This document shows positions 1-64,000 of a DNA stretch of 64,000 nucleotides, piece after piece. The position numbers and the translations under genes are program-made. A model generated the notes under the pieces. It did no database searches and was not told the DNA's origin. It saw only the letters and a program-made list of their open reading frames with translations. The DNA comes from Candidatus Woesebacteria bacterium. GTDB lineage: Bacteria; Patescibacteriota; Microgenomatia; UBA1400; UBA1396. Position 1 is the stretch's first letter; each line of letters starts with the position of its first letter. The stretch is taken from assembly GCA_963749595.1 (NCBI GenBank), contig CAVVNJ010000003.1, forward strand, positions 89,532 through 153,531. The letters are read 5' to 3'.

Positions 1-483
1 GGCGACCATTGTCCGGGCCAGCTGGGTTTGCAGCCACCACTCATCCCCGTCAGCCACGATTTGTCGGAACAGACGGTGGATCTCCGAGTAGGGCTTAATT
101 TTTAGGCCATCGCAAAAAGCAAAGACTAATTTTGGCAACGTAAAAGATTCAATTTTCCAGATTTTTAGATCAATCGTTTTTTTCAAACCCGCCCCGGGTT
201 CTTTACCAATCGAGACCACTACGTCATCGGTCGATTCGGCCAATGCCTGGATCAAGGTCGCCTGCTGTTTTGGTGAGCGGATTTTCTCCAAGCCACCAAT
301 GGCCCAGACGGTGGGCTGGGCGAACATCGCCTGGGTTCCGAGCTCGGATAATAAGGAGTCAGGATCGTCCTTGCCTAAATTGAAACGCCGGACGGTTCTC
401 CCCTGCCCTTGGATACTATTAACTACGACCTGCTCGCGGGTTGCCCGTCTAACTTCGTCTTCTCCCGCCAGAATGAGTTTCAT
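1..483 (-). CDS. DNA polymerase III delta subunit (HolA)-like protein, N-terminal part; the gene runs off the window
   Basis: Absent from the ORF track because there is no stop inside the window. Reading the reverse strand from the ATG at 483-481 gives an open frame down to position 1: MKLILAGEDEVRRATREQVVVNSIQ...LLSELGTQAMFAQPTVWAIGGLEKIRSPKQQATLIQALAE... The layout resembles HolA N-terminal domains. A TAGAAT -10 box (491-496, reverse strand) lies 7 nt upstream of this ATG. Confidence 0.4.
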   Translation of the reverse strand, partial: MKLILAGEDEVRRATREQVVVNSIQGQGRTVRRFNLGKDDPDSLLSELGTQAMFAQPTVWAIGGLEKIRSPKQQATLIQALAESTDDVVVSIGKEPGAGLKKTIDLKIWKIESFTLPKLVFAFCDGLKIKPYSEIHRLFRQIVADGDEWWLQTQLARTMVA

Positions 484-501
484 CACCATGATTCTATCGC
501 C

Positions 502-510
502 TGGTACAAT
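502..510 (+). promoter_or_regulatory. Extended -10 promoter TGgTACAAT, 8 nt upstream of the ATG at 519
   Basis: TG at 502-503 and TACAAT at 505-510. The identical TGgTACAAT + 8 nt + ATG arrangement recurs in front of metG (25938-25946). Confidence 0.5.
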
Positions 511-518
511 ATAACTCT

Positions 519-911
519 ATGACTGCTGATAGTTCCTCCGAAACTTCCACCCTGACGCTTCAACAAATGATTTCCGATTACCAGGATATTCATTTGTTAC
601 TTAACGCCCAGTGGCCAATCGAGTCCAAAAACGAACGGCTTTTTGCGCGTATGTTGAAATTAACGGAAGAATTGGGCGAATTATCTAATGAAGTCTTAAC
701 GAAATTGGGCTTGCAGCGCAAAGAAAAAGTGGCGGCCTATGAGGAATACCATTTGGAAGATGAACTGGCCGATGTGATTGGTTCGGCGGTTTTATTGGCG
801 ATCGAGTTGGATATTGATCTGGCCGCGATCATGAAGCGCAAGATTGACTTTACGATTGATCGCTTGAGCGCCGAGGCCGAGCGGGGCGAAGCGGCGAGTG
901 CTGATCTGTAA
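519..911 (+). CDS. MazG-like all-alpha nucleotide pyrophosphohydrolase
   Basis: 130 aa. Shows the paired acidic helices typical of the MazG/NTP-PPase fold: LKLTEELGELSNEV and HLEDELADVIGSAVLLAIELDIDL. Confidence 0.6.
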   Translation: MTADSSSETSTLTLQQMISDYQDIHLLLNAQWPIESKNERLFARMLKLTEELGELSNEVLTKLGLQRKEKVAAYEEYHLEDELADVIGSAVLLAIELDIDLAAIMKRKIDFTIDRLSAEAERGEAASADL

Positions 912-930
912 GGTCTGACCTTTGGCCAAC

Positions 931-2082
931 TTAGGCCTGGAGGGTCTGACCTTCAGGAAGTGATTCTGTTTTCCCCTCGTCTAGCATCCCGTGCCGGTAA
1001 TCCTCGATTCGTCGAATGCGAAGATCCATCTGTTTGTAACGAGTGGTGGTGATTTGGTCGTAAGATTTACGCAGCTTGGTAATGTCATCATCAAATTTAT
1101 TAAATTCTCCCTCAAACCTACCCCACTCTTGAATGAAGTCCCCGATATGACGAACAATATCGCGCAGGTGATTTTCCAACATAAAATTGCGATAACTTTC
1201 CAAAACAGTTCGGGCCACGATCAAAAAAGTGAACGGTGAAACGATCATTACCTTTTTAGACATCGCCTCCTCGATCACTTCTGGAGCATTTTGATTGATG
1301 AAAGAAAATAACAATTCATTTGGGACAAACAGAATCGCGTAATCGAGGGTTCCTTTTTCCGGATTGATATATTTGGCGACCTGAGAAATTTTCCCACGAA
1401 CATCTGTGAGAAATTGCTTGCGGGCCAGTCTTTTTTCATCTGTGGTTTCGGCTTCGGCCATTTTTTGTGCGGCGGCATAAGGGAATTTAACATCAACTGC
1501 CACGACACGCTTATTAGGAAGCAAAAGCGTAATATCTGGTTTGTCACCATCATCGAGTTTTTCTTGCCGCACATAGTGGACGCCTGCCACCAAACCAGCT
1601 GAGCGCAGAATATCATCTAGAACCTTCTCACCCCAGCCGCCGCGCTTTTGATTGTTGGAGAGAACAGAACTGAGTTTTTCGGTTGATCCGCGTAGATCTT
1701 TGACGATTTCCTGGTGCTGCTTGATTTGTTCAGCAATTTGGGAGAACTGCTCACCGCGTTTTTGTTCCAACTGTTGCAGCTCAGTGTTGCGTTGATTTAT
1801 TTCCCGTCGTAATTCCCCGACTACTTTCTCAATCTGTTCCTGCTTGTTTTTAAGATCAGTGGTAATGATTTCCTTTTCCCCAGCCAAAACACGTTTGCTT
1901 TGCTCGGTAATCTTGCCCGCCACCTCTCCAAAAACTTCGTTAACCAGACTCTTGAGGATGCTGCGCTGCTCTTCCTCGTCCTTAGCAGGAGTTGCTTTTC
2001 TTAGTTGGCTAGCCAGCCACAGCCCAACGGCGAAGATTGCTATGATGTTCACAACCACAATTAGAAAGAGTTCGAAGTTCAT
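931..2082 (-). CDS. rmuC: DNA recombination protein RmuC
   Basis: N-terminal TM helix, a long coiled coil, then the RmuC nuclease-like core (GGWGEKVLDDILRSAGL, ITLLLPNKRVVAVDVKFP, ILFVPNELLFSF, MIVSPFTFLIVARTV). Start moved to MNFELFL (ATG at 2082) because a TGcCATACT -10 box lies 6 nt upstream on this strand. Confidence 0.85.
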   Translation of the reverse strand: MNFELFLIVVVNIIAIFAVGLWLASQLRKATPAKDEEEQRSILKSLVNEVFGEVAGKITEQSKRVLAGEKEIITTDLKNKQEQIEKVVGELRREINQRNTELQQLEQKRGEQFSQIAEQIKQHQEIVKDLRGSTEKLSSVLSNNQKRGGWGEKVLDDILRSAGLVAGVHYVRQEKLDDGDKPDITLLLPNKRVVAVDVKFPYAAAQKMAEAETTDEKRLARKQFLTDVRGKISQVAKYINPEKGTLDYAILFVPNELLFSFINQNAPEVIEEAMSKKVMIVSPFTFLIVARTVLESYRNFMLENHLRDIVRHIGDFIQEWGRFEGEFNKFDDDITKLRKSYDQITTTRYKQMDLRIRRIEDYRHGMLDEGKTESLPEGQTLQA

Positions 2083-2148
2083 CGCCCCAGTATGGCACAC
2101 CCTCTTGCCAAAACCAACCCGAAACGTTAGTGTGTAACCACTTTCGCT

Positions 2149-2457
2149 ATGAAAAGCCCACTTTCACTGACAAAAGCGCTGTGCGCGGTAATGGTGCGGA
2201 AGCGTCCTCCGGAAGCATTTTCTTTTCTGGCGGCGGTATTCACGGAGAAAGAGTTGGAGCTAGCTGAGAAAAGACTCCGGATTGCAGTTTTGTTAGACGA
2301 GCAACTCCCCTACTCTCAGATTCAAAAAGAACTGAAAGTATCGGCCGCAACGGTGGCGATGGTCTCGGAAATGAAACAAGAGGATATTTTTGCTAAACTA
2401 CTTTTGCAGATTCAGCGTGAGTTATCAAGGTTTCGCTGGTTAAAAGGGAGATCATGA
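2149..2457 (+). CDS. TrpR/YerC-YecD-like helix-turn-helix protein
   Basis: 102 aa. FTEKELELAEKRLRIAVLLDEQLPYSQIQKELKVSAATVAMVS matches the TrpR-like YerC/YecD pattern (xxExxxLxxRlxIaxlLxxxxxYxxIxxxxgvSxATI). Confidence 0.55.
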   Translation: MKSPLSLTKALCAVMVRKRPPEAFSFLAAVFTEKELELAEKRLRIAVLLDEQLPYSQIQKELKVSAATVAMVSEMKQEDIFAKLLLQIQRELSRFRWLKGRS

Positions 2458-2909
2458 TCAGATCGGTCGATAAAGCAAAAAATGAGTTAGTCGATCCAGA
2501 AAAAGTGAATTTTATACTTGAACTTTGCCGTCATTACTTGAATGATTATGTTCAAGCGGTTCCCGATCGAGTCATCTCCGGTGGTTGGGCCATCGATAGT
2601 CAAGGAATCAGAACAAAAGTTTCTGATAAAGCCACCCGTTGGAAAGTCCAGAGAAACTGGCTGGCCGGTGTAGTAACGGTGGCCGGAACGATTAAGCGAA
2701 GTTTTCCCCGAACTTCCTCAATTTGGCAGAAAGCCGATGTCTACGAGAAGAAGATTATTAGCCGGGAGAATATTCCTGAGTCGGAGGATCCGGATCGCCT
2801 AATTGATGTCAATGGCACCGTTCACCGATTAACCACTTCAGCCGAAGTAAATGACTCGGATAAATTCCTGAATGAAGCGGTTGCGTATTTACAATCACAG
2901 TTGACATGA
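2454..2909 (+). CDS. Hypothetical protein (151 aa)
   Basis: ATGA overlap with the upstream TrpR-like gene. No recognisable motifs. It is the last gene before the paralog array. Confidence 0.5.
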   Translation: MIRSVDKAKNELVDPEKVNFILELCRHYLNDYVQAVPDRVISGGWAIDSQGIRTKVSDKATRWKVQRNWLAGVVTVAGTIKRSFPRTSSIWQKADVYEKKIISRENIPESEDPDRLIDVNGTVHRLTTSAEVNDSDKFLNEAVAYLQSQLT

Positions 2910-2951
2910 CTGTTTTCGTTGCCCCCTAGCAGCAAATAGTATTACTTATTG

Positions 2952-2960
2952 TGTTATAAT
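2952..2960 (+). promoter_or_regulatory. Extended -10 promoter TGtTATAAT upstream of array copy 1
   Basis: TG at 2952-2953 and TATAAT at 2955-2960, 20 nt before the ATG at 2981. This is the only array promoter with a leader longer than 9 nt. Confidence 0.4.
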
Positions 2961-2980
2961 CTGGTCCCTGAAACCAAGTT

Positions 2981-3886
2981 ATGCCACGCGCACAAGAGAG
3001 ATTATCAGCCGAGCTATTTACCGTACGGGAAATCGAGATCGAAACGAAACGGGTAATTGCCGATCACCTGCCGACGATCTACGCCACTCGTAGTCGTACC
3101 GGGGATAGATTTTTGGATCCAATTCCACCCAACCAGATTGAATCTCACATCCGGCATTTTTTTTCCGAAGCCGATGAGGCCATTTTGGCTGCTGGCAAGC
3201 TGAGTCGCAGCCCGAGCGAAATTGTCCACCAGTTTCAATTATTTTTCCGTCAGTTGTACACCGTTGCCCAGATCGAAACGCAACTAGGAGCGATCGAAAA
3301 TGGTCGGACTGAGGCCTTAAAATTGACATCCGGATGCGAAGAACAAATTGAATATTTATTCGTCCATAGTGCCTCCGGCAATCTTTTTTCCCGTTGCGCC
3401 GCGATTAATTCCGGTCACAAAGGCTCAATTGGAGTAGTGGTAGTAATCGATGACGTAGCTCATTCTGGATCTCAGATGGGTTATGCTTTTGATCGCGCCA
3501 AGCGCACATATCCAGGGCGTCCGGTCGTGGTTTCGGTGGGGGTGATAACCGAGCGGGCCAAGGAATACATCCAAAGATCGATGGATCGAGATTTTGATAA
3601 ATTGCTTTATGTTGAAAACAGATTTTCTTTGAAGGAAATGATCGAGGCGGTGCCCGGACGAAAGAGGCGGAATGAGCTTACTAAGTTAGCCGAAACTTTC
3701 TTTACCGAGCAGCGCAATTTTGACTTTACCATTTCTGTTCGGGCTACTCACATCATCACCCCTTTTAAATTGCCGGACACCACTTCAAACGGCCCATTGG
3801 CGTTAATTCTCAACAACGATCGGGTTACTACCTTTATTCCTAGCCGTGCACTAACCCCTAATCGCTTGTACCCGACTGTGTTATGA
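2981..3886 (+). CDS. Array paralog 1/24, uncharacterised HSG-Q / THxxTPFKxPD family (short subtype, 301 aa)
   Basis: Motifs in order: IETKRVIADHLPTIYA; HIRHFF; FRQLYTVAQIETQ; VIDDVAHSGSQM; VVVSVGVITERA; ATHIITPFKLPDTTSNG; ends LYPTVL-stop. Confidence 0.9.
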   Translation: MPRAQERLSAELFTVREIEIETKRVIADHLPTIYATRSRTGDRFLDPIPPNQIESHIRHFFSEADEAILAAGKLSRSPSEIVHQFQLFFRQLYTVAQIETQLGAIENGRTEALKLTSGCEEQIEYLFVHSASGNLFSRCAAINSGHKGSIGVVVVIDDVAHSGSQMGYAFDRAKRTYPGRPVVVSVGVITERAKEYIQRSMDRDFDKLLYVENRFSLKEMIEAVPGRKRRNELTKLAETFFTEQRNFDFTISVRATHIITPFKLPDTTSNGPLALILNNDRVTTFIPSRALTPNRLYPTVL

Positions 3887-3895
3887 AATAGGCCT

Positions 3896-4822
3896 ATGAA
3901 AGAATCCCCCGAAATAGTTAGAGATTGTTACCTGGAGGGCCAGATAGAAACCCAAACTCAACGGGTTATTTCCGATCATCTTCCAACCATCTATGCGGTG
4001 GAAAAAGAAAGCGGCAGTTCTTTGGGCGAACCCTATGAATCGGAGAAAGTAGCTAAACATATTAGAAGTTTCTTTTATCAGGTTGACCTGGTGATAGATC
4101 AAGCTGGGAAAATACTTCAATCGCCACCAGAAGTTCAGAATGAATTTCGATTGATGTTTCGCCGTCTCTATACGGTAACCAATATTCAAGCTCACATCAT
4201 GGCAGTTGAGGAGGGTCAAAAAACTGCCCTGAAAATAACGGGCGGCAAACCCGAAAAAATATATGCAACCACTCCCCTGAGTCATTCGGGCCATTTATTT
4301 CTCCGGAACATGAAATTGGGATTTGCCAACTCGCCCTGTGTTAATCTTTGTACCAATAATCAAGGTATTGAGGCGATTTTGATTACCGACGATGTGTCTC
4401 ATTCCGGCTCGCAAATCGCGCAACTAGTATTGAGTCTAAAAGCTGCCCATCCAATGCCGATAGTAATTTCCTTGGGAGCGATTACTACTCGCGCCCAGGA
4501 TTTTATTCGTCAGTATCTTAATCCAAGTCAGGATTTGTTGATCGCCCAGGAATTAAAGTTAAGTTTAGAAGACATGATTGGCAAAATTAAACCGGAAAAA
4601 AAACACGAACAGCTACTACGGTTGGCTCAGGCATATTTCCAACGTCAAGGAGTGGACGTCGCCAAAGGAATGCAGGCTACCCACGTCATCACCCCGTTCA
4701 AATTACCAGATGATTTTTCCAACGGTGAGCTCTCTGTGGTCAAATCAAAAAGTGGGGAAATAACATTTGCTCTACGGCGGGTGAATACGTATCGCGACCG
4801 TTACTACCCAGAAGTATTTTAG
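3896..4822 (+). CDS. Array paralog 2/24 (short subtype, 308 aa)
   Basis: TQTQRVISDHLPTIYA; HIRSFF; FRRLYTVTNIQAH; ITDDVSHSGSQI; IVISLGAITTRA; ATHVITPFKLPDDFSNG; ends YYPEVF-stop. Confidence 0.9.
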   Translation: MKESPEIVRDCYLEGQIETQTQRVISDHLPTIYAVEKESGSSLGEPYESEKVAKHIRSFFYQVDLVIDQAGKILQSPPEVQNEFRLMFRRLYTVTNIQAHIMAVEEGQKTALKITGGKPEKIYATTPLSHSGHLFLRNMKLGFANSPCVNLCTNNQGIEAILITDDVSHSGSQIAQLVLSLKAAHPMPIVISLGAITTRAQDFIRQYLNPSQDLLIAQELKLSLEDMIGKIKPEKKHEQLLRLAQAYFQRQGVDVAKGMQATHVITPFKLPDDFSNGELSVVKSKSGEITFALRRVNTYRDRYYPEVF

Positions 4823-4827
4823 GACTT

Positions 4828-5754
4828 ATGGCTAATCGAGAAACCAACAATATCAAATCCGGGGAATTTAAAAGTCTCGCCGAAAGGATCGAACAGGAAA
4901 CCCGGCGAATTATTAACGAGCATCTGCCCACGGTTTATTCCATTAAGCCCAATGTCGATCCGACCAAGCGGTTGTTGTATTCTTCCCAGGAAGTTGAGTG
5001 TCACATCCGTTTCTTTTTTGATCAGGTTGATAAAGTTATTGAACAAGCGGGTTTAGAATTACTTTCTCCCAAGTCAGTTATGGGCGAGTTTAAATTAATG
5101 GTTCGTCGGTTGTATACCGTTGTGGGAGTTGAGTGTCAGACCAGAGCCATTGAAGCCGGAATGGCGGCGGCGCTGAAAATAGCCAAGCATCCGGAAAAAA
5201 TTTGGACGGTCGTTCCCAGTAGCCAGTCTGGTTGCTTATTTTCCCGTAGTGCTCCTCTTGCCTCAGTATTGCCGCAAGAAATTGAACCCAGCTTCGAGAT
5301 TAGAGTAATTCTAATTTTGGACGACGTCACTCATTCCGGATCCCAACTGGCCGGTTTGATTGGGACCTATAAAGCGGCCAACTCAACTTGGCCGATTGTT
5401 GTTTCCGTGGGCGCAGTTACGGAGCGGGCCAGGAGAAGGCTGGGATCCATACTTGGACCCGCCGATCAGCTGCTAGCGCAAGAACACCCCCTGTCTCTTG
5501 CGGAAATGATTGACCAGGTAAGCTTCATCCAGCGCCGGAATAGGCTGAGACAATTAGCAGTTCGTTATTTTGAGTTGCAAGAATGCAGTCCGATTGGAGC
5601 CATGGAAGCTACCCATATCATTACACCCTTCAAATTGCCGGACTATCTCTCTAACGGTGAATTAGGTGGCGTGGTTTGTGACAAAGTTGAAACCAATTTT
5701 ACCTTGTTGCCAGCTTATGTTGGGGATTTGAAGCTTTATCCATCAATCCTATAA
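4828..5754 (+). CDS. Array paralog 3/24 (short subtype, 308 aa)
   Basis: QETRRIINEHLPTVYS; HIRFFF; VRRLYTVVGVECQ; ILDDVTHSGSQL; IVVSVGAVTERA; ATHIITPFKLPDYLSNG; ends LYPSIL-stop. Confidence 0.9.
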   Translation: MANRETNNIKSGEFKSLAERIEQETRRIINEHLPTVYSIKPNVDPTKRLLYSSQEVECHIRFFFDQVDKVIEQAGLELLSPKSVMGEFKLMVRRLYTVVGVECQTRAIEAGMAAALKIAKHPEKIWTVVPSSQSGCLFSRSAPLASVLPQEIEPSFEIRVILILDDVTHSGSQLAGLIGTYKAANSTWPIVVSVGAVTERARRRLGSILGPADQLLAQEHPLSLAEMIDQVSFIQRRNRLRQLAVRYFELQECSPIGAMEATHIITPFKLPDYLSNGELGGVVCDKVETNFTLLPAYVGDLKLYPSIL

Positions 5755-5761
5755 GGGAATT

Positions 5762-6680
5762 ATGACCACTAAAGAACGAAAAATTCCAATTGAGATTGGG
5801 CCGCAAAAAGAAATTGAGCGGGAAACGCGGCGGATTATTGATGAGCATTTGCCAACCGTTTATTCTTTGCGCGGTGTCCCGGGGACTAATCGGGCCCCCT
5901 ACTCTCCGAAAACGGTTGAAAGACATCTTTTTCATTTTTTTGCTATCGCCGACAAAATTATTGAAAGTTCAGCCAGTGAGTTGCGGCTGGATCCAATGTA
6001 TATTACTATCTTTAAATTGATGTATCGCCAGTTATTTAGCGTGGCCGCGGTGGAGACTCAGATTAAAGCGATCGAACAAGGGAAAGCGGTGGCCCTGAAA
6101 CTGGCGGGACAGGACAGCGCTATCGGCTTTCCCATTCCAACCAGCGAATCTGCCAGGCTGTTTATTGAGAGCTCAAAATTAATTTTCCTAAATAGCCAAA
6201 AAAGGAAGAAGCCACGCGTTTCTCTCTTGGTGGACGATGTGGCTCATTCGGGGTCGCAGATGGCGGTAAAAATATATCGGGCAAAAAAAAAAGAATCCAG
6301 ACGCTCCAGTGGTAGTTTCGGTTGGAGTAATCACTGATCGGGCGATCGTGAAAATTAGAGAGGACATGACCGTCAACGATATTCTACTTTACCAAGAGAA
6401 GAAGCTTTGTCTAGAAGAGATGATTGCCAGGTTTCCCGACTACAACGGTCGGCAAAAATTGCTGGCTTTGGCCAAACGATTTTTTCATTCTCAGGGGTTG
6501 GACGCAGAGGGTGAGGAAAATGGCGGTTTACGGGCTACCCATATCATTACCCCCTTTAAGCTGCCTGATCGTTGTTCCAATGGCACATTAAGAGGCGTTA
6601 GATACCAAGATGAGTACGTCTTATTTACCCTTTTTGACGTTGATGTTAGCCTTGATAGCTTTTATCCCAAAGTGATTTGA
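5762..6680 (+). pseudogene. Array paralog 4/24, frameshifted in an A10 homopolymer
   Basis: ORF 5762-6337 carries RETRRIIDEHLPTVYS, FKLMYRQLFSVAAVETQ and LVDDVAHSGSQM, then reads YRAKKKESRRSSGSFGWSNH-stop. After the A10 run (6283-6292) the next frame reads NPDAPVVVSVGVITDRA...ATHIITPFKLPDRCSNG...FYPKVI-stop (ORF 6309-6680). A single 1-nt change in the run would restore a full-length copy. Confidence 0.85.
6283..6292 (+). repeat. A10 homopolymer at the frameshift site of copy 4
   Basis: Counted directly: gc + aaaaaaaaaa + g at 6281-6293. Confidence 0.95.
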
Positions 6681-6689
6681 AAGACCCCT

Positions 6690-7688
6690 ATGTTCCGTCG
6701 CTCCGCTGAAAATTCCTATTATTCTGAAATTAATCTTGACCGGCAGATTGAGCGGGAAACACAGCGGGTAATTGCCGATCATGTACCGACGATCTATGCC
6801 GTTCAAGGTTGGGCCTCGTCAGAATATGGCTACCCATTTTCGATTGCGACCGTTGATTCAGTTTGTGAGCAAGCCGCCGCCGCCCCGCAAAAAGTTGAGC
6901 AGCAAATTCGAAATTTTTTTGCGGCGGCGGACGAACTAATCGTCGAATCCGGCGCGCGACGCCAGATATCCCCGGATTCGGTTGAACGGTTTAAAATATT
7001 CTTCCGTCGACTTTACACGGTTGCTACGCCCGAGCTTCTTATTGGTGCGATTGAATCCGGTCAGACGACGGCTCGGAAACTTGTTGGTGGTGAGGAAAAT
7101 CGAGTTCTCTACTGGCAATCAGCCGGAAAATCGGGTGAATTGTTTCGCCACAACCTAGATTCGCGCTTCTATAATCCAAGTGGAGTGCTTACTCAGCCAG
7201 ATTATTCGCTAATTGATAAGCGATATCCTAAAGTGGCACTAATAGTGGATGATGTTATTCATTCTGGAGACCAGATCTGGAGATCGATCCGGGATGCCCG
7301 GGATTACCTGCCCCGCTCGGTGTCAATTGTGGTTTCGGTTGGTGCGACCACCACGCGAGGGTTGGAATCGGTTCGGAAGGTCTTGCGATCCAAAGACATT
7401 CTTATTTTTCAAGAAAAAAGATTGGGGTTAGGTGAGCTGATCGCCACTGCCCAAGTTTCGAAAAAACAGAAAAAGGAGTTATTAAAATTAGCGGCCGATT
7501 TTTTTTCTACCCAGGGATATGAGGTAAAAGTTGGTTTGTCAGCCACCCACATTATCACTACCTTTAAACTTCCCGATCGGCTTTCCAATGGCTGCTTGCG
7601 AAGTTTGACTGTCCAGGGACAACGAGTAGAATTCACACCCAAACCAGTATCACCTAAAATTCACCGTCTTTATCCCCAGGCGCTATAA
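6690..7688 (+). CDS. Array paralog 5/24 (QGWAS-insert subtype, 332 aa)
   Basis: RETQRVIADHVPTIYAVQGWASSEYGYPF; QIRNFF; FRRLYTVATPE; IVDDVIHSGDQI; IVVSVGATTTRG; ATHIITTFKLPDRLSNG; ends LYPQAL-stop. Confidence 0.9.
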   Translation: MFRRSAENSYYSEINLDRQIERETQRVIADHVPTIYAVQGWASSEYGYPFSIATVDSVCEQAAAAPQKVEQQIRNFFAAADELIVESGARRQISPDSVERFKIFFRRLYTVATPELLIGAIESGQTTARKLVGGEENRVLYWQSAGKSGELFRHNLDSRFYNPSGVLTQPDYSLIDKRYPKVALIVDDVIHSGDQIWRSIRDARDYLPRSVSIVVSVGATTTRGLESVRKVLRSKDILIFQEKRLGLGELIATAQVSKKQKKELLKLAADFFSTQGYEVKVGLSATHIITTFKLPDRLSNGCLRSLTVQGQRVEFTPKPVSPKIHRLYPQAL

Positions 7689-7696
7689 GGAAAAAC

Positions 7697-8623
7697 ATGA
7701 GAATTCGAACGGAAAGAAATCACGAAAGACAGTTGATTGGCGCCCAAATCGAAGCGGAAACGCAGCGGATTATTGATACTCACTGGCCAACGATCTATTC
7801 GCTGCAAGGAACGGAAATCGCGAATCGGAGGCAGTTTACTCCTGAGGAAATGGCCGAACACGTTCGTCATTTTTTCTCTCAAGTGGACCAAGTGATTAGA
7901 CAGCAGGCCAAGACCCATCATATCTCCTGCCCGATCGCTGATGAACTATCCCTTGCGATGCGCCAACTCTATACCGTGGCTTCAATTGATTCTCAGATTA
8001 ACGCGGTGCAACAAGGAAAAGAGATGGCTCTAAGCTTGGCTGGTGGAAACAACGAGGCTGTCTACTATGATCGCTTGTTAACCGAATCTGGAAGGCTTTT
8101 CAGTCGGACTCAACACGGAGTATTAGGCAATGATATCTTTCAGCATCCGATTGATCGTCGAGGAAAGAATGTCGTGCTTGTTACCGACGATGTGGCCCAC
8201 TCCGGATCACAAATGGCGATTCATATTGATGCTCTGCAGAGTATTTTTCCGACCACGCCGGTCGTAGCTTCGGTAGGAGTGATTACTAATCGCGGACGGA
8301 AAGTAATTGAGCAGGTTCTAAGAGGCCGAGACCAATTAATATTTCAAGAGAAGCGCCCTGATTTGGTCGAGCTGATCAGTCAGTCACAACATGACCATCG
8401 ACGAGCGGAATTACTGAAGCTGGCATGGCATTTTTTCCGCAGTCAAGGTCAGAATCCGGACGATGGTTTTAAGGCCACGCACATCATCACGCCTTTCAAA
8501 TTGCCTGACGGTGCCTCCAATGGAATCTTGGCAAAGATTTTTTTTTCCGAAAAAATTACCCATTTTACGATGTTTTCCCGGGTCCGTGCCAACCGCGATT
8601 TTATCTATCCGGGCGCGTTATAA
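7697..8623 (+). CDS. Array paralog 6/24 (short subtype, 308 aa)
   Basis: AETQRIIDTHWPTIYS; HVRHFF; MRQLYTVASIDSQ; VTDDVAHSGSQM; VVASVGVITNRG; ATHIITPFKLPDGASNG; ends IYPGAL-stop. Confidence 0.9.
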   Translation: MRIRTERNHERQLIGAQIEAETQRIIDTHWPTIYSLQGTEIANRRQFTPEEMAEHVRHFFSQVDQVIRQQAKTHHISCPIADELSLAMRQLYTVASIDSQINAVQQGKEMALSLAGGNNEAVYYDRLLTESGRLFSRTQHGVLGNDIFQHPIDRRGKNVVLVTDDVAHSGSQMAIHIDALQSIFPTTPVVASVGVITNRGRKVIEQVLRGRDQLIFQEKRPDLVELISQSQHDHRRAELLKLAWHFFRSQGQNPDDGFKATHIITPFKLPDGASNGILAKIFFSEKITHFTMFSRVRANRDFIYPGAL

Positions 8624-8655
8624 CAACCAATATGGTATGCTATCGGTCCTAAATT

Positions 8656-9648
8656 ATGCCAGCACGTCCGGAAAAAGCGATCATTAAAAAAATTGAGGCG
8701 GAAACTCACCGAGTTGTGGCGGATCATCAACCGACGATTTATGCATTGCAGGGGTGGGCTTCCGCTCAGAATGATTTCCCCTATACCAAATATGGGGTCG
8801 GCCTGAAAAATATGTGCGATCAAATCGCGGCCTCCCCGGATCAAGTAGATCAGCACATTCGTAGCTTTTTCAGCCGAGTGGATACAACGATTGACGATGC
8901 CGGCAAAAAAATTAACTCCCCCAACGAAATCATCGCTACGCTGAAGTTGTTTTTACGCCAGCTCTACACGGTTGCTTCGATTGAAAGCCACGTCAAAGCG
9001 GTTGAAGCTGGAGCAGTCGCTGCCCGCAAGCGGGCGGGTGGAAAGAGTGAGAAAGTGTTATTGTATGAAGCCAAGGGTCTATCCGGAGGGGTGTTTCAAA
9101 AAGATCTCGCTCTGATTCCTGCCGGACGGCGGCCCGAGGTGCCGTTGGGTGAAATACCGGACTGGGAACGAGGTCAATACAAAGTAATCCTCGTTGTGGA
9201 TGATGTAGCTCATTCCGGTGAGAATATGTCCCTCAACCTATTACGAGTACGGAACGTCTTTCCGAAAACCCCGGTAATTATTTCGGTGGGCGTAGTCACG
9301 ACGCGAGCACTGGAATGTATTCACACTGACAATCGATTTGACAAGACCGGGGACCAAATAATTTGGCAAGAAAAGCGTCTCAGTCTCGGGGAAATGATTG
9401 CGAAAGTAGAGCCCGAACCCAAACGGCAGGCCCTGCTTGATTTGGCATATGAATATTTTGGCCGTCAATCCCATGGGACTGAATTTGCCTTAAAGGCCAC
9501 CCACATCATTACGCCCTTTAAACTACCCGATCGAACCTCGAACGGTCCGTTGAGCAGGGTTTGTGCCCATCTTAACGACGATGGAGTCACGTTCGCGATG
9601 CATGAGGTGCAGTCAAAAAAGAATAGCTTGTACCCATCGTCTTTTTAA
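8656..9648 (+). CDS. Array paralog 7/24 (QGWAS-insert subtype, 330 aa)
   Basis: AETHRVVADHQPTIYALQGWASAQNDFPY; HIRSFF; LRQLYTVASIESH; VVDDVAHSGENM (N replaces Q); IIISVGVVTTRA; ATHIITPFKLPDRTSNG; ends LYPSSF-stop. Confidence 0.9.
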   Translation: MPARPEKAIIKKIEAETHRVVADHQPTIYALQGWASAQNDFPYTKYGVGLKNMCDQIAASPDQVDQHIRSFFSRVDTTIDDAGKKINSPNEIIATLKLFLRQLYTVASIESHVKAVEAGAVAARKRAGGKSEKVLLYEAKGLSGGVFQKDLALIPAGRRPEVPLGEIPDWERGQYKVILVVDDVAHSGENMSLNLLRVRNVFPKTPVIISVGVVTTRALECIHTDNRFDKTGDQIIWQEKRLSLGEMIAKVEPEPKRQALLDLAYEYFGRQSHGTEFALKATHIITPFKLPDRTSNGPLSRVCAHLNDDGVTFAMHEVQSKKNSLYPSSF

Positions 9649-10604
9649 TGGATTGTGATCTTATGCCCAGAAATAACCCGGAACGACTATCATCAGCTGA
9701 ACAGGCTATTGAGCAAGAAACGTTGCGGATCATTCGCGATCACCTGCCGACGGTCTATTCAATAAGTCTCAAGCGCAAGCCTGAGCTTTGTTGCCTTGAT
9801 GACGAGAAAGAAGTCGATCAGCATATTCGCTATTTTTTTTCCTGCGCCGATCAAGTAATTGGCAGAGTTGGACAAGAATTAGAGTTGCCTAAATCGGTTA
9901 TTAATGAGTTTAAGCTGGATTTTCGTAAACTCTATACCGTGGCTTCAATCGAGTCGCATCTTAAAGCTATCGAACTCGGTCGCGCTAAGGCGTTGCGAAT
10001 GGCCGGCGGTGACGAAAACGGAATTCTGGCGATGTCGACCCCAAGTAATTCCGGCCGGTTGATGAAAGACAGCGCAAAACTGGCTTTTACCACCAACCCT
10101 TACGAGAGATTTGGGCGGAAGATTAAAGTCATTTTATTGACCGACGATGCTTCGCACTCCGGGGCACATTTGGTGAACAAGCTTTGGAATATTCGTGATG
10201 ATTGGCCATATACGCCGATTGTGGTAGCGGTAGGGACAATTACCAAGCGAGCTCTGGAGCGTTTTTCTGATTCACCGGAAACTAATTGGGGAAGCGGCAG
10301 TCTCCGACCGATTGATGCGCTGGTTTATTCTGAACTGAGACTTTCTCTCCGGGACATGTTTGAACAAATCCCCAGTTTATCTAAGCGCCAACAAATGTAC
10401 AGCTTGGCGGAAAAATTTTTCGCTTCGCAAAATCAGCTTTTGCGCCGGGGCCTTAAAGCAACCCATCTCATTACGCCCTTTAAATTACCGGATTTTGTTT
10501 CTAATGGCGAGTTGGCCCAAATTCTGCTGAACGGGGAAAAAGTGTGTTTCACCATGAGGGCGGTGGAGACTCTTCCCGACTCACTTTATCCTCGAGTTTT
10601 GTAG
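9648..10604 (+). CDS. Array paralog 8/24 (short subtype, 318 aa)
   Basis: The ATG overlaps the TAA of copy 7 by 1 nt (TAATG). QETLRIIRDHLPTVYS; HIRYFF; FRKLYTVASIESH; LTDDASHSGAHL (H replaces Q); IVVAVGTITKRA; ATHLITPFKLPDFVSNG; ends LYPRVL-stop. Confidence 0.88.
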   Translation: MDCDLMPRNNPERLSSAEQAIEQETLRIIRDHLPTVYSISLKRKPELCCLDDEKEVDQHIRYFFSCADQVIGRVGQELELPKSVINEFKLDFRKLYTVASIESHLKAIELGRAKALRMAGGDENGILAMSTPSNSGRLMKDSAKLAFTTNPYERFGRKIKVILLTDDASHSGAHLVNKLWNIRDDWPYTPIVVAVGTITKRALERFSDSPETNWGSGSLRPIDALVYSELRLSLRDMFEQIPSLSKRQQMYSLAEKFFASQNQLLRRGLKATHLITPFKLPDFVSNGELAQILLNGEKVCFTMRAVETLPDSLYPRVL

Positions 10605-10610
10605 GTCGTT

Positions 10611-11615
10611 ATGAAGTTAAAAGAACAATTTCGTCATTTAGAAACTAAGCTTCCCTCTGCTTTGGAGCTTGAGACTCGACGGATCATTGCTGACCATCTA
10701 CCGACGATTTATGCCTCGGAATATTATGTTGGCGCTGCGGTGGATCCTAGATCAGATCAACAAATTCCCAATTTTGGCGAAGTGGCTTATCTTCCGGAGC
10801 GCCGGGATTTTCCACCAGTGATGGTCGAAGCCTATTTGCGTTTCTTTTTTTCTCAAGTCAACCGCGCCGTGGAGTATTCCGGACAACGAATTAATATTTC
10901 CAGCGAGGCGCGCGATCATTTTAAGCTTTTACTGCGGAAGCTTTACACCGTGGTCTCCACTGAGCAGCAAATAAAAGCAGTAGAGGCTGGGACGCAAGCA
11001 GCGCTTAAAGTTGCCGGAAATAATCCCAGGAGAGTTGTTTTTTGGCGGGTCGATAGCGATTCGGGTAAATTATTCGAGCGCAGCACCGGCCTGGCTTTAT
11101 TTTTTGCCTCAGCTCAAGAAACCCGTCCTTGTCCGAAAGCGCTCCTAATCATCGATGATGTTTCCCATTCCGGTTCGCAACTGGTGAGCACGATTCATTC
11201 CGCTCAGATAAAATTTCCCAAAGTTCCGTTGGTTATCTCTCTTGGTGCCATTACGGCTCGGGCTGAGATTTTGGTTAATGCCGTGCTCAGAAAACAAGAC
11301 AAGTTGATTTTTCAAGAGAAAAAACTGAATACGGAAGAGCTAATCGAATCCGTTAAGTCCGCACCAATGCGAAAGCAGTTGACACAACTAGCCGGGGCCT
11401 ATTTTCGGGATCAGTGTTCGCTCAGGGATCCGGCTGCATTTGTCAATTATTTACCCGGGTATTTTCAGGCAACGCACATCGTTACTCCGTTCAAGTTGCC
11501 AGACTTGGTCTCGAACGGATTTTTGAGTAAGGTTCTTTTTAATGGCACCACTACCTATTTTGATTTAACCAGTGAGCCTGCCAGGAGAAATAAGCTGTAT
11601 CCCACCGTGCTCTAG
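10611..11615 (+). CDS. Array paralog 9/24 (EYY-insert subtype, 334 aa)
   Basis: LETRRIIADHLPTIYASEYYVGAAVDP...YLPERRDFPP; YLRFFF; LRKLYTVVSTEQQ; IIDDVSHSGSQL; LVISLGAITARA; ATHIVTPFKLPDLVSNG; ends LYPTVL-stop. Confidence 0.9.
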   Translation: MKLKEQFRHLETKLPSALELETRRIIADHLPTIYASEYYVGAAVDPRSDQQIPNFGEVAYLPERRDFPPVMVEAYLRFFFSQVNRAVEYSGQRINISSEARDHFKLLLRKLYTVVSTEQQIKAVEAGTQAALKVAGNNPRRVVFWRVDSDSGKLFERSTGLALFFASAQETRPCPKALLIIDDVSHSGSQLVSTIHSAQIKFPKVPLVISLGAITARAEILVNAVLRKQDKLIFQEKKLNTEELIESVKSAPMRKQLTQLAGAYFRDQCSLRDPAAFVNYLPGYFQATHIVTPFKLPDLVSNGFLSKVLFNGTTTYFDLTSEPARRNKLYPTVL

Positions 11616-11631
11616 TATTGATAGCTTATTA

Positions 11632-11660
11632 TTGAATAATAATTAATTATGAGATATAAT
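11632..11660 (+). promoter_or_regulatory. Internal array promoter TTGAAT-N17-TATAAT, 8 nt upstream of the ATG at 11669
   Basis: TTGAAT at 11632-11637, 17-nt spacer, TATAAT at 11655-11660. It lies in an AT-rich 53-nt gap between copies 9 and 10. Confidence 0.6.
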
Positions 11661-11668
11661 TTCACGCT

Positions 11669-12673
11669 ATGAATCACGCGGAAAGATTAGAATCGCCGGA
11701 AGTTGGTTGGTCCGCGGCAATAGAGGCGGAAACTAAGCGCATCATTCGCGAGCACCTGCCCACGATTTATGCGACGGAATATTATGATGGCGATCAAGTT
11801 GACACTACTTCAAATCTCCATATTTGTTATGGCAAGAGATACCTCCCTAAGCGCCGTTCGGTTCCGGAGAAAAAGGTGGAGCAGCATCTCCGCGACTTTT
11901 TCTCTCTGGCGGATTGCTCTATTGAACTGGTTGCTATCAGTTTAGGGTTGAGCCAAGAGGTTGCGAGTAAGTTCAAGGTACTGTTTCGAAAACTCTATAC
12001 CGTGGTTTCAGTCGAGCTCCATATTAGGACAGTTGAAGTGGGACTGGCAGCGGCGGTTGAGCTGGCGGGCGGCAAAATCGATCAGGTGGGTCTTCTTTCA
12101 GTTTCCAGTTATTCCGGAGAGCTTTTTGAACGCAGCCTGTTTTCGTTGAAACCCTTGGATCCGGCCCAGGCATCAATGAGCAATCTGCCGCTAAAGGCAA
12201 TCTTAATTGCAGATGACGCGGCCCACTCCGGATTGCAGATGGCCGGCCGTGTCCGAACGGCTAAGAAATTGTATCCCAAGATCCCCGTTGTCGTTTCGGT
12301 TGGCGCAATGACCGCTCGGGCGAAAAAAACTATTTCGGCTGAGATGGGCAAAAAAGACAAATTGTTGTTTCAAGACGAGCGATTGTCGATGTCAGAATTA
12401 ATTGGTCAGGTGAGCTCTGCAGAGAAGCGCCAACAAATAAACCAACTTGCAAGGGGTTATTTTGCCTCCCAGAGTATAATTACCAGCCCTGAAATCAGGG
12501 ATTTCTTTATTGACGAATGTTTGCGAGCGACCCACATTGTGACGCCGTTCAAGCTGCCGGATTCCACCTCCAATGGTTATCTGAACTCGATATTAATTGA
12601 TGGTGTCAGCAATTACTTCAGTCTGTCTGTCCAACCTTCCTTTCTCAATATGCTCTATCCCGGTAGAATCTAG
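11669..12673 (+). CDS. Array paralog 10/24 (EYY-insert subtype, 334 aa)
   Basis: AETKRIIREHLPTIYATEYYDGDQVD...YLPKRRSVPE; HLRDFF; FRKLYTVVSVELH; IADDAAHSGLQM; VVVSVGAMTARA; ATHIVTPFKLPDSTSNG; ends LYPGRI-stop. Confidence 0.9.
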   Translation: MNHAERLESPEVGWSAAIEAETKRIIREHLPTIYATEYYDGDQVDTTSNLHICYGKRYLPKRRSVPEKKVEQHLRDFFSLADCSIELVAISLGLSQEVASKFKVLFRKLYTVVSVELHIRTVEVGLAAAVELAGGKIDQVGLLSVSSYSGELFERSLFSLKPLDPAQASMSNLPLKAILIADDAAHSGLQMAGRVRTAKKLYPKIPVVVSVGAMTARAKKTISAEMGKKDKLLFQDERLSMSELIGQVSSAEKRQQINQLARGYFASQSIITSPEIRDFFIDECLRATHIVTPFKLPDSTSNGYLNSILIDGVSNYFSLSVQPSFLNMLYPGRI

Positions 12674-12682
12674 GAGACCGAC

Positions 12683-13642
12683 ATGGCAAAAAAAGAAATC
12701 TTTAGCTCGCCTGAAATAACGGCCATCGAAGAAGAAACCCAGCGGGTAATTGCCGACCATCTGCCGACTATTTATGCGGCGATCTACTACAACGGCCGAG
12801 TGGTGGCCCCTGGCACGAATTTGGAAATTGACAAGATCAATCGAAAATTCATACCCAAGTATTTGCCAGTGAATGCGGAGCAGGTTGAGTCACACATTCG
12901 TGATTTTTTTGCCAAGGCGGACTCAATGGTCGATCTCTATGGTGCACAGCTTAAGATTAGTCAGGCCGCCGTTGATCGATTTAAGGTGTTATTTCGTCAG
13001 CTGTATACGGTGGTTCCCACCGACCTGCACATTGCGGCGGTAGAAGATGGCTATGCAGCGGCTATGAAGATAGCCGGGAGCGATGAACAAATTGGCTACT
13101 TCACTGGATATCATCGATCTGGTCGGCTATTGACGCTAGGCGCCAATCCGAGCGCAGAAGATGAATCTAAGTTTGACCTGGCTAAAGTTAAAGCAGTCCT
13201 ATTAATTGATGATGTGGCTCACTCCGGATGGCAAATGGCTGGTATGATTGCTCGGGCCGAAAAAAAATACCCTGGTACACCGATTATCGTTTCGCTGGCG
13301 GCAGTTACTAGCCGGGCTGAATTATGTCTCGGACATGAGTGCGGCTCGCAAACCTACCGCTTGATGTATCAGCGGCGGGTGCTCAGCTTATCTGAGCTGA
13401 TTGACCAAATTAAATCATACAAATTGCAACAGGAACTGCTGACTTTAGCGCGCGAATTTTTTGCCCAGCAAGGAATTTTGCACCAGGAGGGATTGTCAGC
13501 CACCCACATCATTACTGCCTATAAAATGCCAGATGGAACCTCAAATGGGACATTGGGGAAATTAGAATTTCCTGGTTTGAGCGCGCGTTTTGCTATGGAT
13601 ACGCTTGATGAGCGCGATAGTCTCTACCCCTCTTCGCTTTAG
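12683..13642 (+). CDS. Array paralog 11/24 (EYY-insert subtype, 319 aa)
   Basis: EETQRVIADHLPTIYAAIYYNGRVVAP...YLPVNAEQ; HIRDFF; FRQLYTVVPTDLH; LIDDVAHSGWQM; IIVSLAAVTSRA; ATHIITAYKMPDGTSNG; ends LYPSSL-stop. Confidence 0.9.
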   Translation: MAKKEIFSSPEITAIEEETQRVIADHLPTIYAAIYYNGRVVAPGTNLEIDKINRKFIPKYLPVNAEQVESHIRDFFAKADSMVDLYGAQLKISQAAVDRFKVLFRQLYTVVPTDLHIAAVEDGYAAAMKIAGSDEQIGYFTGYHRSGRLLTLGANPSAEDESKFDLAKVKAVLLIDDVAHSGWQMAGMIARAEKKYPGTPIIVSLAAVTSRAELCLGHECGSQTYRLMYQRRVLSLSELIDQIKSYKLQQELLTLAREFFAQQGILHQEGLSATHIITAYKMPDGTSNGTLGKLEFPGLSARFAMDTLDERDSLYPSSL

Positions 13643-13663
13643 TAGATCACCAAGTCTAATAAC

Positions 13664-13692
13664 TTGATTTCTTGCTGTTATAAGTCTATAAT
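13664..13692 (+). promoter_or_regulatory. Internal array promoter TTGATT-N17-TATAAT, 8 nt upstream of the ATG at 13701
   Basis: TTGATT at 13664-13669, 17-nt spacer, TATAAT at 13687-13692, in the 58-nt gap between copies 11 and 12. Confidence 0.6.
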
Positions 13693-13700
13693 ATCCGCCC

Positions 13701-14636
13701 ATGGCAAAAAAAGAGTCCATTTTATCACCAGAAATTTTCATCAACGCGGCTATTGAAAAAGAAACTTGCCGGGTAATTTCCGAACATCTACCTACTATTT
13801 ACTCTGTCAAAGTGACAATTCAAGACGGCAAAAATGAGCTGGAACTATTTAGCCCTCGAGAAGTTGAGCGGCACATCAGGCATTTTTTTGCTGTATCCGA
13901 CAAGGTAATCGAAAGCTGCGCGCGTGGGCTTAATGTCAAAAAAAATACTCTTCAAACCTTCCAGTTATTTTTCCGCCGGTTGTATACCGTAACCACAATC
14001 GAGTCTCAAATCAGTGCCGTCGAACAGGGAATTGAATTGGCCCGGCAAATGGCTGGAGGTGAAGAGTCTGGAATTCTCCATCGTCACAGTGGCGGTGAGT
14101 CGGGCCGGCTATTTACTCGAACGGCGCGGTTAACCTCTCCTACCGATCTATCTCAGCAGAAATCACCAAAAGTAATTTTATTCACCGATGACGCTGCTCA
14201 TTCTGGTGAGCAAATGCGGATAAACACTATAATTACCAAAGATTTTTTTCCTAAGGTTCCGATCATCATTTCGGTGGGGGCGATCAGCGATCGGGCGCAA
14301 GCAACTATTCGTCGTGGTCTTAGTTCAAAGGATTGCTTAATTTTTCAGGAAGTAAAACCTTGCTTGAAGACCATGATTGACGAACTGCCTGTAGAGGAAA
14401 TGCGACAAGAAATGATGGCGTTTGCGAATTGTTTTTTTGCCAATCATATGAAAAATGCGAATAGCATGGAGAGCGGTTTGTTGTCCACACACATTGTTAC
14501 CCCGTTCAAATTGCCGGATTTGACCTCAAATGGACGTTTGGGCTCAATCCGCTCTTTGTTCTCCAAAAAAGAGGTATATTTCACTATGCGTTCCGCTGAT
14601 TCGATGCGAGATCGCTGTTACCCACAAGTGTTATGA
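13701..14636 (+). CDS. Array paralog 12/24 (short subtype, 311 aa)
   Basis: EKETCRVISEHLPTIYS; HIRHFF; FRRLYTVTTIESQ; FTDDAAHSGEQM; IIISVGAISDRA; STHIVTPFKLPDLTSNG; ends CYPQVL-stop. Confidence 0.9.
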   Translation: MAKKESILSPEIFINAAIEKETCRVISEHLPTIYSVKVTIQDGKNELELFSPREVERHIRHFFAVSDKVIESCARGLNVKKNTLQTFQLFFRRLYTVTTIESQISAVEQGIELARQMAGGEESGILHRHSGGESGRLFTRTARLTSPTDLSQQKSPKVILFTDDAAHSGEQMRINTIITKDFFPKVPIIISVGAISDRAQATIRRGLSSKDCLIFQEVKPCLKTMIDELPVEEMRQEMMAFANCFFANHMKNANSMESGLLSTHIVTPFKLPDLTSNGRLGSIRSLFSKKEVYFTMRSADSMRDRCYPQVL

Positions 14637-15565
14637 CCAAACTAGAAATTAGATCGGCGGAAAATTCAGTTAACTTGTTGATCGAACAAGAAACGCAGCG
14701 GGTAATCGCCGATCACCTGCCAACCATCTATTCCGTAAAGCAAACCCTAAGTAAGGACATTAAAACCTACAAGTTTTATTCTCCTGAAGAAGTAGAGACT
14801 CACATTCGCGAGTTTTTTGCCGCGATTGATGAGGCGATTGAAACTTGTGGCCGGCAACGTCGGGCCAAGAAAAAGACGGTACAAACTCTACAATTATTTC
14901 TTCGTCGGCTATATACCGTGGCCTCGATTGAGTCGCACATCAGGGCAGCGGAACAAGGTTTGAAAGCCGCTTTAGCCATTGCCGGTGGCCGGGAGGAACT
15001 AATTCTTCAGCGGCATGGTGAGGGTCAGTCTGGTCGTCTTTTTATCCGCACCCTACACTTGCTTACAACCGGAGATTTATCCGCCAATTCTTTCCCTAGG
15101 GTAATTTTATTTGTCGATGATGTGGCTCATTCCGGTTATCAAATGTGGACCAATGTCCATCTTATCCGAGATGCCTACCCCACTCTTCCCGTGGTGGTTT
15201 CGGTGGGGACGATCACTGATCGGGCCTTAACTAATATTCGCCTCGGTCTAAGCGGAAATGATCAATTGTTATTCCAAGAAAAAAAACCTTGTATTGAAAC
15301 GATGGTCAGTGAGATTCAATCCCCTGCCCTGCGCCAGGAATTAACGGCGCTGGCGGCTGAGTTCTTCACTCAACGCATGTCGAACTCTGATTTTGATACG
15401 ACCGGCCGATTATCTACTCACATCACCACACCCTTCAAATTGCCGGATGAAACCTCAAACGGGCGCCTCGCCTCAATCTTTTCCGATCGGTTGAATAAAA
15501 GGGTCTACTTTAATTTACGTCCCGTCGATTCACAGCGCGACCGTTATTACCCCAACGTATTATGA
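14633..15565 (+). CDS. Array paralog 13/24 (short subtype, 310 aa)
   Basis: ATGA overlap with copy 12. EQETQRVIADHLPTIYS; HIREFF; LRRLYTVASIESH; FVDDVAHSGYQM; VVVSVGTITDRA; STHITTPFKLPDETSNG; ends YYPNVL-stop. By eye, copy 12 is its closest relative. Confidence 0.9.
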   Translation: MTKLEIRSAENSVNLLIEQETQRVIADHLPTIYSVKQTLSKDIKTYKFYSPEEVETHIREFFAAIDEAIETCGRQRRAKKKTVQTLQLFLRRLYTVASIESHIRAAEQGLKAALAIAGGREELILQRHGEGQSGRLFIRTLHLLTTGDLSANSFPRVILFVDDVAHSGYQMWTNVHLIRDAYPTLPVVVSVGTITDRALTNIRLGLSGNDQLLFQEKKPCIETMVSEIQSPALRQELTALAAEFFTQRMSNSDFDTTGRLSTHITTPFKLPDETSNGRLASIFSDRLNKRVYFNLRPVDSQRDRYYPNVL

Positions 15566-16491
15566 CCAGACGCAAGATTGAATTCGCCGAAAGATTGCCG
15601 ACTTCTACCATTGAGCGTGAAACTCAACGCGTAGTCGATGAACATTTGCCGACAGTGTTTGCGACGCAAAAATTTTTCAGCGAAACGTTGGGCCAACCCT
15701 ATCCGCCGGAAAAAGTGATTGTTCATATTCGAAAATATTTTTCTTTAGTTGACCGGTGTATTGACGAGGCCGCCGAACCCTTAAATTCGCCTCCGGAAAT
15801 TAAGAATGACTTTAAGTTATTATTCCGCCAGCTTTACACCGTCGCTTCGATCGAGTCTCACTTGGCGGCAATCGAGCGCGGTCGGGAGGAAGTGTTAAAA
15901 ATTACCAAAGGAAAACCGGAAAACATACGCTTCCGTCCGTTCGATTCTCAGTCGGGAAAATTGTTCCGTACGAGCGTGGGTCTGTTGTCCCAGCCGATCC
16001 GTGTAGATTCCTGGGAGAGCTATCATCCTGATGTGGAGGCGGTCTTGATTGCCGATGATGTAACCCATTCTGGTGTCCAACTCTGGTCCACCATTATGGT
16101 AGCACGAGCGCAATTTCCTCAGGCCAAGATCGTGGCCTCGGTCGGTGTGGCTACCAGTCGGGCTCTGGATTATCTTCAGGAATTTCTCAATCCTAAGGTT
16201 GGTGCCAGGGTGATTTATCAGCGGAAAGCACTGTGTCTCAGTGAATTAATTAAACAATGTCCGCTGGAGAAACGTGAACCCCTGCGCAAGCTGGCCCGCA
16301 ATTATTTTCGGTTGCAGCTGGAAGATGTCGCTGGCTGTCTGAGAGCCACGCATATCATTACTCCCTTCAAGATGCCGGATAGTGTTTCTAACGGTCCCTT
16401 GAGCTCAGTAGTCTATCAGGGAAAACGACTCCCTTTTGCCATGGAATATATTGATTCCCAGCGTGATCGGCAATATCCGGCAGCGCTGTGA
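15562..16491 (+). CDS. Array paralog 14/24 (short subtype, 309 aa)
   Basis: ATGA overlap with copy 13. ERETQRVVDEHLPTVFA; HIRKYF; FRQLYTVASIESH; IADDVTHSGVQL; IVASVGVATSRA; ATHIITPFKMPDSVSNG; ends QYPAAL-stop. Confidence 0.9.
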   Translation: MTRRKIEFAERLPTSTIERETQRVVDEHLPTVFATQKFFSETLGQPYPPEKVIVHIRKYFSLVDRCIDEAAEPLNSPPEIKNDFKLLFRQLYTVASIESHLAAIERGREEVLKITKGKPENIRFRPFDSQSGKLFRTSVGLLSQPIRVDSWESYHPDVEAVLIADDVTHSGVQLWSTIMVARAQFPQAKIVASVGVATSRALDYLQEFLNPKVGARVIYQRKALCLSELIKQCPLEKREPLRKLARNYFRLQLEDVAGCLRATHIITPFKMPDSVSNGPLSSVVYQGKRLPFAMEYIDSQRDRQYPAAL

Positions 16492-16500
16492 TCACCAGAC

Positions 16501-16529
16501 TTGAAAAATATCATGTTATAAGATAAAAT
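16501..16529 (+). promoter_or_regulatory. Internal array promoter TTGAAA-N17-TAAAAT, 9 nt upstream of the ATG at 16539
   Basis: TTGAAA at 16501-16506, 17-nt spacer, TAAAAT at 16524-16529, in the 47-nt gap between copies 14 and 15. Confidence 0.6.
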
Positions 16530-16538
16530 CTTGGACCT

Positions 16539-17498
16539 ATGTCAAGGTCACTGGAAAAAGCCAGTCGCAAGGTTCAGCAGGAAACCCAACGGGTGATCAC
16601 CGATCATTTGCCGACGATTTTTGCGACCGCCTTTTTTCAAAGTCCCGAGGTTGATCTCAATTCAAAGCAGGAAATTGCTATCAGCTTGGGAAAGCAGTAT
16701 CTTCCGGTTCGCCGACCTATTCCTCCCGAGGAGGTGGCGAATCATATCAAGGTTTTTTTTGCCAAGGCGGACGAGGTCATTGAACAAATCGGCCGGGGCC
16801 AGAAGCTTAGACCAAGCTCGGTGGATAAATTTAAGTTGCTCTTTCGAAAACTTTATACTGTCGCCTCAATTGAGTCTCACGTTGCCGCCATCGAGTCTGG
16901 CCGCGCGGTGGCAATTAATTTGGCCGGCGGTGACGAGGCAGCGGTATTATGCCCTCATCGGGACCGACGATCAGCCGAGTTATTTGAACGAAGTGCCAGA
17001 TTGGCCTTTACGGAGGATCCCTACGAATCTAAACAAAAGCCTCAGCACCGCGTGGTCCTTTTGATCGATGATGTGGCTCACTCCGGCGATCAAATTACTG
17101 CTCATCTTCACGGCGCTCACTTGAATCATCCTGGATTGCCGGTAGTAATTTCATTGGGCACCGTCACTGACCGGGCAATGGCGAGGTTGCGCGAAGAGAT
17201 GGAGTCCCATGACGTTCTAATTTTCCAAGAGAAAAAACTTTCCTTAGCGGAAATGATCGACCAAATCAAATCTCCTTCTGTACGAAAAGAGTTAAGAATG
17301 CTGGCCGAAGATTTTTTTGATCGTCACACCCTGATGCTTGATGGCATTAACGCAACGCATATTATCACCAGCTTCAAACTCCCTGACGGGGTATCGAACG
17401 GTTGTTTGGGAACGCTTTCGATTCAGGGAATTTGCCATCATTTTTCTGTTAAGCCAGTTGAGCCTTCCAGAGACCGCCTGTATCCGGAGGTGATATGA
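16539..17498 (+). CDS. Array paralog 15/24 (EYY-like insert subtype, 319 aa)
   Basis: QETQRVITDHLPTIFATAFFQSPEVD...YLPVRRPIPP; HIKVFF; FRKLYTVASIESH; LIDDVAHSGDQI; VVISLGTVTDRA; ATHIITSFKLPDGVSNG; ends LYPEVI-stop. Confidence 0.9.
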   Translation: MSRSLEKASRKVQQETQRVITDHLPTIFATAFFQSPEVDLNSKQEIAISLGKQYLPVRRPIPPEEVANHIKVFFAKADEVIEQIGRGQKLRPSSVDKFKLLFRKLYTVASIESHVAAIESGRAVAINLAGGDEAAVLCPHRDRRSAELFERSARLAFTEDPYESKQKPQHRVVLLIDDVAHSGDQITAHLHGAHLNHPGLPVVISLGTVTDRAMARLREEMESHDVLIFQEKKLSLAEMIDQIKSPSVRKELRMLAEDFFDRHTLMLDGINATHIITSFKLPDGVSNGCLGTLSIQGICHHFSVKPVEPSRDRLYPEVI

Positions 17499-18409
17499 GT
17501 ATGACCAAAGTCGAGTTCAGTCCAACGGAAAATATCAGCGCGGCTATTCAACGCGAAACCAAGCGAGTAATCGACGACCATTTGCCGACAATTTATTCGG
17601 TTGATATTGCCGAAGAAAACGAACTCTATTCTCAGGAGGAGGTTGCTCGTCACATTCAAGAATATTTTTCTGTGGCTGATACAGCAATTCAGGCCGCAGG
17701 TAATGATCTTCAGATTCATATTCATTCGATTGAGTTATTTAAATTACTTTTCCGCAAGCTACATACGGTTGTTTCAATCGAATCACATCTGGCTGCGATC
17801 AGCCAAGGTTGGGCAGTGGCAACTCAGTTGGCCGGTGGTCACGCGGAAGATGTCTTGCTCTGCAGTAAGAGTATTCGAAAATCGGCCCAGCTTTTTCAAA
17901 ATAGCGCCAAACTTGGTATGGGGCGAGAATCATTGTATCCAAGTCACAATCATTACCAAGTACTGCTGATGATTGACGATGTCTCCCACTCCGGTGAACA
18001 GATGTCCGATGCCTTATATGGTGCCAAAATAGCATACCCCAAGTTGAAAATTGTTATTTCTTTGGGCGCAGTTACCAGGCGAGCCTTATCCCAAATCCAA
18101 AATAATCAGGAGTCCGGCGACAAAGTTATTTATCAGGAAAAAAAGTTGGCGCTTGATGAAATGATTGCCCAGATAAAATCAGCCTCGACTAGGAATGAAC
18201 TGGAGCGATTAGCTGAAGTATTTCTTCTCCGTCATACTTACGCTGTTGCGGCGGCGATGACAGCTACCCACATCATTACCCCTTTTAAAATGCCGGATGG
18301 AGTTTCCAATGGTCTGTTGAGTGGGTTGAAGATTAACGGTATTTTCCACAGTTTTGCTATGAAAGAAGTTTATGCCCTAAGAGATCGTCTATATCCCGAG
18401 GTACTTTAA
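17495..18409 (+). CDS. Array paralog 16/24 (short subtype, 304 aa)
   Basis: ATGA overlap with copy 15. QRETKRVIDDHLPTIYS; HIQEYF; FRKLHTVVSIESH; MIDDVSHSGEQM; IVISLGAVTRRA; ATHIITPFKMPDGVSNG; ends LYPEVL-stop. Confidence 0.9.
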   Translation: MSMTKVEFSPTENISAAIQRETKRVIDDHLPTIYSVDIAEENELYSQEEVARHIQEYFSVADTAIQAAGNDLQIHIHSIELFKLLFRKLHTVVSIESHLAAISQGWAVATQLAGGHAEDVLLCSKSIRKSAQLFQNSAKLGMGRESLYPSHNHYQVLLMIDDVSHSGEQMSDALYGAKIAYPKLKIVISLGAVTRRALSQIQNNQESGDKVIYQEKKLALDEMIAQIKSASTRNELERLAEVFLLRHTYAVAAAMTATHIITPFKMPDGVSNGLLSGLKINGIFHSFAMKEVYALRDRLYPEVL

Positions 18410-18411
18410 AT

Positions 18412-19335
18412 ATGAAGAAACTTGAAACCAGATCAGCGGAAAGAATAGCCAATTTTGAACTGGAGTTGGAAACCCGGCGGGTAATTGCCGATCATCTGCC
18501 GACGTTGTACGCGGTATTCGGTAAACATCCAGCCAAGAACGGCGAGCCGATAAATCCTGAGATCGCGGAAATGTGGTTGCGGTCATTCTTCCAGCTAGTT
18601 GACGAAACCATTGAGCGAGCCGGAAAAAAAGTGGACTCCAACCGACCAACGATCAATCAATTTAAAATATTCTACCGCCGGCTTTATACGGTGGCTCCAA
18701 TCAAGGCGCAGATTGCCGCTCTGGAGGATGGAAAGACGGCGGCCATCAAAATGGCCGGATCTGAAGACCGAGTGCGTTTTTATATGGTGGATAGTAGTTC
18801 CGGCCGTTTTTTTGCCAAAAATGCCGCCCTGATTATGAGCGATCCAGCGGTGTTCACCTATGGTCCGGTCAAGGAAACCGGGGCGCTGTTAATTGTGGAT
18901 GATGCGGCTCATTCCGGAATACAACTGGCTTGTGTGATCAGTGACGCTCTTCAGAAATATCCAGGGGTGCCGGTCGTGGCTTCCGTCGGTGTCATCACGC
19001 GCCGCGCTGAGTCTGCGCTGCACAATCGGTACCCTTCCCAGGCGAAAATAATTTATCAGCAGCGAGCTTTGGATTTGTCCGAGATGATTGGACAGGTCAA
19101 GTCCCTGGTCAGGCAGGCAGACTTGCGAATTTTGGCAGAGGAATTTTTCCGTTCTCAGGGTTGTTCGGTCGTTGTCGGCATGAGACTGACGCACATTATT
19201 ACGCCATTTAAAATGCCGGATGGCATTTCCAACGGAGGTTTAAATATCATCCGGCATCATAATAAAACGCTCAGATTTGACTTAGAAAACTATGATCTCA
19301 ACGATCGGGACGGATGTTATCCGGATTCGTTATGA
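18412..19335 (+). CDS. Array paralog 17/24 (short subtype, 307 aa)
   Basis: ELETRRVIADHLPTLYA; WLRSFF; YRRLYTVAPIKAQ; IVDDAAHSGIQL; VVASVGVITRRA; LTHIITPFKMPDGISNG; ends CYPDSL-stop. Confidence 0.9.
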   Translation: MKKLETRSAERIANFELELETRRVIADHLPTLYAVFGKHPAKNGEPINPEIAEMWLRSFFQLVDETIERAGKKVDSNRPTINQFKIFYRRLYTVAPIKAQIAALEDGKTAAIKMAGSEDRVRFYMVDSSSGRFFAKNAALIMSDPAVFTYGPVKETGALLIVDDAAHSGIQLACVISDALQKYPGVPVVASVGVITRRAESALHNRYPSQAKIIYQQRALDLSEMIGQVKSLVRQADLRILAEEFFRSQGCSVVVGMRLTHIITPFKMPDGISNGGLNIIRHHNKTLRFDLENYDLNDRDGCYPDSL

Positions 19336-20249
19336 AAAATTGCGAAAAACTACCGGCGGATATTGCTATTGAGCGGGAAACCAAGCGGGTTATTACCGAT
19401 CATCTTTCAACCATCTATGCCACCAGTCCAGGACGGGCGATCAAAGCTGGTCGCGGTGTGATCGAATGCGAGCCGGCGAGTCCAGTGGAAGTATCACGAC
19501 ACATCCATGATTTTTTTCGTCAGGTCGATAGACTGTTGACGCAGATCGGTCTGGATTATCATCTACCACTCTCCTGCGTTAAACAGGGAAAATTATTATT
19601 CCGCCAGCTTTACACCACGGTCTCGGTGGAGTCGCAAGTTGGCGCGATTATCCAGGGTGAAGAGGCGGCACGGCAAATAGCTGATGGTAAGGTTGAGAAT
19701 ATTATGACTTTTCCGGTCGACACCAGTTCCGGTTCCCTATTTAAAAAAAGCTGTAACTTGATTTTGGCGCAAAAAAACCGCCGCACTACCGATCCGACGG
19801 TAATCTTGGTCGTTGATGACGTTGCCCATTCCGGTGCGCAAATGGCGAGCGTGGTGGAAATGTTGCATTTCAATTATGGCAAGATTCCGGTGGTAATTTC
19901 TGTCGGAGCAGTTTCAATGCGGGCCGTAGATCGAATCAGCCCGAAATTTGGACCCAGCGATCAACTGCTTTACCAGGAGAAAAAACTCTGTTTGCTGGAA
20001 TTAATCGCTAGGCTCCCCAGCCAAGAACAACGCGACCAGCTGACCAAATTGATGGATCGGTATTGGTGTTACCAAAATCGCAATAATTCCATTGGTATGA
20101 ACGCCACGCATATTGTTACCGCTTTTAAAATGCCGGATAGCATGTCTAACGGCCCACTCGGACGAATCGACTATGAGGGTGAAAGGGTGACTTTTTCCTT
20201 GGGTAAAATTGCTCGTGAACAATCAAGTCTGTACCCGTCAGCAATTTAA
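19332..20249 (+). CDS. Array paralog 18/24 (short subtype, 305 aa from the ATG at 19332)
   Basis: The track ORF starts at 19314. I prefer the ATG at 19332 because it forms the same ATGA stop/start overlap seen at three other junctions. ERETKRVITDHLSTIYA; HIHDFF; FRQLYTTVSVESQ; VVDDVAHSGAQM; VVISVGAVSMRA; ATHIVTAFKMPDSMSNG; ends LYPSAI-stop. Confidence 0.88.
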   Translation: MKNCEKLPADIAIERETKRVITDHLSTIYATSPGRAIKAGRGVIECEPASPVEVSRHIHDFFRQVDRLLTQIGLDYHLPLSCVKQGKLLFRQLYTTVSVESQVGAIIQGEEAARQIADGKVENIMTFPVDTSSGSLFKKSCNLILAQKNRRTTDPTVILVVDDVAHSGAQMASVVEMLHFNYGKIPVVISVGAVSMRAVDRISPKFGPSDQLLYQEKKLCLLELIARLPSQEQRDQLTKLMDRYWCYQNRNNSIGMNATHIVTAFKMPDSMSNGPLGRIDYEGERVTFSLGKIAREQSSLYPSAI

Positions 20250-20257
20250 GGACTTCT

Positions 20258-21172
20258 ATGAAAAATGTCGAAAAGAAAATTCGTTGGGAAAGAGAGGTTT
20301 CAAAAGATAAAATCGATTGGGAAACGCAGCGGGTAATCAACGATCACCTACCCACTATTTTTGCGGTCAACAGTCGGGAATCTGATGGACGGACTCTCTA
20401 TCCGCCAGAAGCGGTTGCGGCTCACATTCGGAGTTTTTTTGCTCTGGCTGATGCCAGTATTGACGAGGCAGGACGGGATTTGAGTTCACCGCCGCTAGTA
20501 GTTAAAACCTTCAAAATTATGTTTCGCCAACTGTTTACCGTGGCCACTATCGAGTCTCATCTCAAAGCCATTCAAGTTGGAAGAAAAACGGCACTAACTT
20601 TAGCCAGTGGGGACGCCAAAAAAGTTTTGATTTATCCCATCTGCGGTGGCTCCGGTACTATGTTTGTTGCCAGTGCCGAATTAGTTAAGCACCGCAAGGT
20701 AGCGGTTGACGAAGACAATCCGAAGGTTATTCTGTTGCTTGATGACGTTGCTCATTCCGGCAAGCAGATGCGTGAGGAAGTGGAAGACGTAATAAAACTT
20801 CATGATGTTCCAATTGTTGTTTCGGTTGGGGTGGCGACTAATCGTGCGTTGCAGCAATTATCGGAAGTCCTGACCTTACGAGACAAAATTATTTTTCAGA
20901 AAAAGGCATTGGATTTGACAGCGATGATCGCTCGGGAACGGATAGAATCTCGCCGCAGGGGTCTGAACGCTTTGGCTGAAGCCTTTTTTTATTCCCAATC
21001 AAGGAAAATCGAAAGGGCAATGCAAGCTACTCACATTATTACTCCTTTCAAATTGCCGGATATTGTTTCCAACGGTGAGCTTTGCATTATTCTTCATCAT
21101 GGTCGGTCACTGAGTTTCGCCATGAAGTATGACGATCCAGATTATAATGGCTTGTACCCCGCTGCTCTCTAA
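20258..21172 (+). CDS. Array paralog 19/24 (short subtype, 304 aa)
   Basis: DWETQRVINDHLPTIFA; HIRSFF; FRQLFTVATIESH; LLDDVAHSGKQM; IVVSVGVATNRA; ATHIITPFKLPDIVSNG; ends LYPAAL-stop. Confidence 0.9.
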   Translation: MKNVEKKIRWEREVSKDKIDWETQRVINDHLPTIFAVNSRESDGRTLYPPEAVAAHIRSFFALADASIDEAGRDLSSPPLVVKTFKIMFRQLFTVATIESHLKAIQVGRKTALTLASGDAKKVLIYPICGGSGTMFVASAELVKHRKVAVDEDNPKVILLLDDVAHSGKQMREEVEDVIKLHDVPIVVSVGVATNRALQQLSEVLTLRDKIIFQKKALDLTAMIARERIESRRRGLNALAEAFFYSQSRKIERAMQATHIITPFKLPDIVSNGELCIILHHGRSLSFAMKYDDPDYNGLYPAAL

Positions 21173-21178
21173 TATAGC

Positions 21179-21207
21179 TTGAAAAATTAAGTCTATAGGC
21201 TTATAAT
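21179..21207 (+). promoter_or_regulatory. Internal array promoter TTGAAA-N17-TATAAT, 9 nt upstream of the ATG at 21217
   Basis: TTGAAA at 21179-21184, 17-nt spacer, TATAAT at 21202-21207, in the 44-nt gap between copies 19 and 20. Confidence 0.65.
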
Positions 21208-21216
21208 CCCCCGTCT

Positions 21217-22152
21217 ATGACCAAAAAAGAAAATCCGGTTTTTTCCCGAGAGGATCAGCTGGAATTGGCTATTGAGCAAGAAACCCAACGGGTAATTGCC
21301 GATCACCTACCCACCATTTTTTCGGTCAGGAACCGTGAGACTGGAAAATTATATCAACCTCAAGACGTTGAAAAACACATTCGTTATTTTTTTTCGCAGG
21401 TGGATATGTCCATTGAACAGGCAGCGGGACGTCTATCCAATAGTTCGTTAATTCCAGAGACGGTAGTTAGACAACTGCAATTATTCTTCCGCCAACTTTA
21501 CACTGTGGCGTCAATCGAGTCTCATTACCGGGCAATTGAGGCTGGCCGGGACGCGGCTTTAAAAATGGTGGAGGGTGAGGAAAGTAGAATCGCCTGTTAT
21601 TCCGCTTCTACTATGTCAGGTCGCCTTTTCTATGAGAGCGCTAGATTGTTGTACGCTTGGGATCCATACGAAGTTCCAAAAGAAAGGCCGTCCCGAGACG
21701 TTGGTGTCATGCTGATCACTGATGACGTGGCTCATTCCGGAAAGCAGCTGCGCAGTCTGGCCAGCAATGTTCGGCACTATCACGATGTTCCGCTCATTAT
21801 TTCGGTTGGAGTAGTTACAACCCGCGGAAGAGAAAAAATCAATGAAGTGCTGGGTCGGAAAGATCTCCTAATTGCCCAGGAGGGTAGGCCTTGTCTCAAA
21901 GAGCTGATTTCCCAGGATCCTTCGACTCGGCGGCGGGAACAACTAACTCAGTTGGCCGAACAATTTTTTCGTTTCCAGTTGGAAGATCCGGAGGTCTGTT
22001 TGCGGGCGACACATATCATCACGCCCTTCAAACAGCCAGATGCTTGTTCCAATGGCAAGCTGGCTGGAGTTGTGGAAGACGGCGGCTATACCTATTTTGC
22101 GATGCGACCGGTTGATTCATATCAGGATCGTCTTTACCCAAAAGCACTGTAA
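21217..22152 (+). CDS. Array paralog 20/24 (short subtype, 311 aa)
   Basis: EQETQRVIADHLPTIFS; HIRYFF; FRQLYTVASIESH; ITDDVAHSGKQL; LIISVGVVTTRG; ATHIITPFKQPDACSNG; ends LYPKAL-stop. Confidence 0.9.
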   Translation: MTKKENPVFSREDQLELAIEQETQRVIADHLPTIFSVRNRETGKLYQPQDVEKHIRYFFSQVDMSIEQAAGRLSNSSLIPETVVRQLQLFFRQLYTVASIESHYRAIEAGRDAALKMVEGEESRIACYSASTMSGRLFYESARLLYAWDPYEVPKERPSRDVGVMLITDDVAHSGKQLRSLASNVRHYHDVPLIISVGVVTTRGREKINEVLGRKDLLIAQEGRPCLKELISQDPSTRRREQLTQLAEQFFRFQLEDPEVCLRATHIITPFKQPDACSNGKLAGVVEDGGYTYFAMRPVDSYQDRLYPKAL

Positions 22153-22158
22153 GAAGAT

Positions 22159-23055
22159 ATGAGACGACTTGAACAACTACCACCACTAACCGATCTGGAA
22201 AAAGAGACCGAGCGGGTTATCGCTGAGCACTATCCAACGATCTATTCCTTGCGCGGTATGTCCGAACGTGACTACCAGACCCCAGAAACGGTGGCCGGAC
22301 ATATTCGTTATTTCTTCAGCCAAGTTGATGAGGGCATTGACCAAGTAGGGAAGTTTATAAATTCACCGGCTCCGGTTCGCGAGCAACTTAAACTGATGTT
22401 TCGCCGCCTCTATCACGTGGCCTCAATTAAATCTCAAGTTAAGGCAATGAAAGCCGGGCATGCCGAAGCTCTCGGTCGCACTGGAGGGCAAGAAGACAAG
22501 ATATTGATTGACCGGGTTGATAGTCAATCCGGTCGTCTTTTCAAGAGTTGCCAGAGGTTGGCTTTTGGCCCATCTTCTCCGGTTTTTGGTCTCCATATTA
22601 ACCCTAAGGTTGTTTTAATCTGTGATGATGTTGCCCACTCCGGTCAGCAAATGTGCGGTACAGTTCGGCGGGTGCATCGAAGTTATCCCAATGCCGAATT
22701 AGTAATTTCGTTGGGGACCATTACCAGCCGCGCGGAGGAAAAGATTGAGGGAAACCTACTTGCAAGGGATGCGCTTATTTATCAGCAAAAAGTTTCTGAT
22801 TTATCCGAGATGATCAGTCAGGTTCGGAGTGCCAATGCCAGGGAGCAATTGCGCAGTCTAGCCGAAAAGTTTTTCCAGGTATTTGGCAAAGCACCGTGCC
22901 GCCCGATGCGGGCCACCCACATTATCACGCCTTTTAAGTTGCCGGATGGCGTATCCAATGGTTCCTTGACGAGTTTTTTTATTAATGGTCGAGATGTCAA
23001 TTTCTTGATGAGCGACTCGGTATCTGAGGACTATCTTTATCCGGAAGCTTTATAG
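22159..23055 (+). CDS. Array paralog 21/24 (short subtype, 298 aa)
   Basis: EKETERVIAEHYPTIYS; HIRYFF; FRRLYHVASIKSQ; ICDDVAHSGQQM; LVISLGTITSRA; ATHIITPFKLPDGVSNG; ends LYPEAL-stop. Confidence 0.9.
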   Translation: MRRLEQLPPLTDLEKETERVIAEHYPTIYSLRGMSERDYQTPETVAGHIRYFFSQVDEGIDQVGKFINSPAPVREQLKLMFRRLYHVASIKSQVKAMKAGHAEALGRTGGQEDKILIDRVDSQSGRLFKSCQRLAFGPSSPVFGLHINPKVVLICDDVAHSGQQMCGTVRRVHRSYPNAELVISLGTITSRAEEKIEGNLLARDALIYQQKVSDLSEMISQVRSANAREQLRSLAEKFFQVFGKAPCRPMRATHIITPFKLPDGVSNGSLTSFFINGRDVNFLMSDSVSEDYLYPEAL

Positions 23056-23067
23056 GAGCAACTCTTT

Positions 23068-24051
23068 ATGTCCAAATTTGAGTTAACCCGACGATCCGAA
23101 GCATCACTCGCCCAACAAATTGCGGCGGAAACCCAGCGTGTCATCGATGATCACGTTGGAACGATTTATGCCCTGCAACCTTGGGCCTCCGGTTCCCGCC
23201 AATACCCTTTTACTGGATTAACGCCGGAAAAATTGGCGGAGAAGCTCGCCGCCGGTCCTCAGGAAGTGGCGGCTCAGATTACTAAGTTTTTTGCCAAAGC
23301 TGATTCATTGGTGGAAAAAGTCGCTCGTGGTTTGGTCTTAAGCCCGGGAGTGACCGACCACTTTAAATTAATGTTGCGTCGGCTTTATACAGTAGCCTCG
23401 ATTGAGTCACAGATCGCGGCCATTGAAACCGGCCGTGCCGCGGCCCTCCAAATAACCAAGGGAAGAGAATCAGGAATTGGCTATTTTCCGGTTGAAAGTA
23501 AATCGGGAGAGCTTTTCAAACGCAACGTCCAATTAATTTTTACAGAGAAAATGGCGGTTTTCGACTACGACAACTGCCACGCTTTGCCCAGAATAAAAAC
23601 TATTTTAGTTATTGATGACGTAGCTCATTCGGGAAAACAAATGTTTGAACATTTAAATTACCTTCATCATCAATTTCCAAACGTGCCAGTAGTACTTTCT
23701 TTGGCGGTGATTACTAATCGCGCGGAAAAAGAGATTGTCACCCAGCTGCGCCCCGTCGACAAATTTATTTTTCAGGAAAAGCGTCCGGATCTACGGGCGA
23801 TGATTAATGAAATCGGATCAGAGAAAATTCGTTGGGAATTAACGAGATTAGCTGAGAAATTTTTTATTGCCCAGGGCCATCATTCGGCTTCTGGTCTAAG
23901 AGCCACTCATATTACAACCCCCTTTAAGCTGCCTGACATTGTTTCCAACAATATTTTAGACCAGGTTGGCGCCTGCGGCGAAGTGACTGTACCTTTTACT
24001 TTTCGCGAGGTGGTGGGAAGACGCGACCGCTTGTACCCAACGGCAATCTAG
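23068..24051 (+). CDS. Array paralog 22/24 (QGWAS-like insert subtype, 327 aa)
   Basis: AAETQRVIDDHVGTIYALQPWASGSRQYPF; QITKFF; LRRLYTVASIESQ; VIDDVAHSGKQM; VVLSLAVITNRA; ATHITTPFKLPDIVSNN; ends LYPTAI-stop. Confidence 0.9.
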   Translation: MSKFELTRRSEASLAQQIAAETQRVIDDHVGTIYALQPWASGSRQYPFTGLTPEKLAEKLAAGPQEVAAQITKFFAKADSLVEKVARGLVLSPGVTDHFKLMLRRLYTVASIESQIAAIETGRAAALQITKGRESGIGYFPVESKSGELFKRNVQLIFTEKMAVFDYDNCHALPRIKTILVIDDVAHSGKQMFEHLNYLHHQFPNVPVVLSLAVITNRAEKEIVTQLRPVDKFIFQEKRPDLRAMINEIGSEKIRWELTRLAEKFFIAQGHHSASGLRATHITTPFKLPDIVSNNILDQVGACGEVTVPFTFREVVGRRDRLYPTAI

Positions 24052-24063
24052 AGATGAGGGCAG

Positions 24064-24969
24064 ATGATGAGTCGTAAAAAAATCGAATCTGAAACCAAGC
24101 GCGTGATCGTTGATCATTTGCCAACGGTATTTGCTGCGAAAGGTTGGGTGTCTGTTGACAATATTGATCCGCACGAACTTGCCGAACGTTTAGATCAACT
24201 ACCGAAAAAAATATCTGAGCAGATAAACAAATATTTTGCCCTCGCCGACAGCTTGATTGAGCAGGCGGGCAAAACAGTTGGTGCTCAAAAAAATAACATC
24301 GAGACTTTTAAATTATTTTTCCGCCAACTTTACACCGTGGCCTCCATTGAATCCCACATTGCGGCAATTGAATCAGGAAGAAACGCGGCCTTAAAAATTA
24401 CCGGCAGTCAGGAAGAAGCAATAATTGTTTGGTCGGTTACCAGTCGTTCCGGTGGCGTGTTTTTCCGTAATTTCCAACGTTTGTCTGGCGAAGTTCAGTC
24501 TGAGGGAGTTCAAGTTAAGCCGAGGGTGATTCTCATCTTGGACGACGTTGCCCACAGTGGCGATCAAATGAGGTTGACCATTCATGACGCCAAGCAGGCC
24601 TACGCGTCACTGCCAGTGGTTGTCTCATTGGGTGTCACCACCACGCGGGCTCTCGAGGCCATGTCGCCCGCGCTAGGTCCAAGCGATCAGATTATCTATC
24701 ACTCCAAGCGACCTTGCCTTAAAGAGCTGATTGCCGATGTCCCCTCCCCGGTTGCACGAATGGAACTAATCGATCTGGCCAGAAATTTTTTCACCTTGCA
24801 AGGTTATAAGAGCATTGAAAATGCCATGATGGCTACACACATTATTACACCCTTTAAATTACCTGACTCCACTTCCAACGGGGTGCTGGGGCAGTTGTAC
24901 TTCGATCAAGATTACTTGTCATTTACCGGAGTAGGCAGTAAAGACAGAATCTACCCTTGGAGTTTCTGA
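24064..24969 (+). CDS. Array paralog 23/24 (QGWAS-like insert subtype, 301 aa)
   Basis: ESETKRVIVDHLPTVFAAKGWVSVDNIDP; QINKYF; FRQLYTVASIESH; ILDDVAHSGDQM; VVVSLGVTTTRA; ATHIITPFKLPDSTSNG; ends IYPWSF-stop. Confidence 0.9.
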   Translation: MMSRKKIESETKRVIVDHLPTVFAAKGWVSVDNIDPHELAERLDQLPKKISEQINKYFALADSLIEQAGKTVGAQKNNIETFKLFFRQLYTVASIESHIAAIESGRNAALKITGSQEEAIIVWSVTSRSGGVFFRNFQRLSGEVQSEGVQVKPRVILILDDVAHSGDQMRLTIHDAKQAYASLPVVVSLGVTTTRALEAMSPALGPSDQIIYHSKRPCLKELIADVPSPVARMELIDLARNFFTLQGYKSIENAMMATHIITPFKLPDSTSNGVLGQLYFDQDYLSFTGVGSKDRIYPWSF

Positions 24970-25931
24970 TGAAGAGTTCTGAAAAATTGTCGGCTGAAAA
25001 AAGTATTGATTGCCGAATCGCCGCCGAAACAGAGCGGGTTGTCCGCGACCATGTGTCAACTATTTTTGCGGTGCAGGGAATTATCTCCGATGATCAACCT
25101 TTTCCCTACACCAAGCTCAAGGCCTACCAGATTGTCGATGCGGTCACCACGGCTCCAGAGAGGGCAGAAAAACATATCCGCGAGTTTTTTGCCAAAGCCG
25201 ATTTGATGATTGATCAAGAGGCCGCAGCCTTATCTCTTGATCCAGCGGTAGCTGGCGAATTAAAACTCATGTTCCGGCGATTGTATACGGTTGTTGATAT
25301 TGAATTGCAGATTAAGGCGATGATGAAGGGTAGGTCCTTGGCCCTGAAGATGGTTGGTGGAAAAGAAAAAAATTTACTCTGTTTCGCGATCAGTTCACGA
25401 TCTGGTAATTTATTTAGGCGCAGCCAACAGTTGCTATTCCGCAGCGATCCTTTCGCCAATGCCGAGGCCGATATTAAAGCTTTGCTAGTAACGGACGATG
25501 TCTCCCACTCTGGGGACCAGATGGAGGGGGTAATTGGGGTGCTCAAGGCGGCCTATCCCACCATCCCAATTGTTGTTTCGTTGTCCGCGATTACGACCCG
25601 AGCCAAAACTCGTCTTGCCGACAGACTTAGTGGCGGCCAAGATAGGCTGTTATTCCAAGCCCATCGGCTTTGTCTGAGCGAAATGATTAAGCAGGTAAAA
25701 TCTGAAGCAAAAAGGGATAAATTAACGAATTTAGCGCGCGCCTTTATTAATCGTCAGGGAAAAGTTTTTGACGAAGTAATGGAGGCCACTCATATCATTA
25801 CCCCTTTCAAGCTACCGGACGAGCTGTCCAATGGTGAGCTGGCGACCATTGATGAAGGTGGGTACCCGATTTATTTCACTTTTTGCTGTGTCGGCTATCC
25901 CAATGATCGTCTTTATCCCAAGGCAATCTGA
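24969..25931 (+). CDS. Array paralog 24/24 (QGWAS-like insert subtype, 320 aa from the ATG at 24969)
   Basis: The track ORF starts at a TTG (24957). I prefer the ATG at 24969, which overlaps the TGA of copy 23 by 1 nt (TGATG). AAETERVVRDHVSTIFAVQGIISDDQPFPY; HIREFF; FRRLYTVVDIELQ; VTDDVSHSGDQM; IVVSLSAITTRA; ATHIITPFKLPDELSNG; ends LYPKAI-stop. Confidence 0.88.
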   Translation: MKSSEKLSAEKSIDCRIAAETERVVRDHVSTIFAVQGIISDDQPFPYTKLKAYQIVDAVTTAPERAEKHIREFFAKADLMIDQEAAALSLDPAVAGELKLMFRRLYTVVDIELQIKAMMKGRSLALKMVGGKEKNLLCFAISSRSGNLFRRSQQLLFRSDPFANAEADIKALLVTDDVSHSGDQMEGVIGVLKAAYPTIPIVVSLSAITTRAKTRLADRLSGGQDRLLFQAHRLCLSEMIKQVKSEAKRDKLTNLARAFINRQGKVFDEVMEATHIITPFKLPDELSNGELATIDEGGYPIYFTFCCVGYPNDRLYPKAI

Positions 25932-25937
25932 TTTTTT

Positions 25938-25946
25938 TGGTACAAT
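25938..25946 (+). promoter_or_regulatory. Extended -10 promoter TGgTACAAT, 8 nt upstream of the metG ATG
   Basis: TG at 25938-25939, TACAAT at 25941-25946, ATG at 25955. It lies in the 23-nt gap after the last array copy. Confidence 0.5.
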
Positions 25947-25954
25947 AGCCTCTC

Positions 25955-27382
25955 ATGGGAAAATTCTATATCACTACGGCCATCCCCTACGTTAACGCCC
26001 GGCCGCATATTGGGCACGCGCTGGAATTCGTACAGGCTGATGTGCTGGCTCGTTTCCATCGTTTGTCTGGTGACGAAACGATGTTATTGTCGGGTGCGGA
26101 CGAGAATTCCCTGAAAAATGTTCAGGCGGCGGAAAAAGAGGGTTTGCCGATTCAAGAATTTCTCGACAAATACTCGCAAATATTCCGTGATTTTGGTAGT
26201 TTGTTAAACACGCAGATCGATCTCTTCCAGCGCGGTTCCGATCAGCAGAGTCATTGGCCGGGAGTACAAAAGTTTTGGCAGCGCTGCCAGGAATCCGGTG
26301 ACTTGTATAAAAAAAGCTATAGCGGTTTGTATTGTGTGGGTTGTGAGTTGTTTTATACTCCGGAGGAATTAATCGACGGTAAATGTCCGATTCACTTACG
26401 CGAACTAGACCGAGTGACCGAAGAAAATTATTTTTTCCGCTTAAGTCGTTATCAGGAGCGGATTAAGCAAGCGATTGAAACCGACGAAGTGCGGATTGTT
26501 CCCGAAAATCGCAAAACGGAAATGCTCCGCTTTATCGAAAAAGGATTGGAAGATTTTTCCGTCTCGCGCACTAAGGAACGGGCGCGCGGAGTGGGTGTGC
26601 CAATACCCGGTGACGACATGCAAGTGATGTACGTCTGGTTCGACGCGCTAAATATTTATTTGACTGGTTTGGGTTTTGGGCAGACTGATGAATCGCGCTG
26701 GCAGAAATTTTGGCCGGCCGACGTCCATGCGATCGGTAAGGATATTCTCCGTTTTCACGCGGTTTATTGGCTGGGCATGTTACTGTCGGCCGGCCTCCCC
26801 TTGCCGAAAATTATTCTCACCCACGGTTTCATTACTAGCGGCGGCCATAAGATGTCCAAGTCCTTGGGAAACGTGATTGATCCCTTCGCGATGGTCGAAA
26901 AGTATGGTGTCGATCCCATTCGTTACTATCTCTTGCGGGAAATCCCAACGCTCGATGATGGTGATTTTTCGGAAACTCGGTTTGTTGAACTTTATACTGC
27001 TGAATTAGCCAATTCTTTGGGTAACACCGCCAGTCGGATTGCTAAGATGGCGGCGAATGTCGGTTATTCTCAATCCTCACCGTCGCTTGACTGGAAATAT
27101 TGGTATCCGGAAGTAAAGACTGCCTTAAACGATACACTCGATATTCGGGCTGGCATCAGTCATATTGTTTCGGTCTTAGCCGATCTTGAGAAGCAAATTG
27201 CGATCGAGAAGCCTTGGACCTGGAAAATCGAAGATGCTCAGAAATTGGAGAAATTTGTCGGCGCTATTTACACTATCGCGTGGAACCTACAACCCTATTT
27301 ACCGTCAACTGCGGAAAAATTACTGGCCCATTTTTCGGAGGGAAAAATTGAACCTTTGACTCCTCTGTTTCCCAGGATGTAA
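25955..27382 (+). CDS. metG: Methionine--tRNA ligase (short form, no C-terminal tRNA-binding domain)
   Basis: 475 aa. FYITTAIPYVNARPHIGHALE (HIGH motif), CVGCELFYTPEEL...GKCPIH knuckle, HKMSKSLGNVIDP (KMSKS motif). Confidence 0.9.
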   Translation: MGKFYITTAIPYVNARPHIGHALEFVQADVLARFHRLSGDETMLLSGADENSLKNVQAAEKEGLPIQEFLDKYSQIFRDFGSLLNTQIDLFQRGSDQQSHWPGVQKFWQRCQESGDLYKKSYSGLYCVGCELFYTPEELIDGKCPIHLRELDRVTEENYFFRLSRYQERIKQAIETDEVRIVPENRKTEMLRFIEKGLEDFSVSRTKERARGVGVPIPGDDMQVMYVWFDALNIYLTGLGFGQTDESRWQKFWPADVHAIGKDILRFHAVYWLGMLLSAGLPLPKIILTHGFITSGGHKMSKSLGNVIDPFAMVEKYGVDPIRYYLLREIPTLDDGDFSETRFVELYTAELANSLGNTASRIAKMAANVGYSQSSPSLDWKYWYPEVKTALNDTLDIRAGISHIVSVLADLEKQIAIEKPWTWKIEDAQKLEKFVGAIYTIAWNLQPYLPSTAEKLLAHFSEGKIEPLTPLFPRM

Positions 27383-27384
27383 CC

Positions 27385-27810
27385 ATGTCGAAAATTGAGA
27401 AAGCCAAAAAGTTCATTGCCGACCCGCTTTATCCGATCAAAGATCGGGCGAACTCTACGAAAGAATTAATCGGCCAATCCCAGACCCTTTTTCTGTGCCA
27501 GGAAAATCCGGAAGCTGAGCTGGTTCTATCAACTATTCCATCGGGTTTTATTCACGCTAGGCTTGATTGTATGGTGACTCACGATGTTAACGGCGAGTTG
27601 AGGTTGGTCGGTGTCAAATATATTGAGATCAATCGTCAAAGCCGACATGCAATCCACCTCTACCGAGATTTTGGGGCGATAAAATGCCGTTTGATCAATG
27701 AAAATCAAAGTTCTTTAACGAAACCGTTTAACGAACTGGAAGAAAAATACCATGTCGCGCGGTTGTTGCCCTGGGCACTTTTAGTTGGCCAATGGGACAG
27801 AATCGACTAG
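27385..27810 (+). CDS. Hypothetical protein (141 aa)
   Basis: Starts 2 nt after the metG stop. No recognisable motifs. Confidence 0.45.
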   Translation: MSKIEKAKKFIADPLYPIKDRANSTKELIGQSQTLFLCQENPEAELVLSTIPSGFIHARLDCMVTHDVNGELRLVGVKYIEINRQSRHAIHLYRDFGAIKCRLINENQSSLTKPFNELEEKYHVARLLPWALLVGQWDRID

Positions 27811-27814
27811 GAAT

Positions 27815-28183
27815 TTAGCGATAATTGGGTTTAACGCCATCATATAAATAAAGATACCGTTCCCAGGCGTCATCGTTCTCGAGGGTGTACCGCAAGGTTA
27901 AAGGACCGCCGCCGACGGCTGTTTCTCCGCTGACCACCAAGTGAGAGGCGTTGGCCAAAGTAAGTATCCGAGTTCCCTTTACCTGGCGACGATCAAGAAG
28001 GTCGAGAATCTCGACCCCAAAAGTGCGAATTACGGCGAATAAAATGCCATAGGCATCAGGAATCCCTTCTCCCATCGGCAGAACCCGATCCTGAAAAATT
28101 TTTGGGGAAATCGTGTCCCAACCGCTGCCGGGTTCATTTTTCCGGGGTAGCGATTTTTCATGATAAGAACAAGTGGCTGCCAT
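27815..28183 (-). CDS. Hypothetical protein (122 aa)
   Basis: Fills the gap convergent with 27385-27810. A weak SD-like AAAGGGG lies upstream of the ATG. Confidence 0.4.
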   Translation of the reverse strand: MAATCSYHEKSLPRKNEPGSGWDTISPKIFQDRVLPMGEGIPDAYGILFAVIRTFGVEILDLLDRRQVKGTRILTLANASHLVVSGETAVGGGPLTLRYTLENDDAWERYLYLYDGVKPNYR

Positions 28184-28241
28184 GATTCACCCCTTTCCGA
28201 GTGCTCTTCCGCTTGGCTCATTATAAACATATAATCCAGTT

Positions 28242-29057
28242 ATGCACCTCGATGAAGCGATTTTTTTGGGATCGGAACGGATTGTGGACACTCATTGTCA
28301 TTACAATCTTGATTCCCTATTTTCTGATTGGCGCGCTCACTGGCAAAAAGCCCAGAAAAATGGGGTGGTGGCCAGCTGGATACCGGGGACCTCGCTCGAG
28401 ACTTCCCGACGGGCGGTCCAGATAGCGGAACAGGATCCCAATCTTTGGGCATTAATTGGTGTTCACCCCGCTGATGAGGAAACCGAACGTGGTTTGATTA
28501 GTTCCACTCTTTCCGAGCTGGAAACCATGATCGAACGGGATCGACTCTGTCCCGATCCGAAGATTATTGGCCTTGGGGAAATCGGTTTGGATTATTTTCG
28601 AATCAGTGCTGACGATCAAGTGGAAAGGGAGCGGCAGCGAGTTTGGTTTAAGGCCCAGTTGGCGCTGGCGAAAAAACATAACCTTTATATTTCCCTGCAC
28701 GTACGCGATAAAACTATTCCCGATCAACCAACATTCGATAATGCCTACTGGGACGTGGTTGAGATTATTCGAAATAGTGAGCCCTTGCCGCCGTTTATTC
28801 TGCACTGTGTGAGCGGCTCCCGCGATTACCTGAAGGCGATGTTGGCGATGGGCGCGTTCGTGGGTTTTGCCGGCAACGTGACTTATCCGAAAGCCGATTC
28901 GATTCGGGAAATTTGGCGAGCCACGCCCGCCGAGCGCCGCCTGATCGAGACCGATGCGCCCTTTTTGGCACCGCAGGCCTATCGCGGCCAACCCTGCGAA
29001 CCATGGATGATTTCCGTCACTGCGGAGTACCTGGCTATGCCAGCCAATCTGGGGTAA
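28242..29057 (+). CDS. tatD: TatD-family metal-dependent hydrolase/DNase
   Basis: VDTHCHYNL, GEIGLDYFR, ISLHVRD, ILHCVSGS, IETDAPFLAP are the canonical TatD metal-ligand motifs. TATAAT at 28230-28235 lies 6 nt upstream of the ATG. Confidence 0.85.
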   Translation: MHLDEAIFLGSERIVDTHCHYNLDSLFSDWRAHWQKAQKNGVVASWIPGTSLETSRRAVQIAEQDPNLWALIGVHPADEETERGLISSTLSELETMIERDRLCPDPKIIGLGEIGLDYFRISADDQVERERQRVWFKAQLALAKKHNLYISLHVRDKTIPDQPTFDNAYWDVVEIIRNSEPLPPFILHCVSGSRDYLKAMLAMGAFVGFAGNVTYPKADSIREIWRATPAERRLIETDAPFLAPQAYRGQPCEPWMISVTAEYLAMPANLG

Positions 29058-29067
29058 AATAACGCTT

Positions 29068-30558
29068 ATGCTGCAACGCTACGTTCGGCGGCACCCGGTG
29101 CGGACTCAACGCTTTTTAGAAATCTTGCCGGGCTTCGTCTCTTGGTCGCTAATTCTTTTCCCATTTTGGGGGTCGCTCTTGATTCCGGCGATTGTGTCTT
29201 ACTATGTCCTGGCCTTCTCGGTTTACTGGCTTTATCGTTCACTAACCATGGCAGTTCTTTCCTTGATGGCCCATTTCCGTATCCGGGCTTCCGAGCGCTA
29301 TCATTGGCTAGCCGATGCGGAGAAGTTGTCGGAGTTCGATCTTGTCCACCACATCATCATTATTCCTACCTACAAAGAGCCGGTCACGACCCTGGAGCGC
29401 ACGTTGGAAGGTTTACTCAAACAGACCTTTCCCCATACACGTTTGCACATCATGATGTCGTTTGAAGAACGCGAGGGTGAAGCGGCCAGGGAGAAGGCCC
29501 GTCATTTGCAGGAGAAGTATGGCTCGGAGTTCGGTGATCTCTGGGCAACTTATCATCCGGACATTGAGGGCGAGGTTAAAGGCAAATCCTCCAATACTTC
29601 TTGGGGAGCAAAGCAGGCCAAGCGGTTGCTGATTGATGACCAGGGTCAGGATATTGCGTACGTGACCATTAGTTCGGAAGACGCCGATGTCATTTTTGAT
29701 CCCCAATATTTTGCCGCCTTAAGTTATGAGTTTCTCACCAATCCCAAGCGGCACAATCGTATTTGGCAGGGTTCGATTCGTTTCTATAATAATATTTGGC
29801 GGGTACCGGCGCCGATCCGAGTTTTGGCCTCGGTTTTTTCGGTCAACCAGATGTTCGTTTTGATGCGCCGCGATCGTATGATTAATTTTTCGTCTTACTC
29901 GGCTTCCCTAAAATTAGTCGATGAGATCGGATATTGGGATACAGATGTAATTCCGGAAGACTACCGACTTTTCTTCAAAGCCTATTTTGCGAAAAAGGGC
30001 GACCTGGAAGTGGAGCCGATCTTCCTGCCAATTCTGGCTGATGCCGCTGAGTCGCATGGCTGGTGGGCCTCGATGCAGAACCAGTATGAACAAATTAAGC
30101 GTTGGGCCTGGGGCGTTTCCGATGACGCCTATATTATTCGGCAATATATTCTGGCCGAGGGGATTCCTTTTTGGGATAAAACAATTCGGGTCATTAAATT
30201 AGTTGAAGATCATTTTTTGTGGCCGGTAAACTGGTTCGCCATCACGATTGGAGCGTTGTTGCCTCCCCTGCTTAATCCGGAATTCAGCCGGACGATCATG
30301 GGTAAGACCTTGCCCCAGGTGACCTCGGCGATTATGACCACGTCTTTGGTGTCATTATTGGTCATTTTCTTTATCGATGCTCAGGCCCGCCCACCCCGTC
30401 CGGCGGATATTCGGTTATGGCGGCGCTGGGTGCAACCGTTGGAGTTTGTGATGCTGCCAGTGATTGGATTCTTCTTTTCTGCCCTACCGGGGATCGATGC
30501 CCATACGCGATTAATGCTCGGCAAGTATATAGAGTACAAAGTGACTGAGAAGGTTTGA
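29068..30558 (+). CDS. Membrane-bound family 2 glycosyltransferase (cellulose-synthase-like architecture)
   Basis: 496 aa. N-terminal TM helices, then HIIIIPTYKEPVTTLERTLEGLLKQTFP (GT-A start), SSEDADVIFDPQYF (DxD region), RWAWGVSDD (QxxRW-like) and C-terminal TM helices. Confidence 0.7.
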   Translation: MLQRYVRRHPVRTQRFLEILPGFVSWSLILFPFWGSLLIPAIVSYYVLAFSVYWLYRSLTMAVLSLMAHFRIRASERYHWLADAEKLSEFDLVHHIIIIPTYKEPVTTLERTLEGLLKQTFPHTRLHIMMSFEEREGEAAREKARHLQEKYGSEFGDLWATYHPDIEGEVKGKSSNTSWGAKQAKRLLIDDQGQDIAYVTISSEDADVIFDPQYFAALSYEFLTNPKRHNRIWQGSIRFYNNIWRVPAPIRVLASVFSVNQMFVLMRRDRMINFSSYSASLKLVDEIGYWDTDVIPEDYRLFFKAYFAKKGDLEVEPIFLPILADAAESHGWWASMQNQYEQIKRWAWGVSDDAYIIRQYILAEGIPFWDKTIRVIKLVEDHFLWPVNWFAITIGALLPPLLNPEFSRTIMGKTLPQVTSAIMTTSLVSLLVIFFIDAQARPPRPADIRLWRRWVQPLEFVMLPVIGFFFSALPGIDAHTRLMLGKYIEYKVTEKV

Positions 30559-30576
30559 TTTTCATAAAATAAAGAT

Positions 30577-30822
30577 ATGTCTGAAAAAGTTTTCGGAACC
30601 CAGGAACACAGTGTGGATCCAAATTTGGAGAGGGATAAGATATTCATAGAGGCATCGGTTCAAATCGGGAATATAGTCGAAAAGCTTGTCGAGAGATACG
30701 CTCAAGAACCAGAAGTGAAGCTTTCTGATGCGGAGATTGGTTTTGCCATTTACCGGGCTCTTCAGAGCTTGCCATTGACCACTATTTTGAGTGAGGTTAA
30801 ACTTTGCCGGAAAAGCAGATAA
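30577..30822 (+). CDS. Hypothetical protein (81 aa)
   Basis: TAAAAT at 30565-30570 lies 6 nt upstream of the ATG. No motifs. Confidence 0.4.
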   Translation: MSEKVFGTQEHSVDPNLERDKIFIEASVQIGNIVEKLVERYAQEPEVKLSDAEIGFAIYRALQSLPLTTILSEVKLCRKSR

Positions 30823-30861
30823 AACTTGATCTAGTGTAATTTACCGAGTTTTTCTAGCTGG

Positions 30862-31428
30862 TTAGCTGGCGCGAGAAACGTAACTGCCGTCTTCGGTATC
30901 GACGATCACTAAGTCGCCTTCTTTGACGAACAATGGGACCATGATTTCGGCCCCCGTTTCAATTGTCGCTGGTTTCTTGGGCGCATTGGCCCGATCGCCA
31001 GCGGTTGCATCTTCGGTGTAGGTAACTTTTAGAGTCACTTTTTTGGGTGGGAAAACACCAATCGGTACTTCGTTAAACATCTGGATATAGCAAGTCATTT
31101 CTTCTTTGAGGAACTTGGCGTAGTCGCCAACCAAATCCGCCTCCACCTCGATTTGTTCAAAAGTGCGTGGGTTCATGAAGACGTAGTTGGTGCCGTCGAA
31201 GTATAGATATTGCATTTCAATCGATTCAATGTCGGCAATTTCCACTTTTTCCGTGGTCTTAAAAGTGAACTCGACCGTTGCGCCAGTTTTAATGCTCTTC
31301 AGCCGTGAACGCGTGAAAGCCGAGCCTTTGCCTGGGCTAACGAAATCGGCCATCATGACCTGATGCGGCGTGCCATGAAAAATAATGTACATGCCCTTTT
31401 TGAGGTTTCCACCGTTCGTGTATGACAT
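30862..31428 (-). CDS. efp: Elongation factor P
   Basis: 188 aa. GMYIIFHGTPHQVMMADFVSPGKGSAFTRSRLKSIKTG contains the modifiable Lys34 loop (PGKGSAF). Three-domain EF-P length. TATAAT (31437-31442, reverse strand) lies 8 nt upstream of the ATG. Confidence 0.92.
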   Translation of the reverse strand: MSYTNGGNLKKGMYIIFHGTPHQVMMADFVSPGKGSAFTRSRLKSIKTGATVEFTFKTTEKVEIADIESIEMQYLYFDGTNYVFMNPRTFEQIEVEADLVGDYAKFLKEEMTCYIQMFNEVPIGVFPPKKVTLKVTYTEDATAGDRANAPKKPATIETGAEIMVPLFVKEGDLVIVDTEDGSYVSRAS

Positions 31429-31451
31429 AGAGGCCTATTATACTCCTCAGG

Positions 31452-32495
31452 TTAACTGGCTTGGGGCGCCCACATTTCCGTGGCCGGAAAGAACAAAGTT
31501 TCTTGAATGGTTTTAGCGTCCAAGAACAACATTACCAAGCGGTCGACTCCGACGGCGATACCGGCACAAGGTGGGAGGCCTGAGCGTAAAGCGGCAATAA
31601 AATCCTGATCAATGTCAAAAAGGGTCCGACCAAGCCTCTCTTTTTCTTTCCGATCCGCTTGCAAGCGGCGCAACTGTTCGTCTGCATCGGTCAGCTCGCT
31701 GAAGGCATTGCCCAGCTCCAAACCAGCGACGTAAAATTCGAATCGTTCGGCAAAGCGCGAATCAGACGCTTTCCGTCGCGAAAGCGCTGCCATTTCGGCG
31801 GGATACTCGTACAAAATGGTCGGTTTCCCTTGTCCCAATTTCGGCTCGATTTCGTTGAGAAAAATTTGGTCGAAGGCTTGTTCCCAAGTCGTATTTTGGT
31901 CAATGGCATAACCTTTTTCACTAGCTTTAGCCAAGAGTTTTTTGGGGTGGAGCATGGTTTCGACATCGATGTCGGCAAAACGAGCAAAAGCTTCCGTCAT
32001 AGTGAGTCGTTCCCACGGTCCGGTTATATCGATTAATTGTCCGCGAAAATGGAGCTCTGTTTGTCCCAAGCGCTGCGCAATAAAACGGAATAAATTTTCA
32101 CAATCAGCCATGATCTGGGTGTAGTCGGCATGAGTGCGATACCACTCGATAATGGTGAACTCGGGATTATGGCGGCTGCTCCACCCCTCCTGGTTGCGAT
32201 AGCTTTTGCAGATCTGAAAAATGTTTTCGTAGCCGGCAGCCAGTAACTTTTTCAGGGAAAATTCAGGACTGGAGGTTAAGAAAGCGCGGTACGAATTTTG
32301 TTGTTCGTCAAGTAAGGTTGTTTCAAAAACCTCAAGGTAAGGTTCCATGCTGGGTAGGCTAACCAATTGTGGCGTTTCGACTTCGAGAAAATCCTGCTCC
32401 CAAAAGAAATCACGGATCGCTTTGATTATTAGCGATCGTTGCGCCATCTTCTGACGCAGTTTTGGATCATCGCGAAGTTTTTCCCAGGTTTTCAT
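31452..32495 (-). CDS. epmA: EF-P lysine-34 lysyltransferase EpmA (GenX/PoxA, class II LysRS paralog)
   Basis: 347 aa. FLEVETPQLV, SSPEFSLKKLLAAGYENIFQICKSYRNQEG, HNPEFTIIEWYR, RFEFYVAGLELGNAFSELTD, GIAVGVDRLVML are class II aaRS core motifs without an anticodon domain. It sits directly upstream of efp. Confidence 0.8.
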   Translation of the reverse strand: MKTWEKLRDDPKLRQKMAQRSLIIKAIRDFFWEQDFLEVETPQLVSLPSMEPYLEVFETTLLDEQQNSYRAFLTSSPEFSLKKLLAAGYENIFQICKSYRNQEGWSSRHNPEFTIIEWYRTHADYTQIMADCENLFRFIAQRLGQTELHFRGQLIDITGPWERLTMTEAFARFADIDVETMLHPKKLLAKASEKGYAIDQNTTWEQAFDQIFLNEIEPKLGQGKPTILYEYPAEMAALSRRKASDSRFAERFEFYVAGLELGNAFSELTDADEQLRRLQADRKEKERLGRTLFDIDQDFIAALRSGLPPCAGIAVGVDRLVMLFLDAKTIQETLFFPATEMWAPQAS

Positions 32496-32540
32496 CCCCA
32501 GTATTGTAATACAATATCCGCATAAATCGGGATCGACCTT

Positions 32541-33398
32541 ATGATGGACTACGCATTTTTAGATAGTGGCGACGGCCGCAAATTGGAACGTTTTGGCGCC
32601 TACGTACTTGATCGGCCGGAAATAAAGACCTCCCGTTGGCGGCCCAAGTTATCGGCGCAAGAATGGGCCCAAGCCGATGCGCGCTTTGAGGAGAAGTCAA
32701 AGGATCGGGGTGAGTGGAAATTAAATCACCCGATTCCGGAAGAATGGACGATTCTTGGGGAAGGTCTGACCTTAGCCTTAAAACTGACGCCGTTCAAGCA
32801 CGTGGGGATTTTTCCGGAACAGCTTGAGCAATGGGCCTGGTTGAAGACGACAATTCAGGCCGCGCAAGCCGAGCGGAGTGAGCCGATCAAGGTTTTGAAT
32901 CTTTTCGCCTATACAGGCGCGGCGACCCTGGTTTGCGCCGCGGCGGGGGCGGCGGTGACGCACGTTGAAGCCTCCCGCTCTACCCTTTCCTGGGCGCGCC
33001 ACAATGCTGAGCTGAGCGGCCTCGCCGCGGCGCCGATCCGCTGGATTCCGGAGGACGCGCTAACCTTTTTACGTCGGCTGAAAAAACGGGGCGAAAAATA
33101 TGATGGGATTATTCTCGACCCGCCACTCTATGGTATCGGACCGGGTGGGCAGCGCTGGCAGTTTGCCAAAAACATCGACGAAACCCTGAAACTGTGCCAG
33201 GGAATATTGTCGGATCAGCCCCTATTTTTGCTGCTCAACGACTATGCGGAAAGTCGCTTGCCGGAGAGATGGTCAAAAGATCTGAGTAATCTGTTTTCTG
33301 GCTTGGGTAACGTCGATGCCGGTCGCCTTAAGTTGATCTCCGAATCTGGCACGGCTGACCTACAGACCGGAACCTGGGTGCGTTGGAGCCAAACTTGA
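32541..33398 (+). CDS. Class I SAM-dependent methyltransferase (RlmI/YccW-like)
   Basis: VLNLFAYTGAATLVCAAAGAAVTHVEASRSTLSWARHNAELSGL and YDGIILDPPLYG are typical of this methyltransferase group. Confidence 0.65.
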   Translation: MMDYAFLDSGDGRKLERFGAYVLDRPEIKTSRWRPKLSAQEWAQADARFEEKSKDRGEWKLNHPIPEEWTILGEGLTLALKLTPFKHVGIFPEQLEQWAWLKTTIQAAQAERSEPIKVLNLFAYTGAATLVCAAAGAAVTHVEASRSTLSWARHNAELSGLAAAPIRWIPEDALTFLRRLKKRGEKYDGIILDPPLYGIGPGGQRWQFAKNIDETLKLCQGILSDQPLFLLLNDYAESRLPERWSKDLSNLFSGLGNVDAGRLKLISESGTADLQTGTWVRWSQT

Positions 33399-34036
33399 AG
33401 CCATTGCCAGCCTATTACTCCCTGGTGCGGACCGAATTATTCGATTTCATTCCGAAAGGCACGAAATCAATTCTCGAAGTTGGTTGTGGTAGCGGCGCTA
33501 CGCTGGCGCAGCTAAAACGGATTGGCAAGGCTAAGCGGGTGGTGGGTATTGAAATCAGCCCGATTGCGGCGCAACGGGCCAGAAAAATGTTGGATGCCGT
33601 TTATCAAGGTGATATTGAACGCGACTCTTTTCCGTTGCGCCGCGGCCAGTTCAACATTATTCTTTTTCCCGATGTTTTAGAGCATCTAATCGACCCCTGG
33701 TCAGTACTAAAAAAAATGCGCTCGTACTTAAAGCCTGGTGGAAAAATCATTGTCAGTGTTCCCAATATCCGCCATTTCACCGTTCTCCGCGATCTAATTT
33801 GGCACGGTGATTGGCGGTATTCCGACGCCGGCATTATGGATCGGACGCACTTGCGTTTCTTTACCCGTCGGACGATTATCGAAGCGTTGGAATTGGCTGG
33901 TTATGAAGTGGAGCAAAGTAAAACTAACGGCGGCGAACTAACTGGTTGGAAGCGCTGGCTGGATCGGCTTTCCGGCGGCCGGTTGGCTCCATGGTTTGTC
34001 GCCCAGTATCTTCTCTTGGCAAAGGTTAAACCTTAG
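33383..34036 (+). CDS. Class I SAM-dependent methyltransferase
   Basis: SILEVGCGSGATLAQLK (motif I), FNIILFPDVLEHL, GGKIIVSVPN. Confidence 0.7.
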   Translation: MEPNLKPLPAYYSLVRTELFDFIPKGTKSILEVGCGSGATLAQLKRIGKAKRVVGIEISPIAAQRARKMLDAVYQGDIERDSFPLRRGQFNIILFPDVLEHLIDPWSVLKKMRSYLKPGGKIIVSVPNIRHFTVLRDLIWHGDWRYSDAGIMDRTHLRFFTRRTIIEALELAGYEVEQSKTNGGELTGWKRWLDRLSGGRLAPWFVAQYLLLAKVKP

Positions 34037-34045
34037 CCTGGTGAT

Positions 34046-34642
34046 TTATCCCAGTCGTTGCTCGACCTCGGCCCAATTTATCACGTTCCACCAGGCGGTA
34101 ATGTACTCCGGCCGACGGTTCTGGTATTTCAGATAATAGGCATGTTCCCAAACGTCTAGTCCTAGTAACGGCACTAGTCCTTGCATCAACGGACTGTCTT
34201 GATTGGGAGTCGTGACGATTTTCAGTGTGCCGCTTTCATTGACCAGCCAGGCCCAGCCCGAGCCGAATACCCCGGTCGCCGTTTCAGTAAATTTGGTTTG
34301 GAAAGCTGACCAATCGCCAAAGTGTTGCTCGATTTCTTGTTTAATTTTCTCACCGGGAGGTGTGATTTTTGGCGTCAAGCTTTCCCAGAACAGCGAATGA
34401 TTATGGTGGCCACCGCCATGATTGCGTACCGCGGTCCGAATATCTTCCGGCACCAGATTGAGATTGCCCAGCAGCTCTGTCAATGGCTTTTCCGCAATCT
34501 CCGGATGTTTGGCCAGCGCCTCATTGAGCTTGGTCACATAAGTCTGATGATGCTTAGTGTGATGAATTTCCATCGTTGGCGCATCGAAATGCGGTTCTAA
34601 CGCCGAATATTCAAATGGCAGCTGCGGTAAGGTATAGGTCAT
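34046..34642 (-). CDS. Fe/Mn superoxide dismutase
   Basis: [66 protein letters not shown] strong SD (AAAGGAGAG) lies upstream. Confidence 0.93.
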
Positions 34643-34731
34643 CGTCTCTCCTTTGGATAACTGGATCGATTAGCTCATCATTAAAGATAAGCTACTTCAC
34701 TAACTCACTATAACCCGAAACCGATAAAAAC

Positions 34732-35037
34732 TCAACCCAGCATCGCTTTGAGCTGAGTGGCACCGCGACTCATGGCTGCGGTTTGGTCGGCGACCATGTT
34801 TTCGTAGTTGTCGACTAGGCCGTCAGTCAAACGGTCAACGGCCGTTGCGGCCTGAGCGTAAGCATCGGCGAAGAAGGCTTCTTCGATTTGGAGGCTGGCC
34901 AGAAAGGTATCGAACTCGACCAGATCTTCCTTAGACAATGCTTCCGGCAGGTTGCCAAGATGTTCCTGAATGGTTTGCATTAGTTCGGCGCTAAGGCCGG
35001 AGCTTTGAAGTGAAGAAAGGATTTCGTGTTTGTTCAT
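34732..35037 (-). CDS. Hypothetical protein (101 aa)
   Basis: SD AAGGAG lies 5 nt upstream of the ATG. Acidic and helical. Confidence 0.45.
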   Translation of the reverse strand: MNKHEILSSLQSSGLSAELMQTIQEHLGNLPEALSKEDLVEFDTFLASLQIEEAFFADAYAQAATAVDRLTDGLVDNYENMVADQTAAMSRGATQLKAMLG

Positions 35038-35046
35038 GCTTACTCC

Positions 35047-35829
35047 TTATTTTTTCATCAATTCTTGACCGGCAATGGCGTTAACCAGACGGCGACGAAA
35101 ACCAGATAAAACATTACTATTTTCAGATGCTTTCTTCCCATCATTAAGCGTTTCCTGTTTTTCTTGTTCTAGTTCATCAATCACCTCTTGCCGTTTTCCT
35201 GCAAGTCGACTATCGGTTTCGCGAATGCCCTTGGCTTTCTCGGCTGCCTTCCTAGCCTTATCCTCTAGTTTGCTGGCGCGCATCTTGTTAAATGCCGATC
35301 GCTTTTCACCCACAAGCTCTATCGTCTTGATTTCCGTAGACGTAATTTTTGCCGCCAGATCAAAAAGTGAAAAATGCAGTTCTTTAATCACTAGATCCAT
35401 GTTGTCATGGAAGCTCTCCGCCCAGCGCTCGTCGCGTTCTGTCATGTTGATACGTGCTTGAGCGATGGTATTATCTACCTTATCGGCAATGATAATCGCG
35501 CCTTCAGCGAGTCGTGCCGGAGACTCAAGCGTTCTTTGGATGGTGGTGTCGACAACGTTGTCCACTTTTCGCAAGGCATTATCAAACCAGCCCTTAACTG
35601 CTGCCCAAGAATCACTGCCTCTTGTAGCACTGCTTTCGGCAGCCTTTACCACAGCTACCTTTTTTTCACCTAGTGATTTAGCCCGTGCTTCTCTGCTGGC
35701 TTGAATTTGTTCAGATTTGGTTTTTGGAACTGGCGGTTTTGTTTCCACCGGCGCATCTCCGGCATCAAAACCTACCTGGTTAAAATCTGTATATTCCGTA
35801 AAATCATGATCAGATTTGGTTGCTTCCAT
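35047..35829 (-). CDS. Hypothetical coiled-coil protein (260 aa)
   Basis: SD AAGGAGAG upstream. Charged, low-complexity helical sequence. Confidence 0.5.
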   Translation of the reverse strand: MEATKSDHDFTEYTDFNQVGFDAGDAPVETKPPVPKTKSEQIQASREARAKSLGEKKVAVVKAAESSATRGSDSWAAVKGWFDNALRKVDNVVDTTIQRTLESPARLAEGAIIIADKVDNTIAQARINMTERDERWAESFHDNMDLVIKELHFSLFDLAAKITSTEIKTIELVGEKRSAFNKMRASKLEDKARKAAEKAKGIRETDSRLAGKRQEVIDELEQEKQETLNDGKKASENSNVLSGFRRRLVNAIAGQELMKK

Positions 35830-36274
35830 AACTCTCCTTCGAGTTTCTGTTTATTATTCTTTGCAATAAAGATCGCGCGTAGTTAATGTTCGATTGAGCC
35901 GGAGCAATTTGGCCGCGTTCTTGAACAATGTTGCGCAATTCCTGCAACTGTTCATCAATGTGGCGCGAACGCTCTTCCCGCAGAGAGCGAGGTTGAAACT
36001 CCGAAAGAACCGTAAAGTATTCATCTAGACTGGTTTCTGGCGTCAAATCCATTAGAGTCCGCAAGTGCTCGCTGATTCGATCCGGTTTCTCCCGATTGCC
36101 TTGGAGTTTTACCAGCTCTCTCAGTTCTTCAATGCGAAAATCAATGTCGTCCATTACTGGTTCGCTGGCGATGGGCTGGCGATTACCCAATTGGCGGGCA
36201 ATCTCCTCGGCGATAAATTCGCGCAACTCCGACTCTAAGGCGGCAAGGGCGGGCGATAAAGTTCCAGCAGGCAT
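35810..36274 (-). CDS. Hypothetical protein (154 aa)
   Basis: On the reverse strand, TTGACG-N17-TACCAT (36281-36309) lies with its -10 box 6 nt upstream of the ATG at 36274. Confidence 0.45.
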   Translation of the reverse strand: MPAGTLSPALAALESELREFIAEEIARQLGNRQPIASEPVMDDIDFRIEELRELVKLQGNREKPDRISEHLRTLMDLTPETSLDEYFTVLSEFQPRSLREERSRHIDEQLQELRNIVQERGQIAPAQSNINYARSLLQRIINRNSKESYGSNQI

Positions 36275-36313
36275 ACCACCATGGTAGAAGTAGACTATAT
36301 CCTCGTCAAGGGA

Positions 36314-37174
36314 TTAACTTTGGCAGTCCGGGCAAAAATGAGTGCCGCGGCCGGCCAGGCGGATCTTCTTAATTGTGCCGCCGCAGCGCAAACACTGCTC
36401 CCCTTCCCGGCCGTAAACTTTCAGTAGTTTGGCATAGCCGCCCGCCCGGCCGGCCGCGTCGCGGTAATCGCGGAAAGTGGTCCCCCGCTCCTCGACCGCT
36501 TTGGTCAAAATTTTCCGGCAGCCGTCAAACAAGTTCCGCACATCGGCCTCGCTTAGACGTCGACATCCGACGGTCAGGTTTTACCTTGGCAAACCAAGCC
36601 ACCTCGTCGGAATAAATATTCCCCAGACCACTGAGCAGCTTCTGGTTCAGTAGAAATGGTTTCAGCGGCCCTTTCCGTTTGGCGAGCAACGCTTGGAAAT
36701 TTGCCAGGGTGAAATCGGGAGTCAATGGTTCCAGTCCAAACTCGCGTAACACTACCTCCCGTTCGGTCGGAGTTACCAAGCGCGCGAAGCCAAACTGGCG
36801 CAGGTCATTGAAATACAGCGTCCCGCCGTCAGAAAATCGCAAAATCAGGTGGGTATATTTGTTAGGCAACTCGACCCCGAATGGCGGCCACGGATGTCCG
36901 CCTGGTACCAGCTCTCCCGCCGTGCTGGTAGATCAACTGGCCAGTCATGCGAAGATGGAAGATCAGTGTGTCGGGAAGTCGGCCAATGAGATCAGAAGCA
37001 GCTTGCCGCGGCGACCGATCGTATCGATGGCTGATTCAACAGGTCCCGAATGAAGCAGTCCGTCGGGTTCCGTACGACCTTGGGTAACCGCACCTCGACC
37101 GCGGTATTCCGCTGCCCGACCAAATATTTTTCCAGATCGCGGCGGATGGTTTCGACCTCAGGTAGTTCCGGCAT
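36314..37174 (-). pseudogene. mutM: Formamidopyrimidine-DNA glycosylase (Fpg/MutM) with multiple frameshifts
   Basis: Fpg signatures are spread over different frames. These are [14 protein letters not shown] (start 37174), [32 protein letters not shown]...LPNKYTHLILRFSDGGTLYFNDLRQFG...LLSGLGNIYSDEVAWFAKV, and RNLFDGCRKILTKAVEERGTTFRDY...CLRCGGTIKKIRLAGRGTHFCPDCQ (zinc finger). At least four frame changes are needed to join them. Confidence 0.75.
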
Positions 37175-37193
37175 AGACTCGATTATACTGCCC

Positions 37194-37222
37194 TTGACAT
37201 AGTTGTGGGTCTTCAGTATATT
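37194..37222 (+). promoter_or_regulatory. Promoter TTGACA-N17-TATATT upstream of the small heat-shock gene
   Basis: TTGACA at 37194-37199, 17-nt spacer, TATATT at 37217-37222. This predicts a leader of about 75 nt ending in SD AAAGGAAG before the ATG at 37304. Confidence 0.5.
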
Positions 37223-37303
37223 AGCAGTTAAGAAGGGCAAGTGCCAGCGGAGTAAAGTTGACGGAAAGGCTGGATATACCCGAATAAATAACGAAAGGAA
37301 GTT

Positions 37304-37717
37304 ATGTCGCTCGTTCGTTGGAGTCCCCTATTTTCCCGCCTGATGACTGATTGGCCGGAGATGATGGGTGACGAGGTGCCGATGGTTTCTCAAGCCGGAT
37401 CGGGTTTGGAAGTCTACGAGGACGAAGGCGAAGTAGTCGTCAAGGCCAACGTCGCCGGGGTGCCGGAAAAGGACATCGACGTCACTTTTGAAAAAGGCGT
37501 CCTAAAGATTTCCGCCAAGGCGGCCAAGGAAGAACAGGACGAGAAGCGCACCCACTACGCCCGCTCTTCCTGGGAATACGCCTACACCGTGGCGGTGCCT
37601 GGGATGATTGATTTCGGGGCCGAACCGAAGGCCGAAGTCGAAAACGGGGTCGTCATGGTCCGCTTCCCCAAGGCCAAGGCAGCGCTGCCGAAGAAACTGC
37701 TGGTCTCCAAGAAATAG
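37304..37717 (+). CDS. Hsp20/alpha-crystallin family small heat-shock protein
   Basis: 137 aa. [38 protein letters not shown] and [14 protein letters not shown] form an alpha-crystallin domain. Confidence 0.9.
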
Positions 37718-37724
37718 GCTTGAT

Positions 37725-38039
37725 CTAAGCCGGCATTGATCTCTTCAGCCGATTAAATAAAACCTCGAGACGGTTATAGAGGTCGCGAGAGATGACCGTA
37801 TCCAGTCCGCTTAATCTGGTTTGATAATCCCGACGGACATCTTCCAGAAACTCAAACGCTTCTTTTCGGCGTTGGGCAATCAGCTCTTCCCGCTCCGCTG
37901 GGTTCAGGTCAGCGTACTGTGGATCGAGTTGGCTGGCTTGGCGGTATTTCATCTCAGCTAGTGTCAAATCACTTAGCCAAAGCTGCTCTCGTTTCTTGAG
38001 ACTTACTTGGTCCAGGCCAAAATTGGAAAGTTTTTCCAT
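37725..38039 (-). CDS. Hypothetical protein (104 aa)
   Basis: SD AAGGAG lies 4 nt upstream of the ATG. Helical, no motifs. Confidence 0.45.
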   Translation of the reverse strand: MEKLSNFGLDQVSLKKREQLWLSDLTLAEMKYRQASQLDPQYADLNPAEREELIAQRRKEAFEFLEDVRRDYQTRLSGLDTVISRDLYNRLEVLFNRLKRSMPA

Positions 38040-38077
38040 GCGACTCCTTATTCATCTTTTAGCTTTATAATACCGTA

Positions 38078-38563
38078 ATGGTTTTCCATCCGGTCGTTGA
38101 CACAATTCTCGATTTATTGCGCCAAAACGGTTGTTGGTTTGAAACCTTTACCCATGAGCCGGTCCGCACTAGCGAGGATGCGGCGAAGTTGCGGACTGGA
38201 TACGTTCTTTCACAAGGGGCCAAGGCTCTGATCCTTAGCATCAAGAAAGAAGGCTCAAAACGCTTCGTGATGGTGGTAATTCCTGGTGACCAGCGCTTTG
38301 ATCCCGAAAAACTCAGGGCCGCGCTGGGCGCCAAATCGACGCGCTTTGCCACGGAAGCCGAAGTCAGCGAAATCACCAACGGTGTTCAGCTTGGCGGAGT
38401 ACCACCGTTTGGGCAGTTGTTTGGCTTAGAGGTCTTGGCCGATCCAAGTCTTCTGAGTCAAGAAAAGATCATCTTTAACGCCGGGGACCGTAGTTTTTCC
38501 GTCGCGATGCAGTCGGAAGATTATCAACGCCTAGTGCAACCAAGGTTAGCTGAGCTCGTCTGA
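38078..38563 (+). CDS. YbaK/EbsC-type aminoacyl-tRNA editing (deacylase) domain protein
   Basis: 161 aa. FETFTHEPVRTSEDAAKLR, KALILSIKK, VMVVIPGDQRFDPEKL, VSEITNGVQLGGVPPFG. Confidence 0.75.
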   Translation: MVFHPVVDTILDLLRQNGCWFETFTHEPVRTSEDAAKLRTGYVLSQGAKALILSIKKEGSKRFVMVVIPGDQRFDPEKLRAALGAKSTRFATEAEVSEITNGVQLGGVPPFGQLFGLEVLADPSLLSQEKIIFNAGDRSFSVAMQSEDYQRLVQPRLAELV

Positions 38564-38571
38564 AGTCTAGA

Positions 38572-39198
38572 TTATAACTTTCTCGCCTTAAGTCCCGGAA
38601 AGTTGTAGGCATTTTCGCCAGCCAGAACCGGATAAAACGATTCTTCATCATCGTCGAATAATTGGAAATTGCGGTAATTCCCGGGTTTTTCAATCCGACC
38701 GTAAACTTCGAATAGCTTGATTGGCTTTCGTATTCCTTTCTCCACCGACTTGATTACCCGTTGGGCAGTCCGGAAAGTTTTGGGATCAGCGTGCTGGCCG
38801 CACTCAACCGAGATGCCAGGGCGAAAGTCGATCAGGGCATGACCGCTTTTAATGCTGTGGCGCATGAAAACCACGCGGGTTAAGCCGGTGGTTTCCGCCA
38901 GCGGCAGTTGGGCTAAGTCGACCAGAATGGCGAACGGCGGGGATTGGGCCGAAAAAGAATGGAGGTCGACTACGGGCCGATCAGGTGGCAGGGCCGCCAG
39001 GAGTTTCCTGGCGGCCCGCTCTTCCAGCGAGTTTCCTTCCGTTCCGAACGAGGCGTTCATGTCTTTATCGACTAGTCGCAGGTTGCGTTGCAGTGCGGTC
39101 GGGTTGGCCACAAACTGTGGTACACCGAGACTGGCCAGCGCCAATACCGGTTGCCGCTCGTTGCCGTGCAAAGCGGTAACAAACGAAAACTTATTCAT
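38572..39198 (-). CDS. Succinylglutamate desuccinylase/aspartoacylase (AstE/AspA)-like zinc hydrolase
   Basis: TALHGNERQPV, DKDMNASF, VVDLHS, SVECGQH follow the order of the family metal and catalytic motifs. Confidence 0.5.
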   Translation of the reverse strand: MNKFSFVTALHGNERQPVLALASLGVPQFVANPTALQRNLRLVDKDMNASFGTEGNSLEERAARKLLAALPPDRPVVDLHSFSAQSPPFAILVDLAQLPLAETTGLTRVVFMRHSIKSGHALIDFRPGISVECGQHADPKTFRTAQRVIKSVEKGIRKPIKLFEVYGRIEKPGNYRNFQLFDDDEESFYPVLAGENAYNFPGLKARKL

Positions 39199-39829
39199 GC
39201 CGACTCCCTTCCGCGGCGTACCGCAGATGGAAAATCAGCAGAAACGCGTCCCCGGCCGCCCGGTCAATAGTATCGTAACGCGCCTGGATTTCCGGATTAT
39301 CGGATCTGGCGGGGATTGTGGTCAGCATCTGCCCATAGACCTTTTCCAACAACCGCCGCTCGATTGTGAATCCAGAAATATCGCCCCTTTTCTTGGCCCT
39401 TTTCAGGTAGCTGGTTATCCCGGCTTCAATCCGCGGGTTTTGGGTGCGCAAGAAAATCAGCGGTATCCGCTCTCTCAGCTTCGGTGTCAATGAGCGATCA
39501 TAGACTTCTTTCGATAATCCATGGCCCTGCTGCCGGGGATCGATTGTCAGGGCGGACAGGTACGTCCCCTTTTCGTCCGTTAACGACTCGTCCCGCAGAT
39601 GTTCTCGCGGCGAAGTATTGTGGAAGGCGCTGTAGTACAACACTACTTTTTCTCCGTCGCCGGCCAATAAGATTTCGTCGCCGTTAAGGTGATCGGGGGT
39701 ATCGGCCGGTGCCTCGCCGAAGGCTTGACGAATACACTCGACAATCGCCAACACCAATAGGCCGTCGATTTGCTCGGACCCTTTTATGTTCTCGAGTTTT
39801 TGGTAGCGCAATTCTTTCTTTAAATTCAT
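39191..39829 (-). CDS. Hypothetical protein, possibly GNAT-like
   Basis: Start moved to MNLKKEL (ATG at 39829, SD AAAGGAA upstream). The track's longer N-terminus overlaps the upstream gene. YLSALTIDPRQQGHGLSKEVY resembles the GNAT acetyl-CoA loop. Confidence 0.4.
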   Translation of the reverse strand: MNLKKELRYQKLENIKGSEQIDGLLVLAIVECIRQAFGEAPADTPDHLNGDEILLAGDGEKVVLYYSAFHNTSPREHLRDESLTDEKGTYLSALTIDPRQQGHGLSKEVYDRSLTPKLRERIPLIFLRTQNPRIEAGITSYLKRAKKRGDISGFTIERRLLEKVYGQMLTTIPARSDNPEIQARYDTIDRAAGDAFLLIFHLRYAAEGSRHE

Positions 39830-39839
39830 ATATTCCTTT

Positions 39840-40142
39840 TTATCTCTGTCCTGCTTGGATCTGAGCTTTTCGTTCCCTCCGCCGTTGGTCTTCGGCCCGC
39901 TTGTCCGATGTTGCGGCGCATTCCTGGCAGCGGGTCTTATAGTCAGCCAGATAAGGCATTGAACCAAACATCGGATGAGTGACATAACTCGACTCGTATC
40001 TTTTATCGAACAACTCGATATCCCGACTCAAAGTGCATCCCGGCAAATGAGGGTGATCTTCAACCCGCTTCCGACGCTCGACTTCCTGTTTTTCTTTTCT
40101 ATTTTCTTGGTATCTTTCGATACTTTTTTTAATTCTTTGCAT
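39840..40142 (-). CDS. Hypothetical basic protein (100 aa)
   Basis: SD AAGGAAA upstream. Lys/Arg/Glu-rich, with cysteines in PGC...CQEC. Confidence 0.4.
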   Translation of the reverse strand: MQRIKKSIERYQENRKEKQEVERRKRVEDHPHLPGCTLSRDIELFDKRYESSYVTHPMFGSMPYLADYKTRCQECAATSDKRAEDQRRRERKAQIQAGQR

Positions 40143-40212
40143 ATTTCCTTTTTTTCTATTTGGTAGCGGGGATTAGTCTCTGCGAGAAAAATCCCCTTAC
40201 GATTTTTAAGTA

Positions 40213-40236
40213 CAAAAAAGCCGCTCTGCGCGGCTT
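40213..40236 (-). terminator. Intrinsic terminator downstream of trpS
   Basis: Reverse strand reads AGCCGC-GCAGA-GCGGCT followed by TTTTTTG (stem halves at 40219-40224 and 40230-35). Confidence 0.55.
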
Positions 40237-40316
40237 TAGGGTTTCGACAGGCAGCAAAAACTACCGCCAGCGAAACCGCCCGGTCCACCACTGCTGCCGA
40301 TTACTGGCTAAATAAA

Positions 40317-41339
40317 TCATGGACGCTCCGCAAAATAATCCATCTTCATCGCTTGCCGAACTTTGGTTAAAGTTTTTTGTGCCTCCAAGCGCGTCACTCG
40401 GCTTCCTTCGGCCAGAATTTCTAAGACCAAAGCCGGATTCTGTTCGTACTTGGCGCGGCGCTCGCGGATCGGCGCGAGGAAATCTTCCAGGCGGCGATTA
40501 ACTTTTGCTTCACCTCCACGTCGCCAACTTTGCCCTGTCGATATCCGGTCTTTCAGGTCCTCGACTTCCGCTTTATTGGGATTAAAAGCGTCGTGATAGG
40601 CAAAAACCGGATTACCCTCCACCCGGCCCGGATCAGTCGGATGCAGGCGATTGGGGTCGGTGTACATGCCCATGACGGCGCGCTTTACCTCTTCGGTGGT
40701 GGCGGACAACATGATGGTGTTGCCCAAACTCTTGCTCATTTTGGGATTGCCGTCGGTGCCGATCAGCTTGCCGACTTCGCCGACTAACCCTTCGGCGCGC
40801 ACTAGGGTTTCGCCATATAAGGAATTGAATTTATCGACGATCTCGTTGGTCATTTCAATGTGCGGCAGTTGGTCCTTGCCGACCGGGATCAGGTTGGCGC
40901 CCACGCAGGTAATGTCCGCCGCCTGGAAAAACGGGTAGTTGATAAAGCCCATGGAATACGTTTCGCCCAGGCCCTTCATCACGATCTCGTCCTTGATAGT
41001 GGGGTTGCGCAGCGCGCGGGCGTGCGAGACCAGCATGCTGTAAATCGCGGCTAATTCGTAGATTTCCGGGATTTCGGACTCGATAAACATATGGATTTTT
41101 TCCGGGTCCAAGCCGACGGCCAGGTTGTCGATGGCCACTTCGATGGTCGACTCGCGCACTTTATCCGGGTACGCCGACAGAGTCGTGAACGCGTGCAGGT
41201 CGGCCAGAATGATGAAGGTTTCGTACTCATCCTGCAAACGCACCCGATTTTTCAGAGTGCCGACGTAATGGCCCAGATGGAGTTTGCCGGTTGGCGTGTC
41301 CCCAGTTAGGATCCGTTTTTTTGGTGGTATGTTTTTCAT
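40317..41339 (-). CDS. trpS: Tryptophan--tRNA ligase, with an internal 18-codon stretch that reads out of frame
   Basis: ILTGDTPTGKLHLGHYVG (HIGH motif), KMSKSLGN (KMSKS motif). Start placed at MKNIPP (41339) because SD AAGGAG lies 5 nt upstream. See the finding on 40491-40544. Confidence 0.9.
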   Translation of the reverse strand: MKNIPPKKRILTGDTPTGKLHLGHYVGTLKNRVRLQDEYETFIILADLHAFTTLSAYPDKVRESTIEVAIDNLAVGLDPEKIHMFIESEIPEIYELAAIYSMLVSHARALRNPTIKDEIVMKGLGETYSMGFINYPFFQAADITCVGANLIPVGKDQLPHIEMTNEIVDKFNSLYGETLVRAEGLVGEVGKLIGTDGNPKMSKSLGNTIMLSATTEEVKRAVMGMYTDPNRLHPTDPGRVEGNPVFAYHDAFNPNKAEVEDLKDRISTGQSWRRGGEAKVNRRLEDFLAPIRERRAKYEQNPALVLEILAEGSRVTRLEAQKTLTKVRQAMKMDYFAERP

Positions 41340-41671
41340 ATTTGCTCCTTTGTCCATTTTGTAGCGGGAAGCCTTCCCTGCGGGAAAGCATCCTAAACAA
41401 AAAGCCCTTGCACATCCACCACAACGTGATGAATAGACAAGGGCCTTATCGGCGGTGCCACCTTGCTTTGCTCTTTCTTACGATCGAGCCTCTGTGACTG
41501 ACTCCTGAGGAAGGTTAAACCTTCGAGGATATCAGCTTGAAGGATGATGACGGTCTTCGACCGGAATCGCTACTTTCGCTCGCGCGATGATTCACGATTC
41601 GCCTCGAGGGGCCCATTCTCCCCTCTCAAACGGCTGTTTAGTCATTATACACACATTTTTTTGCTAGGCAA
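41340..41671 (-). promoter_or_regulatory. T-box riboswitch leader (Trp specifier) with its promoter, controlling trpS
   Basis: All on the reverse strand. Promoter TTGCCT-N16-TATAAT (41644-41671). Hairpin GAGGGG-AGAAUGGG-CCCCUC (41606-41625) presents GAA-UGG-G. T-box core AAGGUGGCACCGCCG (core at 41451-41462). Terminator GCCCUUG...CAAGGGC + UUUUUGUUU (41395-41444). Then SD and the trpS ATG. Confidence 0.7.
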
Positions 41672-41727
41672 CAGTCTTGCTTTCGCCTGGAGAGCGAGTA
41701 GGATCAGCCTCAGAACAGGAGGTGAGT

Positions 41728-42570
41728 ATGGCCAAACATACTACTCCTCAAGAGACTGCCCCCACCCTTGAGGTCATAAAACAGTTCCCGACCCGGGAAC
41801 AGGTTATAAGCGGTTTTCCCGAACGGGAGGGTTATGAAGTCGTCGATTCGCCGCTGCCCTTCGCCGAGAGGTTGACCGCTTTCGTGCTGCTGCGCGATAT
41901 TAACCTGTCGTCCGCCAGCCAGCCGTACGTCCAAGCCTACCGGGGTTGGGACTTCAACCGGCGTGGCGACAACCTGCTGACCAAGCCTGAGTACGGGACC
42001 GGTTTCGAGGGTTATGGGGTTGGGCGTTATGCCAAGGGCGAGGACATGATTCTGGAGATCGCGCAGCGGGGAAAAGACGAGATCGATTTCATCAAACGGC
42101 TTTATCCTGATGTTTACCGGACCGTCCTGAAAGAAATTTGGGACGCGTTGGCTGGCCGCCGCGTTACCAGCCGGGCATTGGAAACGCTGCAGGGCATCTG
42201 GATTAGTAACCTACATCGCTATCAGGAAGAAATCCGGGGAAACCGGGTGGCCGAAAGTTTTCGCGACAACACCAAACTGACGGTTGCCTCCGCGTCCCGC
42301 GTAGGATTTTATTACGAACCAAAGGGGAAAATTATCCACTGTGTTTATTACCGGCCCAAGGCGCGGCGCGGCCTGGCCGGGGTGCAGATTGAACGTTGCG
42401 GCAAAGACCCGGAGAAGTTGCTGGCTGGCGACCCGGGATTGGTTGACGGTTGGCGGCTGATGAGCGAGGTGGGAAAGCTTGGCCAGATGGCCGTGCGGGC
42501 CGCCGGTGAACACGGGTTCTTGCGGGGCAGTATCACCGAAGCGGTGCGGTCAGACAACGGAATGCGTTGA
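41728..42570 (+). CDS. Hypothetical protein (280 aa)
   Basis: Start moved to MAKHTTPQE because a strong SD (AGGAGG, 41717-41722) lies 5 nt upstream. No recognisable motifs. Confidence 0.55.
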   Translation: MAKHTTPQETAPTLEVIKQFPTREQVISGFPEREGYEVVDSPLPFAERLTAFVLLRDINLSSASQPYVQAYRGWDFNRRGDNLLTKPEYGTGFEGYGVGRYAKGEDMILEIAQRGKDEIDFIKRLYPDVYRTVLKEIWDALAGRRVTSRALETLQGIWISNLHRYQEEIRGNRVAESFRDNTKLTVASASRVGFYYEPKGKIIHCVYYRPKARRGLAGVQIERCGKDPEKLLAGDPGLVDGWRLMSEVGKLGQMAVRAAGEHGFLRGSITEAVRSDNGMR

Positions 42571-42613
42571 CGTTTGTTGGTCTCGCGGTTAATTTGCTAC
42601 CATGACGAAGTAG

Positions 42614-43909
42614 ATGCACCAGAAACACCGTCACCTCCACCCACCCAATTCCCTAGAGGGGCGCCACCACCTTCTCTGGCTGGGTTTAGGCAACGGCACA
42701 AAGCTGTTTTTAGCCTATACATCAATCGTTTTCCTTGTAGGCACGGGCGACGCGATACTTTCCTATGCTGCGCCGGTGCACATTGAGTCCCACGTCAACA
42801 GTACTTTGCTGATGGGATTAATCTTGGGATTTTCGTCCCTGGTGGGGATTATGTGCGATCTACTGTTCGCCAGAATATTCCGGGGAAAATCTTTCCGCCA
42901 TTTTCTGGGCTGGTTGTTCGTGGTGGCCTTTGTTTTTCCGGCGACCATTTTACTTTTGCCTCCCCTGCCCGCTTTCTTTTTGCTGGCCATGGCCGCCTGG
43001 GGTATTTACTATGAGTTGTTGCACTTTTCGCATTTTCACTTAATCGAGTCGGTGGTCAAGCGATCCGACCACGCGTTGGCCTGGGGCGTGCTGGAATCAT
43101 TCCGCTCCGCCGCGTATTTTATCGGACCTTTTTTGGCCGGCTGGCTGATCGATCGTCACGTGGACGCACCGTTCTATGGTTCGATTGGTTTTTTTTCCGC
43201 GGGGCTAGTCGGATTTCTATTCTTTCTCAAGGCGACGCGGGCCCATCATGCCCCGGCGGCGGTTAAGAAAGTAGAAAAATCCGAAGGTTTCGTCAAGGAG
43301 TTCAGGGTTTGGGGTGCTCTGCTGCGTCGGGTCTGGCCGTTATTCCTATTCCTGGTGGTTTGTGGATTCGTAGACGCAACTTTCTGGAGTGTGGGGACTT
43401 TGTTTGCCGAAAGTCTGCGGGCCGAGTCGGCGATCGGCAACCTATTGTTCCCGGCTTATACCCTGCCCTCACTGTTTATCGGCCTGGTCGTCGCGCCGGC
43501 AGCGCGTCTGCTGGGCAAGAAACGGGCGGCGTTGTTGGCCGCGGCGGCGGCCGGAGTTTTTCTCACCCTGGTTGGTTTCGTGGCGGCCGCGCTGCCGGTC
43601 GTGGTTTTGGTCTTCCTCTTTTCCCTCTTTTTCTCCCTGACCTTCCCCGAGATTTACGCCACTTTTGAAGATTACGTTACCCGCCTAGGCGAACTGGGCG
43701 ACGACCTGGTCGGTCTGGAGGGATCGGCCGTGTCCTTGGCCTACATTGTTGGTCCAATTTTAGCCGGCGCGATCGCTTCGGTTTTCGGTAACGGAGGCTC
43801 TTTCGCGGTGGCCGGTGTGGGATTAATTCTGGTTTCCCTGCTGGGCCTGGCGGTCGTGCCGCGCAAGATCAAGATGCCTCAGGAACAATTGGCCGCGATC
43901 ATCGAGTAG
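42614..43909 (+). CDS. MFS-type transporter
   Basis: About 12 hydrophobic segments and Gly/Ala-rich helices. The exact start is uncertain. TGcTACCAT (42595-42603) lies 10 nt upstream of the ATG at 42614. Confidence 0.55.
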   Translation: MHQKHRHLHPPNSLEGRHHLLWLGLGNGTKLFLAYTSIVFLVGTGDAILSYAAPVHIESHVNSTLLMGLILGFSSLVGIMCDLLFARIFRGKSFRHFLGWLFVVAFVFPATILLLPPLPAFFLLAMAAWGIYYELLHFSHFHLIESVVKRSDHALAWGVLESFRSAAYFIGPFLAGWLIDRHVDAPFYGSIGFFSAGLVGFLFFLKATRAHHAPAAVKKVEKSEGFVKEFRVWGALLRRVWPLFLFLVVCGFVDATFWSVGTLFAESLRAESAIGNLLFPAYTLPSLFIGLVVAPAARLLGKKRAALLAAAAAGVFLTLVGFVAAALPVVVLVFLFSLFFSLTFPEIYATFEDYVTRLGELGDDLVGLEGSAVSLAYIVGPILAGAIASVFGNGGSFAVAGVGLILVSLLGLAVVPRKIKMPQEQLAAIIE

Positions 43910-43918
43910 AATAACCTC

Positions 43919-44676
43919 ATGGCAACTTCAACTTCCTGGGAAAAAGTGGGCGCTTGGTATCAGGATGTCGTCGGACCGGCCGGACACTATTACCACCAGC
44001 ACGTGGTTCTTCCCGGTACGCTGCGTTTATTGGATCTCAAGTCCGGTGATCGCCTGCTCGATCTTGGCTGCGGGCAAGGGGTGCTGGCCCGGACGATGCC
44101 CAAAGGGATTGGATATTTGGGAATCGATACTGCCAAAAATCTTATCGAATCAGCAAAAAAACAAGACCATGATCCCGAACATGAATATCTTGTCGCTAAT
44201 GCCGCCGGTCGACTCGATCTTTGGCGTGATTTTACTCATGCGGCTTGTGTGCTCGCCCTGCAGAATGTCGAATCTCCGCAGCGGTTGATTAATAATGCCG
44301 CTCAAGCCTTGGTCGATAATGGTCAGTTAATAGTCGTTATCAATCACCCTTGTTTCCGCATTCCGCGCCAGTCGAGTTGGGAAGTGGATGAAAAAAATAA
44401 GCTGCAGTATCGCCGGATCAATCGTTATCTTTCCCCGCTCAAGGTGCCGATTGCGGCGCATCCGGGGCAAAAAAATTCCGCGGTCACCTGGTCGTTCCAT
44501 TGGCCGTTGCAGGATTTATTTGGTTGGTTGCGCGATTCTGGTTTTGTGGTCGAGTCGCTGGAAGAATGGTCCTCGGACAAGACGAGCGAGGGCAAGCGGC
44601 GAAAATGGAAAATCGGGCGCGGGCGGAATTTCCGCTGTTTTTGGCAATCAGGGCTAAAAAAAGTGATCGCTCATAA
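43919..44676 (+). pseudogene. Class I SAM-dependent methyltransferase with a 1-nt frameshift near the 3' end
   Basis: LLDLGCGQGVLAR (motif I). After ...SDKTSEGK the annotated frame drifts into RRKWKIGRGRNFRCFWQSG...-stop at 44764. From about 44596 the +2 frame reads AAKMENRARAEFPLFLAIRAKKSDRS-stop (44674-44676), which looks like the native tail. Confidence 0.6.
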
Positions 44677-44774
44677 TTCTTTTGTCGGTTACCATCACCG
44701 TCAGCAGTATTGTGATCGAGTGCATCGTGCTGGCAGAAACCGGAAACTATCTCTATCGACCTAATGGCTGGAGG

Positions 44775-45130
44775 AATATCTATCCTCCCAGCGTTTTGCC
44801 TCGCAAATTACCCCTCAAAGTAACCTTAAACTGCTCCCTAAACTAACCTGTTTGAGGTTGCTCTAGGGACTTTTAGGCAGATAGGGTCTATTAGTGGTCC
44901 ATCTTTGGCCAGAGTGGGCAAATAGGGGCGGAAATACTTTGGAAACAATCGCTTATCGACCTGTCGCTAAATTAGCCCCTGCTTGCCCGGATGGACTCAA
45001 ATTAACCTAGCAATGGACCCCTATTGCCCATAAGGTCTGAATTAGGACCTGTTTGGGGTCACCTTTGGGAGTAATTAGAGGTCTCTGGAGGGGACAGTTT
45101 GGGAGGCAAATCGCTGGGGAGATATAGATC
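44775..45130. repeat. MITE-like non-coding repeat, copy A (complete)
   Basis: Stops occur in all frames. Positions 44813-45125 are the reverse complement of 63687-64000 at roughly 85-90 percent identity by eye. Its two ends are imperfect inverted repeats of each other: CCAGCGTTTTGCCTCGCAAATTACCCCTC at the left, versus the reverse complement of the right end, CCAGCGATTTGCCTCCCAAACTGTCCCCTC. Confidence 0.6.
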
Positions 45131-45196
45131 CCAAACTCGTGAAGATGGTCGTGAAAACTGCAAAATGCCGTAAGCAAATCTTACCGGAAAAAGAAT

Positions 45197-46385
45197 TTAT
45201 TTCCGGACAAAAAGTATCACATTGGGCAGATCGCGTCCCGGTCCAAGCTTATAGCCGCCGGACCAAAGCGCCGTCGAGCCGCCATCGTCCAAATTAAGCG
45301 CGCTTTCAATGCCCATCTTATTTACCACCCGCGCCGCCTCCGCCACCGTGGCCGAGCGCACCACGCCGATGTAGACCTTGCTGCCGGTGGCGCCGACAAA
45401 ACTGCGGTTGCCCTTGGAGCCCTTTTTTGGATCATCATCGCCGCCAAAAGCCACCGATCCGCCGAAGGTCAGCAGCGGCTGGTTGGCAATGACTGCGTCC
45501 ACGCCGGTGTCTCTCCCCCATTCCGATGAAGCGCGGACAAAGCGGGAGGAGCTACCGAAGAAAATTGCCGCCGGCACCGCGCTATAGACGTTGTTGGCGG
45601 AGTTGAAATAAACCTTGTTTTTATTCATCAGCAGGGTGTCGAAAGTATTGGTTTTTCCGGCGCAGCTTGGGTAGGAAGCCGGACAAAAATAGGAACCGTT
45701 GATGCCGGCAAACGCGCCGGATCGGGAGACGTAGGTCGCCAGGGGCAGAACCGGACAGTTATTACCGACAGTCGCCATCCGAGGCCGTGTCGACAATCAC
45801 GCGGGTCGAGTTCAGGTCAGCGGTGACGATGTCGACTAAATACTCTCCGATGCCATCCACCACCACTTTTTGCCGACTGTAGCCTGAATCAGGCGGGAGG
45901 ATTTTTCGGGCACATTGGCTGGAATAATCAGAGCGGCGGTCAACTGTTGTTGCAGTTTGCCGATTTCGACGTCCAATTTCTGCAGGGTTTCTTTGGCCGG
46001 GTCGTATTCTCGCCGGGACAACTGAACCAAGTGCTTGGGTAAATAACGCGTCCAAGGCTTGCGTTTTGGTTGTTTGTTCGCGCAGCTTGATCAGGTCTTC
46101 GTATTGATTGACGGATTGCCGGAAAGTGCTCTGAATATTTCTCACCTCTTCCGTCAGATCGCGATTACGCTTGATTTGATCTTCGTTGAGCAGGGCGTCG
46201 AAATCGCTTTGCACTCTGGCCAATTCGCCGCTGACGCTGGCCAGCTGGTCATTCAGACGCAGCCCCTCCGCCTCGCTGAAGGCCAGATTTCCGGACAAAT
46301 CTCGATTAACCGTCTGATGGGTCAACGCGACCAATAATAAGCCAACTGCCAAAGAGGCCAAGACAAATGGAAAGTACGGTTTCAA
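45197..46385 (-). pseudogene. Phosphodiester glycosidase (NAGPA/DUF2233)-like protein with an N-terminal TM anchor, frameshifted
   Basis: The C-terminal ORF (45197-45796) has GAFAGINGSYFCP and ESALNLDDGGSTALW. The N-terminal ORF (45762-46385) has a TM helix plus coiled coil, then a nonsense stretch. A third frame (45836-46030) holds YDPAKETLQKLDVEIGKLQQQLTAALIIPANVPEK. About three frame changes are needed. Confidence 0.6.
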
Positions 46386-46476
46386 CCATGGTTAGCGGCC
46401 GAGGCAGATGAAAGACTTTGGCAATTTTCGCCCCGGCTGGAGCCGAATTTATTTTCATACTTAACAATAATATACA

Positions 46477-46901
46477 ATGAAAAATAATTTTGCTACTATA
46501 CCCGTATGGCTAACGGCGAATATTCCCCCCAAGAAGATTCTGGTCGTGGAGGATGACGGCTCGGTGTTGTCTATTCTTACGAATGCCTTGGGCAAACAAG
46601 GCTTCGTCATGCTCGGTGCCCGCGATGGCGAGGAGGGTCTGCAGACCGCTTTCAAAGAGCGTCCGGACTTGATCCTGCTCGATATCATCATGCCTAAGAT
46701 GGACGGGATCGACATGTTAAAACGTTTGCGCCAGGACTCTGGGGGAAAGAAGTCCCGGTGATTGTCTTGACGAATCTAAACCAGGCGGACAAGGTTTCCA
46801 CCGCTTTGGCCAATGAAGTTTTTGACTATTTCGTCAAAGCGAATACCGGTCTGGACGAAGTGATTGACAAGGTCAAAGACCGGTTGGGCCTGCCGGCGTA
46901 G
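46477..46901 (+). pseudogene. CheY-like response regulator receiver, frameshifted at a G5 run
   Basis: KKILVVEDDGSVLSILTNAL...PDLILLDIIMPKMDGIDMLKRLRQDS, then stop at 46761. After GGGGG (46741-46745) the next frame continues WGKEVPVIVLTNLNQADKVSTALANEVFDYFVKA...LGLPA-stop (46899-46901). Confidence 0.7.
46741..46745 (+). repeat. G5 homopolymer at the response-regulator frameshift
   Basis: Counted directly in ctct-ggggg-aaag. Confidence 0.9.
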
Positions 46902-46922
46902 TCGGTCGGGAGGCAATGTTTC

Positions 46923-48373
46923 TTAGGACCCACTCGATTTCTTGCGGTTGACCGGTCTGCGAGCAACAGAGTAAGCGTTGAGCGACATTATTGGCTGGTG
47001 ATTATTGGTCTGCCGAACCACGACTGGTTTATCCAAGATCGGCTCGCCTTTTCTGAGTTGAGTCAGCAGCTCGCGAATCTTGCCCGGTTGTTCGAACAGT
47101 AATTCAGCCTGGGTGCCAATAAAATCCGTCGGAGGTGGTGGAGATAGTGTTCGGCCGAAGGATTGATGAGTAGGATTTTTCCGGCCAAGTCGGTGTGGAA
47201 GAGGAAATCGCGCAACGAAGTAAAGATGTTGCGGTACTGTTCTTCGCTGGAACGAAGACGATAAGTCATGTGCTTGGCCAGCAAGGTGCCGCTCAAGACT
47301 GAGGAGGAGAGAATGGAGACAATTAGAAATACCAGAAAACTCAGAGCTGAGCCCGTAATCAGAATCAGATATGGGACAAGATGTTCTAAGGAGCGGGGCA
47401 AATTCGGGTTTGGGGTCTGAAAAAAAACTACTTCCCAATGTCGCTGCATTACGGGAATGGTTGATTCGTATTGGAAATACTGTTTCGGAATTGACCGAGG
47501 AGTTAGAAATTTGTGGATTGGTACTATAGAGAACTACTTTGCTGGAAATCGGGTTGGGTTTCGGAGACGATAAAATCGATCGAGTTTGTGAGACTAATCG
47601 ACGCAGTTTGGAAAAATCGATCTACGGGAAAGATGGTTAGTATTATTCCCCGCAAGGCTTGGCGCCGATCGTCGAGGACCTATGACCGGTCGCTGTGATC
47701 ATAAAGGGGCGCATAAAGCAGAAGCCGGGTTGGCCGTCGACAAGTTGGTAATCTTTTCGGGCTGCGGCACTGTGGCCGGTATCCCGAGCCATTTCCAGTG
47801 CTTCACGCTTTGGTTCGGAGCGCAGATCAAAACCAAACGCGCAGATGTTGGCCTTAAAAGGTTCAATGAAAGTTACGACGAAGTACTGTCTCGATCAATA
47901 GTTGGCATAATCTGAAAGTTTCGCAGGGCCTCTGTGTCAGCCATCAGGTCAGTTTTATCAGCCCGAACCTGTTGCTCAAATGCGGCGGCCGGCTCTCGGT
48001 TAACCACGGCGAGTATAGGCCAGCGCACTGACTTAGGAGCGTGTTTCGACGACGATCAAGACTTCGGAATATCGACGCCATTCGCCACGGGTGACCTTTT
48101 CGCTGGCCACAAATAGTCCCTGGATGGCCAGAAGCATTCCGCGGTGTGCTGAGAACTGGGTTGTCAATGTGGTCGATGACGCTGTTGGCGGCTTTGAACT
48201 TGTTCGCGTCTTTTGCACCAAATTGTGGTTGTGTCGGAGAAGATTAGCGGTCGAAACGCCAGAAGGAATATAGTGGCCGCAACCATAGCGACGAACAAAC
48301 ATTGCGCGCCGGCAAAAGGCCTAGTTTGGCCATCCGAAGGTTCACTTCGTTTCTGCTCGGAAAAATTGGCCAC
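46923..48373 (-). pseudogene. Decayed sensor protein (TM - CHASE-like - TM - PAS) with no kinase domain
   Basis: Only fragments in several frames. These are a TM helix (CLFVAMVAATIFLLAF), a CHASE-like LLAIQGLFVASEKVTRGEWRRYSEVL, a TM helix (LVPYLILITGSALSFLVFLIVSIL), and PAS-like EEQYRNIFTSLRDFLFHTDLAGKILLINPSAEHYL / TDFIGTQAELLFEQPGKIRELL. No HisKA/HATPase region follows. Confidence 0.4.
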
Positions 48374-48438
48374 TAATATATTATTATGTTACTTAAGCAA
48401 GTTTGACAAGGCGAAAAGCCTTTTGCTAGGGTTGTAAC

Positions 48439-49536
48439 ATGCCACAAATTGATCTCAAGCCCGCTAAAGACGAAAAAATCACGAAAGAAAAGGAAAGAAA
48501 GCCTGCCAAGCGGCCAAAAATTTCTTTGGCCATTGATAAAACCGCTCTAAAAAAATTGTCCTTGGTGGCCGTGGCCTATTCGCACGTGGAACGGGAGTGG
48601 TTTCCCACGGAAGAATCGTATTTAGCGGAAGTTGAAGTGGAAGAACGGTCCCAGGAAGTGTTGGATGAATTAGAGGATCTCGGTATTCCTGCCCGCGGTT
48701 ATCCGGGCAACCAATATTTTTTAACCAATTTGCTGGTTGACCAACCTAGCTTAGTTTTAAACTTAGTTGATACGTTGCGCGGCAAAGACAAATTACAAAC
48801 TTCGGTTCCGGCGGCCCTTGAGCTGTCCAGCATCCCCTACACCGGCTCCGGCATGGAAGGGCTGGTGATTAGCAACAACCGCAATCTCACCAAGCGGCTA
48901 TTACTGGCCTACGACATCCCTACCCCGGATTTTCAGTTTATCCGCCGGGCGGGAACCAAGGTGAGCGAGGACCTTGGCTTTCCGCTGATCGTCAAATTGA
49001 ACGAAAGTGGCGGCAGTGTTGGGATTGACAACAAAGCGGTAAAGGAGTCGCAAAAGGATGTCCAAAAGAAAGTCGACTTAATGGTTTCTCGGTACAAGCT
49101 GCCGGTGGTGGTGGAGCGCTTTATTGACGGTCCGGAGATTACGGTCGTGGTCTATGATGACGGCGAAAAGAAACAGGTTTTTGCCGGGGAAAAAATCTTT
49201 CGGAGCAAGGCCGATGGCAAGCATTTTTTCACCTCGATTGAGAGCTATGACGATATTAGGGCTTACCGCTACAAGTTCATTGACGACGAACTTGCGGAAA
49301 ACAAGATCGCCCGCTTAGCAATTCGAGCCTTCAATGCCCTTCAGTACAAAGATTATGCCAAGTTTGATGTGCGCGTGGATGAAGCGACCGGCATTCCCTA
49401 TTTTACCGATTGTAACGCCAATACTGCTTTTGGGCCGGACTTGGGTTTGCCAATGACTGAGGTGATGGCTTTGCACGGGGTCTCTTTCTCCGATTTACTG
49501 GCCAGCCTGATGAGCAAATATGCCAAACAACTCTGA
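48439..49536 (+). CDS. ATP-grasp enzyme, D-alanine--D-alanine ligase-like
   Basis: 365 aa. LVLNLVDTLRGKDKLQTSVPAALELSSIPYTGSG, NRNLTKRLLLAYDIPTP, FPLIVKLNESGGSVGI, and a Ddl-like C-terminus (DVRVDEATGIPYFTDCNANTAFG). Confidence 0.65.
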   Translation: MPQIDLKPAKDEKITKEKERKPAKRPKISLAIDKTALKKLSLVAVAYSHVEREWFPTEESYLAEVEVEERSQEVLDELEDLGIPARGYPGNQYFLTNLLVDQPSLVLNLVDTLRGKDKLQTSVPAALELSSIPYTGSGMEGLVISNNRNLTKRLLLAYDIPTPDFQFIRRAGTKVSEDLGFPLIVKLNESGGSVGIDNKAVKESQKDVQKKVDLMVSRYKLPVVVERFIDGPEITVVVYDDGEKKQVFAGEKIFRSKADGKHFFTSIESYDDIRAYRYKFIDDELAENKIARLAIRAFNALQYKDYAKFDVRVDEATGIPYFTDCNANTAFGPDLGLPMTEVMALHGVSFSDLLASLMSKYAKQL

Positions 49537-50155
49537 TCAACCACACCGGATGCAGCGGTTTATGCAAATCAGTGATTCTCACTGCGGGGCGGCGGTGACG
49601 CAGATGCTGCTGTCCAATTTAGGCATCATTGTTTCGCAGGAGGAAATTGTTGAAGCGGCTGGGGTTGAGGAAATGATCGAAGATTATGGCATGAATATTC
49701 CGCAGATGGCTTTGGCAGTACGCCGCTTAGCGCCTCACGCCCAGTTTTGGTACAAGGCAGATTCGGAATTGGAAGATTTAGTTTCACTGGTCAATCAATA
49801 TGGCTTTCCCGTCGGGGTGGAATGGCAAGGTGTTTTTGGCCAGGATGATGATGAAGACGAGGATGAAGACGATGAAGAAAACGATTATGGCCACTATAGC
49901 GTGGCCACCAAGATCGACCTGGAAAATGACACCATTGTAATTGTTGATCCCTATCGCGATTTTGGCTTGAAAGATCGTTATTTTTCCCTGGGAGAGTTTC
50001 TTGGTCGTTGGTGGGACACAAATACGGAATTCGATCGTGCGCAGAAGTATTCTCGTCTAGTGGAAGATTATCACATGCTGTTCATTGTGACGGCCAAAGG
50101 ATCATCTTTCCCCAAATTGTTGGGCATGAAGAATACTTGGCCCGATGAACTTTGA
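49520..50155 (+). CDS. C39-like papain-fold cysteine peptidase domain protein with a poly-acidic insert
   Basis: QISDSHCGAAVTQMLLSNLG (Cys motif), DYGHYSVATKID...VIVDPY (His motif), separated by DDDEDEDEDDEEND. Overlaps the ATP-grasp gene by 17 nt. Confidence 0.5.
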   Translation: MPNNSDQPHRMQRFMQISDSHCGAAVTQMLLSNLGIIVSQEEIVEAAGVEEMIEDYGMNIPQMALAVRRLAPHAQFWYKADSELEDLVSLVNQYGFPVGVEWQGVFGQDDDEDEDEDDEENDYGHYSVATKIDLENDTIVIVDPYRDFGLKDRYFSLGEFLGRWWDTNTEFDRAQKYSRLVEDYHMLFIVTAKGSSFPKLLGMKNTWPDEL

Positions 50156-50193
50156 AGCTGACTTTCTCTATTTTTATAGTAGAATAGCGGTCT

Positions 50194-50613
50194 ATGGCCG
50201 AAGCATATCAAGTTGCTCTTTTACATACCAAAGCTTATCGCATCTTGCGTCAGGAAATTGCGGCGCTGTTAGTCCCCCATCAGGTGACCATGTTGGAGTG
50301 GGTTCTGCTTTGTTCGCTCGATCTGGAGCAAGGAATTCGCCTGTCTCAAGTAGCCGATTATATTGGGGTGGAAGCGCCGCTTATTTCCCAATTGATACGT
50401 TCCCTCCAAAGCAAGGGTTTGGTTAAGCTTTCTCCAGACAAAGATGACAAACGCGCCAAGCGTTTAGTGCTGACGGTTAACGGCTTGAAATTAGTGACCG
50501 AAAGCAACCAGCAATTAGAGGGCGAGCTGGCGGATTGTTTGTCGGGTCTGACCGAGACCGACGTTTCTGCTCATCTGCGGGCTTTGGAAACGATTATTCA
50601 CCACGACGATTAA
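50194..50613 (+). CDS. MarR-family transcriptional regulator
   Basis: 139 aa. Winged HTH: VTMLEWVLLCSLDLEQGIRLSQVADYIGVEAPLISQLIRSLQSKGLVKLSPDKDDKRAKRLVLT. TAGAAT at 50180-50185 lies 8 nt upstream of the ATG. Confidence 0.85.
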   Translation: MAEAYQVALLHTKAYRILRQEIAALLVPHQVTMLEWVLLCSLDLEQGIRLSQVADYIGVEAPLISQLIRSLQSKGLVKLSPDKDDKRAKRLVLTVNGLKLVTESNQQLEGELADCLSGLTETDVSAHLRALETIIHHDD

Positions 50614-51821
50614 CGTCGGTCAAAACGGTAAATTACCCCCGCCCGATCATCGGATAGATATAACCTTCCGGTACTGTCAAATTCTAAATCAACCGGACGA
50701 CCCCAAATTTCACCCTCCCGGTACCAACCGGAAACCACATCTTCAGCTTGCGGCGGGCTATCCCCCAACTTCACCCGGACAACTTTGAAACCAGTCGGAA
50801 CGGAGCGATTCCAAGAACCGTGGTAGGCCACGAGCAGATCCCCTTGCCAGTCGGCGGGAAACAGGGGCGAAGTAATAAAAGTTAAGCCCAACGGTGCCGA
50901 GTGGGCCGGAACGGCGAAAACCGGTGGTTGGGTGTTGGCGCAGAAGCCAGCATCCTTTTGTCCGAATTTTTGGTCAAAAACCTGATTGCCGTAGCAGATC
51001 GGCCAGCCATAATTTTTGCCGTCCTCCAATTGATTTATCTCGTCCGGTGGCAGATTGTCGCCCAGAAAATCCCGGCCCATTTCCGTGCCCCAAAGTTCAT
51101 TGGTATTTGGCCGAAAGCGGATAAAAACCGAGTTGCGCAGGCCGGTGGCGAAAATCCGTGGCCCTGTCCCTTCAAGATCCGTGACGATTACTCCAATCAG
51201 AGGACTTTTTTCCAGACAGACGTCGCAGGTGGAGCCGATGGAAACATAAACTTGCCGGTCCGGGCCAATGGCGATCGTGCGGGTGAAGTGCCGACCTCCG
51301 GATGGAAGATCCGTCAAGATTTTTTCCCGGGTGGCGGTTAGGGAATTCTCTTGCCAACGGTAGCGAACCAAGCGGGTTTCCTCCGCGATCAGTAGGGTGG
51401 TGTCAGCAAAAGCCAAGCCATGGGGGCGGTCGAGGCCGCTGGCGACGACTTTGATTTCATCGGCCCGCCCATCTTGGTCGCGATCCGGCAAGGCAATTAT
51501 GGTTCCGGCTTCAGGTTGCGAGACCAGCAGCGTTCCATCCGGGCTGAAGGCGATATCCCGCGGGCCGCTTAGGTTACGGGCAAAAACAGTGACGGTGAGA
51601 AAATCAGGCAGAGCCAGCGGAACTTCCGGAGCCTGGCCCGTGGAAGCTAACTGCGGTGGCGCCGAGGGCAACGGTGGCACCCTGCTAAACAGTGGGCGCG
51701 CCCCGCGATACAAATTGTACGCGGGGCGCGCCCACCAAACCGTCCCAATAATTACTACGAGCGCCAGCAAAATGCCGGGCAACAAAATCGGATTACGAGC
51801 TGGTCGGAGTTGATTGGCCAT
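50610..51821 (-). CDS. PQQ-dependent sugar (glucose/sorbosone) dehydrogenase, beta-propeller
   Basis: N-terminal TM/signal anchor. GLRNSVFIRFRP, ELWGTEMGRDFLGDNLPPDEINQLEDGKNYGWP, HSAPLGLTF are typical of the soluble aldose sugar dehydrogenase family. Confidence 0.8.
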   Translation of the reverse strand: MANQLRPARNPILLPGILLALVVIIGTVWWARPAYNLYRGARPLFSRVPPLPSAPPQLASTGQAPEVPLALPDFLTVTVFARNLSGPRDIAFSPDGTLLVSQPEAGTIIALPDRDQDGRADEIKVVASGLDRPHGLAFADTTLLIAEETRLVRYRWQENSLTATREKILTDLPSGGRHFTRTIAIGPDRQVYVSIGSTCDVCLEKSPLIGVIVTDLEGTGPRIFATGLRNSVFIRFRPNTNELWGTEMGRDFLGDNLPPDEINQLEDGKNYGWPICYGNQVFDQKFGQKDAGFCANTQPPVFAVPAHSAPLGLTFITSPLFPADWQGDLLVAYHGSWNRSVPTGFKVVRVKLGDSPPQAEDVVSGWYREGEIWGRPVDLEFDSTGRLYLSDDRAGVIYRFDRR

Positions 51822-51832
51822 TAATTAAAACA

Positions 51833-52102
51833 TTACCACTTCTTCCACATCATCATCTTCCATAGATGACCGACGAGGGCGACACCCACCAGGACCCAAC
51901 CCCAAAACATGGTGTCCGCAACACTAAAGTAGCTAACGACGAGTAAGGCAATACCGGCGCCACCTAACAGGTGAATCAAACCAAAGGAACTCCCACAACA
52001 GGACATCCACCCCATACCCATCATCTTGTCATGAGGCATCATCCCCTTTTCCATCATCATTCCTTGATCCATAGTTTTGGCAGGTCGACCGCGGCGCGGC
52101 AT
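51833..52102 (-). CDS. Small Met/Cys-rich membrane protein (89 aa)
   Basis: MDQGMMMEKGMMPHDKMMGMGWMSCCGSSFG, followed by two TM helices and KMMMWKKW. SD AAAGGAG upstream. Confidence 0.45.
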   Translation of the reverse strand: MPRRGRPAKTMDQGMMMEKGMMPHDKMMGMGWMSCCGSSFGLIHLLGGAGIALLVVSYFSVADTMFWGWVLVGVALVGHLWKMMMWKKW

Positions 52103-52177
52103 AGGGCTCCTTTGGCTGTTAAATACTTATGTTGATGAATAATTTAGGAGCTGTCAACCGGTATGTGACTTCCTCCG

Positions 52178-52450
52178 TTAAGTTATTTGCGGGTAAACAT
52201 TTGTTGAACGTGAGCGGGAAAATTCAATCCAGTTTTCTTCGGCGCGGCTGTATTTCTCCGCGAAAGAATCATCAACGATCCAGATTGCCAAGGTAAACAT
52301 GTTGGCCACAATCTCCTGCCGTTCGAGTAGGTACACGCCGATTGTATCCGGAAACATCTGAGCATACTCCAACACTTTTGGTAGATCAAAAGCCAGGATT
52401 TTTGCGACCATCAGCCACAATTTATCCGGCCGTTCTCTCCGGATTTTCAA
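52178..52450 (-). CDS. Hypothetical protein, possibly the detached C-terminal part of the HD-domain protein
   Basis: TTG start overlapping the TGA of 52447-52860 (TTGA). DKLWLMVAKILAFDLPKVLEY resembles the helix that follows the HD motif in YfbR-like enzymes. Confidence 0.35.
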   Translation of the reverse strand: MKIRRERPDKLWLMVAKILAFDLPKVLEYAQMFPDTIGVYLLERQEIVANMFTLAIWIVDDSFAEKYSRAEENWIEFSRSRSTNVYPQIT

Positions 52451-52860
52451 CTGCTGAATAGATGGATTCCGGTCAGAAAGTATTCAGTTTTTTCTATCGC
52501 CCGGAAGAGTGTGTGCAGGGCCAAATTTTCACCCGCCACCACCTGACGGTAGGCCTCGATCAATCGATCGGCATCAGGCAGTGCTTGGATTAGTTTTAGG
52601 GCCGCCCGGTTCTCTTTTTGGTCGTCATTTTGGGTTTTATCCGGAGCGGGAATGTCGCCGTAAGTCATTTCGCCAATATCGTGTACCGCCAATGCCAAAC
52701 AAAACTGGAGAAAAGTATCAGGATTCAGGGAGTCACCCAGAATTTCTTCAGCCACCTGGACCAAGTGTTCCTGATGGGATAAGAACAACCGCGGTTGGAC
52801 CCAGCAATTGCAGCCATTCTTCGGTGGTTTCCTGGCTGCGGAATTTTGACCAACGCTCAA
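52447..52860 (-). CDS. HD-domain phosphohydrolase (YfbR-like)
   Basis: LALAVHDIGEMTYGDIPAPDK is the HD...D motif. The N-terminus (TTG start) is uncertain. Confidence 0.45.
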   Translation of the reverse strand: MSVGQNSAARKPPKNGCNCWVQPRLFLSHQEHLVQVAEEILGDSLNPDTFLQFCLALAVHDIGEMTYGDIPAPDKTQNDDQKENRAALKLIQALPDADRLIEAYRQVVAGENLALHTLFRAIEKTEYFLTGIHLFSS

Positions 52861-52910
52861 GTTTGGCTAAATCAGCGCCGTATTGTCAACTATTTGCTAC
52901 AATCCCCCTC

Positions 52911-54257
52911 ATGTTAAGCCAATATAGCGAGCGCTTACCTCAAGCTCAGGAGGTTTTGGATCAATTAAGAAGTCTCCGCGAATTATTAGCGGCTAATATC
53001 GAGGTGCTGGATTTTAAAAGCTTACCGCTTAAAACGATGAGCTCGTCTGAATTTCTCCTTGCCTTTGGTAAACAGATTGGTTCCAAAAAAGAGCTCGGCC
53101 AATTAATCGATCAACGACCAGATCTACAATTGGGTTCTTTTGTTCACGAGCCAGCGCTTATTTTACTTCCCGATTCGGTCAATCCAATCGGTTTGATCGC
53201 GGTGATCACTAGATTGCAGCGCTCTGAAGACCCCTATACCTTTGGTTGTCGCGATCTGTATGTTCTCAATAGTCGTCGGAAGGCGATCAGTTTCCGCAAC
53301 GTGATACCCAGCGGATATCGGTTGGCCATTAGTCTGACCGAGCAAGCGTCGTTCGATGATGAGTCCTGGCAAGAAGGCGTCATGAGCCGTTTTGCCTTTG
53401 ATCCGCCAGAGCAGAAGATTATTTTAGGGGAAATACGCCAGTTTCAGCATCTAAAAGTCGCTCTTCATGAGTCCGGCCACGCCTGGGCTTTTCACTCAAA
53501 GACTGATCGCTATTCCCCGGATCAGTCTCGCTTGCGGGATAGCGATGTCGATCTTTGGCTCGATCAAAAAAAGGGTGCGCGCAAGTTAAAGTTACCGCCA
53601 ATTTACGCGGTGCAAGAAATTTCCTATTCCGAACGCCTGGCTAGTGTCATTGCGAGGTTGACCATGTCCGGTCTGGAAAAAGTTGGCTTCATAGATCAGG
53701 TTGACGACTCGTTTTTGGAGCCATCATTACAAACTTATGATGTGGCTCATGCGCGTTTCATTTTAGAAAATTATCCCGAAGAGGCTAGCAAGCTCTTTGC
53801 CTCAAAATATGCCCGCTCCCCCAAGGGATTGGCACAGAGTGGAGAGATACTGCAGGCAACGAATTCCCTGGAGCACTCCGTCCTCGCCAAAATTGCCACT
53901 TTGGGTAAGCCGACGCAAACCAAGCGACATTTTTTTGGTAATCGGCGAGAAGAAATTTGGGAGAAAACGATTGGCGATGAGAATTATTTAATTGTTATTT
54001 GGCGAACAAGTGACCGAAAATTTATCTCGGTGGAATTTCAACGGTCGCGGGAGACCGGGGACGAGTACGATCAGCCTTGGAGCAAAGTCGAAGTTAACCA
54101 TTTCTTTGGCGCAACGGTTTATTCGGGTGATGGAGACGAAGATGGTGAATTAATTCTTGAGGTTGCGGCCGGAATGGAAGTGCCGGATTATCGGGTGAAG
54201 CTGGCGCGGGTTCAGGAGTTGCTCCAGCAAATTCTCGCGAAGTTCGAGTTGCGCTAG
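52911..54257 (+). CDS. Uncharacterised HExxH protein, tandem paralog A (448 aa)
   Basis: Start moved to MLSQYSERL. TGcTACAAT (52895-52903) lies 7 nt upstream, and the track's longer N-terminus is antisense to the HD gene. Motifs: ALHESGHAW (HExxH), SERLASVIARL, LGKPTQTKRHFFG. Confidence 0.6.
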   Translation: MLSQYSERLPQAQEVLDQLRSLRELLAANIEVLDFKSLPLKTMSSSEFLLAFGKQIGSKKELGQLIDQRPDLQLGSFVHEPALILLPDSVNPIGLIAVITRLQRSEDPYTFGCRDLYVLNSRRKAISFRNVIPSGYRLAISLTEQASFDDESWQEGVMSRFAFDPPEQKIILGEIRQFQHLKVALHESGHAWAFHSKTDRYSPDQSRLRDSDVDLWLDQKKGARKLKLPPIYAVQEISYSERLASVIARLTMSGLEKVGFIDQVDDSFLEPSLQTYDVAHARFILENYPEEASKLFASKYARSPKGLAQSGEILQATNSLEHSVLAKIATLGKPTQTKRHFFGNRREEIWEKTIGDENYLIVIWRTSDRKFISVEFQRSRETGDEYDQPWSKVEVNHFFGATVYSGDGDEDGELILEVAAGMEVPDYRVKLARVQELLQQILAKFELR

Positions 54258-54272
54258 CGTTATAATCGCCTT

Positions 54273-55619
54273 ATGGATAATCGAGAGAATACCGCTACTA
54301 CCGAGAAGCCAACTATTCTTGAACAGCTCAGAACCCTAAACAGATTATTTCAGGGGAAAATTGAAATTAAGGATCTGGCTGATTTGCCTCTTAAAATTCT
54401 AACTCTAGCGGAATTTCAAAAAGCTTATTGGTTAATTCTAATGTCAAAAAAGAAATGTGCCGCTTTGGCCCTAATGCGACCTGAGCTTCAATTTGGATCC
54501 TATGAAGGGTTTCCAGCCTTGATTTGCTATCCCAATGATAAAAATCCCTTTGGATTTATTGCCGTGTTGGACGAAGACTTATCTCCCAATAAGATTGATG
54601 ATTATCGTTTCCGTTGTTCCCGCCTGTTCCTAATGAATGAGCGCCGGCAAACTGTTCCGCTTCAGAGTTTTCTACCAGCGGGAATAGGGCTTAATTTTTT
54701 CTTGGCCAATGCTACCTGGAAAAATGAGAAGGCCGAAGCCGAAGATGAGGCGATAGGTCATAAATTTGCTTTTGAACTTAAGAGTAAGAAGGTTCGTCTG
54801 GGGGAAATTCACCGATCCAATCATCTTGATTGGGCGTTGCATGAGATTGGCCATTCCTGGTGTTTCGATCAGAATATTGACCCATTCTCCAGAGACCAAA
54901 CAAAACTGAGAAGCGATAGTATGCACTTGATTGAGCCTACAGCCAAAAGGCTATTTTTTCGCCACTTAAAGAGACCTTTAACTGGTGTTGTGCAAGAAAT
55001 GATGACTTCCGAAAGATTAGCAAGCATTATTGCCCGGGTTTTACGAGCAATTTTAGAAAAGAACAACTTTACCGCCCATGCGGGTAATTTGCCGCTTGAG
55101 GAAGCAATTCAATCCTATGACAGCTATATTTCCCGATACGTTTTGGAGAATTTCCCGAATCAAGCAAAAGAATTTTTTGCTTCCCGATGGAGCCGATCGA
55201 CAAAAGGTCTAGAACAAAATCGGGAAATATTGCGAATGACTAGCGATCTAGAGAGATCAACCTTGAAGCGTATTCAGGAATTGGGAAAGCCGACGTCAAC
55301 GCGAAAAAATATTTTCACTGGGAAAGCTGTCGAGACATGGGAAAAACAGAATAACTCTGGTGATTTTTTAGTTGATGTTACCCGAACTATTAACGGTCTA
55401 TTCATTTCCGCCAATATTAGCTGGATGGGACGAGAAAAAGACCAGCCTTGGATTATCGTCAGGATAGGTTCTATTTATGGAGCAGCTATTTCCCAGGGAA
55501 TGGGAAGAGATATAGAAATGCTCAATCGAGTTGTCGCAGGAGTTAAAAATCCGGACTATGCCGAAGTCATGAAAAAAGTCGAAACCCAGGTTGATTTAGT
55601 CCTGTCCCAATTTGTCTAA
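54273..55619 (+). CDS. Uncharacterised HExxH protein, tandem paralog B (448 aa)
   Basis: Same length as paralog A and collinear with it. ALHEIGHSW (HExxH), SERLASIIARV, LGKPTSTRKNIFTG. TATAAT at 54261-54266 lies 6 nt upstream of the ATG. Confidence 0.6.
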   Translation: MDNRENTATTEKPTILEQLRTLNRLFQGKIEIKDLADLPLKILTLAEFQKAYWLILMSKKKCAALALMRPELQFGSYEGFPALICYPNDKNPFGFIAVLDEDLSPNKIDDYRFRCSRLFLMNERRQTVPLQSFLPAGIGLNFFLANATWKNEKAEAEDEAIGHKFAFELKSKKVRLGEIHRSNHLDWALHEIGHSWCFDQNIDPFSRDQTKLRSDSMHLIEPTAKRLFFRHLKRPLTGVVQEMMTSERLASIIARVLRAILEKNNFTAHAGNLPLEEAIQSYDSYISRYVLENFPNQAKEFFASRWSRSTKGLEQNREILRMTSDLERSTLKRIQELGKPTSTRKNIFTGKAVETWEKQNNSGDFLVDVTRTINGLFISANISWMGREKDQPWIIVRIGSIYGAAISQGMGRDIEMLNRVVAGVKNPDYAEVMKKVETQVDLVLSQFV

Positions 55620-55629
55620 TTGAAGCTGA

Positions 55630-56040
55630 TCACAAGCTCAAAGAAAGAATATGATCATTGGGATCGGTGCCGTCGCGGATTACCTGATAGCCCCAATGTT
55701 GATAGATGGTGAACGCGTGGAGATTATCTTTCCGACATTCAATGGTAAGGCGCTGCAGACCACGGCGCTTGGCTTCAGCGACCACCGCGTCGTGAAGTTT
55801 GGTTGAGATGCCCTGCCCCTCCCAATCGCGACTCACTTTTAAGTGCCGGACCAAGCCGACAGTCTGGCCATCCGCCAGATCAGTTTCCGGGAAAGTGAAT
55901 AGTAAGTGGATTATGCCCACCACTTTATTCCCCGCCCAAGCCAGCCAGATTAGACGTTCGGCACCGAGGGCGGCAAAGTTTTTGGGCGCGTCCTCTTGGG
56001 CCTCTTCGACTTCCGGCCAATTTTCTTCCCGCCGGTACAA
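55630..56040 (-). CDS. GNAT-family N-acetyltransferase
   Basis: VRHLKVSRDWEGQGISTKLHDAVVAEAKRRGLQRLTIECRKDNLHAFTIYQHWGY (R/QxxGxG/A acetyl-CoA motif). Confidence 0.8.
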   Translation of the reverse strand: MYRREENWPEVEEAQEDAPKNFAALGAERLIWLAWAGNKVVGIIHLLFTFPETDLADGQTVGLVRHLKVSRDWEGQGISTKLHDAVVAEAKRRGLQRLTIECRKDNLHAFTIYQHWGYQVIRDGTDPNDHILSLSL

Positions 56041-56131
56041 GTCGATGACCTGCGGCCATTGATCAGGTTGGGCCGGATGAATGATTATTTCGGCGCTTTC
56101 TCAGACGAAAGCGGCGAAGAGTGGTTGGACA

Positions 56132-56991
56132 TCATAGGCTTTGACCTCCTCGGTGAGTTCGGTCGTGCACGTTGGCGCGCGGCGGCTGGCGGTCTAAAAA
56201 GGTTGGTTTATCAGGATTTTCATAGAGGACGCCCACGGCAACATGGTTTTCCAAATCTTCCGCCGCCGCGCGCGCCTGATTTAAATCGCGGGAATTGTAA
56301 TCCTCGAACCGTGCTGACATCGTACACCCGCTGTTGATACCATTCGTGTGGTGTTTGCTTGTTGTAGGTTGGGCAGCTTTGATAAATTTCAATAAAGCTA
56401 AAGCCGGGATGGCGAATTCCCCGGCTGGAAAATCTCGGTCATATGTTTAACGTCGCCGGAAAAAGTGCGAGCGGCAAAACTCGGTTCCAAACCCAAGACC
56501 AAGCGCATCGGGTGAAGTGGATCAACCGTGATTCCGTCCGGTGCGGAATTCATCGGCGTACCTGGCTTGGTGGTTGGCGAGGCCTGGCCGGTCGTGAGAC
56601 CGTAATTCAAATTATTGTGCAGCAAGAAAGTGAGGTTGTAATTTCCGCGAATAGCGGCAATGAGGTGGTTGATTCCCTCCCCTAGTGTTCCGCCGTCTCC
56701 ACCAAAGGCAATGGTTTTCACTTGGCGGTTGGCGATCGCCGCGCCGCAGGCGAACGGCAAAATCCGGCCGTGCAGTCCGTGAAAACGATAGCCGTCGATT
56801 TTGTCCGAATGATTGCCGTGGCAGCCGATGTCAAAGGCCAGTAATACCTCGCACGGATTTAGTCCCTCAGCCGGTAGTGCCCGGCGGAGCGCACCGTGAA
56901 TGCCATAGTTGCCGCAGTTGGTGCACCAAGTGAGAATATTAGGCGAAAGATAATCCGCCATCTGAACCGGGGTGTCACACTGACAGCTCAT
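56132..56991 (-). pseudogene. 2-oxoacid:ferredoxin oxidoreductase beta (TPP-binding) subunit, frameshifted
   Basis: The N-terminal 197 aa are intact (WCTNCGNYGI, AFGGDGGTLGEG, LLHNNLNYGLTTGQ). They are followed by a stop, then FIEIYQSCPTYNKQTPHEWYQQRVYDV in a second frame and EDYNSRDLNQARAAAEDLENHVAVGVLYENPDKPTF in a third. Confidence 0.7.
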
Positions 56992-58736
56992 GGCGCTCCT
57001 TTGGCGACAAAATCGAGTATATCCTCGACAAAAAATGGTCGGCCATCATATTTGAGAAGCTTTTCCCAGAACGGAATTTGGGTCTCTTGCGTTAGTAATG
57101 CTCCCAGTTGACCAAAAGCGTTGTTTTCGATGAGCACCAATCGTTTGGCCCGGCTGGCAAAAGTTCGGAAAGTTTCAGTTTTCAGCGGCCAGAGATATTC
57201 GTAATGCAAATAATTGATTTTTGGCCCGCCGGTTTCCGCCAAAATCGTTTGGGCATCAAGAATGGTATTTTTCGTACTCCCCCAGCCAACGAAAGAAATA
57301 TCCGCTTCGACGGGGCCATAAAGAACCGGTTCCGGCAAAGTGGCGGCCAGGGAGTCTAATTTGCGTAGTCGTTTGGCATACATCTGCCGCGTTGGTTCAG
57401 CCTCCTCGGTTAGGGTGCCGTCCTCCAGGTGTTCGTCGCTATTGGCGTCATAAGTGGCGTCCGCCGAACGCGGCAGCCAGCGCGGCGAAACGCCGCTGTC
57501 GGTGACTTTATAGCGATCGGTTTTCTGTAAACCGGCGAGCTGATCTTCCGAGACTAGTCCGCGCTCAATCGGCAGATTGTCGGGCAGCCGATCGACCTGG
57601 AACAATGATTCGCCGATGTTTTTTTCGGTCAACAAGACGACTGGAATTTGAAACTTTTCGGCGATGTTGAGGGCGCTCTGAACCAAAGTATAGGCCGAGG
57701 CGGCATCGCTGAGCGCTAATACACAGCGGGCATATTCCCCGTGTCCGGCATAGATGGCTAAATTCAAATCGGCGGCGCAGGTCCAGGTTGGCAGACCGGT
57801 CGCCGGCCCGGGACGCTGAGCCAGGACGCAGACAAAAGGCGTTTCGGTCATGCCGGCCAGGGAAAATGACTCGGACATCAAATCGAATCCGCCGCCGGAG
57901 GTACCGACCAAGGCGCGAGTGCCCATGAACATACTGCCGATCGCCATTTGGGCCACCGAAATTTCATCATCAATCTGTTTGACTAAAATATTATTTTCTT
58001 TGGCAATCTCGGCAAAGTAAGTGAGGATAGTGCTCGATGGTGTCATGGGGTAGGCATAGTAGGCGCGGACGCCGGCGGCGACCGCGCCCATGACTAGAAG
58101 CTGATTGCCCGGCACCACCGCGTCGTCTTTATTATTTTCCGTGTGCGGGTAAGGCCAGGCGATCGGTTGGATTTTTTCCAACGGCAACTGCCGGCCTTTT
58201 TCCAAACAAGCGATGTTGCCGTCCAGAACTTTTGGTTTGTCAGCAAACACTTGCCGGAGGACGGTCTGCAGCGTTTCGCTGGATAGACCGAGAATTTGCC
58301 AGAGCGTACCGACCAAAACCGTGTTGGACATGATCCGTTTGCCACCCGTCTCGATCGCGATTTTTTCCGAATCAATGAATTCTTCCTGAATCCGGTTTTG
58401 TTCTAACCAGGCTTTTTCGTCCGGCCGCCAGTCCATGCGGGGCACGCCGTTAATCAGCCGGCCGCCCGGTCGCAGATCGCGAAAATAGTGGTGGACCGAA
58501 ACCCGGCTTAAGCCAATCAGAAGATCACAGCCGCGCGAACTGGCACTGACTGGGCGGCCGCTAACTTCAATCTGGTGAAAAGCATGCCCGCCCATAATCA
58601 GGGACGGATACTCGCGGTAGCTATAAGTGAAAGCCCCCTCGCGTTTGAGGGCCCGCGCAATCAACTCACCCATTGAGCTTAGTCCCTGGCCGTTTTCACC
58701 ACAGATCCGAATGGTTAAGCGGTTTAATTCAGCCAT
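56988..58736 (-). CDS. 2-oxoacid:ferredoxin oxidoreductase alpha subunit (fused gamma-alpha type)
   Basis: Start moved to MAELNRLTIRICGENGQG (ATG at 58736). Motifs: YAYPMTPSS, VGTSGGGFDLM, VLLTEKNIGES. ATGA-type overlap with the beta subunit. Confidence 0.85.
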   Translation of the reverse strand: MAELNRLTIRICGENGQGLSSMGELIARALKREGAFTYSYREYPSLIMGGHAFHQIEVSGRPVSASSRGCDLLIGLSRVSVHHYFRDLRPGGRLINGVPRMDWRPDEKAWLEQNRIQEEFIDSEKIAIETGGKRIMSNTVLVGTLWQILGLSSETLQTVLRQVFADKPKVLDGNIACLEKGRQLPLEKIQPIAWPYPHTENNKDDAVVPGNQLLVMGAVAAGVRAYYAYPMTPSSTILTYFAEIAKENNILVKQIDDEISVAQMAIGSMFMGTRALVGTSGGGFDLMSESFSLAGMTETPFVCVLAQRPGPATGLPTWTCAADLNLAIYAGHGEYARCVLALSDAASAYTLVQSALNIAEKFQIPVVLLTEKNIGESLFQVDRLPDNLPIERGLVSEDQLAGLQKTDRYKVTDSGVSPRWLPRSADATYDANSDEHLEDGTLTEEAEPTRQMYAKRLRKLDSLAATLPEPVLYGPVEADISFVGWGSTKNTILDAQTILAETGGPKINYLHYEYLWPLKTETFRTFASRAKRLVLIENNAFGQLGALLTQETQIPFWEKLLKYDGRPFFVEDILDFVAKGAP

Positions 58737-59196
58737 TGGCACCTCGCAACAACGGCGCGATCCCCTCGGCCCAGGGTTTGACCACCGAATCGAGTTGGGC
58801 ATAGGGATCACCATTTAATTTCAATAAACGGAACAAGACTTCACCATGATTGGCTTTCCAAGCGTCATGGATTAAGTCGATGCCGCGGTTAAAGAGGACG
58901 GCTTCGTAGCGAATATCGCCCAAACCAATAAAACCAGCTTTTTTACCGGTAAAATCCGCCTTTTTCATTTCTTCCAGTAACGGCACAAAGAAAGGATTGA
59001 TCGTGCCACGTTCCCAAGTGGAAGTGGCGAAGATAAAGTTTTGGTTATTTTGAATCAAATCGATTTTGGTTTGTTCGGCGCGGTGTAGTTCGGTCTGGAA
59101 GCCTTGAGCCTTGAGAGCTTCAGCCACGGTCTCCACGACGATCTCGACGTTGCCGGAGGTGGAGGCATAGATGCAGTGGATTACTGACTCGGACAT
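58729..59196 (-). CDS. Flavodoxin
   Basis: 155 aa. HCIYASTSGNVEIV (FMN phosphate loop T/S-x-T/S-G-N), IFATSTWERG, GFIGLGD. TATACT (59205-59210, reverse strand) lies 8 nt upstream of the ATG. Confidence 0.8.
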   Translation of the reverse strand: MSESVIHCIYASTSGNVEIVVETVAEALKAQGFQTELHRAEQTKIDLIQNNQNFIFATSTWERGTINPFFVPLLEEMKKADFTGKKAGFIGLGDIRYEAVLFNRGIDLIHDAWKANHGEVLFRLLKLNGDPYAQLDSVVKPWAEGIAPLLRGANG

Positions 59197-59231
59197 GTTT
59201 AATCAGTATATCAGCCGGGCTGACGATGAGG

Positions 59232-59519
59232 TTAAACTAATCTAAGTTCTACTCTTTTTCCCATTGCTTGGGCTAAGGCCATTAAAGTTTGAAGAGTTGC
59301 GTTTCTTGACCCTGATTCAACTTTAGTGATGGTAGTTCGTGGTACGTTAGAGAGGCGTGCTAAGCCCTCTTGAGTGAGACCCATTTTCTTCCGTTTCTCT
59401 CTAAGAGCCACAATAACTTGGTAGTATTTCTTTTCAGCTTCAATAAGTTTTCGATCATCAGGACTAAGACCCCGGTTAAATTCTTTTAAGGTGATGGTAG
59501 TTTTTTTCCCATTATTCAT
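59232..59519 (-). CDS. XRE-family HTH antitoxin (HigA-like)
   Basis: Start moved to MNNGKK (ATG at 59519). GLTQEGLARLSNVPRTTITKVESGSRNATLQTLMALAQAMG is a Cro/C1 HTH. Confidence 0.75.
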   Translation of the reverse strand: MNNGKKTTITLKEFNRGLSPDDRKLIEAEKKYYQVIVALREKRKKMGLTQEGLARLSNVPRTTITKVESGSRNATLQTLMALAQAMGKRVELRLV

Positions 59520-59766
59520 AGTATCTTCTCCTTTCTTTGGCCTTTCTGAGTTCAGAAAGAGGAGTTTGAGGTGTTTTTTTTGGAAAAGCACAAAGAATAA
59601 TAATAAAATCTTGGCCCGAATAGGCGTAGATTGCCCGCCATTGTCCTTGTTGCTTAACCCTTATCTCAAATAAGTTTATCGAACCAGCCAGCTTCTTAGC
59701 AAATGGTTCTTCCAATTTCCCTTTTTCCTCCAAAATTTCAAACAAGGCTCTGAACTCAATAGTCAA
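59512..59766 (-). CDS. RelE/HigB-superfamily (Gp49-like) toxin, short form
   Basis: 84 aa from a TTG start. LFEIRVKQQGQWRAIYAYSGQDFIIILCAFPKKTPQTPLSELRKAKER fits the Gp49/HigB pattern (ELR...yRi.Y...iill..F.KKtqktP). Overlaps the antitoxin by 8 nt. Confidence 0.6.
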   Translation of the reverse strand: MTIEFRALFEILEEKGKLEEPFAKKLAGSINLFEIRVKQQGQWRAIYAYSGQDFIIILCAFPKKTPQTPLSELRKAKERRRYYE

Positions 59767-59809
59767 GATTAATTTGACAATTCATCAGCTAGAGATCATA
59801 AATGCACTT

Positions 59810-60358
59810 ATGACCAAGCAATTGTTCACCAAAATCCTTATCTGGGGCACTGCTCTTTGGGTCCTTGGCTACCTACTGGGGATAATCCTTTTCATGTTCG
59901 TTCCGACTTCTCTGATCGGATGGATTATTACCCCGATTGGCATTACTTTAACCATCTGGGTTTTGCTCAAGAAATTTGATCAAAAAAACTTCCGTGATTA
60001 TTTTGCGATCAGTTTGCTTTGGACTACCGTTGCCATCGTGCTTGATTATTTTTTGCTGGTCCAATTGTTTAAACCGGCCGACGGCTATTACAAACTGGAC
60101 GTCTATTTGTACTATCTAGCAACGTTCACTATTCCCTTGATCGTCGGATGGAAAAAATCGACATTAGTTTCAAAAAAACCCTGGCGGCTTTTTATGCTTT
60201 CACTAATCGTCGCGATTGTTTCTCCAATTTTGCACAATCTGTTTTATGGTTTGACCGGCATTGAGGAGGGAGTGTTTTTCAGCTTAACTTTTATCGCCAT
60301 GGCAATCGCGGTGGGTTCAGCGCTGTGTGGTTGGCTGAAAGCTTCTGTAAGCCGGTAA
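59810..60358 (+). CDS. Hypothetical integral membrane protein
   Basis: Start moved to MTKQLF (ATG at 59810). TTGACA (59774-59779) plus ATAAAT (59798-59803) lie upstream, with the -10 box 6 nt from the ATG. About five TM helices. Confidence 0.5.
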   Translation: MTKQLFTKILIWGTALWVLGYLLGIILFMFVPTSLIGWIITPIGITLTIWVLLKKFDQKNFRDYFAISLLWTTVAIVLDYFLLVQLFKPADGYYKLDVYLYYLATFTIPLIVGWKKSTLVSKKPWRLFMLSLIVAIVSPILHNLFYGLTGIEEGVFFSLTFIAMAIAVGSALCGWLKASVSR

Positions 60359-60638
60359 TTATTTTTTCTTTTTCAGTTTCATCAATCTTGGCTCGAATAT
60401 CAGGCAGTGATCCGCTCGCGGCTTCCGGATCGGCCAAGTCAATCAGGGTGGAACGAATTGATCCGGCTAAGTAGAGCCAAGCCTGATTTTTGCCGGAAAA
60501 AAAACGGATTAAAGTATTCACGGTAAAGTCGAGTAATTCTTGGTCAGAAAGGTCAGTTTTTTCCGGAAAAATATTTCTGGCCTCCTCGCCGTAGTGATGG
60601 AGGGCGATCTTGAGAGCGGTGAGAATTTGATCAGCCAC
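60291..60638 (-). CDS. Hypothetical protein (115 aa)
   Basis: GTG start. Overlaps the 3' end of 59810-60358. No motifs. Confidence 0.3.
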   Translation of the reverse strand: MADQILTALKIALHHYGEEARNIFPEKTDLSDQELLDFTVNTLIRFFSGKNQAWLYLAGSIRSTLIDLADPEAASGSLPDIRAKIDETEKEKIITGLQKLSANHTALNPPRLPWR

Positions 60639-60700
60639 TAACGGCTCTTTCTCAGTCAGCAGAATCCTTTCGCTAGCGGTATCATAGCACTTGAACTAAC

Positions 60701-62794
60701 CTATACGGTGACTTTAAGTCGCGCATCAAGGATCTGAATTCCCTTTCCCTTTGGAAAAACGACGACCGGATTAAGATCCAACTCAGTGATTTCCGGATGG
60801 TCCGCCATTAACTGCGCTACCCGTCCGATCGTCTCAACGACCGCTTTCCGATCAAGCTTTGGCTGGCCACGAATTCCTTGAAATATCGGACTAAATTCGA
60901 CTTCGTCAACCATCCGCTCCGCGTCGCGCCTAGTTAACGGCACTAAACCGAACCGCACATTTTTAAAAACCTCCGCGTAGATCCCACCCAAACCGAAGAC
61001 CAAATAGGCGCCGGTTTGTGGCTCGCGCTTGGCGCCGATAATAGTTTCCAGGCCGTCCGACACCTGTTGCTCAACCAGAAATCCTTCGATCTTGGCTTTT
61101 GGTTTGTGCCGGGCCACTGTTTTTAACAGATTCAACGCGCTGGCGGCCGCATTGGTCGGGGTAACGTTGAGGAGTGTGCCGCCGACCTCCGATTTATGGA
61201 GAATATCCGGCGAGACAATTTTTAACACCGCGGGTGAACCGACCTTTTTCAGTGCCGTGGCCACTTGGTTTTCCGAGTGGATGAATTGGTGGCGAACCGT
61301 TGGCAGACGATACAAACGTAGCAATTCCAAAACGTCCGGTTCGCTGAGCCAACCCTCCGGATTGTGCCTTTTTAGAAGCTTTACCGCTTGCCGCCGATTG
61401 ATGGAATGGAAGCGAAATGGATTAGTGACGTCGGTTTTGCGCCAGACTTTCCAGCGGTTGAGCAATGAAAGTGAATGTGCGCCCGGTTCAGGGAATTCAG
61501 CGGTGGCTACATCCCCGGTTTGTAAGATTTGGCGACCGGTTTCTACCAAATCGTCACCAAGGAAGGCCGCGACTAAAGGCTTGCGGCTGGCGCGTTTTTG
61601 CTCGGTGATCAGGCGCGCGGTTTTGGCTACCTCGGTCATGGTTTGGGGTGTGAGAATGACTAGGACCGCGTCAACGCCCGGGTCGGCCAAAACCGCGCGC
61701 AATGCCGCTCCATAGCGGATCGCGTCCGCATCGCCGAGGATATCGACCGGATTTTTAATCGATGCTGATGGGGGTAAAAATTTCTGCAGTTCCTGGGTAG
61801 TGGCTGGCGAAAGTTGGGCCAGCTTCAATCCGTCCTTGGCTAATTGATCGGCCGCAATCACCCCAGGACCACCGGCATTGGTCACGACCGCCACGCGATT
61901 GCCTTTGGGAAGTCGGTTGTTGGCAAAGCATTCGGCCAGGGAAAACATCTCCTCCAGCGATTCCGCCCGGATCATGCCGCTTTGGGCGAAAAGAGCCTGG
62001 TAAGCGCCATCACTGCCGCCGAGAGCTCCGGTGTGCGATCGGGCCGCGGCCGCCCCAGATTCGGTTCGTCCAGACTTCAATACAATAATCGGTTTCGGCC
62101 GCGGCCCGCGATGCAATTTCTTGGCAGTGCGTAGTAATTCCGGCAGGGCCGTTAATTGTTCAACGTACAGCATGATGACTTGAGTTTTGGGATCTTGGCG
62201 TAGATACTCAAGAATCTCCTGTTCGCCAATTTGCGCTTTATTACCCAGGCTAATGAAGTTGGACATCCCTAAACCACTGCCGCGGGCATAATCCAACACC
62301 GCCGCTCCCAAAGCTCCGCTTTGCGAAACAAAGGCCACGTTTCCCTCACCCGGCATTACCGGTGCGAACGTAGCATTTAAATGCAAAAAAGGACTGATAA
62401 TTCCGAGACAATTTGGGCCAATCAAGGTCAGGTGATATTTTTGGGCGATGGCTAGCAGTTCTTTCTCCCCCGCTTCGTTGCCGGACTCGCGAAAGCCGGA
62501 GCTAATGACCAGGGCCGCGGGAATTTTTTTCCGGCCAACTTCGATTAAAACTTTGGGAACGATTGGCGCCGGAGTAGCGATGATCGCCAAGTCGACGTGC
62601 TGGGGAATCGGTTTGACCGTGGGATAAACTTTCCGGCCAAACAATTCGCCGCCCTTAGGATTGACTGGGAAAATTTTACCCTGATAGCCCTGGGTAACCA
62701 GATTTTTGACCAGATCATTACCCACGCTGCCCGGCTGACTGGAAGCGCCAATCACGGCAATGGAGTGTGGTCGGAAAACAGCGTCTAAGTTCAT
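60701..62794 (-). CDS. ADP-forming acetyl-CoA synthetase (fused alpha-beta, acetate--CoA ligase family)
   Basis: 697 aa. SIAVIGASSQPGSVG (CoA-binding), FVSQSGALG, RSHTGALGG (phosphohistidine loop), then a C-terminal ATP-grasp domain. Confidence 0.9.
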   Translation of the reverse strand: MNLDAVFRPHSIAVIGASSQPGSVGNDLVKNLVTQGYQGKIFPVNPKGGELFGRKVYPTVKPIPQHVDLAIIATPAPIVPKVLIEVGRKKIPAALVISSGFRESGNEAGEKELLAIAQKYHLTLIGPNCLGIISPFLHLNATFAPVMPGEGNVAFVSQSGALGAAVLDYARGSGLGMSNFISLGNKAQIGEQEILEYLRQDPKTQVIMLYVEQLTALPELLRTAKKLHRGPRPKPIIVLKSGRTESGAAAARSHTGALGGSDGAYQALFAQSGMIRAESLEEMFSLAECFANNRLPKGNRVAVVTNAGGPGVIAADQLAKDGLKLAQLSPATTQELQKFLPPSASIKNPVDILGDADAIRYGAALRAVLADPGVDAVLVILTPQTMTEVAKTARLITEQKRASRKPLVAAFLGDDLVETGRQILQTGDVATAEFPEPGAHSLSLLNRWKVWRKTDVTNPFRFHSINRRQAVKLLKRHNPEGWLSEPDVLELLRLYRLPTVRHQFIHSENQVATALKKVGSPAVLKIVSPDILHKSEVGGTLLNVTPTNAAASALNLLKTVARHKPKAKIEGFLVEQQVSDGLETIIGAKREPQTGAYLVFGLGGIYAEVFKNVRFGLVPLTRRDAERMVDEVEFSPIFQGIRGQPKLDRKAVVETIGRVAQLMADHPEITELDLNPVVVFPKGKGIQILDARLKVTV

Positions 62795-62824
62795 GGGTGG
62801 CCTCGAACTCAGTTTAGCAAATTA

Positions 62825-63637
62825 TCAATCGATTAAGGACTCGATGATCTTTTTAGCATCGGCCGCAAAGATATCACGCGGTAGAGCTCCGGGAACGATC
62901 ACTGCTTCATTATCCGACGGGCGCACGAAGATGGTGGTTGGCACGCCGGTCACGCTAAACATTGACATCCGGACTTGGCTACCATGCACCGTTTGGTCAA
63001 AATAGGTTTCGTTTTGATTAATTTCGGTCAGGCAGGTGACATATTCTTCCCGACTTGACACGTCATAGCGATAGCTCGAATCGCCATTTTCCCGAACTAG
63101 ATCAGCCATATTTTCCCAAACGCGATTTTGTTGGTTCAAGCAATAAAGCGAGGCAATCGCCACCCGCAGGCTAGGGTTGTCTCGGTACGGTAGGACCGTA
63201 TGCAGATACCAAATCCGCAGTTGATCGGGATATTTTTGGCGCAGATCAGCAATATTTTCGGTCAGTGTCCGGCCGCTAAACCCTTCTTCGGTCAAATCGG
63301 CAAAAACAAAAACTTCCAGATCAGGGTTGCTTGGTCCGGTCGAGTAACCTTGGCGTAACTCATCAGTAATAGAGACTTTTTTGCGCGGGTAAGTGCTACC
63401 CGTTGAGCTGGGGAATTCGGTCTCAGGTAGATTAGCAGATGGAGTCGCGGTTGGTATTGGCGAGGATACCAGCTCATCAGGAATGGAATTGAGACCTCGT
63501 TGTAGACCCCAGAAATATCCAATCACTCCGGCTTCGACAATGAGCATTAAAACTAAAACGATAATTGCCAGTATTAATAGTCGATAACGATGGGGTTGAG
63601 CAGCAGCGGGAGTCGGAAATGGCAAGTGATCTCTCAT
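62825..63637 (-). CDS. DsbA-like thioredoxin-fold protein with N-terminal TM anchor and no CxxC motif
   Basis: Start moved to MRDHLPF (ATG at 63637, with TATAAT 9 nt upstream on this strand). TM helix LLILAIIVLVLMLIV. DsbA-like VFVFADLTEEGFS (where CPxC is expected), LYCLNQQNRVW, VTGVPTTIFV. Confidence 0.5.
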   Translation of the reverse strand: MRDHLPFPTPAAAQPHRYRLLILAIIVLVLMLIVEAGVIGYFWGLQRGLNSIPDELVSSPIPTATPSANLPETEFPSSTGSTYPRKKVSITDELRQGYSTGPSNPDLEVFVFADLTEEGFSGRTLTENIADLRQKYPDQLRIWYLHTVLPYRDNPSLRVAIASLYCLNQQNRVWENMADLVRENGDSSYRYDVSSREEYVTCLTEINQNETYFDQTVHGSQVRMSMFSVTGVPTTIFVRPSDNEAVIVPGALPRDIFAADAKKIIESLID

Positions 63638-63683
63638 TTTAAAGAGATTATAGTACTTTTCGTCGTGTTTAGTTCGTCGAGGA

Positions 63684-64000
63684 ATATATATCTCCCCACA
63701 CTTTTGCCTCCCAAACTGTCCCCTCCAGAGACCTCTAATTACTCCTAAAGGTGACCCCAAACAGGTCCTAATTCAGACCTTATGGGCAATAGAGGTCCAG
63801 TACTAGGTTAGTTTGAGTCCACCTGGGCAAGCAGGAGGTAATTTGGGGACAGGCCGATAAGCGATTGTTTCCAAAGTATTTCCGCCCCTATTTGCCAGCA
63901 CTGACCAAGGATGGACAACTGTTGGACCCTATCTGTCCAAAAGTCCCTAGAGTAACCCCAAACAGGTTAGTTTAGGGAGCAGTTTAAGGTTACTTTGAGG
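63684..64000. repeat. MITE-like non-coding repeat, copy B (inverted relative to copy A; truncated by the window end)
   Basis: 63687-64000 aligns to the reverse complement of 44813-45125. Stops occur in all frames. The 5' extension of the track ORF 62825-63760 into this element is spurious. Confidence 0.6.

Follow-up and report, generated by a model that had tools for sequence, protein, structure and literature searches.

Prokaryotic MITEs are shorter than 500 bp, carry terminal inverted repeats, give rise to stem-loop transcripts and are flanked by direct repeats only while a copy is young (PMC10969869). Among palindromic repeats, ERIC is present in 30 to 700 copies per genome (PMC10969869). 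We analysed a 64-kb stretch of DNA (hereafter the window), whose host is probably a Patescibacteria MAG and in which a non-coding repeat occurs twice in inverted orientation. Patescibacteria (CPR) have very small genomes, and we found no description of MITEs in this group in the literature that we searched. The repeat apparently represents a new MITE-like family that is restricted to its lineage, and we consider it fairly probable that the element is the decayed relic of a non-autonomous MITE-like transposon. In common with the MITEs delineated in PMC10969869, it has a suitable size, no coding capacity, terminal inverted repeats, a stem-loop and an intergenic position.

A palindromic non-coding element in two inverted copies

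The repeat search of the window reported a single long inverted pair, with arms of 320 nt (44813-45132 and 63681-64000) that are 90% complementary and lie 18,548 nt apart. Copy A and the reverse complement of copy B differ at 31 of the 320 positions, with no gaps (90.3% identity; BLASTN, E = 4e-125), and these differences comprise 19 transitions and 12 transversions. For the 23-nt motif at the end of the element, 0 chance matches are expected in the window. The original prediction of two inverted copies with about 85-90% identity is thus confirmed; the coordinates given at the time (44813-45125 and 63687-64000) do locate the repeat and fall a few bases short at its inner end (45132/63681). Homology extends to base 64000, as would be consistent with a copy B cut by the window edge. 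At the inner end it stops at 45132/63681, and none of the six positions just past this boundary match (0/6), the flanks being unrelated. Because the homology between the copies and the palindrome described below end at the same base, 45132, the element is a discrete unit and not an arbitrary duplicated stretch. The features are listed in Table 1.

Table 1. Coordinates of the repeat element and of its parts in the window.
Feature	Position	Strand	Remarks
Copy A, complete 360-bp element	44773..45132	+	non-coding imperfect palindrome over its whole length
Copy B, 3' 320 nt of the element	63681..64000	-	last ~40 nt beyond the window edge
Left terminal inverted repeat, copy A	44773..44818	+	core CCAGCGTTTTGCCTCGCAAATTACCCCTC
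Right terminal inverted repeat, copy A	45086..45132	+	GAGGGGACAGTTTGGGAGGCAAATCGCTGG...; 23-nt core identical in copy B
Element end sequence			CCAGCGWTTTGCCTCSCAAA
Central block	44917..44958	+	100% identical between A and B, from the positions of the 31 differences
Further conserved blocks, A versus B	44813-44854 and 45021-45110	+	the latter with one difference
Variable arms between the conserved blocks	44855-44916 and 44959-45020	+	18-21% difference between A and B
Candidate 4-bp direct repeat ATAT	44776..44779, partner 45122-45125	.	requires 44780/45121 to be the true ends

The self-complementarity of the element is far beyond chance. Positions 2-358 (44775-45131) align with the reverse complement of the element itself (nhmmer, E = 5.9e-21), to which it is 63% identical, with an alignment score of 144 versus -61 +/- 21 for shuffled sequences. 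In copy A this self-complementarity ends at 44773-44775 on one side and at 45131-45132 on the other. As DNA, the element is predicted to form a hairpin of -70 kcal/mol (z = -6.5). The terminal inverted repeats of copy A are about 45 nt long and are identical in 36 of the 47 columns when the left one is aligned with the reverse complement of the right one. They had been described as repeats of about 30-35 nt; the sequences quoted were right and the repeats reach further out (Table 1). The GC content of the element is 48.1%, versus 49.1% for the window, and the element lacks the AT-rich composition that is typical of MITEs but not obligatory for them.

Neither copy encodes a protein. All six frames of the element hold several stops, with a longest stop-free run of about 40-50 codons, and no ORF inside 44773-45132 reaches 60 aa, in agreement with the earlier observation that the repeat has no open frame. 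The ORF at 62825..63760 enters copy B only if a TTG further upstream is taken as its start. With the ATG at 63634 as start codon the ORF has 269 aa, and the protein recorded in the database for this gene (270 aa) is 100% identical to it and covers it fully. Both copies are intergenic. Copy A is flanked by two genes whose 3' ends converge on it, one for a SAM-methyltransferase (43919-44764, + strand) and a frameshifted one for NAGPA (45197-46385, - strand). The right end of copy B lies 46 nt upstream of the start codon (ATG at 63634) of a minus-strand gene for a thioredoxin-like membrane protein.

The repeat pair breaks short-read assemblies: in a Logan assembly made independently for the same organism (ERR12037366), a contig runs colinear with 58.4-63.7 kb of the window and ends within copy B, at about window position 63732, where 31-mers become common to copy A. 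The practical value of the pair lies mostly in annotation, and it bears on how the contiguity of this MAG is judged.

Origin of the two copies

We favour the MITE reading in part because the boundary of the element agrees by two independent criteria, the homology between A and B and the palindrome. The terminal inverted repeats of about 45 nt would be the binding and cleavage sites of a transposase supplied in trans, and the body of the element would be an old foldback whose left and right halves are about 63% alike. According to this scenario, the palindromic unit arose first and may then have occupied at least two intergenic sites, after the lineage had split from a relative of ~75% identity. 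The copies would have diverged by about 10% since then, with patches possibly homogenised by gene conversion. That the element was copied by transposition, that a transposase acted in trans and that gene conversion took place are inferred. The earlier classification as a MITE or another dispersed repeat fits the 360-bp non-coding intergenic hairpin with terminal inverted repeats, and is left without a convincing target-site duplication.

We searched widely for further copies. A profile built from A and B retrieved no third copy in the window and in all fetched loci (nhmmer). The pattern GAGGGG-N3-4-TTTGSGAGGCAAA, which fits all three visible ends of the element, had 8 matches in 185,579 species genomes and 13 in JGI/ENA metagenome contigs, all of them pattern-only and due to chance; this pattern search of genome and metagenome collections also showed no full-length IS with the ends of the element. 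There was no match to the element in plasmids and phages (blastn), nor to a 26-nt central block in viral contigs. The concatenated six-frame translation, aimed at spurious ORFs called in other copies, had 0 matches in 5.8 billion protein clusters. In the window and the collections covered, the known copies are therefore two, 18.5 kb apart and with unrelated flanks.

The traces that transposition might have left are equally scarce. There is no convincing target-site duplication around the one complete copy, for which the grid of boundary pairs gives several equal matches of 4-5 nt, at chance level. Besides the candidate direct repeat of copy A in Table 1, copy B also has ATAT after GGGGAG, and the empty orthologous spacer of a relative (see below) is too diverged to align for a target-site duplication. 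Domain scans revealed no transposase, recombinase, integrase or invertase among the scanned window ORFs, which bears out the earlier statement that the window has no transposase. Guide-RNA-type elements (IS110, IS605) were discarded, as Pfam and NCBIfam scans showed no such genes in the window. Several observations count against a MITE: the two known copies, the lack of a convincing target-site duplication and of a transposase, and a composition that is not AT-rich. The clustering of the differences between A and B also does, since simple neutral decay does not predict it.

The two copies could instead stem from a one-off local inverted duplication, in which a pre-existing palindrome was copied nearby by template switching or recombination, with no transposase; the genome would then have no more than two copies. 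It is known that template switching during replication is frequent at palindromes. Such an event would account for two known copies that are close together, for the lack of target-site duplication and transposase, and for an element with no relative in any collection searched. However, the duplicated stretch and the palindrome end at the same base, 45132, which is unlikely for a random segmental duplication, and the flanks share nothing (at the inner end, the outer end of B being beyond the window). We thus regard a local duplication as rather unlikely.

The distribution of the differences between the copies raises the question of function. They are clustered, the four longest identical runs summing to 173 nt (P about 0.0005, 20,000 permutations). 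A diversity-generating retroelement repeat pair was rejected as a candidate, given that neither copy codes for protein and that the substitutions show no specificity for adenine. The invariant blocks could be under selection if the element were a functional palindromic repeat, either an ERIC/REP-like element acting in cis or the gene of a small RNA. Roles suggested for the invariant subterminal and central blocks in such a repeat are those of protein-binding sites or of a hairpin that stabilises or terminates mRNA. Such a function would be in line with the alternation of invariant blocks of 42-90 nt with arms that differ by 18-21%, with the very stable fold, and with the position of A between convergent 3' ends and of B in a 5' leader, which makes the transcription of both probable. 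MITE-derived sRNAs and terminators are also known (PMC10969869).

Yet the mosaic is accounted for equally well by patchy gene conversion, and the remaining evidence speaks against a functional RNA. The search of the window with Rfam 15 gave 0 matches at gathering thresholds, and none at E up to 1 beyond a chance match to a miRNA model (E = 0.33, 18.6 bits versus a gathering score of 90); the element, which the original prediction had left open to such an assignment, matches no known structured RNA family. Seventeen base pairs are altered between A and B, of which 9 are broken and 0 changed on both sides, so that there are no compensatory changes in this comparison of A with B only. The two strands have similar RNA folds (z = -6.75 and -6.81). 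Such equal folding is expected of a palindrome at the DNA level and not of a strand-specific RNA gene. Neither copy holds a sigma-70-like promoter or an intrinsic terminator, and their orientation relative to the neighbouring genes is inconsistent. Overall, we find it improbable that the element is a functional repeat of this kind. More improbable still is an element from a still-mobile or recently silenced Patescibacteria (CPR) transposon family, whose invariant blocks would bind an unrecognised transposase or recombinase and whose pair would flip the 18.5-kb core-fermentation block.

The DNA between the copies

The two copies were originally thought to bracket an accessory segment. This segment has three frameshifted genes at 45.2-47.5 kb, and holds two HExxH paralogues (38% identity), an HTH/XRE gene, flavodoxin and pyruvate:ferredoxin oxidoreductase. 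The frameshifted genes, the HExxH pair and the redox genes had been correctly listed, together with a toxin-antitoxin pair whose toxin is putative, but the label "accessory" does not suit a segment with core fermentation genes (POR alpha/gamma and beta subunits, ADP-forming acetyl-CoA synthetase and flavodoxin).

The comparison with relatives contradicts the bracketing of accessory DNA. We used two contigs of one JGI metagenome (3300037424), L010 and L024, which have about 74-76% nucleotide identity to the window and lack the element. The genes for MFS, methyltransferase, NAGPA and response regulator are contiguous across site A in L010, in the same order and orientation. Further inside the segment, Ddl, C39, MarR, GSDH, a small ORF and GNAT are colinear in L024, and only 52140-55659 (3.5 kb) is extra in the window compared with these contigs. 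The orthologous spacer at site A in L010 is empty: its 195 bp do not resemble the element, although the genes on either side align at 76%. In another relative (L009) the spacer at site A contains 3.2 kb of other genes. Hence, this spot accepts insertions. The site-A spacer differs in every relative seen; one further contig (L027) ends 20 nt past the methyltransferase stop, with a tail that is unrelated to the element. On the B side we found no synteny, the only homologue of the gene adjoining copy B being 36% identical and not syntenic.

Judging from this synteny, the DNA between the copies is ordinary conserved native chromosome and not a mobile island. A MITE-bounded accessory island would have been an interesting claim, and synteny contradicts it. 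The inverted copies are in principle a potential substrate for RecA-mediated inversion. The present gene order is nevertheless the ancestral one and nothing shows that an inversion happened: site A has the orientation seen in the relative, and the sign of the GC skew does not differ between the segment and the DNA outside it. A composite transposon would be missing as a block from relatives in which its outer flanks are joined, which is not the case in L010 and L024; nor do the scanned ORFs include the site-specific recombinase gene that an inverton or shufflon would have beside or inside the segment.

These results make it extremely unlikely, and at the A junction already largely refute, that the copies terminate a single mobile or invertible unit of 19 kb with accessory genes: the inverted copies do enclose pseudogenes and a 3.5-kb strain-specific insert, and MITE pairs do flank and mobilise integrons in Acinetobacter (PMC10969869), but the element-free relative joins the outside genes (MFS, methyltransferase) directly to the inside ones (NAGPA, response regulator), the interior is further colinear in L024 and contains core energy-metabolism genes, transposase, integrase and invertase domains are absent from the scanned window ORFs, and GC skew keeps its sign within the segment. 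Such a unit could take the form of a MITE-flanked composite transposon, of an element with long terminal inverted repeats or of a recombinase-driven invertible segment.

Comparison with known systems

The decayed MITE-like relic that we favour changes no concept. As a repeat family for which public sequences amounting to hundreds of gigabases contain no relative, it is a data point on mobile-element relics, probably in a reduced CPR genome. It is similar to the prokaryotic MITEs QMITE2 of Coxiella, MITEAba12 of Acinetobacter and the Correia elements of Neisseria (PMC10969869): all are shorter than 500 bp, non-coding and intergenic, with terminal inverted repeats and a very stable stem-loop. 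Old MITE copies may have lost their direct repeats. On the other hand, its terminal repeats are about 45 nt long, versus 4-30 nt in typical MITEs, and unlike these it is not AT-rich, is known from only two copies, and lacks both a recognisable parent IS and any relative by sequence in the collections searched.

The ERIC/IRU repeats (enterobacterial repetitive intergenic consensus) resemble the element in that the whole unit, and not its tips alone, is an imperfect palindrome, and in their place in intergenic spacers that are probably transcribed. However, they are imperfect palindromes of 127 bp, whereas the element is about three times longer, has no sequence similarity to them and comes from a different phylum. 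The arrangement of the pair recalls the MITEs that flank class 1 integrons in Acinetobacter, where elements of a few hundred bp also lie around a multi-gene stretch (PMC10969869). In contrast to those pairs, the copies described here are 10% diverged instead of identical, and the DNA that they bracket, unlike the integron cassette, is syntenic native chromosome in the element-free relative.

A discrete palindromic repeat in two inverted copies

[quoted passage not shown] The inverted pair of the original prediction was recovered to within a few bases: a search of the window returned a single long inverted repeat, whose arms of 320 nt are 90% complementary and 18,548 nt apart (BLASTN of A against B, E = 4e-125). 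Aligned without gaps, the copies differ at 31 positions (19 transitions and 12 transversions), and their homology extends to the final base of the window, which therefore truncates copy B. The inner junction of this copy is confirmed by a second assembly of this organism, made independently (Logan), which encodes an identical 697-aa protein. That assembly ends inside copy B, a break explicable with just two copies.

Compared with its own reverse complement, copy A aligns from position 2 to position 358 (nhmmer E = 5.9e-21; 63% identity over 375 columns; score of 144 against -61 +/- 21 for shuffles), best in the outermost 46-47 nt (36 of 47 columns identical). Self-complementarity stops at 44773-44775 and 45131-45132, and homology between the copies at 45132/63681, past which the next bases match at 0 of 6 positions. 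The right boundary thus agrees by two independent criteria, which makes the repeat a discrete palindromic element of 360 bp.

We regard this element as probably an old relic of a non-autonomous transposon. As a candidate target-site duplication, the tetranucleotide ATAT borders an element trimmed slightly at both ends, in the one complete copy only and with an empty site that is not alignable; the right end of copy B is likewise followed by ATAT, and a grid search over boundaries gave several matches of 4-5 nt that are as good. A search pattern built to fit all three visible ends hit 8 sites among 185,579 species genomes, and metagenome contigs gave 13 more. In BLAST and nhmmer comparisons the similarity was confined to the pattern itself, hence all are chance hits. 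Plasmids, phages and viral contigs yielded nothing, and the six-frame translation matched no called protein among 5.8 billion protein clusters. A one-off local duplication is an unlikely source of the pair, the repeated unit not being an arbitrary duplicated stretch.

Less likely again is a palindrome that functions as an RNA or cis element. The repeat folds into a long hairpin as DNA (z = -6.5); the RNA folds of the two strands are equally good (z = -6.75 and -6.81), favouring a palindrome at the DNA level over a strand-specific RNA. The proposed Rfam check gave no family at gathering thresholds in the window, and the sole match around copy A is a chance miRNA (E = 0.33). Neither sigma-70-like promoters nor intrinsic terminators were found inside the copies. 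As predicted, there is no open frame: stops occur in every frame, and no ORF within the element reaches 60 aa.

The differences between A and B are unevenly distributed (permutation, P about 0.0005). Four runs of 42-46 nt are identical, one in the left subterminal region, one at the centre and two within the right subterminal region; alternating with them, two arms diverge by 18-21%. This mosaic may come from gene conversion acting in patches on the two copies, or from constraint acting on the blocks at the ends and centre. The differences hit 17 predicted base pairs: 9 lose their pairing, the other 8 retain it despite a substitution on one side, and double-sided compensation occurs in none.

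Coordinates of the features (in the window unless stated)
Feature	Position	Strand	Remarks
Tandem paralogue array	2981-25931	+	directly upstream of the MetRS gene
Stretch poor in ORFs	36274-38078		about 1.8 kb, 54% GC, no ORF >137 aa on either strand, no Rfam match
Aligned to contig L010	41230-44660, then 45195-47296
Site A spacer on L010	3411-3605 of L010		short direct and inverted repeats of type GGATCTGACCCGGATCGGATC
Extra C-terminal methyltransferase codons	44680-44764		in non-conserved spacer just before copy A
Copy A	44773-45132		complete
ATAT-flanked version	44780-45121
Arms of the inverted repeat	44813-45132 and 63681-64000
Split genes	45197-47450		directly inside copy A
Aligned to contig L024	48374-52139 and 55660-56215		Ddl, C39 peptidase-like, MarR, GSDH, small ORF, GNAT
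Absent from L024	52140-55659		3.5 kb
Colinear with Logan assembly	58.4-63.7 kb
End of Logan assembly	~63732
Copy B	63681-64000	-

Gene order in relatives and the interval between the copies

All named homologues of the methyltransferase next to copy A come from Microgenomates or Patescibacteria, and the host is hence probably a CPR bacterium. Two contigs of JGI metagenome 3300037424, L010 and L024, represent a relative with about 74-76% DNA identity to the window. At site A, the methyltransferase/NAGPA spacer, the 534 bp that contain copy A in the window are replaced in L010 by unrelated short repeats over 195 bp. Since L010 aligns on both sides, the outer genes (MFS, methyltransferase) adjoin the inner ones (NAGPA, response regulator, PAS) with unchanged orientation in a genome free of the element, and site A now has the ancestral orientation. 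Compared with L024, only one stretch is extra in the window. The interval includes pyruvate:ferredoxin oxidoreductase subunits, flavodoxin and ADP-forming acetyl-CoA synthetase, which are core, not accessory, in a fermentative organism. The claim that the copies bracket an accessory segment is thus contradicted by the synteny and by these genes. That they delimit a mobile or invertible unit is highly improbable, as outer and inner genes adjoin in element-free L010. The expected absence of a transposase held: no transposase, integrase or invertase domain occurs in any window ORF scanned. GC skew has the same sign inside and outside the interval. Composite transposon, long-terminal-repeat element and inverton were rejected on synteny, missing recombination domains and unflipped skew.

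In a second relative the site A spacer is filled by 3.2 kb with three extra genes, and for this reason we consider it an insertion hot spot. This intergenic spot is different in every relative seen. The methyltransferase ORF has 281 aa versus 250-259 aa in the closest relatives, and its reading frame may now run past a lost ancestral stop to the annotated one. The NAGPA phosphodiester glycosidase, response regulator and PAS sensor genes are each split over 2 or 3 frames, compared with intact L010 genes; either local pseudogenisation or errors in the local assembly account for this. Window genes elsewhere look intact. The stretch absent from L024 contains HD-domain fragments and two paralogous ORFs (582 and 448 aa, 38% identical, one HExxH motif each) without matches in Pfam or NCBIfam.

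A tandem array of an almost orphan family

The window also contains about 25 head-to-tail paralogous genes (298-334 aa, 36-43% mutual identity); 28 columns of their alignment are invariant, among them those of a 'DDVAHSG' motif. Matches are weak and limited to PRTase-CE in Pfam (8 of 23 members) and phosphoribosyltransferases in the PDB. Against 1.84 billion cluster representatives, the family profile retrieved 26 proteins at E < 1e-30, 23 of them encoded in the window. P0153, one of the retrieved proteins from outside the window, is in tandem with another copy in the relative's sample (SRR22388142). We consider this very large tandem expansion of an almost orphan family far more unusual than the MITE-like repeat. 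The stretch poor in ORFs may be what remains of a gene, or a non-coding feature not yet recognised.

Comparison with known repeats

In the papers searched we found no description of MITEs in Patescibacteria/CPR. Prokaryotic MITEs are shorter than 500 bp, with terminal inverted repeats of about 4-30 bp and stable stem-loops; direct repeats occur in younger copies and fade with age, and the elements are usually AT-rich and intergenic (PMC10969869). The element agrees in size, terminal repeats, non-coding nature, location and structure, but it is not AT-rich (48.1% GC, the same as the window). In Acinetobacter, MITE pairs flank and mobilise integrons (PMC10969869), a known analogue of the bracketing idea that synteny contradicts here. 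The whole-length palindrome is closer to ERIC than to a simple pair of IS ends.
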